This document shows positions 1-64,000 of a stretch of DNA of 64,000 nucleotides, piece by piece. This stretch comes from Azolla caroliniana. Lineage: Eukaryota > Plantae > Polypodiophyta. The notes under the pieces are model-generated. The model saw only the letters and a program-made list of their open reading frames with translations, searched no databases and was not told where the DNA came from. The stretch covers positions 6,138,001 through 6,202,000 of the forward strand of contig JBHGNT010000017.1 in NCBI GenBank assembly GCA_043228905.1, written 5' to 3'. The stretch's first letter is position 1, and each line of letters begins with the position of its first letter. The translations under genes and the position numbers were made by a program.

Positions 1-1454
1 TTTTCACAATTTTATGTCCACTATGCTGTATTGTATTCTGAACATAGAATAGTCCTTCAATTACAAAGGAACAATGCAAGATCGAGATTTTCTTTTCACA
101 ATTTTATGTCCACTATGCTGTATTGTATTCTGAACATAGAATAGTCCTTCAATTACAAAGGAACAATGCAAGATCGAGATGTTCTTTTCACAATTTTATG
201 TCCACTATGCTGTATTGTATTCTGAACATAGAATAGTCCTTCAATTACAAAGGAACAATGCAAGATCGAGATGTTCTTTTCACAATTTTATGTCCACTAT
301 GCTGTATTGTATTCTGAACATAGAATAGTCCTTCAATTACAAAGGAACAATGCAAGATCGAGATGTTCTTTTCACAATTTTATGTCCACTATGCTGTATT
401 GTATTCTGAACATAGAATAGTCCTTCAATTACAAAGGAACAATGCAAGATCGAGATTTTCTTTTCACAATTTTATGTCCACTATGCTGTATTGTATTCTG
501 AACATAGAATAGTCCTTCAATTACAAAGGAACAATGCAAGATCGAGATGTTCTTTTCACAATTTTATGTCCACTATGCTGTATTGTATTCTGAACATAGA
601 ATAGTCCTTCAATTACAAAGGAACAATGCAAGATCGAGATGTTCTTTTCACAATTTTATGTCCACTATGCTGTATTGTATTCTGAACATAGAATAGTCCT
701 TCAATTACAAAGGAACAATGCAAGATCGAGATGTTCTTTTCACAATTTTATGTCCACTATGCTGTATTGTATTCTGAACATAGAATAGTCCTTCAATTAC
801 AAAGGAACAATGCAAGATCGAGATGTTCTTTTCACAATTTTATGTCCACTATGCTGTATTGTATTCTGAACATAGAATAGTCCTTCAATTACAAAGGAAC
901 AATGCAAGATCGAGATTTTCTTTTCACAATTTTATGTCCACTATGCTGTATTGTATTCTGAACATAGAATAGTCCTTCAATTACAAAGGAACAATGCAAG
1001 ATCGAGATGTTCTTTTCACAATTTTATGTCCACTATGCTGTATTGTATTCTGAACATAGAATAGTCCTTCAATTACAAAGGAACAATGCAAGATCGAGAT
1101 GTTCTTTTCACAATTTTATGTCCACTATGCTGTATTGTATTCTGAACATAGAATAGTCCTTCAATTACAAAGGAACAATGCAAGATCGAGATGTTCTTTT
1201 CACAATTTTATGTCCACTATGCTGTATTGTATTCTGAACATAGAATAGTCCTTCAATTACAAAGGAACAATGCAAGATCGAGATTTTCTTTTCACAATTT
1301 TATGTCCACTATGCTGTATTGTATTCTGAACATAGAATAGTCCTTCAATTACAAAGGAACAATGCAAGATCGAGATGTTCTTTTCACAATTTTATGTCCA
1401 CTATGCTGTATTGTATTCTGAACATAGAATAGTCCTTCAATTACAAAGGAACAA
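1..1454. repeat. 92-bp tandem array (15.8 visible units, open at window start), probably intronic
   Basis: TTTTCACAAT recurs at 1, 93, 185 ... 1381; units identical except a G/T variant in GAGAT(G/T)TTC. Confidence 0.98.
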
Positions 1455-1792
1455 GGAGAACTGATTGCAAGGGAATATATTATAGATATTACAATGCGTT
1501 AAACCTAGAAAAAATGATCCATGTGTTAAACCTGTATAATCTAACACAATGCAAAACAATCTAACATTTAAAGAAACGGAAAATTATCCATCACTACAAC
1601 ACAATAAACAAATTGATATGATTCTATGGTTGGAAAATATTATCAATTTCCACACAAAATACAAGCAGTATGATTCTAAACACATGAAAGATAATCCATT
1701 GCCAACTCAAAAATGCACAAATATCGTGAAACACATGAAAAGAAAGGAAATTGATTGAAAATGTAAGAATAAGTGAATAGCAGAAGGCTTAC

Positions 1793-2036
1793 GAATGAAC
1801 GGTAAAATGATGAGACCAATCCAAAGAACAGTGCTGGAGACGATGGCGACGGCCACAGGAGAATAGAAGACGAGCAGGGCACAGACAAGGGTGGTGATGA
1901 GGATTTGGATGGACAGGATTCCATATACCTTGCGGATGAATGCCCACCTGAATGCGTTCTCCCCACTGGGGATGCCTGGGTACAACACTGGGCCTGCCTC
2001 AGGATCGTTGACTCCATACTTGTCATTCCTGAACAT
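1793..2036 (-). CDS. First coding exon of a BI-1-like / Lifeguard (TMBIM) membrane protein; rest of gene lies left of the window
   Basis: Translation ...LYPGIPSGENAFRWAFIRKVYGILSIQILIT...WIGLIILPFI matches the plant LFG N-terminus (RxxFIRKVYxIL); donor GTAAG at 1792-1788 (phase 1). Confidence 0.9.
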
Positions 2037-2548
2037 ATTTCTCTCTGTTGATCTTTCTGTGCCTTCTTGTAGATCTTCTGGTGTCTTTTCTTTCTTTCGC
2101 TGTGCTTGCCTGTCTGGCCTATGGAACTGCTATAGAAATGACTGTTTCTTTTCTTTTTAACACAGGAGAGGAGAATTGTCTTCTCTATAGGTGCTCTCCT
2201 CCTTCTATTTCCTTCCCTTTTCTTTACTTAGGATACCTAAGAGATTAGCTCCGTCTGCCTGTTTTTTTTTTCCCCTGATGTATATCAAAGATTCATTCGT
2301 TCTACCTTTCTTTTGTAGAGGGGGATCACGGCTTCTGATATAGAATCAGCGATTCGACTCGTCCTTTCTACCTTTCTTTGAAGGAAAGAAGATTCCGCTT
2401 CGTCTCAGGGATTGGTAACAGGCGAAAGAAAAAGGAGGCGATGAGACACGACACGATCCGATCAGATCAGATGAGACCAGACCAGACAGGAAAAAGGGAA
2501 GAACAAGAAGATGGCGATGGCGATGAGGATGGACATGGTAGGGAAACT

Positions 2549-2556
2549 CTTATATA
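2549..2556 (-). promoter_or_regulatory. Candidate TATA box of the LFG-like gene
   Basis: TATATAAG on minus strand followed by a pyrimidine-rich leader; motif only. Confidence 0.35.
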
Positions 2557-4057
2557 GATGTATGCAGAGCGGTGTTCCTTAATCACCTGCTAATCAGGAT
2601 TAAGACTCTGCTTATCTTCCTTAATCACCCACTTTCTTCTTAAAGGTGAGCCGGACGATTCATTTAACGTCCGCCCCGCCCGCCTGCCCAAAGGCTACGA
2701 TTGGTTATGATTATCATACGATCATTTTGTTCTGCGTTAACCAACCATCCATATTACTGGAACCGGTAAGAAGGCCCTTTGTTTTACTGCTAGATGCGAA
2801 GATGACTCCAACTCGTCTGCCATCAAAAACTTTCGAGAGATTGATTTCCCTGTCGATCGGATATGGGTCTCTGTGAGCAAGAGAGTTTCGTTTTTAAGAT
2901 CTAGTTACCAGGTGCTCTTCCAATTAGCGAGCGGGTATTTGAAGCCCGGTTTTGCTGATTATGATTTCGTCTATAGCAAACGCGGGTTTCTCATAACCGA
3001 GACGATACGCTGAAACTTCATTCCCTAATTTCGCTTCTAATTAGAAGTTGTATTTGTTCGTTGATAGCATCAATTGTGCGCACCACACTAATTACGCCAA
3101 TGTGTGATCCTTAATTGTAACTGCAATGTTATGTTAATTGAGCATACACCGTCAATACTTATGTTGGTTTCCTTCTTCTTCTTTTTACTTAATCTTAATT
3201 TTCATGATCTTGGAACCATCAACTTTGGCCAACCATAAATGGTCATAAAGCTAATTTTAAAAATACACAAGCAAAGTGGCTATTCTACTATGCTTCTTAG
3301 AGGGTGGGGAATAGAAACTCTTAATTGGTCAATGGTCATTGATACGTACGAATCATGGGGAGGGGAACAACCAACCACAATTGGCCATGGCCAGAGTTGA
3401 TCGTGCGACGCAAGCCCCCCCACAATTCGAGAGCTCCATCTACCATCCAAATGGGATTGTTACAAGCATCACTTATTCCTATAATAGGAGTTGGGGTCCA
3501 CATGAATTCCATAGAAAATAAAAAGGGTATTTGGTTATCTGTATTGCTTTCTCATACATAGAAGCCTAACGTGGTAATGTTCACAACTTTAGTACGCCAA
3601 TTTGTGAGAGCCATACGTTTTTAGGCACCTTTATATCTCAATGAAATAAAAACTAATCAATCAATCACTGCTTTACAACGAGTGAATTCTTGAGATAAAT
3701 GTTTCTCAAGGCTTGAGAAGGAGTCTTAGGATAGGATGTATTCGCCTTATTTTATTAGCAATCATCACCTCGTGGGAATGTGATTTTCTTCTATTAACAT
3801 CTTGCACAACTTGCTTTTATTGTAGACATTTTTAAGCATTTATAGTCATGTCCATTGTTAATCTTGTGATTAATTTCTCTCTATTACTTGGGTTAAATTT
3901 TCTAATTAGAGGCACAACATCTAGATATATACCCTTGAGTATTTCATTAATTCCCAAAATGCCCTTCCTTGTTCATTCTTCTCTTATCATTTCATTCCTC
4001 TCTTCTTGTGATCTCTTTATATCTTTCTTCTGTCACTCTATCTTTTCTCTTGGTTCT

Positions 4058-4439
4058 GACAGATATTTTAACGTGGAAACCTGAAAAGTGAAAAACCACA
4101 AGGAGTCCACAAACCCTGAGAAACAGAATCACTATGAAAGAGGAGAAGTACAATAAGAAACTCAAGAGGCAACGACCGCGAGTTCCTCTTTGTCAGACTG
4201 ATGACTGTAGAGTTACTAACTCTTACACACACACACACTCTCTCTCTCTTACACAGTTACAAAGGCAACTACCTCACTAGATAACTATGCAACAACTAAT
4301 AATGATACACACTCTTCTTCTCACCTATAAAGTATGCCCTAGTTGCTTATATACTAAAACAACTTTGAGGTTATTTACAAACATACCCCACTAGGGGTAC
4401 ATGTAGACTATTTACAATTATAGCCCCTCGAATCAGTCA
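4058..4439 (-). mobile_element. Truncated LTR fragment (related to solo LTR 7650-8119); host of Copia A
   Basis: Aligns by eye with 7690-8050 (GGAAACCTGAA..GAAAAACCACA..GGAGTCC..ATCACTATGA..CGAGTTC..GCCCTAGTTGCTT..GACTATTTACA). Confidence 0.7.
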
Positions 4440-4736
4440 TGTGGGATATGGTGTTCGAATATGTGTGGAAATATGTATGAGGACCTATCTAGAAGTGCTC
4501 AACAAACAACACAGAAAGACTGAGATCAAGAAGATGAAGATGTTCTTTAGCTTTAATGGACACTTTGTTATTTCTATTCTCTCTCTCTCTCTCTCTCTCA
4601 GATACTCATAATACAAGAATGATCAAGAAGCTCTCTCATTACAATGTTAGGTTATTACTTATATATTAAGCCCTAACTATTTGGACGCGTTCACACTAAG
4701 ATACAAATAGGAAGGAGTCGGCCTTTTATGCCAACA
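4440..4736 (-). repeat. 3' LTR of Copia A
   Basis: TG...CA, followed by AACTCCCCT (PPT on minus); homologous to 26711-26906 and 41465-41545. Confidence 0.85.
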
Positions 4737-5010
4737 AACTCCCCTGTAAAAGGACAACTCTTTCTTATTACAATTGTATGGGGTTATCTCCCCCATGAAC
4801 CTAGATTACACTTTTAATCTAGGTTATGATTACAAGGCGTTCGGCATGTATTTAGGTCGGTAGAGATATAGTCAATATCTAGCCTGATTTGGCTAATCAT
4901 CCTGATCGACTTGTCCGAATGTTGTCCAAATTTTTTTGTATCTCAGACTTATCTTCTGCTCCTTACTCGGCTTTCCTCTGCTCAATCGCTTGTCATAGTC
5001 CCATCTTCAT

Positions 5011-7584
5011 TCATAACCAGATCCCATCCGGAGGGACCGACTTCCCAACAAATATAGCACCGCCACCGTAGGTGAAGATGTAGCCTGATGTCGACTTCCA
5101 ATTGTCCGAAATCCCGGTGTAGTCGGAGTCAGTGTAGCCTTTAACTTTGATTGGATTTGCCGATCCGAAAATCAGTTGTGCATCTTCAGTCCCTCTTAGG
5201 TACCAAAAGATGTGCTTGATGGCCTCCCAATGCTTTCGTCTTGGGTTTGACATGTACCGGCTAACGACCCCTACGACATAGGCAAGGTCGAGTCGAGTCG
5301 TCACCATCGCATACATGATGCTTCCTATGGTTGATGCATAGGGTATCTTTCCATTAAGCTCTTTCTCCTCGTCCGTCGAAGGAGAGTCTCTATTTGATAG
5401 TCGGATTGATGTCGGAAGCGGTGTTGGTGTTGGATTGGAATTTTCCATGTTGAAGCGCTTCAGCACTTTGTAGATGTAGTCGGATTGGGAGAGTCAGAGA
5501 GTCATTGTCTTCTGATTTTGTTCTATCCTCATGCCCAATATATGTCGGGCTTGTCCAAGTTCCTTCATCGCAAACTTGTTGTGAAGGCTCTACTTTAGCT
5601 TTCCGATTTCAGTTTGATTGCTCCCTGCAATCAACATGTCGTCAATGTATAGGATCAAATAGATCTGGGACTCGTCGGCCTGTTGTCGAGTATATAAACA
5701 TGGGTCGGAGTCAGATTGGCGGTATCCAAGTTGCCTGATGTAGGAATCAAATTTTTGGTACCACATCCTTGGTGCCTGTTTTAGGCCATAAAGGTTATTC
5801 TTCAGTCGAGATACGAGGTGACTTTCCTCCCTCGTCACCGAGAAGCCTGCCAGTTGGGACATGTAAATGTCCTCTTCCAGATCTCCGTGTAGGAACGTCA
5901 TCTTTACATCCAACTGCTCGAGCTCTAGGTTTTATGTCGCCATAACCCCAAGTAGGAGCTGAAGGGTGTTCATCTTGACTACTGGAGAAAATATTTCAGC
6001 GTAGTCGACTCCATGTTCCTGTTTGAATACCTTCGCAATGAGTCGAGCTTTGTACTTGGCTTTCTTAGAATCAGATACATATTTGTATTGGAATACCCAT
6101 TTGCAAGGTAGCGGGTTTCTTCCTGCTGGTAGTTTGACCAGCTCCCATGTTTGATTTTGTCAAATCGAGTCCATCTCGGATTGCATGGCTTGTAGCCATG
6201 TATCGGCGTCCGGTGCGGCTATAGCTTCTTCATAAGTACTTGGTTCATCTACATCCGTGTAGTTGACGTAGTCAAGGCCCAATTGATAAAACTTTGTTTA
6301 GGGTTTAGGGTTTAGGTAGGCCTTCTGACTCGTCCGGATCTCCTGAGTGCCAATTTTGTCGATTCGATTTCTTCAGTCAACTCGGTTGACCGATTGGTAT
6401 TGCTTGAACCATCTTCTGGAGTCCTGTGAGATGACTCACCCTTGTAGTAGGATTTCGGTGATGTCATGCCATCCTCCCCTTCTTCAGGATCAATTGACTT
6501 AGAGGTAGAGGACTTAGCTGACTCGGTTCTGTTCTTCTCTTTGGCCTTGGGTGGGTCAATCGGGTCAATTCTATCGTTTCCGCCTCGCACCTTGTTGACT
6601 TTGCCTTTTTTGTCTTTGATGGCTTTGTCTTCGAGTTCGACTAGTGGACCTCCTACCGATTCGGAGTCGGCGGGTTTATTGTTGGCTGGGGCAAGTTCAA
6701 CTGTTTGTCGAATCTCTAATTCGGCTCGGTGGGTCAGTCTTTCGACGATGTCTCTATCGACTTCGAAGGAGACCTTCTTACCAACTATTTTCTGCTAGTT
6801 CCTAATAGAGAGAATAGAGACTTCATTAAAGACTACGTCATTGCTCCGAATCAATTTCCAGTTCTCTAGGTCCCATAGCCTATAACGGAAGTCCCCATCG
6901 ATTCCATAACCGAGAAATATGCACTTTGTTGCATGGGGTGCCATCTTGGTCCTTTTCTCCTTGGGGATGAATGTGTAGGCTTTCCATCCGAATATACAGA
7001 GCCTATCATAGATCAGTTGTTTGCCTGACCATAGTGCATGTGGCACTTCAAGCCTGATTGCTTTTGATGGCAGCTTATTGATCAGGAATAGTGCCATCTG
7101 CAATGCTTCGACCCAGAACTCCAACTTTAGTCCAACTTGTTGGAGCATTGTCGTCACCCTCTCCTGGATTGTTTAGTTGATCCGTTCTGCCACTCCATTC
7201 TGCATGGGTGTGTATGGAACGGTCTTTTGATGTCGGATCTCTTTGTAGGACAGGTACTGTTTAAAGGCTCGAGAGGTGTATTCTCCTCCATTGTCGGATT
7301 GGAGTGTCTTCACTCTATACCGTGACCGGTTCTCCACTTCCATTATCCACTAAGAGAATACCTCGAGCGTTTCGGCTTTCGACCTAATTGAATAAGCTTA
7401 GACTTTCTGTGTACAATCATCTACAAATGTGATGAAGTATCGGGAGCCTCCTAATGATCTCTCAAATATAGGCCCACATATATCTGTGTGCATGAGCTCT
7501 AGGGGTTGTCGTACCATTTCGTAATGGAGAGAGTGCGGACTCGGGTATGTTTCCCGTATCGATAACGCTCGCAAAAGTCCATCT
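5011..7584 (-). pseudogene. Copia A integrase-RT remnant; RNase H largely missing
   Basis: HTDICGP, KCIFLGYG, MDVKMTFLHGDLEEDIYM, LYGLKQAPR, LYIDDML, YTDSD motifs with many stops and frameshifts. Confidence 0.92.
6297..6316 (+). repeat. Interstitial (TTTAGGG)3 telomere-like tract
   Basis: TTTAGGG TTTAGGG TTTAGG in the INT-RT linker of A. Confidence 0.75.
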
Positions 7585-7649
7585 TGTCACGCTCAAGACT
7601 GGCCACAGCCGGTTACCATTCGTATATTCGTTTGCAAGAAATAATGCTT

Positions 7650-8119
7650 TGATAGAAAACCGAAGAACAGAATAGCAAAAAAACAAAGAACACACAGATT
7701 TTACCATGGAAACCTGAACTGGGAAAAACCACATGGAGTCCGCTTGCTCCGAAAATAGATCACTATGATGATGAGGGGGTAGAACAAAAAACTCATAGGA
7801 AACGACCTCGAGTTCTTCTTCGTCAACAGATGGCTATGGAGTTGCACTTACTCACACTCTCCCTCTCTCACGCGTTCTCTCAATTACGGAGACAATTGTC
7901 CCGTTCTAACTTTTCAATAATGATCACTAACACACACTATCAGATTTGCCCTAGTTGCTTTTATACTAGTACAATTTTCGGACTATTTACAAGTATAGCC
8001 CACAAAGGCTTATTTCGACTATTTACAGATATAGTCTCTTGAGTTGGCTGTCTACACGATTTCGGTTTCGACCTCAGCCTTTCGGCCTCGGGCGATTTCT
8101 TCATCAACTCGTCTCATCA
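7650..8119 (-). mobile_element. Solo LTR (TGAT...ATCA)
   Basis: Inverted termini; homologous to 4058-4439; TSD uncertain. Confidence 0.65.
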
Positions 8120-8831
8120 ACTTTCACGTTGTCTTATGTCTACGCTTCTAGGCGAGCCACACCACGATAACAGTTGGCTACATTCCTAAACTCCAAGCAA
8201 AGACGTGTTGGGAAACAGGTCCCTTCGGATGGGAAGAGACGAAAGAGTGGAAATAGATAAATAGTGATCAACAAGATATGACAAGATAGGATGTAAAATG
8301 ATAATTGAGGGAATGTAAGAAATTTAAAATTATTTCATGAAAGAGTTACAAAATGGCTACGAGCGTCATTGAACTATCGAACTTTGTCTCACAAGGTAGT
8401 TGCTCTTTTCTTTCTTTGTAGTAGACCATAATCTTCCCTTCTATCTTTCGATGAGGATAAGACTCGAACCTCCGCCTTTTCGTTGCAAGTTGAGCACCGC
8501 CGTCGCCAAGCTAGTTCTTCTCTTGTCTTTTGAAGATTGTATATAGGTTTTACCTTCTCTCCCTCTTTCTTTATTATGATATCTCGTACAATATAATTTC
8601 GATCAATTCCATACAATAATTCTATTCAATATGATTGATTGATTCCTTGATATCCTTGTGACTACACTCCCTTCTCCTTTTATAGGAAGGGGATGGTTTT
8701 GCATGTGAACCATATGTCACACATGCAAAGAGGGCTCTTGCAAGTGTGTTATATGGTGCACATGTATTACATGGACTATACAATGCTACTTCAAATAAAA
8801 CAAGACATTTTTGTTTTTTTTACAAATATAA

Positions 8832-8903
8832 TGAGTATTGGCTAAATGTTAGGCTTTGAGGTTCATAATGTGGAGGTTGTTGGTTCAAGTTTTCTCTTGC
8901 CCA
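8832..8903 (+). promoter_or_regulatory. tRNA-like Pol III A/B-box module 1 in 3' LTR of B (copy at ~19036-19107)
   Basis: TGGCTAAATGTT (8839) ... GGAGGT ... GGTTCAAGT (8882) ... GCCCA; tRNA-like spacing of 43 nt. Confidence 0.7.
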
Positions 8904-8971
8904 TGATATTATATATGGTGCACATGTAGTACATTATATGGTTTAGGAATAAGACATATAGTTATATACTA

Positions 8972-9043
8972 CAATTATTGGGTAAATGGTAAGGTTTTAA
9001 AGTTGTAAGGTGGGGGTTATTGGTTCAAGTCCTCTCTTGTCCA
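8972..9043 (+). promoter_or_regulatory. tRNA-like module 2 in 3' LTR of B (copy at ~24834-24905)
   Basis: TGGGTAAATGGTAAG ... GGTTCAAGTCC (9022) ... GTCCA. Confidence 0.7.
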
Positions 9044-9160
9044 TGTAATATAATATATTTGTTTTATTTGCCTTTACATATAATGTATAATATTATCATA
9101 GTGTGTTTATAATATTACCTTTATAAAACATTATCAAGCTATATTTTATTTTAGTTACGT

Positions 9161-9952
9161 TGTCGTAGTGTATTTCGTACACTACGTGAAAAAGTAAAAA
9201 TAATATAAATGATTTAATTACATATAAATAAATAAAATAAGAATATCAAAATATTTATCACATGCATAGGGCAAGATTCGAACACTGTACCTCCACGTAG
9301 CCAAACCTCAACTTTACCATTATGCTACCTTATCTTTAGTGTTTTGCAAATAGATTTAATAACTATAAGTGCTTTATTTGCACCTACCTTTATTAAAAGG
9401 TAAATCGTGCATTTTTAGAGTGCGTGAATATTTTATAGAAAAACGCAAGCAACTAAAAAGTGACTCATGCACATCTAGCGTGCATGAGCACTATATTTAG
9501 CAAATAAAAGCAAGGATTAGAAAAGCATCACATGCACATTTAGTGTGCATGAACATATTAGAAAAAAAAAGCATGTAGCTATGCTTAGTCTCTCCCATCA
9601 CTACATAAGGATGGGGAGCACAATGTAATAGGCGTGTGAAATATTTGGAAATTGGATATATTTCCGAAAACACCAACCGATTAATATAATCGTGGGATTC
9701 ACGAAAATAATATAATCTATACTTGTGGGATTCACAAGTTTCTTATATCTTTCTTTCAATCTAAATACATATTCTTATCTAAATATTGATTAATCGAATA
9801 CAATACACTCGTGGGATTCACGAAATTTCTATCTCTCTTTCTAATAATCTATTCATTACTAGCCTCATCTCATATTCTTCTTTCTCCTAGTCCAAAACCT
9901 CGGCGGTTCCCACCCGACTCACGCAAATGATCCGGAGCCGAAAGGCACGACA
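9161..9952 (+). mobile_element. Solo LTR (TGTCGT...ACGACA), 4-bp TSD ACGT
   Basis: Absent from B's other LTR (empty site TTAGTTACGTATTT near 25175-25188); ACGT at 9157-60 and 9953-56; antisense tRNA-like module ~9264-9335. Confidence 0.92.
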
Positions 9953-12078
9953 ACGTATTTATCTTTTTGTAGAATTTTAATGTGAAGCTTTCGTACTTCA
10001 CGACATCCACCCCCTCTAGACCTGCACATCCTCCAACATGTGCCACTATCTTTCACCTTCATGTTGAGCTATTGGAGGAAGTTCGAGCTCAAACCTTTTC
10101 TTAAATACTTTTATCCTCTTTCTAACTACCACGTTTAGGATTAGTTTTCCATCCAATTCACTAACTTATCATATACTTTTCTTACTATGTAAGGCCCAAA
10201 CCATCTTTCAGCAAACTTGCATAGGGTGTTATGTTGATTATCTAAACTGTCATCATACACAAGCACCCAATCCCCTTCTTCTATCTTCTTATGTCAAATT
10301 CTGTGAGTTTTATCAAAACGAATTTTATTCTTTAGTCGAGCTTCCTTCAATCGTTGGGCTGCTAATTCTACATCTTTAGGCTAACACTCTAATTGTTGAA
10401 TTCGCAAAGCAAGCCATTCTTCTCTGCTCACCTCCTCTCTCTATGGAATAGATATCCATGACATAATTGATTCTTCTACCGGCATGATGGGCTTTTAGCC
10501 AAGTATCAATTCAGTTGGCATGTATCCTATTACCGAACTATGCGTTGTCTGATCCGCCCATAGTGCATAAGGTAGCATGCGTGGCCAATCTCTTATTTTA
10601 CCTTTACAGCTTTTCATGATCGCCTAACTATTGGGATATGTCCTCTTTCAATCTTTCCATTGACTTCTGGATTATACGCAGCTGTAAGTGATTATTTGAC
10701 CCCTATCCAGCTGAAGAATGCTCTAGCTTCATCAGAGTCAAGTTCTCCTCAATTATTTTACCAACACACCCGTAACAACATATTACATCTTCTAACAAAA
10801 ATTTACATACAGCTCTAGTTGTTTTTTGTCGTAGTGGTCTTCCTTCAACTTGGTTTGTAAGGTCTTCTCTCTTGCTAGTACTAAGTATCGCATTTGACCT
10901 TCCCCAAGTGGCATTGTCACTAGATTGACCATCCATTTATAATGCATTGATGATGAATATGTTGGTTTTAACTCATCTTGATATCGAATAGTTGAATACC
11001 TCTGGTAGACTTCACAGGTTTCCACAAATTTCGTTACATCTTTATACATATGTGGTCACCAATACTTTTCTTTCAACTTCATAAATGTTGCCCATATGCC
11101 TCTATGTCTTGCCCACAAACTATCATGGAATTCATTAATTAATTTTCTCTTAATGTCATCCTTACAAATGACTAGAAGAGGATTTTCGGTTGGCCTTTTT
11201 GGGCGCCTCCATAAATGCCCTTCACATGAAAAAAACTTGAATACTCGTCTTCGAAATTCATTTACTGGGTTCATGGTTCTAATGTATGCCGTAATTCTGG
11301 GTTCATGGTTCTAATGTATGCAATCCATTGAAGCATTGCAATATCTCGTGTGGTGCAACTTGCTATCATTCCGATGAGTGGCAAACAATCTGTTTCAACC
11401 ACTACATCTGCTCCGATCAGGTAATCTCTATCTGTTTTTAATGCAATAAGCAAACCCAACAATTCTCGTTTAACTTGTGCATAATTTCTTTGTCTTTCAT
11501 TTAATATCTTTGCTCCAAACCTGATAGCATATTGATGTTGGTCTTCATCTTCTTGGTTGATAACCCAACTGATCCCAATTGGGCTAGTATCAACTGTCAC
11601 TATAATTGGTCTTTCACTATTGTAGTTTGGTTGACGAAGAACTGGAGCTTTCAACAATGCTTCTTTCAATTGTTGAACAACTTGTGTATGTTCATCAGTC
11701 CAAATAAACTTCTTCCCTTTTCTTAAAAGTTAGTAGAGAGGATCTGATACATGTGCAAAGTGTGGTAACCAAATATGATAAAACACACATGCACCTAAAA
11801 ATCTTCTCACCTTTGTTACCGATTCACAAACCTCCTTCATAATTTGTATTTCATTAATTTTGATCGATGAAGGCTTTCTTCCATACCAGCCACACATATG
11901 ACCAACTATCAGAACTTCGTTCTGCCCAAAGCTTGACTTTGTTCCTGATAGTGTCAAATGTACCTGCTCAAGCTTATTTAAAATACTTTCACAATCATTA
12001 ATGTGATCCATCACAAAGTTTCTGCAACTATTTCTAACCATAGCCTCATCTTTATCTCTTTCTAAGCATCCCTTAATA

Positions 12079-14932
12079 AACACGTTCGTGTTCACAAGTG
12101 GAAAGATCGCGCATTCCATTTATAGATTCCTTTTATAATCTTGCAATTTTAGAAAATTTTCAAAAACTTGATACACCAGTATCACATGTTTTAAATAGTA
12201 TGTAAAATTTGCTAATTTTTGGATATTTAAGAAGTTTGAAAATGATAATTTCTAAAATTGAATAGTTTTTCATTAAATGTTTAAATGTTGATGGTTTGTA
12301 GATATGAAATGTAGTTAACTTAAAGAAAATCACAATGGTTAACTCAAGGCACAAGTTATGATTAATGGTTTCACCATCTTGATGAGATTAAGATTACATC
12401 TTTTGTTAGACTTGAAAAAGTTTTAAGTATAAGTGGTAACATTGCAATCCTTAATGTCATCATCTATAAATTTATTGCTCATTAACATCCATCAATTCAC
12501 AACTCAAGAAACGTAGACAATATTCATAAACAATTTTGATAAATCCACAACTCCTAAAATGTAGATGATATTCATAAACTGTCAAAACTGTCAAACTTTA
12601 GATGTGAACATTAATATATCAATTTGAACATATCACACAGTTATCAGGGTATCTACAATGTTATCCTCTTCTTCCTTTTGAGAATTCCCCTACAAAATTT
12701 GTGAAGTAAATGGCATTTGCAAAGTTCAATTACCATCAATAAAATTATTAATGGTTTTTTGCTAATCAATGAAGCACATGTTCACCATAAGGTATCTTGT
12801 TGTGCAACATACATCTTTGGTGTATCGATATGGATCTTTTTCTCTTGTAAAAACATAGATTTCAGTATAATTTGAGTTTAGTTAAAAAAGCTCTTTTATT
12901 TGAAAAACAAGAAGATTTTTAAACATGAACTTGATATGTTGTATCGAGTTGATGTAAAAAATAGAGTTTTGATCATAATTCCATACAGTGTATTGAATTC
13001 ATGTTCAAAGTTTTTTTTATCGGATTTAAAAAAAATTAATAATAATAAGTTGAGCTTGAGTTCATATAAAAACAAGATTTTTCATCACAATTCGATACAA
13101 TGCATCGAGTTCATGTTTAAAGTATATTTTTCTAATTTTTTTCTATTTGTTTCTATTTTTTTGATTTTTTTGATTTTTTTCTATTTTATTTATGGAAAAA
13201 AATATATTTAAACATGAATTCGATATATTGTATCGACTTGTGATGAAAACTCTGTTTTTTTCATCATTTATTAAAGCTCCAAAAAAAAAAGAAAAAAAAA
13301 AAAGAAAAAAAAAGCAATTTAAAAAAAAACCCCAAATAAAGCTTTAAACATGAACTCGATACATTGTATCGAGTTCATGTCAAAAAGTTAGCTTTTCAAC
13401 ATGAACTCGATCAAATGTATCGAGTTCGTGTCAAAAAGTCGACTTTTCTACACGAACTCCATACATTGTATTGAGTTCGTGTTGAAAATCTAACTTGTTT
13501 AAAGCTTTTCTTTTGGGTTTTAAAAAAAATGTTTTTTTTTCTATTTATTTTGGTTTTTTGTTTGTTATTTTTGAATTTTTGTTTTGAGCTTTAATGAATG
13601 ATGAAAAAACTAGAGTTTTCATCACAAGTCAATACAATGTATCGAATTCATGTTTAAAATTATTTTTTTCCTTAAACAAAATTGAAAAAAAGAAAAAAAA
13701 GAAAAAAAGAAAAAAGAAAAAAATACTTTAAACATGAACTTGATACATTGTATTGAAAAATCTGTTTCTTATATGAACTCAAGCTGAACTTACTATTATT
13801 AATTTTTTTTAAATATGGTAAAACAAGCTTTGAACATGAATTCAATACATTGTATGGAATTATGATCAAAACTCTGTTTTTTACATCAACTCGATACAAC
13901 GTATCAAGTTCATGTTTAAAAATCTTCTTGTTTTTCAAATAAAAGAGGTTTTTAAAACATGAACTTGAATCGTACTAAAATCTTTGTTTTTAGAAGAGAA
14001 AAAGATGCATATCGATAGTCCGAAGAAGTATGTTGCATAACAAGATACCTTGTGGTGAACATGTGCATCATTGATTAACAAAAAACCATTAATAATTGTG
14101 TTGATGGTAATTGAACCTTGCAAATGTCATTTACATGGTCTATAAAGTATTCTCGTGGTTCTCAATGAGCACTTCAAGCACTTAATGTTGATCTTCATAG
14201 TTTGGTTCATCTACAACAGAGAAACATTTATGTGGAACAAAAGATGACAACACGAGCATAACTAAGGTGACAAGGAAACTTGCAAGAACTCAAGGTGGGG
14301 ATATTAATAACTACACATGTAGATGGCCATGAGCTAGGGTACCAATTCTGCATTGGTAAAGTTTTGGATGTGATGATGCATTAAACCTTTGTAATACGTC
14401 TATCATTGACATTAGTTAGGTGGATATCATTGTGTATGACTTTACACTGACAAAAGTTGGATGTTTAAGGACAACAACGATATACATAATAAAAGAGATA
14501 TTACCAAGTCTAGAAGATATCTCAAATTGAAGGTGAAGAAGATTTAGTGCACACAATTTGGAGACACCATTTGGTGAAGACAATGATTTGATTGGTACAT
14601 TTGAAAATGAGGAGGAAGAGTCAAAGTTGTATATTATCTATAGGAGTGATTCTCATGAAAAGAATGATGATATTTATGCAAATAACCCCCAAATGTATTT
14701 TTTGTGCAACTGTGTAACAAATTTAGACAACATTTTATCGAATGAAATAAAAACGTTCATTGTTTTGAAATCCTCTACTTTTGATTTCTTTAAGATCTAA
14801 AAACTTATTAGTTGTCATTTTTCTTTAAAAATACACAAAGTTACCTTTTATATTTGACCAAAAATTGGCATTTTTCAATTTTACCAAATGGTGAAAATTT
14901 TCAACTTTTTCACTTGCAAACGCGACGCAATT
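12079..14932. mobile_element. Non-autonomous DNA transposon / fold-back element inserted in RT of B
   Basis: Splits IPI|KGC; imperfect terminal inverted repeats (ACGTTCGTGTTCACAAGTGGAAA vs GCGTCGCGTTTGCAAGTGAAAA); TSD ambiguous (TA/ATA). Confidence 0.75.
12706..14134. repeat. ~1.4-kb inverted repeat built from about 12 copies of a ~33-bp palindrome
   Basis: Arms begin GTAAATGGCATTTGCAAAGTTCAATTACCATCAA and its reverse complement ends at 14134; unit ACATGAACTCGATACATTGTATCGAGTTCATGT. Confidence 0.9.
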
Positions 14933-16100
14933 ATAGGAATACCATCTAAAAATGGCATAGTTACCTTTGGGATGTACTCATGTAGAACTTTGTTCATTGC
15001 ATTCATCATATGAGCAATTGAATTTGTCGCACCTTGAGGTAGAGTGCACATTCGAACCAATCCAATTGGTGTTTTCATTGTTGTAATATTGCAACTATCA
15101 ATTGCTAGCTGAAATTGGTCGTATCCCGAATATAGGTCTCCCATAGAGTAAATTGCTCTCCCAGCAAAAGCTTCCGCAAATTCATCAACGATTGGTTCGA
15201 TTCCTGCATTTCGGATTGTGACTTTGTTGATTGGTTGTAGATCTTGAATGAATCTTAGAGAACCGTCTTTCTTTGGAACTATGAACCATCTATTGGAGTA
15301 TGGTGCATTTGAAGGCTCTAAAATCTTCATCTTGATTTTATCCTTCAGTAGCTCCAACAATTGAGGTAATCGAGCTCTCGGTACTGCAATAGGTTTAAAA
15401 TTCCAAGGAATATGAGGGATAATAAATATTACTATTGGTGTCACCACCTTTGGATCTACACAACCAATCTCCTCAGCTTTGAATGTGAACGCTTTCTCAT
15501 GCCTAAAGATCCTTTTTTTGAAAGTCGTGATCTCTAATTGCAGAAGAAATTCAGCCCCTCCGATTCTCAAGCTATTTATTGTCTCCGAAGTGAAGTGACT
15601 TCTGATCTTCTCTATTGGTCGAAGCATAGGCTCGGTTGTTGTTGCCTCCATCTTCTCTTCACTACCAATAGGTAATGGTATTGTAGCAGGTTTGACCTTT
15701 TTATCTATTGTTTTGTATTTTGTATTACATAAACTTTCTACTTCTTCATATTTACAATTATACCTATCAATCTCATAATACATATCAATTGAGTACATGT
15801 ATCTTCCTAACACTCTCATCATCTTCTTTCAAATACATTTCTAACTCTTCTATAGTATTTGCAAAAGAAATTTCTTCCAGAACACTTTCGATGTGCTCTT
15901 CCATTTCAAGTACTCCATTATCCTTCAATGCCTGTTGAAACGAATTAGCATTCTTTTTCAAGTTCCTTTTGCATTCATACATCCTAGTCACACATATAGC
16001 ACCACTTTTAGAAACATGAAATGACTTATTCATATGTTGTAATGCCCTATGTGAGGGTCCTTTAATAATGGGACTATTGAAACCCTCATTTGCAACAGTC

Positions 16101-18275
16101 CTAGTCAAAACCTTGATTATCAAAATCATCACATTCTTTTGGTATCGAATGATCACGAAGATCTTGCTTGTTCCTCTCATGATTTGGGCGAACTGTCATA
16201 AATTGTACAGTTCTTCGTCCATCTTGGCTTCGAATCTTCGCATAGGCAAAACCATTGTCAAGGACTTTGGTCTCCATCCGTACCGTTGTGATGTATGGTT
16301 GCCCCAAGATTATCAGATAGGTAGATCCTTCCTGCACAAAGAAATGTTGATCTACCTCTATATCACCAATAGTAACCTTTACATTTGGGCATGCACCAAA
16401 TAAATCTTCGATGACTGATGTGGCCGCTTTTACGCGCCAACCATGTTGAGTATCAATTGGCCATCTACCTTTCTTGTAAAAATCAACACTCATTATATTT
16501 ATTTCAGAACCATGATCAATAAGGGCCATAACCGTGTCTGGAACATTTCCAATCTTCACATGATGCTCAGTAGTGGCTCTTGCCCAACATTTGCGGGAGT
16601 AGTGGCTTCTTGCATCTGTTGAACTTATCATTGAGGTTGATGCATGTTGAGAGTCAACAAGGATATTGTTCGACTCGTTGATCACCACTTCATATGCCAC
16701 CTTCGGATTTGTCTCTTTAACCTGCTCATTTACTTGCTTCTTTCTTCGCACAATATCAATTATTTCATCATGAAATTCCTTTTTCGCAATACCTAACACT
16801 TCTCTTAGTGTAAATTCTACTCGACTGTCTAGTATTCTTGTTTCTAAAATTTTCTTTAAATCTATATCATTTTCAACATCAGACATTAATTTGAATGAAG
16901 GACTAGATTTACCTTTTTCGATTTTTGTGTCCATCTCTTTTCTTTTGCTTTCTCTTCTCTCATGCTTTTTTGTTGAGCCAATCTCATCATCTGGCCTTTT
17001 CCTTTTTTCTTTCACTATCACCTCATGCTCTTGGTGTTCTGCCATCTGAGCATAGACTGTCATAGCATCTAATGGAACATCCCATCTAGTGTTTTTTCTT
17101 ACAGCATCTCCGGCAACACGAAGGTCTTCCATCTTCAACTTTTGCTTTTGTGTGGAACTTACAACCTTCTCCCAAAATGATGATCGGTATGGTGTATCAT
17201 CAAGACGCATTCCTATCGTTGCCGAGTAGTACATTGCAGAAGCCTTTTTTGCTTTAGCTTCTTCAAACTTAACCTTAACACCACCATCACCAAAGTTCTT
17301 TGTAAGTGGACTTCTAGTTTCAGTTAAGTAAATGTTACCATTTTTCCAATAGACCAAGTCTCGATTTTCCATGTCTTTATATTCTTCACAATCACGTAGT
17401 CGATGTTCGAGACTATCACACCACATACATCGAGGTCGAAATGGTTCCCTTGACCTCGAAGTCGGACCATTCTCAAGCTTTGCCACTTTAATTGTTAGAT
17501 CTTTAATACTTTGAACTAAATCATTAAGCAAAGACTCACTCTTAGTTTCGGTCATTTCTCGTGGTTGATCGACCATTTCATGTGATGGTTCTCGACCAAG
17601 TCTTTGAACTTCGATGTTTTGCTCAAGCCGATTTGTGATTCCCACATGTGGTATTTGTAGCATTGCACCATTGCTTTGCATTCTTTTCATAAATTTATTA
17701 CAAGCATTTGTTACCTCATTCCAATATGCAGTTATACCATCCTCGATATTTGGTACTTCAAGCATAAATTCCAATTATTTTCTATATCTCTTGTCAACTG
17801 CCTGCAAAAATAAAGCAACCTTTTGCCAAGACAAAGAATTTCTTTCTTCTAGCTTTAAGTGTCCATACAATCTATCAAACTCTTTTCTCGTGTCAGCCAC
17901 AGATAATCCTTTATTTTCTTTTAGGACCTATTCATGGAATGAACGCATAGTAATGCGAGAGAAATCTTCACACGAGTATTCAGACACAAGTGCTTCTTTG
18001 AATGCATTTCAATCCAAACTATGCAATGTTTGTATTTCATGAATTCTATCTCTTAATTCCATGTCCACTAATTTATAAAATTTTGCTATCATATTGACAT
18101 CATTCACACCAGACATTTCCATTTGATCATAATATATATTCACATACTTTGAAATATTTGTGCCATCAAACACACCAATCTTCTCACGGACTTCTCGTAA
18201 GGCATGAAATAATTTATCTTGGTTCAACTTTTCAATAAACAACCTTACCGGATCCATTGTGCTTGTACTTGCCAT
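16101..18275 (-). pseudogene. Gypsy B gag-protease
   Basis: FDGTNISKY; zinc knuckle CMWCDSLEHRLRDC; protease ALIDHGSEINIM...ILGQPY; breaks near 17775-18009. Confidence 0.88.
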
Positions 18276-18320
18276 GTTGATGTTGATCTTTACTTTAGAT
18301 GTCTCTTCTACTTCCCCATT

Positions 18321-18337
18321 TCACGTCGGGTTCACCA
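18321..18337 (-). promoter_or_regulatory. PBS complementary to tRNA-Trp 3' end
   Basis: TGGTGAACCCGACGTGA, 5 nt from LTR end; tRNA identity from recalled plant tRNA-Trp sequence. Confidence 0.8.
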
Positions 18338-19179
18338 AATAGTGTCGTGGTGGGGCTCGCCTAGAAGCGTAACATTGCGTAGACAGAAGACAACATGAAA
18401 GTGAGGAAGGAATCGTTGGGATTTTGGACGGAAGAGACGAAAGAGTGGAATAGATCAATAGCGATCAACAAGATATGACAAGATAGGATGTAAAATGATA
18501 ATTGAGGGAATGTAAGAAATTTATAATTATTTCATGAAAGAGTTACAAAATGGTTGCGAGCATCGTTGAACCGTCAAACTTTGTCTCACAAGGTAGTCAC
18601 TCTTCTCTTTCTTGATAGTAGACCATTATCTTCCCTTCTATCTTTCGATGAGGATAAGACTCGAACCTCCGCCTTTTCGTTGTGAGTTGAGCACCGCCGC
18701 CGCCAAGCTAGTTCTTCTCATCTCTTTTGAGGATTGTATATATAGCTTTTACCTTCTCTCCCTCTTTCTTTATTATGATATCTCGTACAATATAATTTCG
18801 ATCAATTCCATACAATAATTCTATTCAATATTATTGATTGATTCCTTGATATCCTTGTGACTACACTCCCTTCTCCTTTTATAGGAAGGGGATGGTTTTG
18901 CATGTGGGCCATATGTCACACATGCAAAGAGTGGTCTTGCATGTGTGCTATATGGTGCACATGTATTACATGGTTTAGACTATACAATGCTACTTCAAAT
19001 AAAATAACACATTTTTGTTTTTTTTATGCATATAATGAGTATTGGCTAAATGTTAGGCTTTGAGGTTCATAATGTGGAGGTTGGTGGTTCAAGTCTTCTC
19101 TCGCCCATGTGATACAATATATGGTGCACATGTAGTACATTATATGGTTTTTAGGATTTAAACCATACAATATTTCTTC

Positions 19180-22100
19180 TGTTGAGAGACAAGCTCAACA
19201 TCAGCCGGATCGGCTGAAGAAGCCGAGGACCCGATTGGTTGGGACCGATTGGTTAGGCCGAATGTGTAAACTGGGAGGCCGTTAGGAAAGATATTCCGTG
19301 AGGAATATATTTGGGAGTTAGTGTAGGAGCTCTTAATGAGCATTGAAGTACTGTCAGTACTTCTGTCAGTCCTTTTAGGACTTGTATAAAAGTGTTCATT
19401 GAACACACATATGTATAGAGTAGTAAATAGAGATTGAGTACCTTTTTGAAATAGTTCTTGTGTTTTCTCTCTCTCACTCTCTCTGTCTCTGTCTCTCCCG
19501 CGTATACTGCGTAAGCTCAAGCTCTCCATTAAACCTGAGTTTTCTTCCTTCTGTTCGGTCTTCATACTTGCTTCCGCACGCTACTTTTTACATGGTATCA
19601 GAGCGTGAGGGTTGAGAACCTCTCTGCAGTCGACACAACTTGACGAAGAAGAACAAGAAGAACGATGGATAGAGGCATGGCGAGCTCGCTTCCAACAGAG
19701 AAGCTCGACAGAACCAACTACGCATCTTGGTCCTACAAGGTGCACCAGTACCTGCTCGGGCATGGCTACTGGAGTTATGTCGAAGGAGCTAATGACGCGG
19801 CACCCGAATCGACACACAAAGACTTCCCGTCGTGGGAGCTATCGGCGAGCAGGGTATTATACTGCTTCGCGTCGTGTGTGGGCGAACAACTATTGAGCTA
19901 TGTTCGGGATGCAAAGACGTCGAAGGGTGCGTGGGAAAATCTGAAGAAGATTTTCGCCACGAGCACCACAGCCAGGAAGCTTCAGCTCCGACAGGAGTTG
20001 AGCAATCTACGACAACGCGACTTGTCGGTGGCGGACTATACCTCGAAGATCAAGGATATCTGCGACTCCCTCGCCTCCATAGAGGTGAACATCGAGGAGA
20101 GCGAGATGGTCCAGATCTGTCTCGGAGGTTTGGCGTCTAAGTTCGGAGCATTCCGAACGGCTGTGTGTACCCGGGAGAATACGCCGTCCTTTTTCGACTT
20201 ACAGTCAATGCTCCTGGTAGAGGAGAACCACGCGGGTGCGTCTACAAGCACGCACACCGACAGCAGAATGCTGTACACGGAGGGAGATAGACCCCGTGGA
20301 CGTGGAGGACGAGGCGAGTCGGCGCGCAATGGAGGCGGCCGACGAGATCAAGGAAAAAGGCACCGAAGTGATGCTGACAACAACTCCGGACCCTCCGGAA
20401 ACAGGGGGAGTCGAAGCGATGAGAACCGGCAAGGGAAGGCCATCGCGGAGTGCTGGTACTGTGGCAAGAAAGGCCACAGGGAAAGTGAGTGCTGGAAGAA
20501 GCGTGCCGATTCGGAGAGAACCGGTTCCGGAAACGGCTCCGGACATACCGACAAGGGAAATCGGCAGCGATCGCACTACGCCGAAGACTCCGGGAGAGCC
20601 GGAGAAGGGTCTACCTTCGTGACGAGACACGAAGCAAACTCAATGAAACAGACCACCCCAAGATCGGACGAGGTGTGGTACGTAGACTCCGGCGCGTCAA
20701 ACCACATGACGAGCCATAAGGAGTGGTTCTCGTACCTTGAAAACCCGATTCAACCTGGAGTAGTCGCAACTGGAGACGACACTCCGCATTTGATTGCGAA
20801 TGTCGAAGAAGTTCCCCTTAGCCATGTCGGGCAAAAAGGGAAACTCATGAACGTGTTGCATGTTCCGACAATCACGAAAAACTTGGTCTCGGTCGGACAG
20901 ATCGTCGACCAAGGGATGGAGGTTCGGTTTACACACCTCGGGTGCTTCATTGAGGAAGAAGGTCGTGTGATTGCGCAAGGGCGCAGAGACGGGAGGATGT
21001 TCATCCTCGACTCCACTGACGGCGGCACCGCAATGTTTGTGAAGGGACAAAAATCCGAGTCGAACATCGACTTGTGGCACAAGCAGATAGGCCACGTCAA
21101 CTACCAGCGGCTTCAAGATCTTCAATCGAAACAGGTAGTGTTCGGATTGCCCAAATTTAGTGGCCGAAAGGCACAAATTTGTGAAGCCTGCCAGCTCGAG
21201 AAGCAACACCGACTTCCTTTCCCCAACGAGCGGAACCGGAGCCGGAACAAGCTCGACCTTATACACTCCGATGTATGGGGGCCAGCACAAAACGTTAGTC
21301 TTGGCGGGAGCCGATATTTCGTCTCCTTCATCGACGACCACACGCGGGACACGTGGATCTACCTCATTGAGAGGAAGAGCGAAGTCTTCGACTGTTTCCG
21401 GGACCTCAAAGGGTTCGTGGAAACGGAAACGGGACGAAAGATCAAGTGCCTGCGGTCGGATGGCGGGAAAGAGTACTTTTCCGGTCAATTCAACGGTTAT
21501 CTACAACAAATGGGAATTCGGCGCGAATTCAGTTGTAGATACACGCCGGAGCAGAACGGCGTGGCCGAGAGGAAGAATCGGTCAGTTGTGGAAGCGGCAC
21601 GGGCAATGCTGGAGGAGAAGAGCTTGCCCAAGTTCTACTGGGCCGAGGCGGTAAGGACCGCGGTATACATCCAGAACCGAATCGGAGACAAAGTGGCGGT
21701 GCACGAGCTATATTTCGGAACGAAGCCGAACTTGCGACACTTGAGGGTGTTCGGTAGCATTGCGTATGTGCATGTACCGAAGGAGAAAAGGAGGAAGCTG
21801 GACGCAAAGGCCGAGAAATGCATCTTGGTCGGTTACTCGGACGAGCAGAAGGGTTATAAGTGTTATAACCCTCGCACCAAACAAGCGCGTGTTAGCCGCG
21901 ACGTTGTGGTTGACGAGTCCGCGTCCTGGTACCAGCCCCCGACTCCAATCTGAGTTCTGACGATGAGGTCAGCGAGGCTGAGATGCCTCCGGATGATCCC
22001 GAAATCGAGACCCGCGAAGAGAGTCCGATTTCACTCCGTTTAACTGGACCGATTGGACGACTGAGTCGGTACGATCAATCCGATGAAGAGCCGGCGAGTA

Positions 22101-24795
22101 GTGGAGACTCGGCCGTGCATTCCCCGCGCAGGAAGCCGAGGAGACAGCTTACGCGCAAAGAGAAAGGGAAGAAGAAGGTGTCGGATTCCGGCACGGATAG
22201 GAACGAGTCAGACCGACGCGAGTCCAACTCCGAGGGAACCGGTGATGGGTCTTTAAAGGTGAAGTCCGCGTCGACCGAGAAGGCCTCGACATCGGCTAAT
22301 GTGAGATTACGCCGATCTACCCACCAGAAGAATCCTGTTTTGCGGTTCGGATACAACGAGTACATGGCGCATCACTATGCGTACATGACCCGTATAGCGG
22401 AAGTGCGTGAGCCGGAGAGCTACGCAGAAGCGGCGAAAGACGCGAATTGGCGTGCCGCGATGGAGGAAGAGATGCACGCATTGGCGGAAAACGAGACCTG
22501 GGATCTAGTTGACGCACCGAAGGGTGTGAAGCCGATCGGATGTAGGTGGGTGTACAAGGTCAAGTACAACACCGACGGCTCGGTCAACCGATACAAGGTC
22601 TGGTTAGTGGCAAAAGGTTACGCGCAAAAACACGGCATCGACTACGATGAGACGTTTGCGCCGGTCGCGAAAATGACGATCGTCCGTGTTTTGCTCGCAG
22701 TAGCTGCGGTGAAGGGGTGGCACTTACATCAGATGGATGTAAAGAATGCGTTCCTGCAAGGTGACCTTGAGGAACAGGTGTACATGGTACAACCCCCCGG
22801 ATTTCACTCTGGAACGAACTCCTCGACAGTATGTTGACTGAAGAAGTCCCTTTACGGACTGAAGCAAGCCCCGCGTGCCTGGAACACGAAGATCACGCAG
22901 CAACTGTGTCGGATGGGCTTCGTCACGTCAAAATCGGACTCTTCCCTGTTCATCCGGAAAGGTCGACTCGGACCGGTTAGTATTTTACTATATGTTGATG
23001 ACTTGGTCATCACCGGCGCTGACCTAGGTGAAATCGACCGCGTGAAGCTCCAGCTTGCGACATCATTCGACATGAAGGATCTGGGGGACCTTCATTACTT
23101 CCTCGGGATCGAAGTGATCCGTACCCCCGAAGGCATATTGTTCAGCCAACATCATTACGTGCTGAGTATGCTCTTCAAATTCAGGATGGCCGACTGTAAG
23201 TCCGTCTCAACTCCTCTGGACAAAACTGTCAAGCTTCGTCCCGATACGGGAAAGGTATGCGACCTGACGAGGTTCCGACAAATTGTCGGAAGCCTCATAT
23301 ACCTGACCATCACCCGATCCGACCTCAGTTATCCGGTCGGAGTGATCAGTCAGTTCATGGCGTGACCTACCGAGGAGCACCTTCAGTGTGCGGAAAGCAT
23401 ACTTCGGTATGTCAACGGCACTAAGGACTGGGGACTGCTATATCGGACCGGTGCAGCCGCGCAGTTAGTCGGCCACACCGATGCTGATTGGGTTGGCAAC
23501 ACCGCCGATCGCCGATCCATGTCCGGATACGCGTTCTCCCTCGGGAGTGTCATGATCGCGTGGAGCAGTAAGAAGCAGCCGATAGTTGCACTGTCAAGCA
23601 CCGAAGCTGAGTACCGAGGAGCGGCTGTCGCGACATGCGAAGCCATATGGTTGAAGCGGCTACTTAAGGACCTGCAAGAGGAGGTGTCAGATCCGACGAT
23701 GATCTACTGCGACAACCTCAGCAGCATCCAGCTCGCGAAAAACCCCGTTTTCCACGCACAGACCAAGCACATTGAGGTGCACTACCATTTCGTCTGTGAG
23801 CGTGTTCTTTCCGGTGAAGTCGAACTTCAGTACGTTTCGACGGATCGGCAGACTGCGGCAATTCTCAGGTACGCTCGGATTGCGTCACCTTGACGTGCCG
23901 AACTTGAGGGGGAGAAACAGTCCCGAACGACCAAGCGAGGCAGCATCGGCTGAAGAAGCCGAGGGCGGACCCGTTGAAAAGTCCGGAAGCGAACAAAAGG
24001 GGAGCAGCCGAAGGAGAGAGCCGAAGCCAACCACGCATGGGGAAGATGATGCCATCGAGGGCGAGAAGACCGAAGACAAGTTGGAGACAACCAACTCGGA
24101 CGAGAGCGAAAACCGATCGGAGGTAGCCAAGTCGGTTCGGATGTTGATTCAGATATGCTGAATCAACCGAGGCCCAAGTGGAAGAAAAGGCAGCAGGAGA
24201 AGCGTCAACACCGCAACAGTAGAAGACCTGATAAGGGCCACATGAGCAGACAAGCCGACCGAAAGGGTCGAAGCGCGCGGAGTCGAACAGGTCGAGGAGC
24301 GCGAGCAAGGCGTGAAGCCAGGAGGAACCAGAGCTGTGAGCCCAAAGATCCCGAAGAGCCTCAAGTTGAGCTTGAGGGGGAGTGTTGAGAGACAAGCTCA
24401 ACATCGGCCAGATCGGCTAAAGAAGTCGAGGACCGGATCGGTTGGGACCGATCGGTTAGGCCGAATGCGTAAACCGGGAGGCCGTTAGGAAAGATATTCC
24501 GTGAGGAATATATTTGGGAGTTAGTGTAGGAGCTCTTAATGAGCATTGAAGTACTCTCAGTACTTCTGTCAGTCCTTTTAGGACTTGTATAAAAGTGTTC
24601 ATTGAATACACATATGTATAGAGTAGTGAATAGAGATTGAGTACCTTTTTGAAATAATTCTTGTGTTTTCTCTCTCTCACTCTCTCTGTCTCTGTCTCTC
24701 CCGCATATACTGCGTAAGCTCAAGCTCTCCATTAAACCTGAGTTTTCTTCCTTCTGTTCGGTCTTCATACTTGCTTCCGCACGCTACTTTTTACA
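19180..24795 (+). mobile_element. Full-length Ty1/Copia element C inserted in 5' LTR of B
   Basis: 413-bp LTRs 19180-19592 and 24383-24795 (about 14 mismatches); Met PBS 19593-19604; PPT 24374-24382; TSD TCTTC/ACTTC. Confidence 0.97.
19665..24388 (+). pseudogene. Copia C gag-pol (762-aa open gag-PR-INT, then RT-RH with stops and deletions)
   Basis: [60 protein letters not shown]. Confidence 0.95.
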
Positions 24796-25233
24796 ACTTC
24801 AAATAAAAGAAGACATACAGTTTTAAACATACTACAATTATAGGGTAAATGGTAAGGTTTTAAAGTCATAAGGTGGGGGTTATTGGTTCAAGTCTTTTCT
24901 TGTTTGTGTAATATAATATATATATGTTTTATTTGCTTCTACATATAATGTATAATATTATCATAGTTAGTTTTTAATAGGAAATTGATAAATTCAAAGT
25001 TTTTTCCGTATTTTCACAGTTTTTTTTTTAGTTCAGAAATATGATTATTTGCACTACAAATGATAGCCAAATTCCATCCCCCCAAAAAAACTATGAAAAT
25101 ACGGAAAAAACTATGAATTTACCAATTTCCTTTTAATATTACCTTTATAAAACATTATCAAGATATATTTTATTTTAGTTACGTATTTATCTTTTTGTAG
25201 ACTTTTAATGTGAAGCTTTCGTACTTCACGACA

Positions 25234-26588
25234 CCGGTATCAACCGATCTAGGCTGGCTTGAGACATACGGTCGAGTCGGCCATGCCATAGGTTTGGGTT
25301 GGTCTTCTTGGCCACATTCACGGCCCCTTCCAGATTGATCGCTATCATTGGGTACAAGTTGTTGTGCTTGTGCCCGCTTCCAATTTTCAGGTTTCCACGG
25401 CTGATCATCCATGCCGACTAACTCAGAGTTGTTCTGTACCCGTCTTCGGTTAACATGCCGATGGAGACCAGACTCCTTTTCAATGGGGGTACGTGCCAAA
25501 CTTGGTGTAGGACAATTTTGTTATCATTTGACAATTGAATTGCTACTTCGGCTACTCCGGTGATTTTTCATTCCTGCCCGTTGCCTAGTCGGATTGTGCC
25601 GTTGGCATCGACCAAATAGTCCGAAAACCATTTGATGTTCGGGGTTACGTGACATGTGCATCTTGTACATTGTAGAGGATTTCTCCGATCATCGAGTCCT
25701 CTAAGGAGAGGATTTCTCTTGATCGGGTGTCGGCAACATTGACTTGGTTGCCGACTGGAGAGTGGTTCATGTCGGATCATCCTCAATTCCGATCAGAGTG
25801 TTGACCACTCTCTTTTATCTTGTTCGACCAACAGTTGGAAACATTGTGACCGGCTTTTCTGCAATGGGTGCAGAAGTCTCCTAGTCGGCTATTTCTCGAC
25901 TTCGACCGATGTCGGTCTCCCCTCGTTTTTGACTGATTGGTATTCCAACCGGTTCTATCGGCTTGTTCTCTCAATTGACTGAATTGGTCGATCGACTCGG
26001 TTGAGTGGTGAGATTTTGCTGACTTGTTGATGGTGAGTTCCATCGATTTTCGCCGAATGTTCTCTGTGAGAACTTAGCTGACTGTTTCCTCTAGATTTAG
26101 ATTTGGTCGGCTATTGGAAAAAGTCGTGCAGAATACCTCCCATTTCACTACAAGCTCGATAGGATGGCAAGGGCTTTCACTTCTTCTTTAAAGTTGATCC
26201 CTTGTGAGGAGAGTTCAGACAATACCCGACTGAAGGTGTTGATGTGGGAGGTCGTTGGATCCGTCTCTCTCATCTTCATGTTGAATAGTTGTCGAATCAA
26301 CATTAGCTTTGATGAGGAGGATTTCTTTTCATACACAACTTGTAACTTCTCCCATACTGAGAACGTTATCGTCTTTTTTCCCATGCTGAAATAGAAGTTT
26401 TCGGCCAGATGCATTCGGATGGTGGAGCGCGCAATTTTGGCTGTCATCGAAACAAGTTTTTCACTGTGTCGAATGACTTCGACCTATCTTCTGATGATCA
26501 ACACATCCTGCATCATCTCTTTCCATAGGGCAAAATTCTTTCCGTCGAACTTTTGGATTTCAACTCTTGTGCCAAATGTTGAAGCCAT
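25234..26588 (-). pseudogene. Copia A gag-protease remnant
   Basis: MASTFGTRVEIQKFDGKNFALWK, CTHCRKAGHNVSNC, LWHGRL. Confidence 0.88.
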
Positions 26589-27795
26589 GTTCTTTCTAAA
26601 AATAAGATTTTACTAACCTGGTCTTTTCTTTTAGCCAGATATCTTCTCTTCGTTTCTCTATCTTTTCTACTATTTGTCGTCGTTGAACAACAAGTCGCTC
26701 TGATACCAACTGTGGCATATGGTGTTTGAATATGTATGATGACTTGTCTAGAAGTGCTCAATAAACAACACAAAAAGAATGAGAGAAAGAAGACGAACAT
26801 GTTCTTAAGATTTAATGGAAGCTTTGTTATTTCTGTTCTCTCTCTCACTCAGAGACTCATAATATAAGAATGATCAAGAAACTCTCTCCTTACAACGTTA
26901 GGTTATTGTTGAGATACAAGCTCAACATTGGGTGTGTAAAACCGTACGCACAAAGGTCGTAACGGTGCGTAAGCCGAGAGGCCTTTAGAGCGTTATTCCT
27001 CATAAGGAATAATTTTGGGAGTTAGTGTAGGAGGGTCATTGATGAGCATTGAAGTATGTGTCAGTACTTTGACAGTACTTTTGTCTATCTATAAGGACTT
27101 GTATAAAAAGCGCCGATTGAGCGCATCTTGTACAGAGCGACTGAGAGTTATTTTTTAATCTAAGTTTTGTGTGTTCTACTCACTCACTCTCTCGTTCTTT
27201 GTCTCTCCTACATACATTGTGTCGTGTTCAAAGCTTTCCATTAAACCTTATCTTCGTCATTTGTGTTACACAGTTGTGTCTGTTACGCTTCCACACACGC
27301 TATTCTCTTACATGGTATCAGAGCGCGAGGGTTGAAATCCTCTACGGCCAACAAACAGACAAACATCACCATGAAGAACTGAAGAGAAATAAGAATGGAT
27401 AGAGTGATGGCTAAGTCGCTTCCTAACTATGCATCTTTGTCGTACAAGATGCACCAGTACCTACTTGGGCACGACAACTGGAGTTATGTTGATGGAGCTA
27501 ACGACACAACACCCAAATCGACACACAGAGACTTCCCGACCTGGGAACAGGCAGCAAGCAAAGTTCTATATTGCCTTCCGTCCTGTGTGAGCGACCAACT
27601 CTTGAGCTATATTCGGGATGCCATGACGCCAAAGGACGCGTGGGCGAATCTCAAGAATATTTTCACCGCAACCACAATGGCCAGAAAGTTGCAGATTAGA
27701 CAGGAGCTCAGCAATGTCTGACAGAAAGATCTGTCCGTGGCCGATTACACGGCCCAAATCAAGGAAATATGTGATTCTCTCGCCTCCATCAACGT

Positions 27796-28568
27796 TGTCG
27801 TAGTGTATTTCGTATAGTACGTGAAAAACGTATAAAATAACCGATTGAATAAATATGAAGAAAAAGAAAGAAATATCAAAATATATATTACATGCATAGG
27901 GCAAGATTTGAACCTTGTACCTCCATGTTAATAATTTGTAGCTTTACCACTACACTAACACATCTTGAATGATAAAAAAAGTAGATATCCCAGATAGAAT
28001 GGTTTTTTCATGCATATTTTCTAAGAAAAAGCTTTAGTTAGAAGAAAAACGCATGATAGAAAAAAGCTACACATGCACATTTAGCGTGCATGAACACTAT
28101 AGTCGATAAAAACCCATGAGGTTAGAAAAAGCATGTTCACTTTTAGAAGAAGCATGTTAGAGAAATCATATAGTCTATAGTTAGAGAAAAAGCATGGATT
28201 GTTAAGACTCTCTCATCACTATATAAGGATGGGAGCACAATGTAATAAAGGGAGAAAAAATAAATAAATAAATTATGGGGTGATTATTAGGGTCTAAATA
28301 TTGATTAATATAATACTCGTGGGAATCACGAGGTTTTCGATTTCTCTTTTCCAATCTATTCCTATCGATTCCAATCTATTCCAAAGTATAATTAGGCTTA
28401 AATATTAATAAAACTAAAAAACTATATTCGTGGCATTCACGAATTTCTATCTCTCTTTCTTATAATCTACTCATAACTAGGTTGCCTCAAATTCTTCCTC
28501 CTCCTAGTCCAAAACCCCAACGGTTCCCACCTGACTCACACAACAATCTGGCGCCGAAAGGCATGACA
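27796..28568 (+). mobile_element. Solo LTR, same family as 9161-9952, 4-bp TSD ACGT, in gag of D
   Basis: TGTCGTAGTGTATTTCGTA...GGCATGACA; removal with one ACGT restores ASINVNI; antisense tRNA-like module ~27894-27965. Confidence 0.92.
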
Positions 28569-31095
28569 ACGTGAACATCAAGGAAGATGAAATAGTGCAT
28601 GTGTGCCTTGGAGGGCTAGCGTCCAAGTTCGGAGCTTTCCGAACGACAGTCTGCACAAGGGAGAATACGCCATCGTTCTTTGAGGTTCAATCGATGTTGT
28701 TCAAAGAGGAAAATCACGTGGGTGCATCGACGAGTACGCACACGTGGTCGTGGCGGACGTGGCGGATCGGTGAGCAATGGAGGCGGCCGAAAAGAGCAAA
28801 ACGTGTGCCATAATCAAAATGTCGGAAGTAGTTCCGAACCCTCCGGAAGCAGGGGGAGTCATGGCGGCGCCGAAACCAGCAAGAGAAGGCCACGGCATAT
28901 TGATGGTACTGTGGCAAGAAAGGCCACAGGGAGAACGAGTGTTGGAAGAAACGAGCTGATTCCGACAAAGCTGGATCGAGCCGAAGAGACGCAAAGAGGC
29001 GTGGAAGGTTCCAAACGAGTTGGAAATGGATTGGGCCCAGCCTTCGTAATGAAGCACAAGGCTAATTCAATGGTCGTGAACACCTCGAGGGCAAATGAGG
29101 TGTGGTATGTTGACTTCGGAGCATCAAATCATATGACAAGTCACAAGGAATGGTTCACGTACTTGGAGAAACCGGAAAAGCAAGGAATGGTCGAAACAGG
29201 AGACGACACTCTGCATACCATCGAACATGTCAGTGAAGTTCCCCTCAGTTACGTTGGACAGAAAGGGAAGCTCATGAACGTGCTACACATCCCGACAATA
29301 ACCAAGAACCTGGTGTTGGTCGGCCAGATCGTTGACCAGGGGATGCAAGTTCGATTCACGCATCTCGGGTGCTTCATAGAAGAGGAAGGCAAGATAATCG
29401 TACAAGGACGCCGTGAAGGGAGGATGTTTATCCCCGAGACCTACGACGTAGGCACCGCTATGTTCGCAAAAGGACAAAAGGTCGAATCAGATATCGACCT
29501 GTGGCACAAGTGATTTGGCCAAGTCAATTTCCCGAAGCTTTGAAAAATGCGGATGAAAAACATCGTTTTCGGCTTGCCGAAATTTAGTGGCCGAAAGGGC
29601 CAAGTCTGTGAAGCCTGCCAGTTGGGAAAGCATCACCGACTTCCATTCCCCAATGAGTGTAACCTGAGTCGAAATACGCTCGTTGTGATCCATTCGGATG
29701 TATGGGGAACAACATAGAACGTGAGTCTCAGTGGAAGCTGATATTTCGTGACTTTCATCGATGACTTCTCTCGGCACACTTGGGCATGCTTGATCGCGAA
29801 AAAGAGTGAAGTCTTCACGTGTTTCCTGAAGGTAAAGAGCCTTGCGGAAAGGGAAACTAGGCGTAAGATCAAGTGCCTACGGTTCGATGGCGAGAAGGAG
29901 TACTTCTCCAACCAATTCGTGAGTTATCTACAGAAGGAGGGAATTCAACGTGAATTCTCGTGTAGATACACGCTGTAGCAGAACGGCATGGCCAAGTGGA
30001 AGAATCAGACAATAAAGAGGCGGAAAGGGTGATGCTTGAAGAGAAGCATTTGTCGAAGTTCTATTGGGTTGAAGCCGTAAGGATGGTTGTTTACTTGTAG
30101 AATCGGATTTCTGTCAATGGAGTGTCGCCACACCAGCTGTACTTCGGCAAGAACCCGAAGTTGGCACAGTTGAGAGTTTTCGGTAGCATCGCGTATGTGC
30201 ATGTGCCGAAGGAGAAACGGAGGAAGTTGGACGCCAAAGCCGAGAAGTGTATCTTGGTTGGCTACTTAGATGAACAGAAGGGTTATGAGTGCTCTAACCC
30301 CTGAACCAAACAAGCTCGCGTAAGTCGAGATGTTGTGTTCGACGAGTCCACTTCGTGGTACTTGTCTTCGCCCCTAGTACGCAATGTCTCCACTCCGAAT
30401 TCAGAAAAAGAGGTCAGCGAGGATGAGATGCCTTCGCGCGATGAGGAAATCGGAGCTCTACGAGAGAGTCAGATCTCATTTCAACTAAGTGGGCCGAGTG
30501 AGGGGTTTAGCTGAGATGGTCAACTGTGTGAAGAGTCAACGAGTAGTGGAGACTCGACCGTCTTGTCCCCACATAAAGAATCGAGGAGACGATTTACGCG
30601 CAGAGAGAAGGGGAAGAAGAAGATGTCGGAGTACGAGTTCAGCCAATTGAAAAGGAACCCCTACGGAAGAGGTCGAAGTCGGTTGAGAGGGCCGCGAAAT
30701 CAGCTAATCACGAATTACACCGATCTACCTGCCTAAAGAACCCCGTAAAGAGATACGGGTATAATGAGTACATGGCGCACCATTATGTGTACATGACGCG
30801 AGTGGCGGAAGTGCGTGAGCCGGAGAGCTACGCAAAAGCGGTGAAAGACGCAAACTGGCGTGCCGCGATGGAAGAAGAGATGTACGCGTTATTGGACAAC
30901 GAGACTTCGGACCTGGTTGACGCACCGAAGGGTGTGAAGCTGATCGGATGCAGATGGGTGTATAAGGTCAAGTACAACACCAACGACTCTATCAACCGTT
31001 AAAAGTCCCGATTAGTGGTAAAAGGCTACACGCAGAAGCACGATGTGGATTACGACGAGACCTTCGCGTTGGTCACGAAGATGACCACTGTGCGT

Positions 31096-32308
31096 TGTCG
31101 TGAAGATCTGTCACTATGCGCGGATCGTGAGGCGGAACCGCCAAGGTTCTGGAGCGGAAGGACTTGAAGTTGGCGCAAGCTTTAGCGAGAAAGTACTTAA
31201 GCTAGATTGAAAGAGAGAGAGAGAGCTTGAGATAGAATAGAGCGCTTGACTTTAGATTGAGAGAGATTAAGATTGAACTCTTGATTTTAGATTTTAAGAA
31301 ACAAGTTACATGATCAATTCGATAACGAATTCTCTTCTTCTTAATTTCATAACCCAAAAGAAACCTAACCCTTCTTCTTTTTCATCCCTTCTTTTATAGA
31401 TGCTCTCATGCATATGATGCATGTGAGGGTACAAGACATGCATAAAATGCATGTTTGCCATTTGGCGCTCATGTATTACATGTGGTGCATGTTAACCATG
31501 TCACTCATTTTAGCTTTCATGTATGAGAATTTCCATGTAAAAGTACAATGATAGAAATATAATTTCAACTAAATATCTTGGCTTAGTGGTAAGCCAATTG
31601 ACTCCTCACTTGGAGGTGCAAGGTTTGAATCCTTATTTCTCCTCCTTGTATATATATATGTATATATATTTATATATTTATTTATCTAGTCGTCGGATAC
31701 CGCCGGTTACCGGTTGCCGTTGCCGGTGACCAGTGGCTGCCGCCGGATGTCGGTTCCACCAGCTCCATCGCCGGTCCAGTTTTGGTCGGCCAAAACCTTT
31801 ACGGGTGGCTCTCATGTATGAGAATTTCCATGTAAAAGTACGATGATAGAAATATACTTTCTACTAAATATCTTGGCCTAGTGGTAAGCCAATTGACTCC
31901 TCACTTGGAGGTGCAAGGTTCGAATCCTTACTTGTCCTCCTTGTATATATATATATGTATATATATTTATATATTTATTTATCTAGTCGTCAGATACCGC
32001 CGATTACCGGTTGTCGTCGCCTCACCAGTGCCGGATGTTGCCGGTGACCAGTGGCTACCGTCGGATGTCGGTTCCATCGGCTCCATCGTCGGTCCGGTTT
32101 TGGTCGGCCAAAACCTTTACAAGTGGCTAGGCCACCTCCACTCTTAGTTCAAGTTACCTTGAACTCTCTATGCTCCACACATAAACACAAAGATAATAAC
32201 TTTTGCTCTACCTTATATATTATGAGAGCCGTATTTGTCGTGCCTATGTGGGATATCTCACAGTTTTCTCTTTTCCTTTCACAAACTTTATACCCTCATA
32301 TCTTGACA
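31096..32308 (-). mobile_element. LTR-derived insertion (TGTCG family) in RT of D with ~295-bp internal duplication; adjacent host deletion
   Basis: Starts TGTCGTG after MTTVR; U5-like end resembles 9890-9952; D resumes at KITQRL with the QMDV/LKQAPR region missing. Confidence 0.78.
31867..31938 (+). promoter_or_regulatory. tRNA-like module with consensus A and B boxes (second copy ~31572-31643)
   Basis: TGGCCTAGTGG (31874) and GGTTCGAATCC (31917); T-arm-like AAGG-TTCGAAT-CCTT. Confidence 0.8.
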
Positions 32309-34583
32309 TCATGCAGGAAGATTACGCAACGATTGCGTACAATGGGGTTTGCGCCATCGAAGTCAGACTCTTCATTGTTCACTCGGCAAGGTTGACATGG
32401 AGCGGTTTTTCTTTTACTTTATGTTGATGATTTAGTCATCGCCGGTGTCGACCTGGATGAAATCAATCGCGTAAAGTGTCACCTTGCGGCATCATTCGAC
32501 ATGAAGGATCTTGGAGACCTTCATTACTTTCTTGGGATCGGAGTGATCCGCACCCTCGAAGGTATATTGATCAGCCATCGTCATTACGCGCTAAATATGC
32601 TCTTCAAGTTCGGGATGGCATATTGTAAGCCCATCTCGACCCTTATGGTTAGAAACGTCAAGCTTCGCCGAGATTCGGGTAAGGCGTGTGACCCGACACG
32701 GTTCCGACATATTGTCGGAAGCCTAATCTATTTGACGATCACTCGGCCGGATCTCAGCTACCCGGTCGGCTTGATCAGTCAATTTATGTCGCAGCCCACG
32801 GCCGAACACTTTCAGTGTGTGCAAAAGATACTGTGATATGCCACCGGCACTAAAGACATGGCGTTGCTGTATCGGGCAGGCGTAGACGAACAATTAGTTG
32901 GCTACACAGATGCCGATTGGGCCGGAAATGCCAACGATCGAAGATCCACATCCAGATACGCATTCTCAATGGGAACTGCGGCGATCACGTGGAGTAGTAA
33001 GAAGCAGCCGAGAGTAGCATTGTCGAGCACGGAGGTTGAATATCGAGGGGTGATTGTCGCTACGTGCGAAGTCATTTGGCTAAAACGGCTAATATGGGAT
33101 CTGCATGTGGAGGTATTCGCTCCGACAACGATCTATTACGACAACCTCAGCAGCATCCAACTTGCGAGAAACCCCGTATTTCACGCTCAGACCAAGCACA
33201 TTGAGGTGCATTTCCATTTTATCTGTGAGCGTGTCCTTTCCGGTGAAGTCGAACTAGCGTATGTTCCGACTTGTTGGCAGATTGCCGACGTATTCACCAA
33301 GCCGCTTACGACAATTCTCGGATGCGATTGGGTTACGCCACCTCGACACACCGAACATAAGGGGGAGAAAGGAACAGGAGTGTGAGCTTGAAAGGAGCGG
33401 AAAGGATCATCGCAGCGGAATTGATCACCGCGATTTCGGGTCGGCTAAAGAAGGCGAAGATGAGTACAGGGGCCGTAATCGTAGGGAAGAGCCGAAGTCA
33501 TCCAAAAAATGGGGCGATAAGGCCAAGACCAAGACTTGGTCTGACATTGTCAAAGGCCTAAAGACTGAAAACGAATTGGAGACAACCAATTCAAACATAA
33601 ACGAAAATGAATCGAAAGTGACCGATTCAATCGAAATGTTTGATTTGGACATGCCGAATCAACTGTGGACCAACTGGAGGAAAGGGCAGCGAAAGAAGAG
33701 ATATCACCGCGATAACAAGGGAGCTCAGAAGGGCCGCACAAGCAGACAAGCCGACCGGAAGGGTTGAGGCGCACGGAATCGAATGGGTTGAGGCGCGCGG
33801 AATCGAACGGGTCGAGGAGTGTGTGTGAGGCGTGAAGCCAGGAGAAGCCAGAGTGAAGATCCGAAAGAGCGGGCGGAACCTCAAGTTGAGCTTGAGGGGG
33901 AGTGTTGAGATACAAGCTCAACATTGGGTGTGTAAACCAATGCGTAGACTGGGTGCGTAAAACTGTCCGCAAAAAGGTCGTAACGGTGCATAAGCCGAGA
34001 GGCCGTTAAAGCGCTATTCCTCGTAAGGAATAATTTTGGGAGTTAGGGTAGGAGGCTAATTGATGAGCATTGAAGTATGTGTGAGTACTCTGACAGTACT
34101 TCTGTTAAGAGTCTATTACTAATCAATAGACCAAATCAAGTAATAAGGAAGAAAATAGATTGGATAGAAGAACCCGTTCCACCCGACCACCCCCGAGCTA
34201 TGATCTAGACATAGCCAACCTACCACCGACGTCCCATACCGCCGGATATTAGGATGACTAATACCTTGGAAGAGATAAACACGATCGTCGAGACGAAAGC
34301 CTAGCCCGCACCACCGGTGTCTACGACAGCAGCCTTCCGACGTGATGATCCTTATGAGGGTAGCTAAGCCTCATATTTATACCTTTTCCTAGGCCCCTTG
34401 AATAGATGTGCCTTTCTAAAAGGCTCTCTATTCATTGGTTGTCTAAATCATGATAGTGCATGCACATATCATTCATTCTATCCAATCATTAGTCCCCTTT
34501 TTAATAATAGTGAACATACCCTTCACTAATGTAAATATTAGCGACCTACCCTCACCAACGTTATGTGTACATAACATACTCCC

Positions 34584-37500
34584 CTACTTCAAAAGATTGC
34601 ACTCTTGCAATATAAAGTGAGGAAATTGTGCCTTAAGCGAATGCTCGCGTTCCCATGTGGCATCATCAATAGGTTTATCCATCCATTTGATCTTGAATAG
34701 CCGAATCTCTTTAGAACGTAAACGTTTAGTACGAGAATCAAGAATTCGTTCAGGAACATGAGGTTTGTAAGAAAAATCCTCTAATGTTACAAGATCTTGG
34801 ATTGTGATGGTGTTATCACCAGAGCCTAAAAATGGTTTTAGACGACTGACGTGAAAAACAGGATGAATACCAACGTTACGAGGTAAGGCAAGGTGATAAG
34901 CAGATGACCCAACTCGCTTAAGGATTTCAAATGGGCCACAATATCGTGGGGCTAACTTAGCGCACTTGCCCGTAGATAATGACGTAGAATCAGTCGGGAC
35001 ACGCAAAAAAACTTTTTGACCAATAGTAAATGCACGAGGACGTCTATCCTGATCAGCATAAAATCGAGCACGATCTTGAGCTGTCTTGACATTTTCTTTG
35101 GCAATATGCAACATTTGGTTCATGTCTTGCAAAAAATTGCGTGTACTGTCTAATGTATCACGATGAATCGTGACATCAACTGGGGCACGTGGCTGAAAAC
35201 CATACATCAACATAAAAGGACTATATCCAGTGGATGTATGTTTAGAGCTATTATAGGCAAATTCTAAGATAGGAAGGTATTGCTCCCACTTAGAAGGGGT
35301 TTTTGCTACATAAGCTCGAAGCATGTCCTCAATAATTTGATTAACTCGTTCAGTTTGTCCATCAGACTGAGGATGATCTGCGGAACTCATGCTCAACGTA
35401 GTTTCTAGTTTCTTAAAGACCTGAGTCCAAAAGTCACTAGTAAACTTGGAATCTCGATCACTAACAATATCCATCGGTAATCCATAAAAACGAAATAACT
35501 CATCAACAAATTGATAAGCCAACTGTTGAGCGGTTACCGTGGTTTTTGTAGGAATAAATCTAGCTAATTTTGTTAGCCTGTCAACGACAACCCATATGGC
35601 ATCATGACCCCTCTGTGTACGAGGTAAACTAACAATAAAATCCATCGAGATACTTTCCCATTTATTGTTGGGAATATCTAAGGGATGTAAAAGACCAGCA
35701 GCTTTAAGTCGTTCCGACTTATTAATCTGACATTGTAAGCATTGAGTTACGTATTTATGCACGTCAGAGCGCATCTTAGGCCAGAAAAAAGTACACGAGA
35801 TGAGAACGAGTGTGCGTTGTATTCCAGGATGACCAGCAGATGGTGCATCATGACATTCATGAAAAATTTTCTGTTTAACATTTGGTAAATCTGGAACACA
35901 GACCTTTCCACTACGGTAGAGCAAACCGTTTGTAATGTGAAAGGTCGCCTTCGAGGTAGGGTGCTAGTATCGGCATCTAAACCAGATTCGGCTTTCGTCC
36001 AGTATTTTGAGAAATAACTGTCATCAAGGTATTTCCCTCGAAGGTGATCTAAAAGATCAGATTTTATTTCCGTGAAGCTAAGCATGTTAACTTCTTTAAT
36101 GCGACTAAGAGCATCAGCAACGGTGTTCATAGAACCCTTGCGATATCGTATGGAAAAATCAAAATCTTGCATAAGGTCAGCCCAACGGCCTTTACGACCA
36201 ACAAGATCGGGCTGGTCACAAAAATACTTTAATGATTGATGGTCTGTTGTAACCACAAATTTATTTCCATAGAGATAGTGCCTCCATGTTTTAAGTGCGT
36301 TTATCATCGCAAACAACTCTTTCTCTTGAACCGAATACCGAGATTGAGCAGCATCAAGCTTCTTACTTTCAAAAGCAATAGGGTGACCACCTTGATAAAG
36401 AACGGCACCAATAGCATAATCACTAGCATCGGTTTCAATTGAGAAAAGCTTAGAAGGGTCTGGTAATAGAAGAGTGGGAGCTTGACACACATGCTCCTTG
36501 AGTGTCTCAAATGATTTGTCAAGTTGTTCATTCCATGAAATTGGTTTGACAGACTTACGTGGATGACCTTTTAAAAGGTCAGTTAATGGCGTAGTCAATT
36601 TGGAATAGTTACGAATTGATTTTCGTAAAAATCCAACAAACCCTAAGAATGATCTAAGTTCACGAATATTACGAGGAATGGGCCAAAGTTTAACCTTTTC
36701 AATACGAGAAGGTTCAATTTCAACGCCATTTTCTGTAATTAAATGACCTAGGTACACAATATATTTTTGGAAGAAGTCACATTTTGAATGTTTTGCATAG
36801 AAAGAGTTGTCACGCAACTTTCGCAAAACAAATCGAACATGTTGAACATGATCTTGCAAGGTACGGCTATATATCAAAATATCATCCAAGAAGACGACAA
36901 CAAAATCACCGAGTTGATCTCGGAAAACATCATTCATCGCTTGTTGGAATGTGGCTGGAGCATTAGTCAACCCAAACGGCATGACTAAAAACTCATAATG
37001 GCCATAGCGCGTACGAAAAGCGGTTTTAGGAATATCATCCTCGGCGATGCGAATCTGATGATAACCAGTTCGTAAGTCAATTTTCGTAAAATATCGAGCC
37101 CCGTGCAAACGATCAATCAAATCATCGGCACGAGGTAATGGATATGCATTCTTAATTGTCATTTTATTCAAACGGCGATAATTGATACACATTCGCCACG
37201 AACCTTCCTTCTTCTTGACTAATAGAACTGGCGCACCCCAAGGTGATTTACTATACCTAATGTGGCCCATACTCAAGTATTCCTTAAGTTGTTTAGCGAT
37301 CTCATCCTCTTCTAATCGACTAAGTCGGTAAGGTGGAATGCTCACAGGAGCAGCCCCAGGGATGAGTTCAATTTGATGGTCCACATTACGTTTAGGTGGT
37401 AAAGTAAGCGGTAATTCAGTAGGAAACACATCTTGAAAATCCTCTAAAATAGAGTCGAGTAATTGTTGCTCAAAATGTGGTAATTGTGTGGCGTCAATAT

Positions 37501-38987
37501 TAAAATAATAAAATTGAACCGCAGGATCAATTACACACGAATAAATTAATGAACTAGAATACTCACTTAAAGATTTAGAAGACACAAGTGAATGAGAAGG
37601 AAGTTTGGAACATTGAATAAAATGTTTACAATTATTAAGTTCAAATGTGATTGAGTGATTAACCCAATCAATGGACAAAGAAGGGTTTTTATTTAAAAAA
37701 CCAAGGATATCCTAAAATGACATCTGCGGATTGTAATTTCATAACATGAAAGTCAAGCTTCTCCAAATAAGTATCTATTTGAATTGGCAGTTGACAAACA
37801 ATGCCACTGATGTATTGAACGTTTCCATTTGCCATGTGAACTTGATAGATATGATCACTTGCGTTTATGTGGAGCTCCATTTGCTGCACAAAGTGATCAT
37901 TAAGAAAATTGTGAGAACTACCGGAATCAAACAAGAAATGTGCTTGTGTTCCATTGATATATCCGACTGCTCGGAGTAAATCATTAGGTCCAAGTAAATG
38001 TGAAGGAAAAGTGCATTCACATAAACTTAAGTGATTGGTATGAACTTCAACAATATCAAAAGACTCACCTGTGTGAGTCGTAGATTTGTCTTGAGGAGGG
38101 GTGTTCATTGACTTCCTCTCAAGACGACGACAGGTATCCTTTGTGTGGCCCCGCTTCTTGCAATATGCACAGAAGAGGTTCGGTTTCTTTGAGTCGCGGT
38201 CAAGAGTGTCACTGGATTGCTTACGTTTCCCAATGAACTTGACATTCGGAGTTTTGGCGAACTCAGGTTTATTGTGGTCTTTCTTGGAAGTCCTATGGTA
38301 TCGCAACACAATGTTGACGGCTTCCTCGAAAGTTGTGGGGTCCTTGTCATGGACAATCCAATGATAATCCCCATTGGGAATACCATTCAAAAAACAAGCG
38401 ACAAACCATTTCTCACCCGTAAGTCCCGATTTTTGGATCTGGGTCCGAGCGTGATGCACATAATCCTCGAGAGAGGTAAATGGCTTACTAGACAATGTGA
38501 GCAAGTGTTGCGCTTGTTCGGTTTGAGAAGGTGGCTGCAAGAATTGTTTCTTAAAAACATCAACGAAACCTTCCCAAGTTGTGGGTAAGTTTTTTGCGGT
38601 CCTTAGGCCACGCCACCAAGCAGCAGCTCGGCCACCTAACTCACGACCGACATAACCAATTTTTACTGCATCGGGCTTGGGATGAAGCTCAAAGTGAGAC
38701 TCCCAACGACCAAGCCAAGTGCTAATGGCCTCCTCGGTTCTTTCTTTCTTATCTCCCTTGAAAGGCGTGACTACGAAGGAAGGTTCACCTTCTTTCTTGG
38801 ACTCAATAGTTAATTCTTGGAATTTCTTTTCCAATGCCATATTGGCCTGTCTCATTTCGGCCAATTGATTCAAGGTAGTAGTGAGCAATTGCTCAATAGT
38901 GATCTCAGCTTGTGTGCGAGATGCAGATTGGGGTTGAGAGGTCTCATTTGGAGAGATCGTTCCAACTGCGTTCAAAACTTGTTCCAT
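34584..38987 (-). CDS. Gypsy E gag-PR-RT-RH-INT-chromodomain, three ORFs joined by two frameshifts
   Basis: [70 protein letters not shown]...IKW...DATWE. Confidence 0.93.
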
Positions 38988-39974
38988 GATGCACGCTGTG
39001 GGTATGCAATAAAATAAGGAGGTTCAGAAAATACACAAGCAAAATGAATGCTTGAAATTTTGATTGAAAGAACTTTATCCAAGAAAGTATCTCATGTCTT
39101 TACCCCTCTAGACATATGAGATGTGATTCGAGATCCGATAACTATGGTAACACTATGGTGTTTTAAAAACCATGGGGGAAAACATAGCTAAGATGTATTT
39201 CTCGGATCTCTATCTTGAGTAATCATGGCGGCTCCCCGAGGCTCAACCATGGTTCTTACATCAATGAAATTTCCTAGATAGCCTTATATTAATGCCAACC
39301 CATCATGTATTATATGGTCGAGAAAGTGTATTACGTGAAAAAACAAGTGCACTCACAAGTAATATTCTAGTCTTGCGAGCAATAAGCAAACGTGATGATA
39401 AAATGATAAAATAAGGCACTACTCATAAGAGTTAAGTAGTGACGAAAACAAGGGTAAAAATAAAAAAAAAACCCATGTGTTACCTACGAAAAAAACAATG
39501 TCACAAATAAATGGGAAGTGCAAGGTATGCACATATACATCCCAATATGATTGTTATAACTTGCACAATTGTGACATAAGCCACAAATTGATACAAGTGA
39601 TGACGGTGTTGTGCGCAAAGATGTAATACTCAAATCCATGAGTAAAACATCAATAAGGGAACTCATATGGTTTTACTCGTTTTCTAAGGCTTGATGATAA
39701 GAGTTAAACCTAGATGACCCGTTGAAAAAAAATTGTTCAACAAGCCACTCCATACGAAAAAAATAGTCTACACGTAAAGGTTACATTAAAAATAAACGAT
39801 GTAAATACTTTATACATGAAAAGGAAGTGGAAAAAGGATAGTTAATTGTGGGCGGGTAAATAATAATTACTAGAAAATCATATAAGTGAAACAATACTTA
39901 TGAAATTAAAATTTAATTAGAATAATCAACAATTAGGTGTATGGAATCAAACATGCCCTAAGATACGAAACCCT

Positions 39975-40310
39975 AGGGTAGTTGACATGCACCTCCTCAA
40001 GACCACCACATATCCCTAGAATCGGCCAAGTAATGGCTAATTAAAGAGGAAAGTGGCATAGGTAAGTGACATATACCTCGTCAAGGCCACATCATCCCTT
40101 AGAATCGGCCAATTGATGGCTAATTAAAAAGGAAAGTGGCATATGTAAGCTACATATACCTTGTCAAGGCCACAACATCCCATAGAATCGGCCAATTGAT
40201 GGCTTAATAGAGAGTAGAGTGGCATAGGTAGGCAACATACACCTCGTCAAGGCCACATCATCCCTTAGAATCGGCCAAGTGATGGCTCAATAGAGGGGAA
40301 GAGTGGTATA
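39975..40310. repeat. ~83-bp tandem repeat x4 in 5' leader of E
   Basis: AGAATCGGCCAA near 40018, 40101, 40183, 40267. Confidence 0.85.
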
Positions 40311-43300
40311 CTCAACATCATATGCAAAACGGCCATGAGATAAGTGTGTGATTAGAGCAAACACGCTCGACCCAATGCACAAGAATAATTATTATCGTAA
40401 GAGTTCAAGAGAGGAGAGAGTGGGATATATATCGCAATATGCAAAAGGCCATGAGTTGAGCGTGTGCGATTAGTGCAAACACGCTCGGCCCGATGCATAA
40501 TAATAAGTAAAATCGTAGCGTAGTAGGAGGTAGAAAGAAAGAGAATAAAACGTAATACCAATTTGATTCGACCATAAAGAACGCATAATAGAAAAAGAGA
40601 AGAGATCAAAAAAGAAGAATACCGGGTTTAGAGTGTTGTTTTGATCCTGAGAAGAGCATGACGAGCCTTGTTAGATCCCCCTCGCTCACACGCAAAAAAC
40701 ATCAAAACAACAAAAAAATTGTTAGTAAAAGCTCTGATACCACTGTTAAGAGTCTATTACTAATCAATAGACCAAATCAAGTAATAAGGAAGAAAATAGA
40801 TTGGATAGAAGAACCCATTCCACCCGACCACCCCCGAGCTATGATCTAGACATAGCCAACCTACCACCGACGTCCCATACCGCCGGATATTAGGATGACT
40901 AATACCTTGGAAGAGATAAACACGATCGTCGAGACGAAAGCCTAGCCCGCACCACCGGTGTCTACGACAGCAGCCTTCCGACGTGATGATCCTTATGAGG
41001 GTAGCTAAGCCTCATATTTATACCTTTTCCTAGGCCCCTTGAATAGATGTGCCTTTCTAAAAGGCTCTCTATTCATTGGTTGTCTAAATCATGATAGTGC
41101 ATGCACATGTCATTCATTCTATCCAATCATTAGTCCCCTTTTTAATAATAGTGAACATACCCTTCACTAATGTAAATATTAGCGACCTACCCTCACCAAC
41201 GTTATGTGTACATAACAACTTCTGCCTGTCCATAAGGACTTGTATAAAAAGCGTCGATTGAGCGCATCTTATACAGAGCAACGGACAGTTATTTTTGAAT
41301 CTAAGTTTTGTGTGTTCGGCTCACACACACACTCTCTCTCATTCTTTGTCTCTCCTGGTTACATTCTGTCGTGTTCAAAGCTTTCCATTAAACCTTCTCT
41401 TCATCATCTATGTTACACGGTTGTGTCTGTTACATTTCCACACACGTTATTCTTTTACAATTATTGCTTAGATAGCAAGGCCTAACTATTTGGACGTGTT
41501 CACACCAAGATACAAATTGGAAGGAGTCATCCTTTTATGCCAATAGGTCATGTTACCGTACGAGATGTACGGAAAGTAGAGTTTGATGAGCGAGGGTCGA
41601 ATGCTATAATGTGGTCGATGTGTATGACTAAATGTGCACAAGTATAATTGTAAGTATGAGTCGATACTTATGTGAACACATGCACACGTGTGTGAATGTG
41701 GACAGATATGAGGAGGTGTGAGTGAGTGACTAGTGTGAATGGCGAAGGGGGCTTGCACCCCTATGTTCTACCCTTTTGTAACTATTTAACCCCTTATGGG
41801 GAATGAATGAAGAAAGGAATAGTTCTCTCTCAACTTCTCTCTCTCTCTTTGACACCTTTTCTCTCTTTCTCTCTTTCTCCCTCTCTCACATTGAACCCCC
41901 CCTTGGGAGGGGGGTGGTGCCTAGAAATGCTTATCAATGTTTACTCATCTCTCCATCACTCAGCAATGCTCTTCATCGCACCCATCATTAACATCATGCT
42001 ATCATAATTATCATAACCCTAACCCTATACCAACAACACTATTTTGGCGACCACTAAGGCGATCCCCTTTGCAGACGAAGTCGAAGACTAATACGCGGCA
42101 AAGACATAGCAACGATGAATTGTGCGAGAATGGTGGCGATGATGTGCGAGAAATCAAATCGACAATGAGCAACAAATGGCAGTCACAATGTGTGAGACGA
42201 AGTCGAGGAATGAGATGGTGTCGTGAACTAGTTGCTTCACGATATCAAAAATCTATAGAAGTACATTTCCCGTCTAGAGCTTATGACAAGGAGCATGAAG
42301 GAATTTTCGGTTCGTGAATCAGAGTTCAGAAGCCTAAGATACAAGCTTCGGAAGGACTAATGCAACTCGGGACACAAATATAATTATGTAAAAAGGGGGA
42401 TTCGAAATTAAATAAGGGTCATTTTTGTAATTTCTCAAATTTACAACTATAAAATCGAATTTGTAGAATTTATAAATAAAATAAATAATAATAATAAATA
42501 AATAACCGCCTGCATGTGGTGGTCTGTCAACCGCCTCAAGATGGTGGTAGGGCGGTTGACCACTCTATAAAAGCCATGCCCATGGTGGCTAAAATGGAAG
42601 GGTAGAGGGGGGAAATGAAGAGGAGAAGAAGAAGAGAGAGAAGGAAGGACGCGAGGGAGGAAGCTCGCAAGAACAAGGGATGTAGAGGTCGCTCATGAAG
42701 CTAGTGACCTGCTGAACAAAAGACAAAAAGTAAAACAAAGAGATAGAAAAGAAGAAAACCAAGAGGTTGAAGTGGTGTATCTTAAACGCCTTTTTGCAAA
42801 CAAAAGGTAGTGAGTTCGAATAATCTCAAAACAACTTCTGAGACCGGCAGGAAATGTTGAGAATGCACGGGAAATGGTTCCACAAGAAGCAAAGTGGAGA
42901 TAGCCAAGAACGGAATCAAGAAAAGAAAGCCAGCAGGAAGGACAAAAATAGACGAAGAAGGAGATGTGTTAAGGATCTATGTATTGATGGAGTAAGCTCC
43001 TCGATGTCGTGGCGGGATTCGGACCGGTGTATACCCTCTTGATGGCGAATCGGGCGGAAATGGTTGTCGTATACCTCTGAGTCTCACACTCACTTAACGA
43101 TTAGTAAATGATTGAGCACAATATCTCTCTCACTCTTTCAAGCTCTCTCTCATAGACAATAGGTTAATAGATATAGACAATAAGAAGGAAGAGTATGTTT
43201 ATTAACCCTCTTTGCTAAGAGGTCTAGCACCAACAAGGAGAGAGATTAGTGTTCTCTAACTAAACACCTCACTAATCTCTCTTAAACTCAAAGGTTACAA

Positions 43301-43963
43301 GGAGGAGGAGAGGAAGCTCTAGATCTAATCAATAGGAGATCTTTACAAATGGGAGAACCCCCACAAAGCCACTACTATGTGGTTTATATAGCTTTCACGT
43401 TTAGGGTATGGCCCTTTCACACTTGACCGTCTCTTTGCTTTCCTTTCCTCTTGTTGTTTCCTCTTCATCTACGTCCTTGTTGATGCGTTCTTATACGTGA
43501 CTGGTTGTGTTGTTATTCTAGCGCTTAACATCCCCCCCAACCTAATGAGTGCACACCCTTGGGTGCACTGTGGGAGGGGAGCTTCGGGCATCGGGGGCGA
43601 GTAGGATTGAGTAGGGGGGGTTCTTTGGGGGGCGGGGGGCGGCGGAAATGATGGCAAAGACGGCGGATGTTCATTGGTGGTAGTTGGATTTCCTGCAGTT
43701 GGTCGGTTGTTGTGAAGAAAATCTTTCTTGGGGCCGGTGAGCTAGGTGCAGGTGTTGTGGCCGGCAAAGGGAGAAGGGGGGGTATAAGCGGGGGAAAAAC
43801 GTGTGTCAATCATGGTTTCAAAATCCCATTTGTAGGTGGTGGGGAGTACATTGACGCAGGTCCAAAGGCCGACCAGTTGGCGGTGAGTTGGACCTTTATT
43901 CAAATCAAAGGTGAGGCCCCACGCTGGGTGGTTGTGCCGTTGGACGGGGGGGGCTTCGTACAG

Positions 43964-44604
43964 TGTCGCGAAGATTCGCGCGTGCGTGTGCTACTCGAGC
44001 GACCACCGGGGTCTTGGACTGGGGAGGATGTTTGCAGAATTATCGAAGAGATGATGATCAATGTAAGATTAGATGAAATTGGTTTACTTGAGAAGAAGAA
44101 AGATTGTACACTTGAGAAGTAGAAAATATGAAGAAGATAAAGACAAATATAATTATATTGATGATAATGGTGTTGGTGATATCACATATTGAGCCCCCCT
44201 TACACCAAGCCCAACTAGAGGCTTTTATAGGTCTTTCCATGCTTGTGACATGCACAAAACCATGGGCTAAAACCATGGTTTTGTGCACACGGTTTTGCTT
44301 ATGTCATGCACAAACCATGGGTTTAGAACCATGGTTTTGTGCACATGGTTTTCTATGGTTGTTTCATCTATAATTCGTATATAAAAAAGAAATACATAAA
44401 ATCTACGCTATATGATAGTTGTCCTAATGGTAAGGCAATCATCTTTTATCTTAGAGGTGCAAGGTTCAAACCTTGCTTGCACCCCTCTGTATAAACTCAA
44501 GTGCCACTAGGCCTTAGGTTTATTTGCTAAGTGCATGTGCAATGTTGCACATCCTTGGTTTATTCGTCTCACTCGGTTTCACACCGTAGCCGAAAATCGT
44601 CACA
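43964..44604 (-). mobile_element. Solo LTR (TGTCG family), 4-bp TSD ACAG/ACAT
   Basis: Removal with a 4-bp duplication restores DSGP-LYEAPP; tRNA-like module 44413-44484 (TGTCCTAATGG 44420, GGTTCAAACC 44463). Confidence 0.82.
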
Positions 44605-46786
44605 ACATTGGGCCAGAGTCAAGGAGAATGAGTAGAAGTTGTAGGAAGTGAAGGTTGGCTTGAATGTCGGGGTCCGAGACGTCGAGGTATGTATGTAGGA
44701 ATCTTCGCATGACCCAGATCATGCCGGGTTCGGTTGGGGATGTGCGCGGGGGTCGGGGGGAACAACGACCAGTTGAATTGAAGAGTGGGTGTATGCAAAC
44801 CAAGGAACCGCCACAAGGGTTGGGTGCTGGGAGGTTTGAGGAGGGGGTCGGCGACGGGGTGGTGCCACCCTCGAGTGGGGGTGGGGTTTGCGGCTGCCCA
44901 AGTAGACATCTTATCGCGGTAAACATGGGGGTAAAGGAAGATGTTGACTAGGGGTTCGGAGGCGACTTCGGGGTAATAGGTGTAGAGGCGGGTGAGGAGT
45001 AGGGGGGGTCTCGTAGAAGTCGAACTCCCAGGGGATGGGGGCGGCAGATTGATTGTCAAGACGAGTGTCCCAACCGATACCACTTTCGATGCAATCAAGG
45101 GCGGTTTGGAGGCCGTGGGTGAGTTGGTAACAGTCGACCAAATCAGCGTAGAAGGTCGCAATGTTGAATCGGGCGCTCGGGGCGTGGAGTAGAGGAGGTG
45201 TAGTGAAGATGGGGGGGGGGTAATTGTTGGTGGAGCATGAGGTGGGCGAGGGGGTGGTTGAAAGGGAGAGCTTTGCGGAGGATGGCCTCCGTGAATGTCC
45301 CGACCGGGGTGGGTGACGACCCGTGTGTGGAGGGGGAAAGGGTCGGGTGGTGGGGGGGGGGGGGGGGGGGGGAGGGGGTGGGCCGAGGGGGCTATGCGAA
45401 AGGGGTTGTCCCCAAACATGTGATGTGTGTGATCATGGACGTGGTGTTCACTGAGGTGAGGGTGTGGAGGCGAGTGGTGAGGGGGGAAGGGAAGTGGGCT
45501 GGTAGGGGGGGGGCGAGGAGGCAGCTGGGTGTCGGGTTCATCAAGTGAGTCGTGGTCCCACCCCAGGTCGATCTCCGGGAGGGGGAAGGGGGTAGAAGGG
45601 CACGAGCACGAGCCTCGTCGAACGTCATGAGTTGATACTCGCGAGAGACGTCGTGGTATAGGGGTAATTCTGGCATGTCGTCAGCCTCGAGGTTGGTGGG
45701 CCAATTGAATGTGACGTATTCGATGTTGAATATGTGAGTACGAACCCAGACGTCCCAGGCGGTTTGCCAAGCGCGTATTAGCCAGAGGAAACCGAAAGGG
45801 GGTACGGAGGTCATTGTGTTTTCCAACAGGGTGCGGGTGAGGGTGTCGGGCGATGTGGTGTAAGCGCACCAGTGTTGCGAAGAGGTGGGCTAGCTGGGAT
45901 TCGGTGACTTGCATCGTGACATCAGAAGGGTAGGTGAAATAGATCAGGTCAGAGATGTCTAAGTCGGGGGTGAGGGCGGTGTGAAGGTAGGCCATACCTT
46001 CGAGGAACAAAATAGGGAGGTGTTGGGGGAAGTGGTCGTCGGCTAGGGGAGCAGGTTCTTCGGTGGCTTCTTGGTACAACATGAAGAGGGCAAGGGGCGT
46101 GGTTGTCTTCGAGGAGTACGCAGATGAAGGTCTGCCGGTCTAGGGGTGTGACATCATCAAAGAATACGCGATGCGTGGCGGTTAACGACCGAAGGACGCA
46201 CGTTGCTTGGATGAGGAGGGTGCATGGTGTGCGTGGTGCAGTGAAAAGTTCGGAGAGCAGGGAGGTCGAGATCACGTACACCGAAAGTGCCTGGATCATA
46301 TTCGGAGAGCCAGTTGGGTGTAAGGAGAGGGTCTAAATGGTGTAGGGGTCTGTCACGCCGGTGGTGAGGGTGTGTTCAAGGGCGGCTTTGGACGTGGTGA
46401 GTTGGAGGATGTCATTTTCGAGGTCGGCGCACTGGCGGCGGTGTTTGATGAGGAGACATCAGTTCCGTTCATTGGCGACTTCGACTTGGTGGACCATGGC
46501 GTCACGTTCAGCCTTGAGGGTGGTGATCTCGCTCGTGAGTTGGTGAGTTGTGGCCATGGCGGCGGCCAGGGCCTCGGACCGTTCGGAGAGATCAGCCATC
46601 ACGGCTGCGAGGCGGGCCTCGGTCAGTTGGTGTTGGGTGGTGAGGTGGACATACTCGGCCGAGAGTTCGGCATGTGTTTGTGCTGCGCGATCCTGGTCGT
46701 GGTGCCAGGTTGTCTGAGCTTGTTGGAACTCGTCAGCGAGTTGTAGGTGTCGGTTTGCGTTGTCAGGAGTTCTTGCTTGAGGAGGA

Positions 46787-46886
46787 NNNNNNNNNNNNNN
46801 NNNNNNNNNNNNNNNNNNNNNNNNNNNNNNNNNNNNNNNNNNNNNNNNNNNNNNNNNNNNNNNNNNNNNNNNNNNNNNNNNNNNNN
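46787..46886. other. Assembly gap (100 N)
   Basis: Run of N. Confidence 1.
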
Positions 46887-48418
46887 ATCGAGATTAGCTT
46901 CGGCTGACACGTGGGTGATCGGGGGTTGTTTGTCCGCCGGTAGCTGTGCTTGTTCACCTTGGTGTACCTGTCGTAAGAAGTCGCGTTTGGGGAGGGAAGG
47001 CGCTCGGGTTGGCCTGGAACAGTGATCTTGCAGAAGCGTTCTTGGCAACGTATGAAGGGAGGGGGGGGGGGGTCCAATGCTGAACTTTGCGCACAAGTAG
47101 CGAGTGAGGAACCACGCAAAAATGACAGTCGATTTGGGCCGTGTGTGCCATTCTCGGACCCGACGGACAAGCTCATGAGCCCACTGAACCGGTTGCGGAT
47201 CATGTCCCCACTTGAGGTACTCTCCGGTGATACGGGCGGTGGCATCGGTGGATGCGGTGTTGCCGATTTGGGCAATTTGGGCAATTGCGCTACAACGGTC
47301 GTGGAGATGTAGAGGGATTTCGGTGTAACGTCAACCTTCGCGTCCAGAATATTCGGCGTAGGCGGCAGGAATGATGCTGGGGAAAACCCTTGGGGTCCTC
47401 ATGGTGCGGAAGGGGGCGCCCTCGAGTGGTAAATGCAACATAGCACAAACGTCGGTCGTGGTGATTTGGAATGTGACGGGGGGGGAATCCGCGAAAGCCT
47501 GCATATCGACGTGGCCCGTGCGGGGTTGTACCCGATGAGGAAACGGTTGACCAGCTCGGGTAGGACGCCCCACGGCCCGATCCCAAGGAAGAACTTGAGG
47601 AACGCCGAGGGTTGGGATCCAAGGGTGCCTAACAGAGAGAGGGGGGAGGGGGTGGAGGGGAGGAATGGTGTGAGGGAGGAGGGAGAAGAGTGTTGTAGAG
47701 AGGGTAGCAAGAGGGAAGGGGACAAGAAGGAGGAGCGCTAAAAAACAAGGGAGGGGGGTAGAGCAAAGAAGAAGAAGGAAGAAGAAGAAGCAAAAAAGTA
47801 AAACTAAAAATAAAAATAAAAAGAATACTAAAAAATAAAATAAAGAAAACAAAAAAACAAAATAATAATAATAATAATAATAGAAAATAGAAAATAAAAT
47901 AATAAAAATCCTAAAAATAAATAAAAATAAAAATAAACAAATAAATAAAAATAAAAATGAAAATAATAGACATTAAAAATAAATTAAATTAATAAAATTA
48001 AAAATAAATAATAAATAAATAAATAAATAAATAAATAAAAAATAAACCACGGCAACGAGGGACAATCGAAGGGAACGCGAGGCCGGAAGGGCAAGGAGTA
48101 ATCGATGAAAAAGATTCGGATAGCGATGATAATTAAGAAACTGCGAGGTGGTTAAGGTTGGCATACAGGCGGGAGGTCTGAACGGGGGTCTACGGGGAAC
48201 GTGGTGAGGGATTGGGGAAATTAAGAGCTTTTGAGAAACCTTGAGGGTGCGAATGTGGAGGGAGTGTCACTCAGGTATCGTGTGAGGTTCCGGACCCGTG
48301 ACTTTTAAGGACCCAGACCTGCGGCATGTTTATTAAGGGATGGGGAGGATTTGTGAAACCTTTCTACGGGGTTTCGGCCTCTCAGTTGTTTAGGCTTGTC
48401 GATTCCTGTGGCTTTAAC

Positions 48419-51400
48419 CTAGGCAGGATACCGAACTGATGTGTGTGATTTTTGGGTGTCCCATGCAGGCGTGGTATGATCGTGACTGGGGAGCCAGCTT
48501 CTTTTCAGGACCCAAAAGCTAGTGGCGCCTTTGTGCCAACCTTGTGCGGTTGTGAGTGTCTTTTTGACTCGCCAAATGGCAAATTCTCCACAACGATGTC
48601 CGTCCGCAAAAATAGCGTGAACGTTCACCCATTCCCGTGGTTTGGGTGTCTGCGTTCTGACGTTAGCGTCGCACTGGTCCTGGATGGCCAGTGGGTGTTG
48701 GCATTCGGTTTGGTTGAGCGACTCCGCGCCTTGGGGTTCATCGAGGTCCCATGCAGGGGTGGTCCGATCGCGAGCGGAGAGTCGGTTTCGTTTTGGAACC
48801 CAGAAGCTAATGGCGCCATTGTGCCAACCTTGTGTAGTTGTGAGTATTTTTCTGACTCGCCACACAACACGTTCTCCGCAATGTGGGCCGTCAGCGAAAA
48901 CTGCATGGACGTTCACCCATTCTCATGGTTTACGTGTCTGTGTTCTAATGTTAGTGTCGCGCTTGTCATGGACGGCTCGTGGGTGTTGGTGTGCTATTTG
49001 TTTGGGTAACTCACGCTTTGGGGATCAGCGAGGTCAGTGGATGTGATTCGAGTGTTGTTGTGACGAGGTCCTCGAACTTCAGTCCATCTCCTGTTTGGAA
49101 GGAAACGATGTGTTTCCTAGGTGATAGGAGACATTCGCTTATGCGACACCAATCTAAACCGAGGCATTGTGTGTACATCACTCCGGGTGGGACTACCTGA
49201 ACTTGGATTGAGTGCGTGCTATATTCTGTCTTGATGCTACACCCGAAAGTTCCAAAGCAGCATGATGTGGACCCATCGAAGCCACGAAAGTTGTCGTTGC
49301 ACACTTCGAGGTCTAGGCAACCTAGACGTCTCCATGTTTCGAAGGAAAAAAGGGTTAGCGATGCTCCTGTGTCGATTACCGCCGTCAAAGGCATGTCATC
49401 GACGCAGCATCATAGTTGTATTGTTCCGTCATCAGAGTTGGCCGCCTGAGCCATGGCTGTCGGATGGGTGTGTCCCTGTCGCTTCAATTTCGCTTGCATA
49501 TTGTGCAGGTCGGTTTCGAGCCGGGCCATTTGGCCTTCAGAGGCCTTAAGTTTGGCCTCTACCTCTCGTTGCCGAGCTGTGAGTAGAGCCTCAACTGTGA
49601 GGGGTCCATAGTAACGTTTGAGCTTGCTCCCATTGATGAACCCGAGCATGTCAAAACCTTCGAGCATGCGTAGGCAACATGCTTCTATCTTGGTAATCTC
49701 TGAAACCACATACGGGCCTTCACCCCGTAACTTAAGCTTCTTCTTGTGTCGTTGAGAGGAGAATTTGAGGGCCATGTCGCCTTTAGGGAGGTCTTTGTTC
49801 TTGACTTTATTGTCGTGCCACACCTTTCTATTGGCTTTCTCTGCCAAGAGTGCCTAGAATGACTAGGTTCTCTAGGAGTGACGGTAGGGGTTCCCCGTCC
49901 CATCGTTCTTGTACGGCGATCCTAAGGCTAGGGACAAGGAACTTGATGGGTAATACTGCTTCTTGCCAGTACACTAGTTTGAATGGTGTGTGGCGAGTTG
50001 CGACTTTGTAGGAAGTACGGAAAGCCCATAATGTTGCTTGGAGTTTGGTGCTCCAATCAGATCGTGAGGCGGCGATTATCTTTGTGAGCATTGCACATAA
50101 CACCTTATTCGTGCTTTCCGCTTGTCCGTTGCATCGAGGGTAATAAGGAGAACTTTTGCGATCTGTCACCATAAATTTGCCTAGTAAATGTGCTATCACT
50201 TCGTTGAGGAAATGCGAGCCTTGGTCACTAATGATTTCGAGCGGACATCCAAACCGTACTATGACATTTTCATATAGGAATTTGGCAGTACTACGTGCGT
50301 CGACGTTATTCTCGAATGGTTGCCATGCCACCACCGAGTTTAACGTATTGAAATCCGCTTTTAGCGGGTGTTTAAAACGTTGGCACTCGTCACAACGGCG
50401 TACGTACTCGTATGCGTCTTTGAAGAGTGTTGGCCACCATAGGCTGGATTGGAGGATCTTGCGCGCAGTGGTCTCGTGATTAAAATGACCACTTCCGCTC
50501 CCGCAATGAGCTGTTCGAGGGTGGCGACGACGTCATGGTCTGTTACACACCTCCGAAATAGATCGTCGTTACCCTGACGGTACAAATTGCCACGGAGCAT
50601 CGTGAAGGGGCCACGTTTCTTTAGCAAGACACATGTGTGTGTCTGTGGTAGTTGTTTTAGGAAGGACGCTCCTTCAATTAGGACACGAATGATGTCTTAT
50701 GCCCATGTTGGTACAATGTCGATCGTGAATAATGCTACATCTGGTGTTTCATCATCGAACTGGGGTACGATCCATCGTGAGATGCGTCCAGTGGCGTGAG
50801 TTTTGTTTACTAAGTAGAGTAGGGCCTAATGATCTACAAAAAATGAGAACCGGGACGCCAAAAGATAGTGGCGGAATTTCTTTACGCTGTAAACCATGGC
50901 CAAAGCCTCCCATTCCATCGTGGAGTAATTTCGTTCCGCAGCATTTAGTTGGCGACTAGTGAAGGTGACCGGTAGGTCGAGTGCCCCTTCATCGGGTTGA
51001 GTTAGCACTGCACCAATCGCGAAGGCGGAAGCGTCGGTGTGAACGTGGAATTCTTTGGTCCAATCGGGAGGCCGAAGGATGGGGGCCTTAGTTAGGCACT
51101 CTTTCAAGAGCTTGAAGGAGTGTGTGCATTCTTTTGTCCACACGAACTACTTAAATAGGGTGTAGAGTGGTCTAGCCTTGTCCGCAAACATCTTAATGAA
51201 GCGTCTATAGTAACCCGTGTATCCCATGAACCCTTGTAGTTGTTTCTCATTTCTGGGGGGTGGCATGTCGAGGATGAGTTTTACTTTTGCCTCATCATTC
51301 GAGATCCCGTGGCGGGACACGACGTGCCCTAATATTAATCCGTGCTTGACCCAGAACTGACACTTGAGTGGGTTGAGAGAGAGTTGATAAGTCCTGCATT

Positions 51401-54400
51401 TTTCGAACGTCAAACGGAGTAGCCCCAAGTGGTCATGCCATTTCAAATTGCAACATAAGTTGTCAACATAAGACTCCACCCCTTGTTGTAACCTTGCTAC
51501 AAAGATATGGTCCGCCGCTCTTTGGTAGGTGCTCAAGGCACTCGTGAGTCTGAAAGGCATCTGTTTATACGCAAACGTACCAAATTCCGTGGCGAAGGTT
51601 GTCTTGTGTTGATCCTCAGGAACCACCGAGATTTGGTTGTACCCGGAGAACCCGTCGATGAAGCTATAAGCTTCTACTCCCGTGGTTCTTTCGAGTAGAT
51701 GCTCCATGTAGGGTACCGGGTAATTGTCCTTGATAGTGGCTTCGTTAACTTGGCGGTAGTCGACACATATGCGGATCTAGCCGTTTTTCTTTGGGACGAC
51801 TACAATCGGGGAGACCCAAGTAGTTCGTTCGATTGGGTAGATAATGCTTGCAGCCAACATTTTGTTGATTTCGTCTTTTACTTGTTGGGCGTAGTTAGGG
51901 TTCATTGGGCGTGGCCTTTGCCAGATTGGGCAGGCGTCGGCTTGCATGGGGATACTATGGTTGACGACCTCGGTTGGGACTCCCTTCATGTCGACGGACG
52001 ACCATGCAAACATGTCGCTAAATTCCGTGAGGAGGGTGATCAAGGACGCCTCCTCGTCGGGCTGGAGATCTACGGCTATGAATACCGGTTTGGAGTCTGT
52101 CCCTTTCCCGAGGTTGATTTCTTTCACCCTTGCCAGTCCATCATAGACTTCTCCTAGGCCTTGGGGGCTGCGTTGTGGTCTCTTACAAGCCACTACCCTA
52201 TTCCCTTGTTCATAGAGTTTGAAATGCTTTGGGAAGTCTGCTTCCGTCGCAGTCTTCTAAGAGGTCGTGGAGTCACCTGGACGTGTGACTCGTTGTACCA
52301 GTTCTTCATCCCTTACGTCTACTTCTTTTCGCTGAGGTCCCAGGATGGTGACGTTGAAGCACAAGATTGTTTCTCTGTCCTCTTCACAACACTTTGTACC
52401 TATAGGGTACATTGTGTCGGTTGTGGCGAGAGCGTGTACCCAATTCATCTTTGACGTCTCAGAAGCGACGGATCGGTCGTCTCTCTCACGTACGTTCCCC
52501 TCTTTGGAAGTGGTGAGTCTTTGGGGAAAGTGTTGGCCTCTGGTCAAGAGTTGAACTGTCTTTGTGGGGTTGCACGCTAGGAGGTTGGTCTCGAACTCGG
52601 TGGTTTCTGACCAATCGTCTACGAGAGGGCTGCCTTCTTGTTCATGCACTTTTTGTGTGTATGCTTTGATGCGGAAGGTTTTGTTGTCCTTACGCATATA
52701 GATTATATCGTTCCCGAAATCCATTACCAGGCGACTTATACGTAAGAATGGTCTTCCTAGTAAGCACTCGTAGGCCACATGGTTGGACGATCTTGTGACG
52801 ACGAAGGTGAGATTAAACTCCACTCCGTGGATAATGAAATGATGCGCAGGGATCGTGCCTTCTGGTCTTTGGATGGACCCATCTGCCATTCGTAGTTTGA
52901 CATCGGAAGGAAGCATTCTTGGGCTCCCCCACTTACACCAACATTCGTAACTAACGATACTTACCCCTGCTCCGGTGTCAATGATTGCATCACACGTCTT
53001 ACCATTGACGTAGATTGGTAGAGTGAAACTAGTATCGTGGCTCTTGAAGTGAGCTTCGTGGACGTCGACTAGCGGTCCTTCGGGTTGTTTGAGGAATGTG
53101 GACGTGTGAGGAGTGTGGGTGTGTATCCCTTCACCATATTCTGCCGATAGGCCACCATTGAGGCGTCGAAGGACGTCGTACCATGGTTGAATGTCGAGTT
53201 TGAGTAGTTCTTCGAGCGTGAACTTTATTTCCTTGGCGAGTAGAGGTCGTAGTAGGGGGTTGTCGGCGATGAAGGTGCCAATGTAGCTCTGCACTTCGCG
53301 TAATGTGAGTCGCAATCTTAAATTTAAGATTTGCTGGAGTAGGGTTCTGTTGACCTCTTTGATTGGGGTAGGATGGCAAGTGGGGGTGTCGATTGGTGTG
53401 ACGACGAAGGGAGGTGAGGGGTTTACCCATTCTTCTAGTTGGTCGAAGTTTAAGCTTGGGAGACTAAGTGATTTTTGAAACTGTTCGTGGCATATGAGCT
53501 TGATGTATTCTTCTACCTTTTGTTTCTCAGCTACTGGGTTTGGGTATGCTGCTTGGTGTGCCGGTAGTTCTTGATTCGGATTGACAGGTAATGTTTCTAT
53601 GTCTCCCTCCGGTTCTTGATCTTGTTTTGAGGTCTGCGTGGAATTATTCTTTCTAGATTTTCGTCTCTTACGTGCGGTCACGGGGAGACCTTGATCTTGA
53701 TATTTTAAATTGTGCGCTACTCGTTGGGCCCGTGTGATGACATTGGCACCGATCGTGGATGGTACAATGGACAACAGATTTGTGCCGACCCTTTTCTTCT
53801 TTTCTGGGCAATCAAGTACTAAGTGTTCTTTACCGCACCCTGGGCATGATGCTTCTCTTTGGAACCATTCGATAAGGTCTTGCGACTGTTGGGTGAGACC
53901 TTGCGCCGGTGGTTGTGGGGGTGTGTCGAGTGGGAGGTGTCGTGGTCGTTGGGCCATCCGGTTGTAGTATTCATGTTTGGTTGGGCACTCACTAACCATA
54001 TGTGGGCCTTGGCAGTTGAAGCATTTCAATTCTGACCTCCTTAGACCATTGTTGTTGCGGTATCCCGTAGGGGGTCCACGTTGTTCCCCCCTCAGGATGT
54101 ACACTGGTATTTGGTCACCTTCGAAGTCCACGAAGTGGGACAACACCTCTTCTTCAATGCCATACTCCCGGTACGAGTCTTCATATTCGGAGGTGCTCGC
54201 CCCGACCTGGGTTTGGTTATCTGTGGTATATTCCAGTTCGGCGAAGCGGGCGTCGATGCGCAATAGTGGGGGTTGTTCTCTTGCGTATGCATCATGAAAG
54301 CTTTGCATCACTTACAGTATTGCGGTCGTCGTTGATGACGGAGGGGACACTCATGTCCCGTGTGGTGGCCGTGGCATACCGTGGGGGCTTGCCAACAGTT

Positions 54401-55657
54401 CTCTTGCGTATGCATCACGAAAGCTTTGCATCACTTACAGTATTGCGGTCGTCGTTTATGAAGGAGGGGACACTCATGTCCCATGTGGTGGTCGTGGCAT
54501 ACCGTGCACCTTACATTTTCTCGTTGGGTGTATGCTTGGGGTCTTTCTATACGGGCTGTTCGCGGTGGTGTGTGTAGAGCAGGGGTGGGGTCTGAGGATT
54601 TCTCGCGGTTGTTCGTAGGTGCTTGAGTGGGTATTTGTAACCTGCTCATTGAATCTTCAAAGGTCATCACTACTGTGCAGGCTTCAGCGAACGATCGACA
54701 CATCCTGGCAATTAGGAAATTTTGGAGTGTCGGATCGAACAGCCCATTAATGAAACGGCTCATCAACTTGTCATCCGACATCTTGTCTCTCAGACTACAA
54801 CGATGATGCAGGCTTTTCGTGCGACGTATGTAGTCCCTGACCGTTTCGTTTGATTCTTGCTTGAGGGGGAAAAGTTGGTCAATTGGGTTCCATTAATTCC
54901 CTCTGCAAGCGAAGTTTATCAAGAAATCCTCGATGACATACTCCAAATCGGCGGCGATGTCTTCATTCAATGTTCGAAACCAAATTCCGGCTTGGTCATC
55001 AAGTGTAAGTCCAAACACGGCTACCTTGGTGATCTCTGTGAGGGGTTCATAAGCGCGACAAATCTGTTTGAACCTCTCGACATGGTCATAGGCATCGCCG
55101 AAACCGAGGAAACGGGGTACTAGTTTAGAAATGGAAGCACTCTTCCCACTGTCATTTGTGAGGTTTCTCAGATGATCTGTGGGTGCTCGCTCTTTTTCCA
55201 TCAATGCTACAAGAGTTTGGATGGATTGTAGCGCTAGTGCGAGTTCGGCGTTTGGAGGTGTAGGGATTGTGCCCATGCGTGGTGGTGTCGGGTGTCGTTG
55301 TGTGCGGGCTTCGTTCGGGTTGTCGCCCGTTGTGCTCGAATGTGGTACGGGGCTGTGCTCCTGACCTCGGCGGTGCATGTGCGACGATGTTTCTAGGAGG
55401 TGCAGTTTTTGTTGCACTCGTGCAAATTTATCCTTCCTTTCTGCCAAAGCGGCTTCGATATCTCAAGTGGTGCTTTCCGGTTTTCCTCCTTCCGCAAGTT
55501 GTACCGTCCATAGATTGATTTCGTGTTCTATCACCCGTAACTCTTGCGCTGCATCTTGTATGTGTCGTTCTACACTGAGTGGGTCTGCCATTGGGCTCTC
55601 CTGTAGTGGGGCTGTGTTGAGAAGTGCTTTAATTCCTGGGCACGATGGGAGGTTCAT
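48419..55657 (-). pseudogene. Gypsy G gag-pol (gag, PR, RT, RH, INT, second protease-like domain, repeated tail)
   Basis: CFNCQGPHMVSEC, AIIDTGAGVS, FIDGFSGYNQI, YVDNL, VHTDASAFA, ISDQGSHF, NGSKLKRY, then AVIDTGASLT. Confidence 0.92.
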
Positions 55658-56109
55658 GTTTGGTAGTATCCCTAGAGTTAGCCACCCTCCGTGGTACCAA
55701 GTCGGGTTAGGTGGGATGGCATCGTGGGTTTGGTTGGTTTGTGTGGGCTCCTCCTGGCGTGTGGGTCAGGTTTTGAACATCTCTGTCCATGAGGATCCGG
55801 CCATGTTTTCTGGTCAAGATTTTATAGGTTCGTCGAACATTGAATCTTCGTCGAAGGGTGAATCTTCGTCGAAGGTTGGATCTGTGAGGTGGATTGAGTC
55901 TTCGTCGGAGGTTGAATCTTCGTCGAAGGATGAAGATTCGTCGAAGGTTGTTCTTTCGACGAACTTTGCGTGGGAAATTCAAACTTTTTGGCGCCAACGA
56001 TCGTTTCGTGACCCGTGGGGTGATCGTAAGCCGCGAGACTAGCGGTGATTATGCTTGCCCTGTAACGGCTCGATCTCCACAATGTTTAATGTTAATCGAG
56101 CGAATGAAC

Positions 56110-56408
56110 AAAAAATCGACTTAATTAAACTATGAAATAGTGAGGAAAAACAGAAAATGGACTTAATTAAACTATGAAATAGTGAGGAAAAACAGAAAAT
56201 GGACTTAATTAAACTATGGAATAATGAGAAAAAACAGAAAATCGACTTAATTAAACTATGGAATAATGAGAAAAACAGAAAATGGACTTAATTAAACCAT
56301 GGAATAATGAGAAAAACAGAAAATGGGCTTAATTAAACTATGGAATAATGAGAAAAAATAGAAAATCGACTTAATTAAACTATGAAATAATGAGAAAAAC
56401 AGAAAATG
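56110..56408. repeat. ~42-bp tandem repeat x7 in 5' leader of G
   Basis: GACTTAATTAAACTATG(A/G)AATA(G/A)TGAG..AAAACAGAAAAT units. Confidence 0.92.
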
Positions 56409-59046
56409 GTGGTTCTCTTGCGATTTCTTCCTTCGTTGAGTGGTTTGCCTCCGAGTTTTTGACTACTCGAAAATAGGCTTCAAGCATCGGTCGTATCCCC
56501 AACAGCAGCACCAAATAGATGTTAAGGATCTATGTATCGATGGAGTAAGCTCCTCGATGTCGTGGCGGGATTCGGACCGGCGTATACCCTCTTGATGGTG
56601 AATCAGGCGGAGATGGTTGTCGGATACCTCTGAGCCTAACACTCACTTAACGATTAGTAAATGATTGAGCACAATATCTCTCTCACTCTCTCAAGCTCCC
56701 TCTCATAGACAATAGGTTAATAGATATAGACAATAAGAAGGAAGAGTATGTTTATTAACCCTCTTTGCTAAGAGGTCTAGCACCAACAAGGAGAGAGATT
56801 AGTGTTCTCTAACTAAACACCTCACTAATCTCTCTTAAGCTCAAAGGTTACAAGGAGGAGGAGAGGAAGCTCTAGCTCTAATCAATAGGAGATCTTTACA
56901 AATGGGAGAACCCCCACAAAGCCACTACTATGTGGTTTATATAGCTTTCACGTTTAGGGTATGGCCCTTTCACACTTGACCGTCTCTTTGCTTTCCTTTC
57001 CTCTTGTCGTTTCCTCTTCGTCTACGTCCTTGTTGATGCGTTCTTATTCGTGATTAGTTGTGTTGTTATTCCAGCGCTTAACAAGATGTAGACGCACCAG
57101 ACTTGGACGACCGAAAAGACACTCCTAAAATGGGCCAAAGAGACACGGACCAAATGAAACGACACGGACGAAAAGCAATTGAAGAAGGCAGACAACGATG
57201 CAAAACGACGAAGACAAAAACACTGACTGACTACTGGAATACATAGAGACACATAACGACTGGACTATGGACTATGGCGGATGCGTAACAGGTGCAACGG
57301 CTGGATAAGCGGCCGAAAACAAAGATAAGATGTAGACGCAGACGAGACGACAACGGCAACATCCAAATGGCAACGACGCAAGACACCGACATGCGAATGA
57401 CGGTTGAAACGGTGACAAACATGGGCGGCCGACAAAGGCAATAGACAGCGATGCAGATGGCTGGACGGGCCAATAGAGACGACAACATCAATGGAGATAG
57501 CCAGACAACAACCGAAGAATGACGGAAGAGCAACCGGACAGGCGGCCGGACAGACACAGAGACGGGAGACGAAAATGGTTGGACATACGAGCTGACAGCG
57601 GATGGCCGGACAAAAAGACAAGGCGAAGGATGATGGCTGGAGCAACGACCAAAACACCAACACGATCGGACTGTGGCAAAGTCAGACTTAGAGCCGTCGG
57701 GCGATGGAGACAATGACAACGACGGACAACCGACTGACGGGTAGAGGAAGAATGGGAAAATGACGACGTATAGGGAAACGATGAAGCAAAGAGGAAAGAG
57801 AAGCAGTGGTAGCATAACAGAGTAAAAGAAGAAGAGAAAAGATAGAAGAAGAGAAAGGCATGGACAGACAGACGCGAGCAGGAGAGATGGAGACAGAAGA
57901 AGAAAGAGAGAGGAGGAAAAGACAAACAGGAAGAGGAGAAGAAGCAACAATTCACACCAAGAAGAAGGAAGAAGACAAAGAAGATGCAACGACAAGAGAG
58001 AAAACATAAGAAGTAGAGAAGAAGACAAACACAAAAGCGGAGTTAAAAACGACCTAAAAGCAAAACTCAAATGATAAAAAAAAGCAAACAAAAAAAAGGA
58101 GATGAGGGCATCCGGGAAGTTTTTAAAAAAATTTGAGAGTATCAAACATAATTTTAAAAAAATATGAGAGTACATGAAAATTTTCTAAATCCTAAGGGTA
58201 TTGTTAGAATTTTAAAACCTTGAGGGTAATACATAATTTTAAAAATTCATCAACTTGGAGTAATTGGAAGAGATCGACTCACAACAACTCACAAAATAAA
58301 AGGAAGAATACACATACACACAACCTTTTTTTGACGACCCAAATGATGATACCAAAGTTGGTGAGTTGACAGAACGAGAATGCTCGTGTCGAGGAAGATT
58401 CGTTGGCCAAAGGAGAAGTTTGAATCAAGCGTTCCAATCGAGAGAGTCGATCAATGAGAGGACTGATGAAAGTTTCGGTCGAAGAAAGATGACGATCAAG
58501 GCATGTGGGATCGACGTGCAAGGCACTCTCCCACTGGCATGCCATAATGTGTTACCATACAAGATGTACGGAGAATAGAGTTTGACGAGCGAGGGTCGAA
58601 TGTTATAATGTGGTTGATGTGTATGAGTATATGTGCACAAGTATAATTGTAAGTATGAGTCGATATGTATGTGAACACAAGCACACGTGTGTGCATGTGG
58701 ACAGATACGAGGTGTGAGTGAGTGACTAGTGTGAATGGTGAAGGGGGCTTGCACCCCTATGTTCTACCCTTTTGTAACTATTTAACCCTTTATGGGGAAT
58801 GAATGAAGAAAGGAATAGTTCTCTCTCAACTTCTCTCTCTCTTTGACACCTTTTCTCTCTCTCTTCCTCTCTCACGTTGACCCCCTCCTTGGGAGGGGGG
58901 TGGAGCCATTCTAAGCACCACCCCCCACCCCGCAATGCTTATCAATGTTTACTAATCTCTCCATCACTCCGCAATGCTCATCATCGCACCCGTCATTAAC
59001 ATCATGCTATCATAACTATCATAACCCTAACCCTAAACCTACAACA

Positions 59047-61436
59047 AATTGTATTTTGAACTACTGCAAAACTAGGTTACAAAGTTAGTTTATATACTGA
59101 CTAACTTAGGGCAACTGCTCTTCTCACTATTTACATAAATAGCCTAAACCTAGTGTGTTCAAAAGGGACGGGTGTGAATACGTCCATTAGATACCTGTAT
59201 TCAACACTCCCCCATAATGGGCATATACATCTTAAATCTGTAGTATTGAAATAAGTGTACAATACATATTAGTACAAAGTTTTCAAGCAAATCGAAATTT
59301 CGTTCGAGTTGGTGAACTTCGAGAAACAAAAGGCCGAGCTGGCCGAGGTCGAAGAGACTGATCGAACTTCAAACTGTCGAAGTCGATTGTTCGAAAACAT
59401 CCTGAGTGTTCGACGTAATCAGACTGATTCTTCGTTATGCCCATTTGGTGCCGAAGGGATTGAAATCGATCCGTCGAAAGACACTTGGTCATCCCATCTG
59501 CAACATTATCGATTGTAGGTATCTTCTCAAGGTTGATTTTTCCTGAAATGACGTAGTCCTGAACAAAGTGATATTGAATGTCGATATGCTTGGAGGCATT
59601 GTGATGAACTGGATTTTTTTAGAGAGCAACAACACCATGACTATCGTTGTAGACAACTAGAGCCGAGCCAAATTCGACTTGTCAAAACGTGCATGCTAAC
59701 CGTCCGAGCCATAAAGCTTCTTTCGTCGCATCTGACGCGGCTACATATTCGGCCTCAATTGTTGATGTAGCATTGCACTCTTGGAGTTTCGATTTCCATG
59801 AGATCGCTCCATTGTCGAGTTTGAAGCAATATCCAGTTGTCGATTTGCGACAGTCCACACATCCAAAAAAGTCTAAGTCGGTGTATCCGACTACGCCTGA
59901 AGTGTCATTCGGACCGAATAGGATGCCATGGTCTTTTGTGCCCACGAGATAGCTAAACACATGCTTGACTATGTTCCAGTGCTATCGGCTAGGATTGTGC
60001 ATGAATCTACTGATGACTCTAACGGCGTGAGCAATGTCAGGCTGTGTCGCGACCATCGCGTACATCAAGGAACCGACTGTCGGTGCATATGGAACCGACT
60101 TCATAATTTCCCCCTCCGAACCGGATGTCGAATAGTCTCACTAAGACAGCCAAAAACTAATGGGGAATGGGGTCGAAGCAAATTTTACCAATTGCATGTT
60201 GAAGTGTTCGAGGACACGTGTAATATAGTCAGATTGGGACAGAAACAATTGTTTTTTATTTTCATTCCGACTAATCTTCATGCCAAGAATGTGTCTTGCC
60301 GGACCAAGGTCCTTCATGCCAAACTTCAACAGTAGTTGCAGAACGAGTTTGGCGAGCTCTCCGGCATGCCGACCAGAGAGTAGCATGTCGTCCACGTAGA
60401 TGATGAGTAAGATGGGTGACCCATCTTGAGTTGTTTTCGTGAAGAGACAGTGGTCCTCATCGCTCTTCAAGAAGCCGACCGACTGAATGAAGCCATCAAA
60501 CTTCTTATACCACTGTTGTGGTGCCTGTTTCAGGCCGTATAGACTCTTCCTGAGTCGGTAGACTAGATGTTCTTGGCCGGGTACCACGAAACCATTCGGC
60601 TGCTCCATATAAATTTCCTCCTCTAGGTCACCGTGGAGGAATGTCGTTTTGACATCTAGTTGGATCAACTCTAAGTTCTTGGTTGCCACTACGCCGAGCA
60701 TGAATCAAAGGGTTGTCATTTTCACCACTGGTGAGAAGATTTCGTCGAAATTGACGCCATATTCTTGTCGAAAACCCTTAGCCACTAGTCTGGCCTTGAA
60801 TTTTGGGGTGGTCAAATCGGACGTCTCTTTAACTCGATAGATCCACTTGCACGGGAGAGTGCGTCGATTCTTCGGTAATTTAACCAAGTTTTGTTTGCGC
60901 GAACGGAGTTCATTTCCAACTCCATCGCCAGATGCCTGGTGGCCGAATCAACTGAAGTCGATGCTTCTTCGTATGACATCGGTTCTCCAACGTTTGTAAA
61001 GAAGATACCAGGAGAGTATCTCTCTAGGGGTTGCGACAATCGTTCTAAACTTCGAGGTATCATTGGACTAGTCGCTTCGGGTATTGATGTCGGATGGTCT
61101 AGAGACGAGTTGTTTAGTTGTGCCGAGTTGGACATTGTTGAGTCGGTACTAGAGGTTTCGGCTACCTATGAAGCCGACCTTGTGTTGTGTGTTAGGTCGT
61201 CGTGAAGGGTTGGCACATTTGAGAAAATAACCCTTTAGACTTCAATTGGCTTTTCGACCGATTGATGTATGGCCAACTCATTGAACACTACGTCCGAACT
61301 TCGGACGATCTGTCTATGCTCTAAGTCCCAGAGTCGGTATCCCATTTCGCCATCTGATCCGTAACCAAGGAAAATACATTTCCTGGACCTTGGTGCAAGT
61401 TTACGGCGATCATCTTTCAGAATGAGGGCATATACT
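59047..61436 (-). mobile_element. Truncated Ty1/Copia element H (INT end-RT-RH, PPT, part of 3' LTR)
   Basis: KCIFLGYG, QLDVKTTFL, IYVDDML, STIEAEY; PPT 59207-59213; LTR end TCAACA at 59206. Confidence 0.9.
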
Positions 61437-61765
61437 TGTCGTAATTTGGCATAATACATTCCAGAATATTCTAAAGCCTTTAGTATATTAGATAGAAATA
61501 TTTTATGGTGTATTCTAGATGGGTATATTCTAGAGATATTCAATCTCAAAACTTGTACAAATATTGGTAATCCCCTTGGTCCCTTTCAAGGGATGTAACA
61601 CACCTCATCTTTGTCTCATTGATCTTTATTTTTGTCTTCATGCCCTCATGTTGCTCACAACATCTAGAGTTCCTGGCCTCGTCACATCTAGCTCCAAGTT
61701 CATTCGTCGCTCGTAGCCCCATCATCTATGCTCCGTTCTAGTCCGCGCTCGGTGTGTCCTTGACA
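61437..61765. mobile_element. Short LTR-like segment (TGTCG...TGACA) joining H and the LINE
   Basis: Interrupts H integrase; TG..CA inverted termini; flanks TACT/CATG do not match. Confidence 0.55.
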
Positions 61766-61769
61766 CATG

Positions 61770-64000
61770 AGACAATTGGTTTACAACAAAATGGGATATT
61801 TACCCATTCGTTGAAAGTAAAAATAAAATAAAATAAAAATAGAGCTTAAACTAAATAGTTCTAGTAAAATAACAAACATGTTCTACAATGAAATGGTTTT
61901 ATACTAGGCCTAGTTTCATTTCCATCCAAGTCTCTCGAAAAGAAGCGGGAGGTCAAAGGGTTTCGATGTGGATGTGCCCCCCCATGGTCCCAATGTAGAA
62001 GGTACCCTGACCATAGCTTCTAGTCGGCGTAGCTCACGTTCTCTTATCTTCTTAATCGTTTCTACTCCACGTTGAGTTGTTTTGAAGCCCATCATCCAAG
62101 GGTGTTTGGTTGTTCTTTGCATTTCTGATTCCTCCCCTTGTTCCTGAAAAATTACACTACTTACATGTTGATGAATATTAAAAGGGTTATGGTTAACACT
62201 TTATAGCTTATTCTCCATATGTTGTTTTAGCTCTAAGATATACCTACCTAGTCTCTTTATATCCGGGGTATCTAATAGTTTGGAGAGGATGGGAGAGGGT
62301 CCTAATATCTCTTGGTATTTCGTCATTATCTCGGCATAGGTTGGACACTTGCATGTAAAGTGATACTCATCCTCCATCTCTATGTGACATAATCTACATA
62401 GCCTTTGCCCGCCTTTCCTCTCTAGGGACTCTATTAGCCCGACCATTCTCAATCTCAAGTTGGTGAGATGATATCCTAAGTTGTCCAATGGCCACCCTTA
62501 GTGCATTTGATAAGAATGTATCTAGATATCTTGGTCGTGTAATAAAACCTAACTTAGAGAAGTGCAAGAAGTGTTCCTTATAATACGACATTTTAGATGG
62601 GAGTGGCTCTCGTGGGGTGATCCATGTATATCGGGTGTAAATTTGCCATATTTCTTGGCGTATGACTTTATTACGGTCTTCATGAGATATTAAGGTTTGA
62701 TCAGTCCCATGATTGTACTTAAGGAGAGGTAGGTTATTAATGTCTATGCCATTTGCAAGTAACCAACTCACTACAGTGCTATACTAAGAGGTAGTGTCTC
62801 CATACGCATATAGGGATCGGGATGCCTCAAAGACTTGACGAGAGATCCTATCTTGTGGTTGGCTATGTATCCAATGAATAAAAACTACCACTTGGAAAAG
62901 TGTTTCTACTAACATCAGGGGCAAACTGAACTCTGCTCTAATAATGTCATGTGGTATTGTCGATTTGCTTCGGAGTTGACGTGATAGCATCATCACCAAA
63001 GGTCTCTCTAATTGCGTCCACATGAAAGATGGTAGACTTGGATCCCATACTACTGATACATACATGAGGGAAGGGGTCACTAATGAGTCGAAGAGCCATC
63101 CCTTAGTCTGTGGCTCTTGAAAGTATGTCTGGTGGCATTGTCTCTCTAAAAGGGAGAGGGATGCATACCCTCTCGTTAGCCTATCTTTGGCTGCCTGGGT
63201 CATCAAGAATTTACCTGAATGAGCACTAAAAGTGACTCCCAAGTATATATATGATTCGACTACCTCAACTAGTTTATGAGAGAGGAGTAGGTGACATTTA
63301 CTCCTAACTCGGGACGATGTATGAAAGATAAGGACTTTAGTTTTCGCTTGATTCACTACTAGTCTTTGTTGTGTGCAAAAGCATCTAGGGCATTAAGATG
63401 CTTTTGTAGGTCATGTTCAGACTTCGAGGGCAAGACGATGTTGTCTGCGTAGAGTAAGAGACTAACTTGCGTACCCCCAATAGTTACTCCATTGCCTCCC
63501 TTATGAGCAATGAAATCAGTGATCTCATCAATGTATATCCCAAAAAGAGTTGGTGATAGGGGGCAACCCTGTTTTACACCCAATGGTGCTGGTGAAGCAA
63601 TCAGATAGGCCACCTGGGCATCGTACGCACCCAGAGACTTGCTCATATAGAGCATAAATGGCTCAGATAATGTCATTTGGTATCTCCAAGCTTTTAAGTC
63701 TATCAAACAACCTCTCCTTAGGAACTTGTGTCAAAGGCTTTGCGGAAGTCCACAAAGCAACAATATAGTTTCTTCTTACGAGCCTTCGTCTTGTCAATTT
63801 AGCACCTAAGTGTGAAGATATGGTAAATAGTGGAGAAGGCTCGTCTAAAGCCAGCTTGCTCAGGTGCTCGAAGACTTAATGTTTCCATATAATCGCTGAG
63901 CTCTGCTTCCATTACTGCACCATATAGTTTAGAGTGCGTATGACCTATCGTAATGGTCCTATATGTATTTGGGTCAATTGGGTCCCCTCCTTTTATGTAT
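61770..64000 (-). mobile_element. Degenerate non-LTR retrotransposon (LINE) ORF2 3' part and 3' UTR, runs off window
   Basis: GVKQGCPLSPTLFGIYID, LLYADNIVL, YIYLG, SSHQLEIENGR...LCRLC...EDEYHFTCKC. Confidence 0.9.

Follow-up and report, generated by a model that had tools for sequence, protein, structure and literature searches.

Background

Among retrotransposons, tRNA-like sequences in long terminal repeats (LTRs) have been described for Helenus (TRIMp3; Kojima 2024, PMC10886601), where the LTR unit has conserved boxes A and B and is mostly not a functional tRNA. According to that account, which includes one plant family (Selaginella), an origin by SINE insertion into the LTR is proposed, the boxes are proposed to drive Helenus transcription, and autonomous elements are expected to differ. 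The same work, covering LTRs shorter than 1000 bp only, remarks that not a few Repbase LTRs contain tRNA-like parts, and it describes the Cassandra and Ajax TRIMs as 5S-derived and non-autonomous, Cassandra being transcribed from its 5S-derived promoter (PMC10886601). A barrier function of TFIIIC in yeast and sites bound by TFIIIC only are documented (PMC9540200, PMC11346459).

Here we analysed a 64,000-nucleotide stretch of Azolla caroliniana DNA (the window) and related loci. A first-pass annotation had taken the unit to be undescribed for plant Gypsy LTRs. This calls for qualification, tRNA-like LTR units as such being known from Helenus TRIMs, one of them in Selaginella (PMC10886601). The cited accounts describe tRNA-like LTR units as the own promoters of miniature non-coding elements; what appears new is an antisense, box-only unit in coding elements. 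No prior description of such antisense units in coding plant LTRs was found in the literature, and Repbase and the Helenus supplements may contain such LTRs.

Host elements and their likeness to Phygy

The units reside in an interrupted Gypsy element (element A) and in solo LTRs B1, B2, C and D:

18343..25233, minus strand, 5' LTR of element A, split twice, by a Copia element (19180-24795) and, at 24987-25123, by a small inverted repeat; CCGG on the right flank
18320..18337, minus strand, primer-binding site of element A, 5 nt inside the LTR end
16104..18280, minus strand, gag/protease region of element A with DUF4100, interrupted by stops
10144..15828, minus strand, broken pol of element A with RT, RNase H, integrase and SH3-like pieces; AT-rich insertion at about 12120-14880
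10006..10017, minus strand, polypurine tract ahead of the 3' LTR of element A
8232..10005, minus strand, 3' LTR of element A, split by solo LTR B1; U5 end rearranged (8120-8169 inverted)
9161..9952, plus strand, solo LTR B1, flanked by the 4-bp duplication ACGT; near 25180, the other LTR of element A shows the empty site
27796..28568, plus strand, solo LTR B2, inside a Copia gag; 4-bp duplication ACGT
31096..32308, minus strand, solo LTR C, inside a Copia pol, with GCGT on the left flank; the start of U3 has been lost along with some 200 bp of Copia sequence
43964..44607, minus strand, solo LTR D, without a matching duplication of 4 bp

The unit-bearing LTRs had been described as having TGTCG ends, but TGTCG and CGACA are not both present in every one: C lacks the U3 start, D begins with TGTTG, B2 terminates in TGACA, and a rearrangement affects the U5 end in the 3' LTR of element A. 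Orientation of the solo LTRs, previously read from their U5-like ends, was upheld by matches of B, C and D to LTRs of coding relatives. Integration beside a unit was considered as a targeting rule and rejected, only B1 among the four solo LTRs lying near another unit.

The coding order is that of Gypsy elements (gag-PR-RT-RH-INT), and in relatives two long frames span the interval from the primer site to the polypurine tract. No chromodomain was seen in the pol of element A or its relatives, as judged by frame length and inspection. The nearest named proteins come from Adiantum, Riccia and Calypogeia, and no relative of the RT was found in a viral sequence collection. A search with a host BI-1 exon gave a single match and places the host probably among the non-seed plants. 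The primer-binding-site motif of element A, which by the Phygy table may be of the tRNA-Trp type, is near-invariant and was found in 40 of 80 related loci. Target duplications show a preference for NCGN, with ACGT on both sides of B1 and B2, single flanks CCGG and GCGT, and no matching duplication at D; in related loci, 9 of 13 5' flanks read NCGN. On sequence features, the four LTR types of the window form one Gypsy group with a shared primer site, as had been proposed for the group, matching Phygy in the 4-bp NCGN duplication and the lack of a detected chromodomain, as well as in an interior filled by coding region and a size near 7.7-10 kb; the primer site would be a further likeness if it is of the tRNA-Trp type. 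Phygy is a non-chromovirus Ty3/gypsy clade, described from Physcomitrella only, with a tRNA-Trp primer site given at 81% in the supplementary table (Neumann 2019, PMC6317226). The likeness is one of described features, and the tRNA-like LTR unit is a difference, passages of the clade description making no mention of one (PMC6317226).

tRNA-like units in the window

Nine antisense units had been annotated, and an A-box/B-box scan confirmed all of them, within 1 nt and with their strands. They are listed together with two sense units:

8832..8902, plus strand, unit A1 in the 3' LTR of element A, antisense to the element; A box at 8839, B box at 8882
8972..9042, plus strand, unit A2 in the 3' LTR of element A
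19036..19106, plus strand, unit A1 in the 5' LTR of element A
24835..24905, plus strand, unit A2 in the 5' LTR of element A
9264..9334, minus strand, unit in solo LTR B1, antisense
27894..27964, minus strand, unit in solo LTR B2, antisense
31572..31642, plus strand, unit in solo LTR C, the copy closest to the TATA box, within a tandem duplication of about 295 bp
31867..31937, plus strand, second unit copy in solo LTR C, 0 mismatches against the A/B consensus
44413..44483, plus strand, unit in solo LTR D, antisense
18657..18710, minus strand, extra sense A/B unit in the type A 5' LTR, on the R/U5 side, downstream of the TATA box
8460..8508, minus strand, counterpart of 18657..18710 in the type A 3' LTR, sense, spacing shortened to 38

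Scanning with an IUPAC version of the textbook consensus gave 12 A/B pairs at no more than two mismatches, against a mean of 0.07 and a maximum of 1 in 15 block shuffles. The spacing from A to B box is 43 in all nine units. The remaining three comprise the 31579 pair in a second register, a pair on the opposite strand that overlaps (44514-44462) and the sense unit at 18710-18657, which was overlooked in the first reading and is also present in the related locus L038. A matrix trained on the nine units was also run on the window's 13 pieces of LTRs from other families (5,489 bp, compared with 5,678 bp of Phygy-type LTR) and matched none of them; its sole further match was a weak one (16.3) to a short repeat at 11266.

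Position relative to the TATA box

In the window, the nine units lie antisense in U3 and upstream of the TATA region, as first described. The distance of the nearest unit to a motif-called TATA box is 145-197 bp in 14 of 16 LTRs, type B giving 262 and 274 bp. Oppositely oriented tRNA-type A/B boxes are also found shortly upstream of trypanosome small-RNA genes; there the partners are Pol III genes, whereas the partner here is a TATA-type LTR promoter.

It is very unlikely that the LTR unit serves the element as its own Pol III promoter, in the manner of Helenus or Cassandra. Sense copies in U3 (L011-13 and L016) would suit such a promoter, but most copies point away from the element, the TATA box lies downstream, and the internal regions of about 5.7 kb contain 5-11 T4 runs and 1-4 T5 runs in the four loci counted. 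As described, Helenus LTRs likewise contain A and B boxes of tRNA origin, mostly without a functional tRNA. Its elements are non-coding and 311-1263 bp long, whereas carriers here have gag and pol and reach about 7-8 kb; its boxes are placed to transcribe the element, whereas ours are mostly antisense, upstream of the TATA box and sometimes doubled; and plant Helenus elements make 5-bp duplications instead of 4-bp NCGN. For solo LTRs B, C and D, too, the matching LTRs belong to coding elements, unlike those of a non-coding class below about 1.3 kb. Cassandra and Ajax likewise bear a Pol III promoter remnant in their LTRs, in their case 5S-derived and in non-autonomous elements, in contrast to a tRNA-derived one in coding elements.

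An active Pol III promoter could alternatively be kept for its product, a short antisense transcript able to pair with the genomic RNA at its U3 end, which would regulate copy number or supply small RNAs. Both boxes and the canonical spacing are retained, while a site serving TFIIIC only would need mainly the B box; moreover, the 30 nt upstream of the units are 67-87% AT, and 8 of 15 units have a T4 run within 40 nt downstream. Against this, neither RNA structure nor spacer is conserved, CAA at -10 to -3 is absent in 15/15 units, three of the 15 contain an internal T4, and seven have none within 40 nt downstream. None of 20 listed runs was an RNA run, which has no bearing on expression. We consider such an RNA distinctly unlikely to be the selected product.

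Conservation of the boxes and loss of the tRNA fold

A comparison of box conservation with the flanks had been named as a check. In pairs from different lineages that are homologous along the LTR, boxes plus AGGT differed at 4/72 positions and other unit positions at 60/180 (Fisher p ~1e-6), box positions having been set from the textbook consensus together with AGGT as observed, and a box-weighted matrix having found most of the units in related loci. In pairs separated after insertion, a small sample, changes affected 3/54 box positions and 9/135 others, which gives no sign of box protection. The objection that boxes are no better conserved than their surroundings is not sustained in full, their advantage being seen between lineages.

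In agreement with the first description, acceptor stem and anticodon loop are not conserved. Cloverleaf pairing reached 49.0% in the units and 48.8% in shuffles. Counting Watson-Crick pairs only, 15 units scored 21-47%, compared with 83-97% for 79 real viral tRNAs in the identical test; the viral sequence collection, in which the DNA pattern matched real tRNAs, served as positive control. ARAGORN at its default threshold reported no tRNA in the window or in 24 units, and relaxed thresholds led to inconsistent isotypes; Rfam searches gave no tRNA match, and folding of the units gave no z below -1.91. The paired-stem cloverleaf and stable anticodon of a tRNA gene are thus absent from the units. 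Units of L001 and L076 contribute to the conservation profile and to the 49.0% and 48.8% figures; they were left out of the Phygy LTR set because they are situated in an insert whose end differs.

The sequence speaks for a role in DNA binding rather than for a structured RNA. What is kept appears to be a DNA motif, with selection acting on the replicating element, because the boxes are conserved between LTRs, the cloverleaf equals that of shuffles and boxes decay after insertion like their neighbours; the lack of post-insertion protection points to selection on the element and not on the host. The motif includes AGGT at positions 44-47, which is as conserved as the boxes though outside the textbook ones, and which, absent from the IUPAC query, was in register in 14/15 antisense matches in related loci. 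This might suggest tRNA-derived letters kept for another DNA-binding factor, such as a Pol II enhancer or tethering factor, but the kept positions and the spacing of 43-44 fit the A/B consensus closely, which makes a factor other than TFIIIC improbable. An exception in spacing is L041 (32 nt).

Contigs from four runs aligned to the B unit showed no indel listed at the 20% level, and their loose ends there led into other spacers and then an A box. A C56-to-T change, which breaks the B box, was present in each of the four runs, at 15-30% of the summed depth of contigs, and in three of them it was more frequent than change at a spacer CpG.

Distribution among related LTRs

Across 28 LTR types of the group, the unit is antisense in 10, sense in 2 and lacking in 16, so that the lineage-wide presence assumed at first is not supported. 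L035 and L037 were tallied as lacking it, with doubtful LTR boundaries, and L068 comprises 318 nt only. Antisense orientation prevails in 10 of the 12 types having a U3 unit. Intact gag and pol frames were found in seven of eight unit-bearing loci checked, and some LTR types without the unit have intact frames as well. The unit thus is an optional part of U3, since families without it use other U3 sequences. Its occurrence also extends beyond TGTCG LTRs, since L001 and L076 have it within an LTR-like insert of a different family, with another end. Free copies outside LTRs were not seen in the window; related loci gave these two in the other LTR-like family and a weak match outside any mapped LTR (L023:12069).

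Such a distribution could reflect repeated capture of host tRNA-SINE heads into an AT-rich, permissive U3, as functionless hitchhikers whose boxes look conserved since donor SINEs depended on them. The patchy occurrence in both orientations, the copies on the downstream side of the TATA box (window A, L038, L015, L040), the L001, L076 and L023 matches and the commonness of C56-to-T would all fit. On the other hand, B1, B2 and L026 have LTR context and position in common and differ mostly in the spacer, the TATA distance is narrow, and the 13 other LTR pieces of the window lack the unit. No common sequence representing a SINE body or tail extends beyond about position 72, direct repeats flanking 14 units average 6.4 nt against 6.1 nt in cross-pairs, i.e. 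chance level, and by summed contig depth, a weak measure, the unit does not exceed the rest of its LTR. Independent SINE insertion had been named as a way to overturn the first interpretation; the lack of a tail or own target duplication speaks for that interpretation, the variable orientation against it. Hitchhiking SINE heads appear to us fairly unlikely.

A proposed role of the unit

The reading we prefer, at a probability of roughly one half, is that the unit is an exapted TFIIIC docking site which would support the LTR's own Pol II promoter. A tRNA gene or tRNA-SINE head might have been captured once or a few times into U3, and a U3 cassette (unit, CATG-rich repeats, TATA) would have been shuttled between families by recombination; a cassette swap is visible in one LTR, and the RT tree, a quick tree, does not fix the number of captures. 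The A-box/AGGT/B-box motif would probably be kept by selection on the replicating element. TFIIIC, with or without TFIIIB, would occupy the unit and keep the promoter, 145-200 bp off, open or shielded from silencing, and the antisense orientation would aim any Pol III transcription away from the TATA box. Counted against a TFIIIC site are the optional nature of the unit, the C56-to-T variants, the sense copies and the L041 spacing, as well as the reported exclusion of TFIIIC by CpG methylation and the lack of a plant tDNA/TFIIIC barrier case in passages of a review of plant barriers.

In yeasts and animals, tDNA and extra-TFIIIC sites are likewise A/B-box DNA proposed to work through TFIIIC without a functional tRNA; those are host loci with shown function, in contrast to retrotransposon cargo with a putative one. 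The antisense box-only unit in coding elements would point to a second transposon use of Pol III factors, probably anti-silencing. More tentatively, autonomous plant retrotransposons might have domesticated a tRNA-gene promoter in the form of a U3 cassette that can be carried along and swapped. Its divergent TFIIIC site, roughly a nucleosome's length upstream of the TATA box in the LTR, would protect the promoter of an element that inserts at CG sites. If true, plants would have a chromatin barrier dependent on TFIIIC that a transposon built for its own benefit and that recurs in high copy across the genome. Through type B LTRs, which are high-copy, many candidate TFIIIC sites would be distributed over the host genome. 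On the question of TFIIIC sites as barriers in plants, a natural contrast is offered by the sister LTRs L045/L046 and L050, with and without the cassette, whose RT is 96% identical.

The tRNA-like units and the LTRs that carry them

All nine tRNA-like units reported by the first-pass annotation were found at their places: A1 and A2 in each LTR of element A, one each in solo LTRs B1, B2 and D, and two in solo LTR C. Scanning the window with textbook A-box and B-box consensus sequences (two mismatches at most) gave 12 A/B pairs, where 15 block shuffles averaged 0.07; the A-to-B spacing was 43 in 9/9 units. One of the three extra pairs was a second register of an already counted unit. A matrix trained on the nine units had no match in 13 further LTR pieces of the window, which belong to Copia, chromovirus and various other families and total 5,489 bp; the LTRs under study total 5,678 bp. 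Additional features of these LTRs were:

44462-44514, minus strand: overlapping opposite-strand A/B pair in LTR D (consensus scan)
18710-18657, minus strand: sense A/B unit lying downstream of the TATA box of type A (consensus scan), overlooked in the first-pass annotation
8508-8460, minus strand: shortened twin of this sense unit
24987-25123: small MITE-like inverted repeat within the 5' LTR of element A

In LTR D, the near-palindromic B box is faced by a second A box from the other side (spacing 42), and two opposed units thus use one common B box.

Element A is a decayed Gypsy on the minus strand (about 8232 to 25233), holding a DUF4100 gag and pieces of RT, RNase H and integrase. Its primer site is set 5 nt inward of the 5' LTR, with a polypurine tract ahead of the 3' LTR; the former LTR is broken by a Copia and the small inverted repeat, the latter by solo LTR B1. 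B1 and B2 are each flanked by ACGT on both sides, and empty sites are visible elsewhere in the window. In solo LTR C the start of U3 is gone, and the flanks of D showed no matching duplication. B, C and D match LTRs of coding elements among related loci in the orientation deduced earlier.

Conservation of the boxes

Among 17 representatives, a set biased by detection of units via their boxes, mean pairwise identity was 0.67 for the A box, 0.81 for the GGAGGT stretch and 0.82 for the B box; the anticodon arm (0.41) and the acceptor halves and flanks (0.34-0.35) were unconserved, as had been noted. Two observations are less circular: i) AGGT, absent from the IUPAC query, was in register in 14/15 antisense matches of related loci, and ii) four pairs that are homologous along their LTRs differed at 4/72 box and AGGT positions vs 60/180 of the remaining unit positions (p about 1e-6). 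Between diverged LTRs, the boxes are thus more conserved than their neighbours. In three pairs diverged after insertion the boxes were not spared (3/54 vs 9/135, a small sample). Contigs from four runs listed no indel in the B1 unit at the 20% level, and their loose ends carried other spacers, then an A box. In each of the four runs, a C56-to-T change in the B box accounted for 15-30% of the summed contig depth, which counts against strict constraint. We conclude that the unit is real and selectively constrained, its role in the element being putative. This pattern is consistent with a DNA motif that binds protein and may be selected during element replication.

The cloverleaf is gone: paired cells amounted to 49.0% in units vs 48.8% in shuffles, while 79 real viral tRNAs found by the same pattern reached 83-97%. 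ARAGORN, Rfam and folding of the units agreed. No SINE tail was found beside the units, and flanking duplications were not above chance. We consider an origin by repeated capture of SINE heads without function unlikely.

Distribution and probable movement of the unit

A metagenome contig scan yielded 80 related loci (L-numbers; best 80 of 173 confirmed). Among these, an IUPAC scan gave 21 matches (15 antisense, 6 sense), and five shuffles gave 0-2. From 41 loci, 45 LTR stretches were mapped and, with six window pieces, formed 28 single-linkage types. The U3 unit was antisense in 10/28 types (weak in L075, spacing shortened to 32 nt in L041), four of which include window LTRs, sense in 2/28 (L011-13, L016) and absent from 16/28. 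In a quick, unfinished tree, the branch with named fern and liverwort proteins had 0/5 types with the unit. RT identity among carriers spans 64-98%; gag and pol frames were intact within contigs in 7/8 carriers checked, as in several loci without the unit.

L001 and L076 hold the antisense unit in an insert whose LTR-like end is of another kind (L001:3827-4116 and L076:1661-1856; start TGTCATAACC, left flank non-NCGN). The unit lies about 80 nt from the insert end; CATG palindromes come next, joined in L001 by a TATA box. Given these inserts and the 16 types without it, the unit does not span the whole lineage, contrary to what the first-pass annotation had proposed, and it also occurs outside the LTRs of this group. 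Barring assembly chimerism, the L046 5' LTR (6905-7564) is direct evidence that the U3 cassette moves between families. It is a mosaic: its start and U5 are of the L050 type, and the inserted U3, which bears the unit and begins at its own TGTCG, is of the L040/L041 type. The RT of L046 nevertheless resembles that of L050 at 96% and that of L040 at 72%. L045 shares this mosaic's first part.

A further U3 block, containing a TATA-like motif, is common to L006, L007, L009, L021 and window C (about 32140-32280); most bearers lack the tRNA-like unit, and window C has both. Type B LTR (window 9161-9952) contigs had summed depth far above type A in all four runs and are common to several organisms.

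Relation to known elements

By RT, the closest named relatives come from a fern and from liverworts. The same primer-site motif, presumably matching tRNA-Trp, occurred in 40/80 loci (best 80 of 173 confirmed), and NCGN in 9/13 mapped 5' flanks. According to Neumann 2019 (PMC6317226), Phygy elements measure 7.7-10 kb, duplicate 4 bp of target with the pattern NCGN, and in 81% have a primer site for tRNA-Trp. We therefore call the group Phygy-like, on the strength of its duplication, its size and its presumed primer site rather than of a direct protein comparison.

Helenus TRIMs have tRNA-like units in their LTRs whose boxes are conserved in the same way (PMC10886601), so this kind of unit is already known. 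The elements described here differ from Helenus in size, coding content and unit orientation, and do not fall within it. In the papers searched, we found no description of such a unit in autonomous plant Gypsy or Phygy LTRs. That the element transcribes itself from the unit, as proposed for Helenus, seems scarcely credible for these mostly antisense units.

Possible role of the unit

In 14/16 LTRs, the nearest A box was 145-197 bp upstream of the motif-called TATA box; in type B LTRs this distance was 262 and 274 bp. CATG-rich repeats often sit between unit and TATA box, and the sequence upstream of units is AT-rich. The CAA motif typical of plant tRNA genes was missing upstream in 15/15 units, and T4 terminators were irregular. 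An antisense polymerase III RNA as the selected product is, in our judgement, rather improbable. We favour, at a probability of roughly 0.5, a TFIIIC docking site by which the promoter for polymerase II in the LTR would stay open or be shielded. The analogy is to tDNA barriers, and to sites bound by TFIIIC only, in yeast and animals (PMC9540200, PMC11346459). TFIIIC would bind the unit, which would then act as a barrier. Binding by another factor instead of TFIIIC we regard as very improbable.

Other repeats in the window

An AT-rich large inverted repeat (12706-14134, about 80% identity) in the RT of element A is probably a DNA transposon. Positions 42239-42503 match at 85% the sequence after the LTR start in L035, which suggests a further nested repeat. 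A Gypsy with chromodomain (34088-41217; LTRs 98.6% identical, long open frames) is nested in a Copia LTR. Positions 1-1454 hold a tandem array of a 92-bp unit (copies >99% identical), and 1794-2036 (minus strand) a host-gene exon of the Bax inhibitor-1 family.
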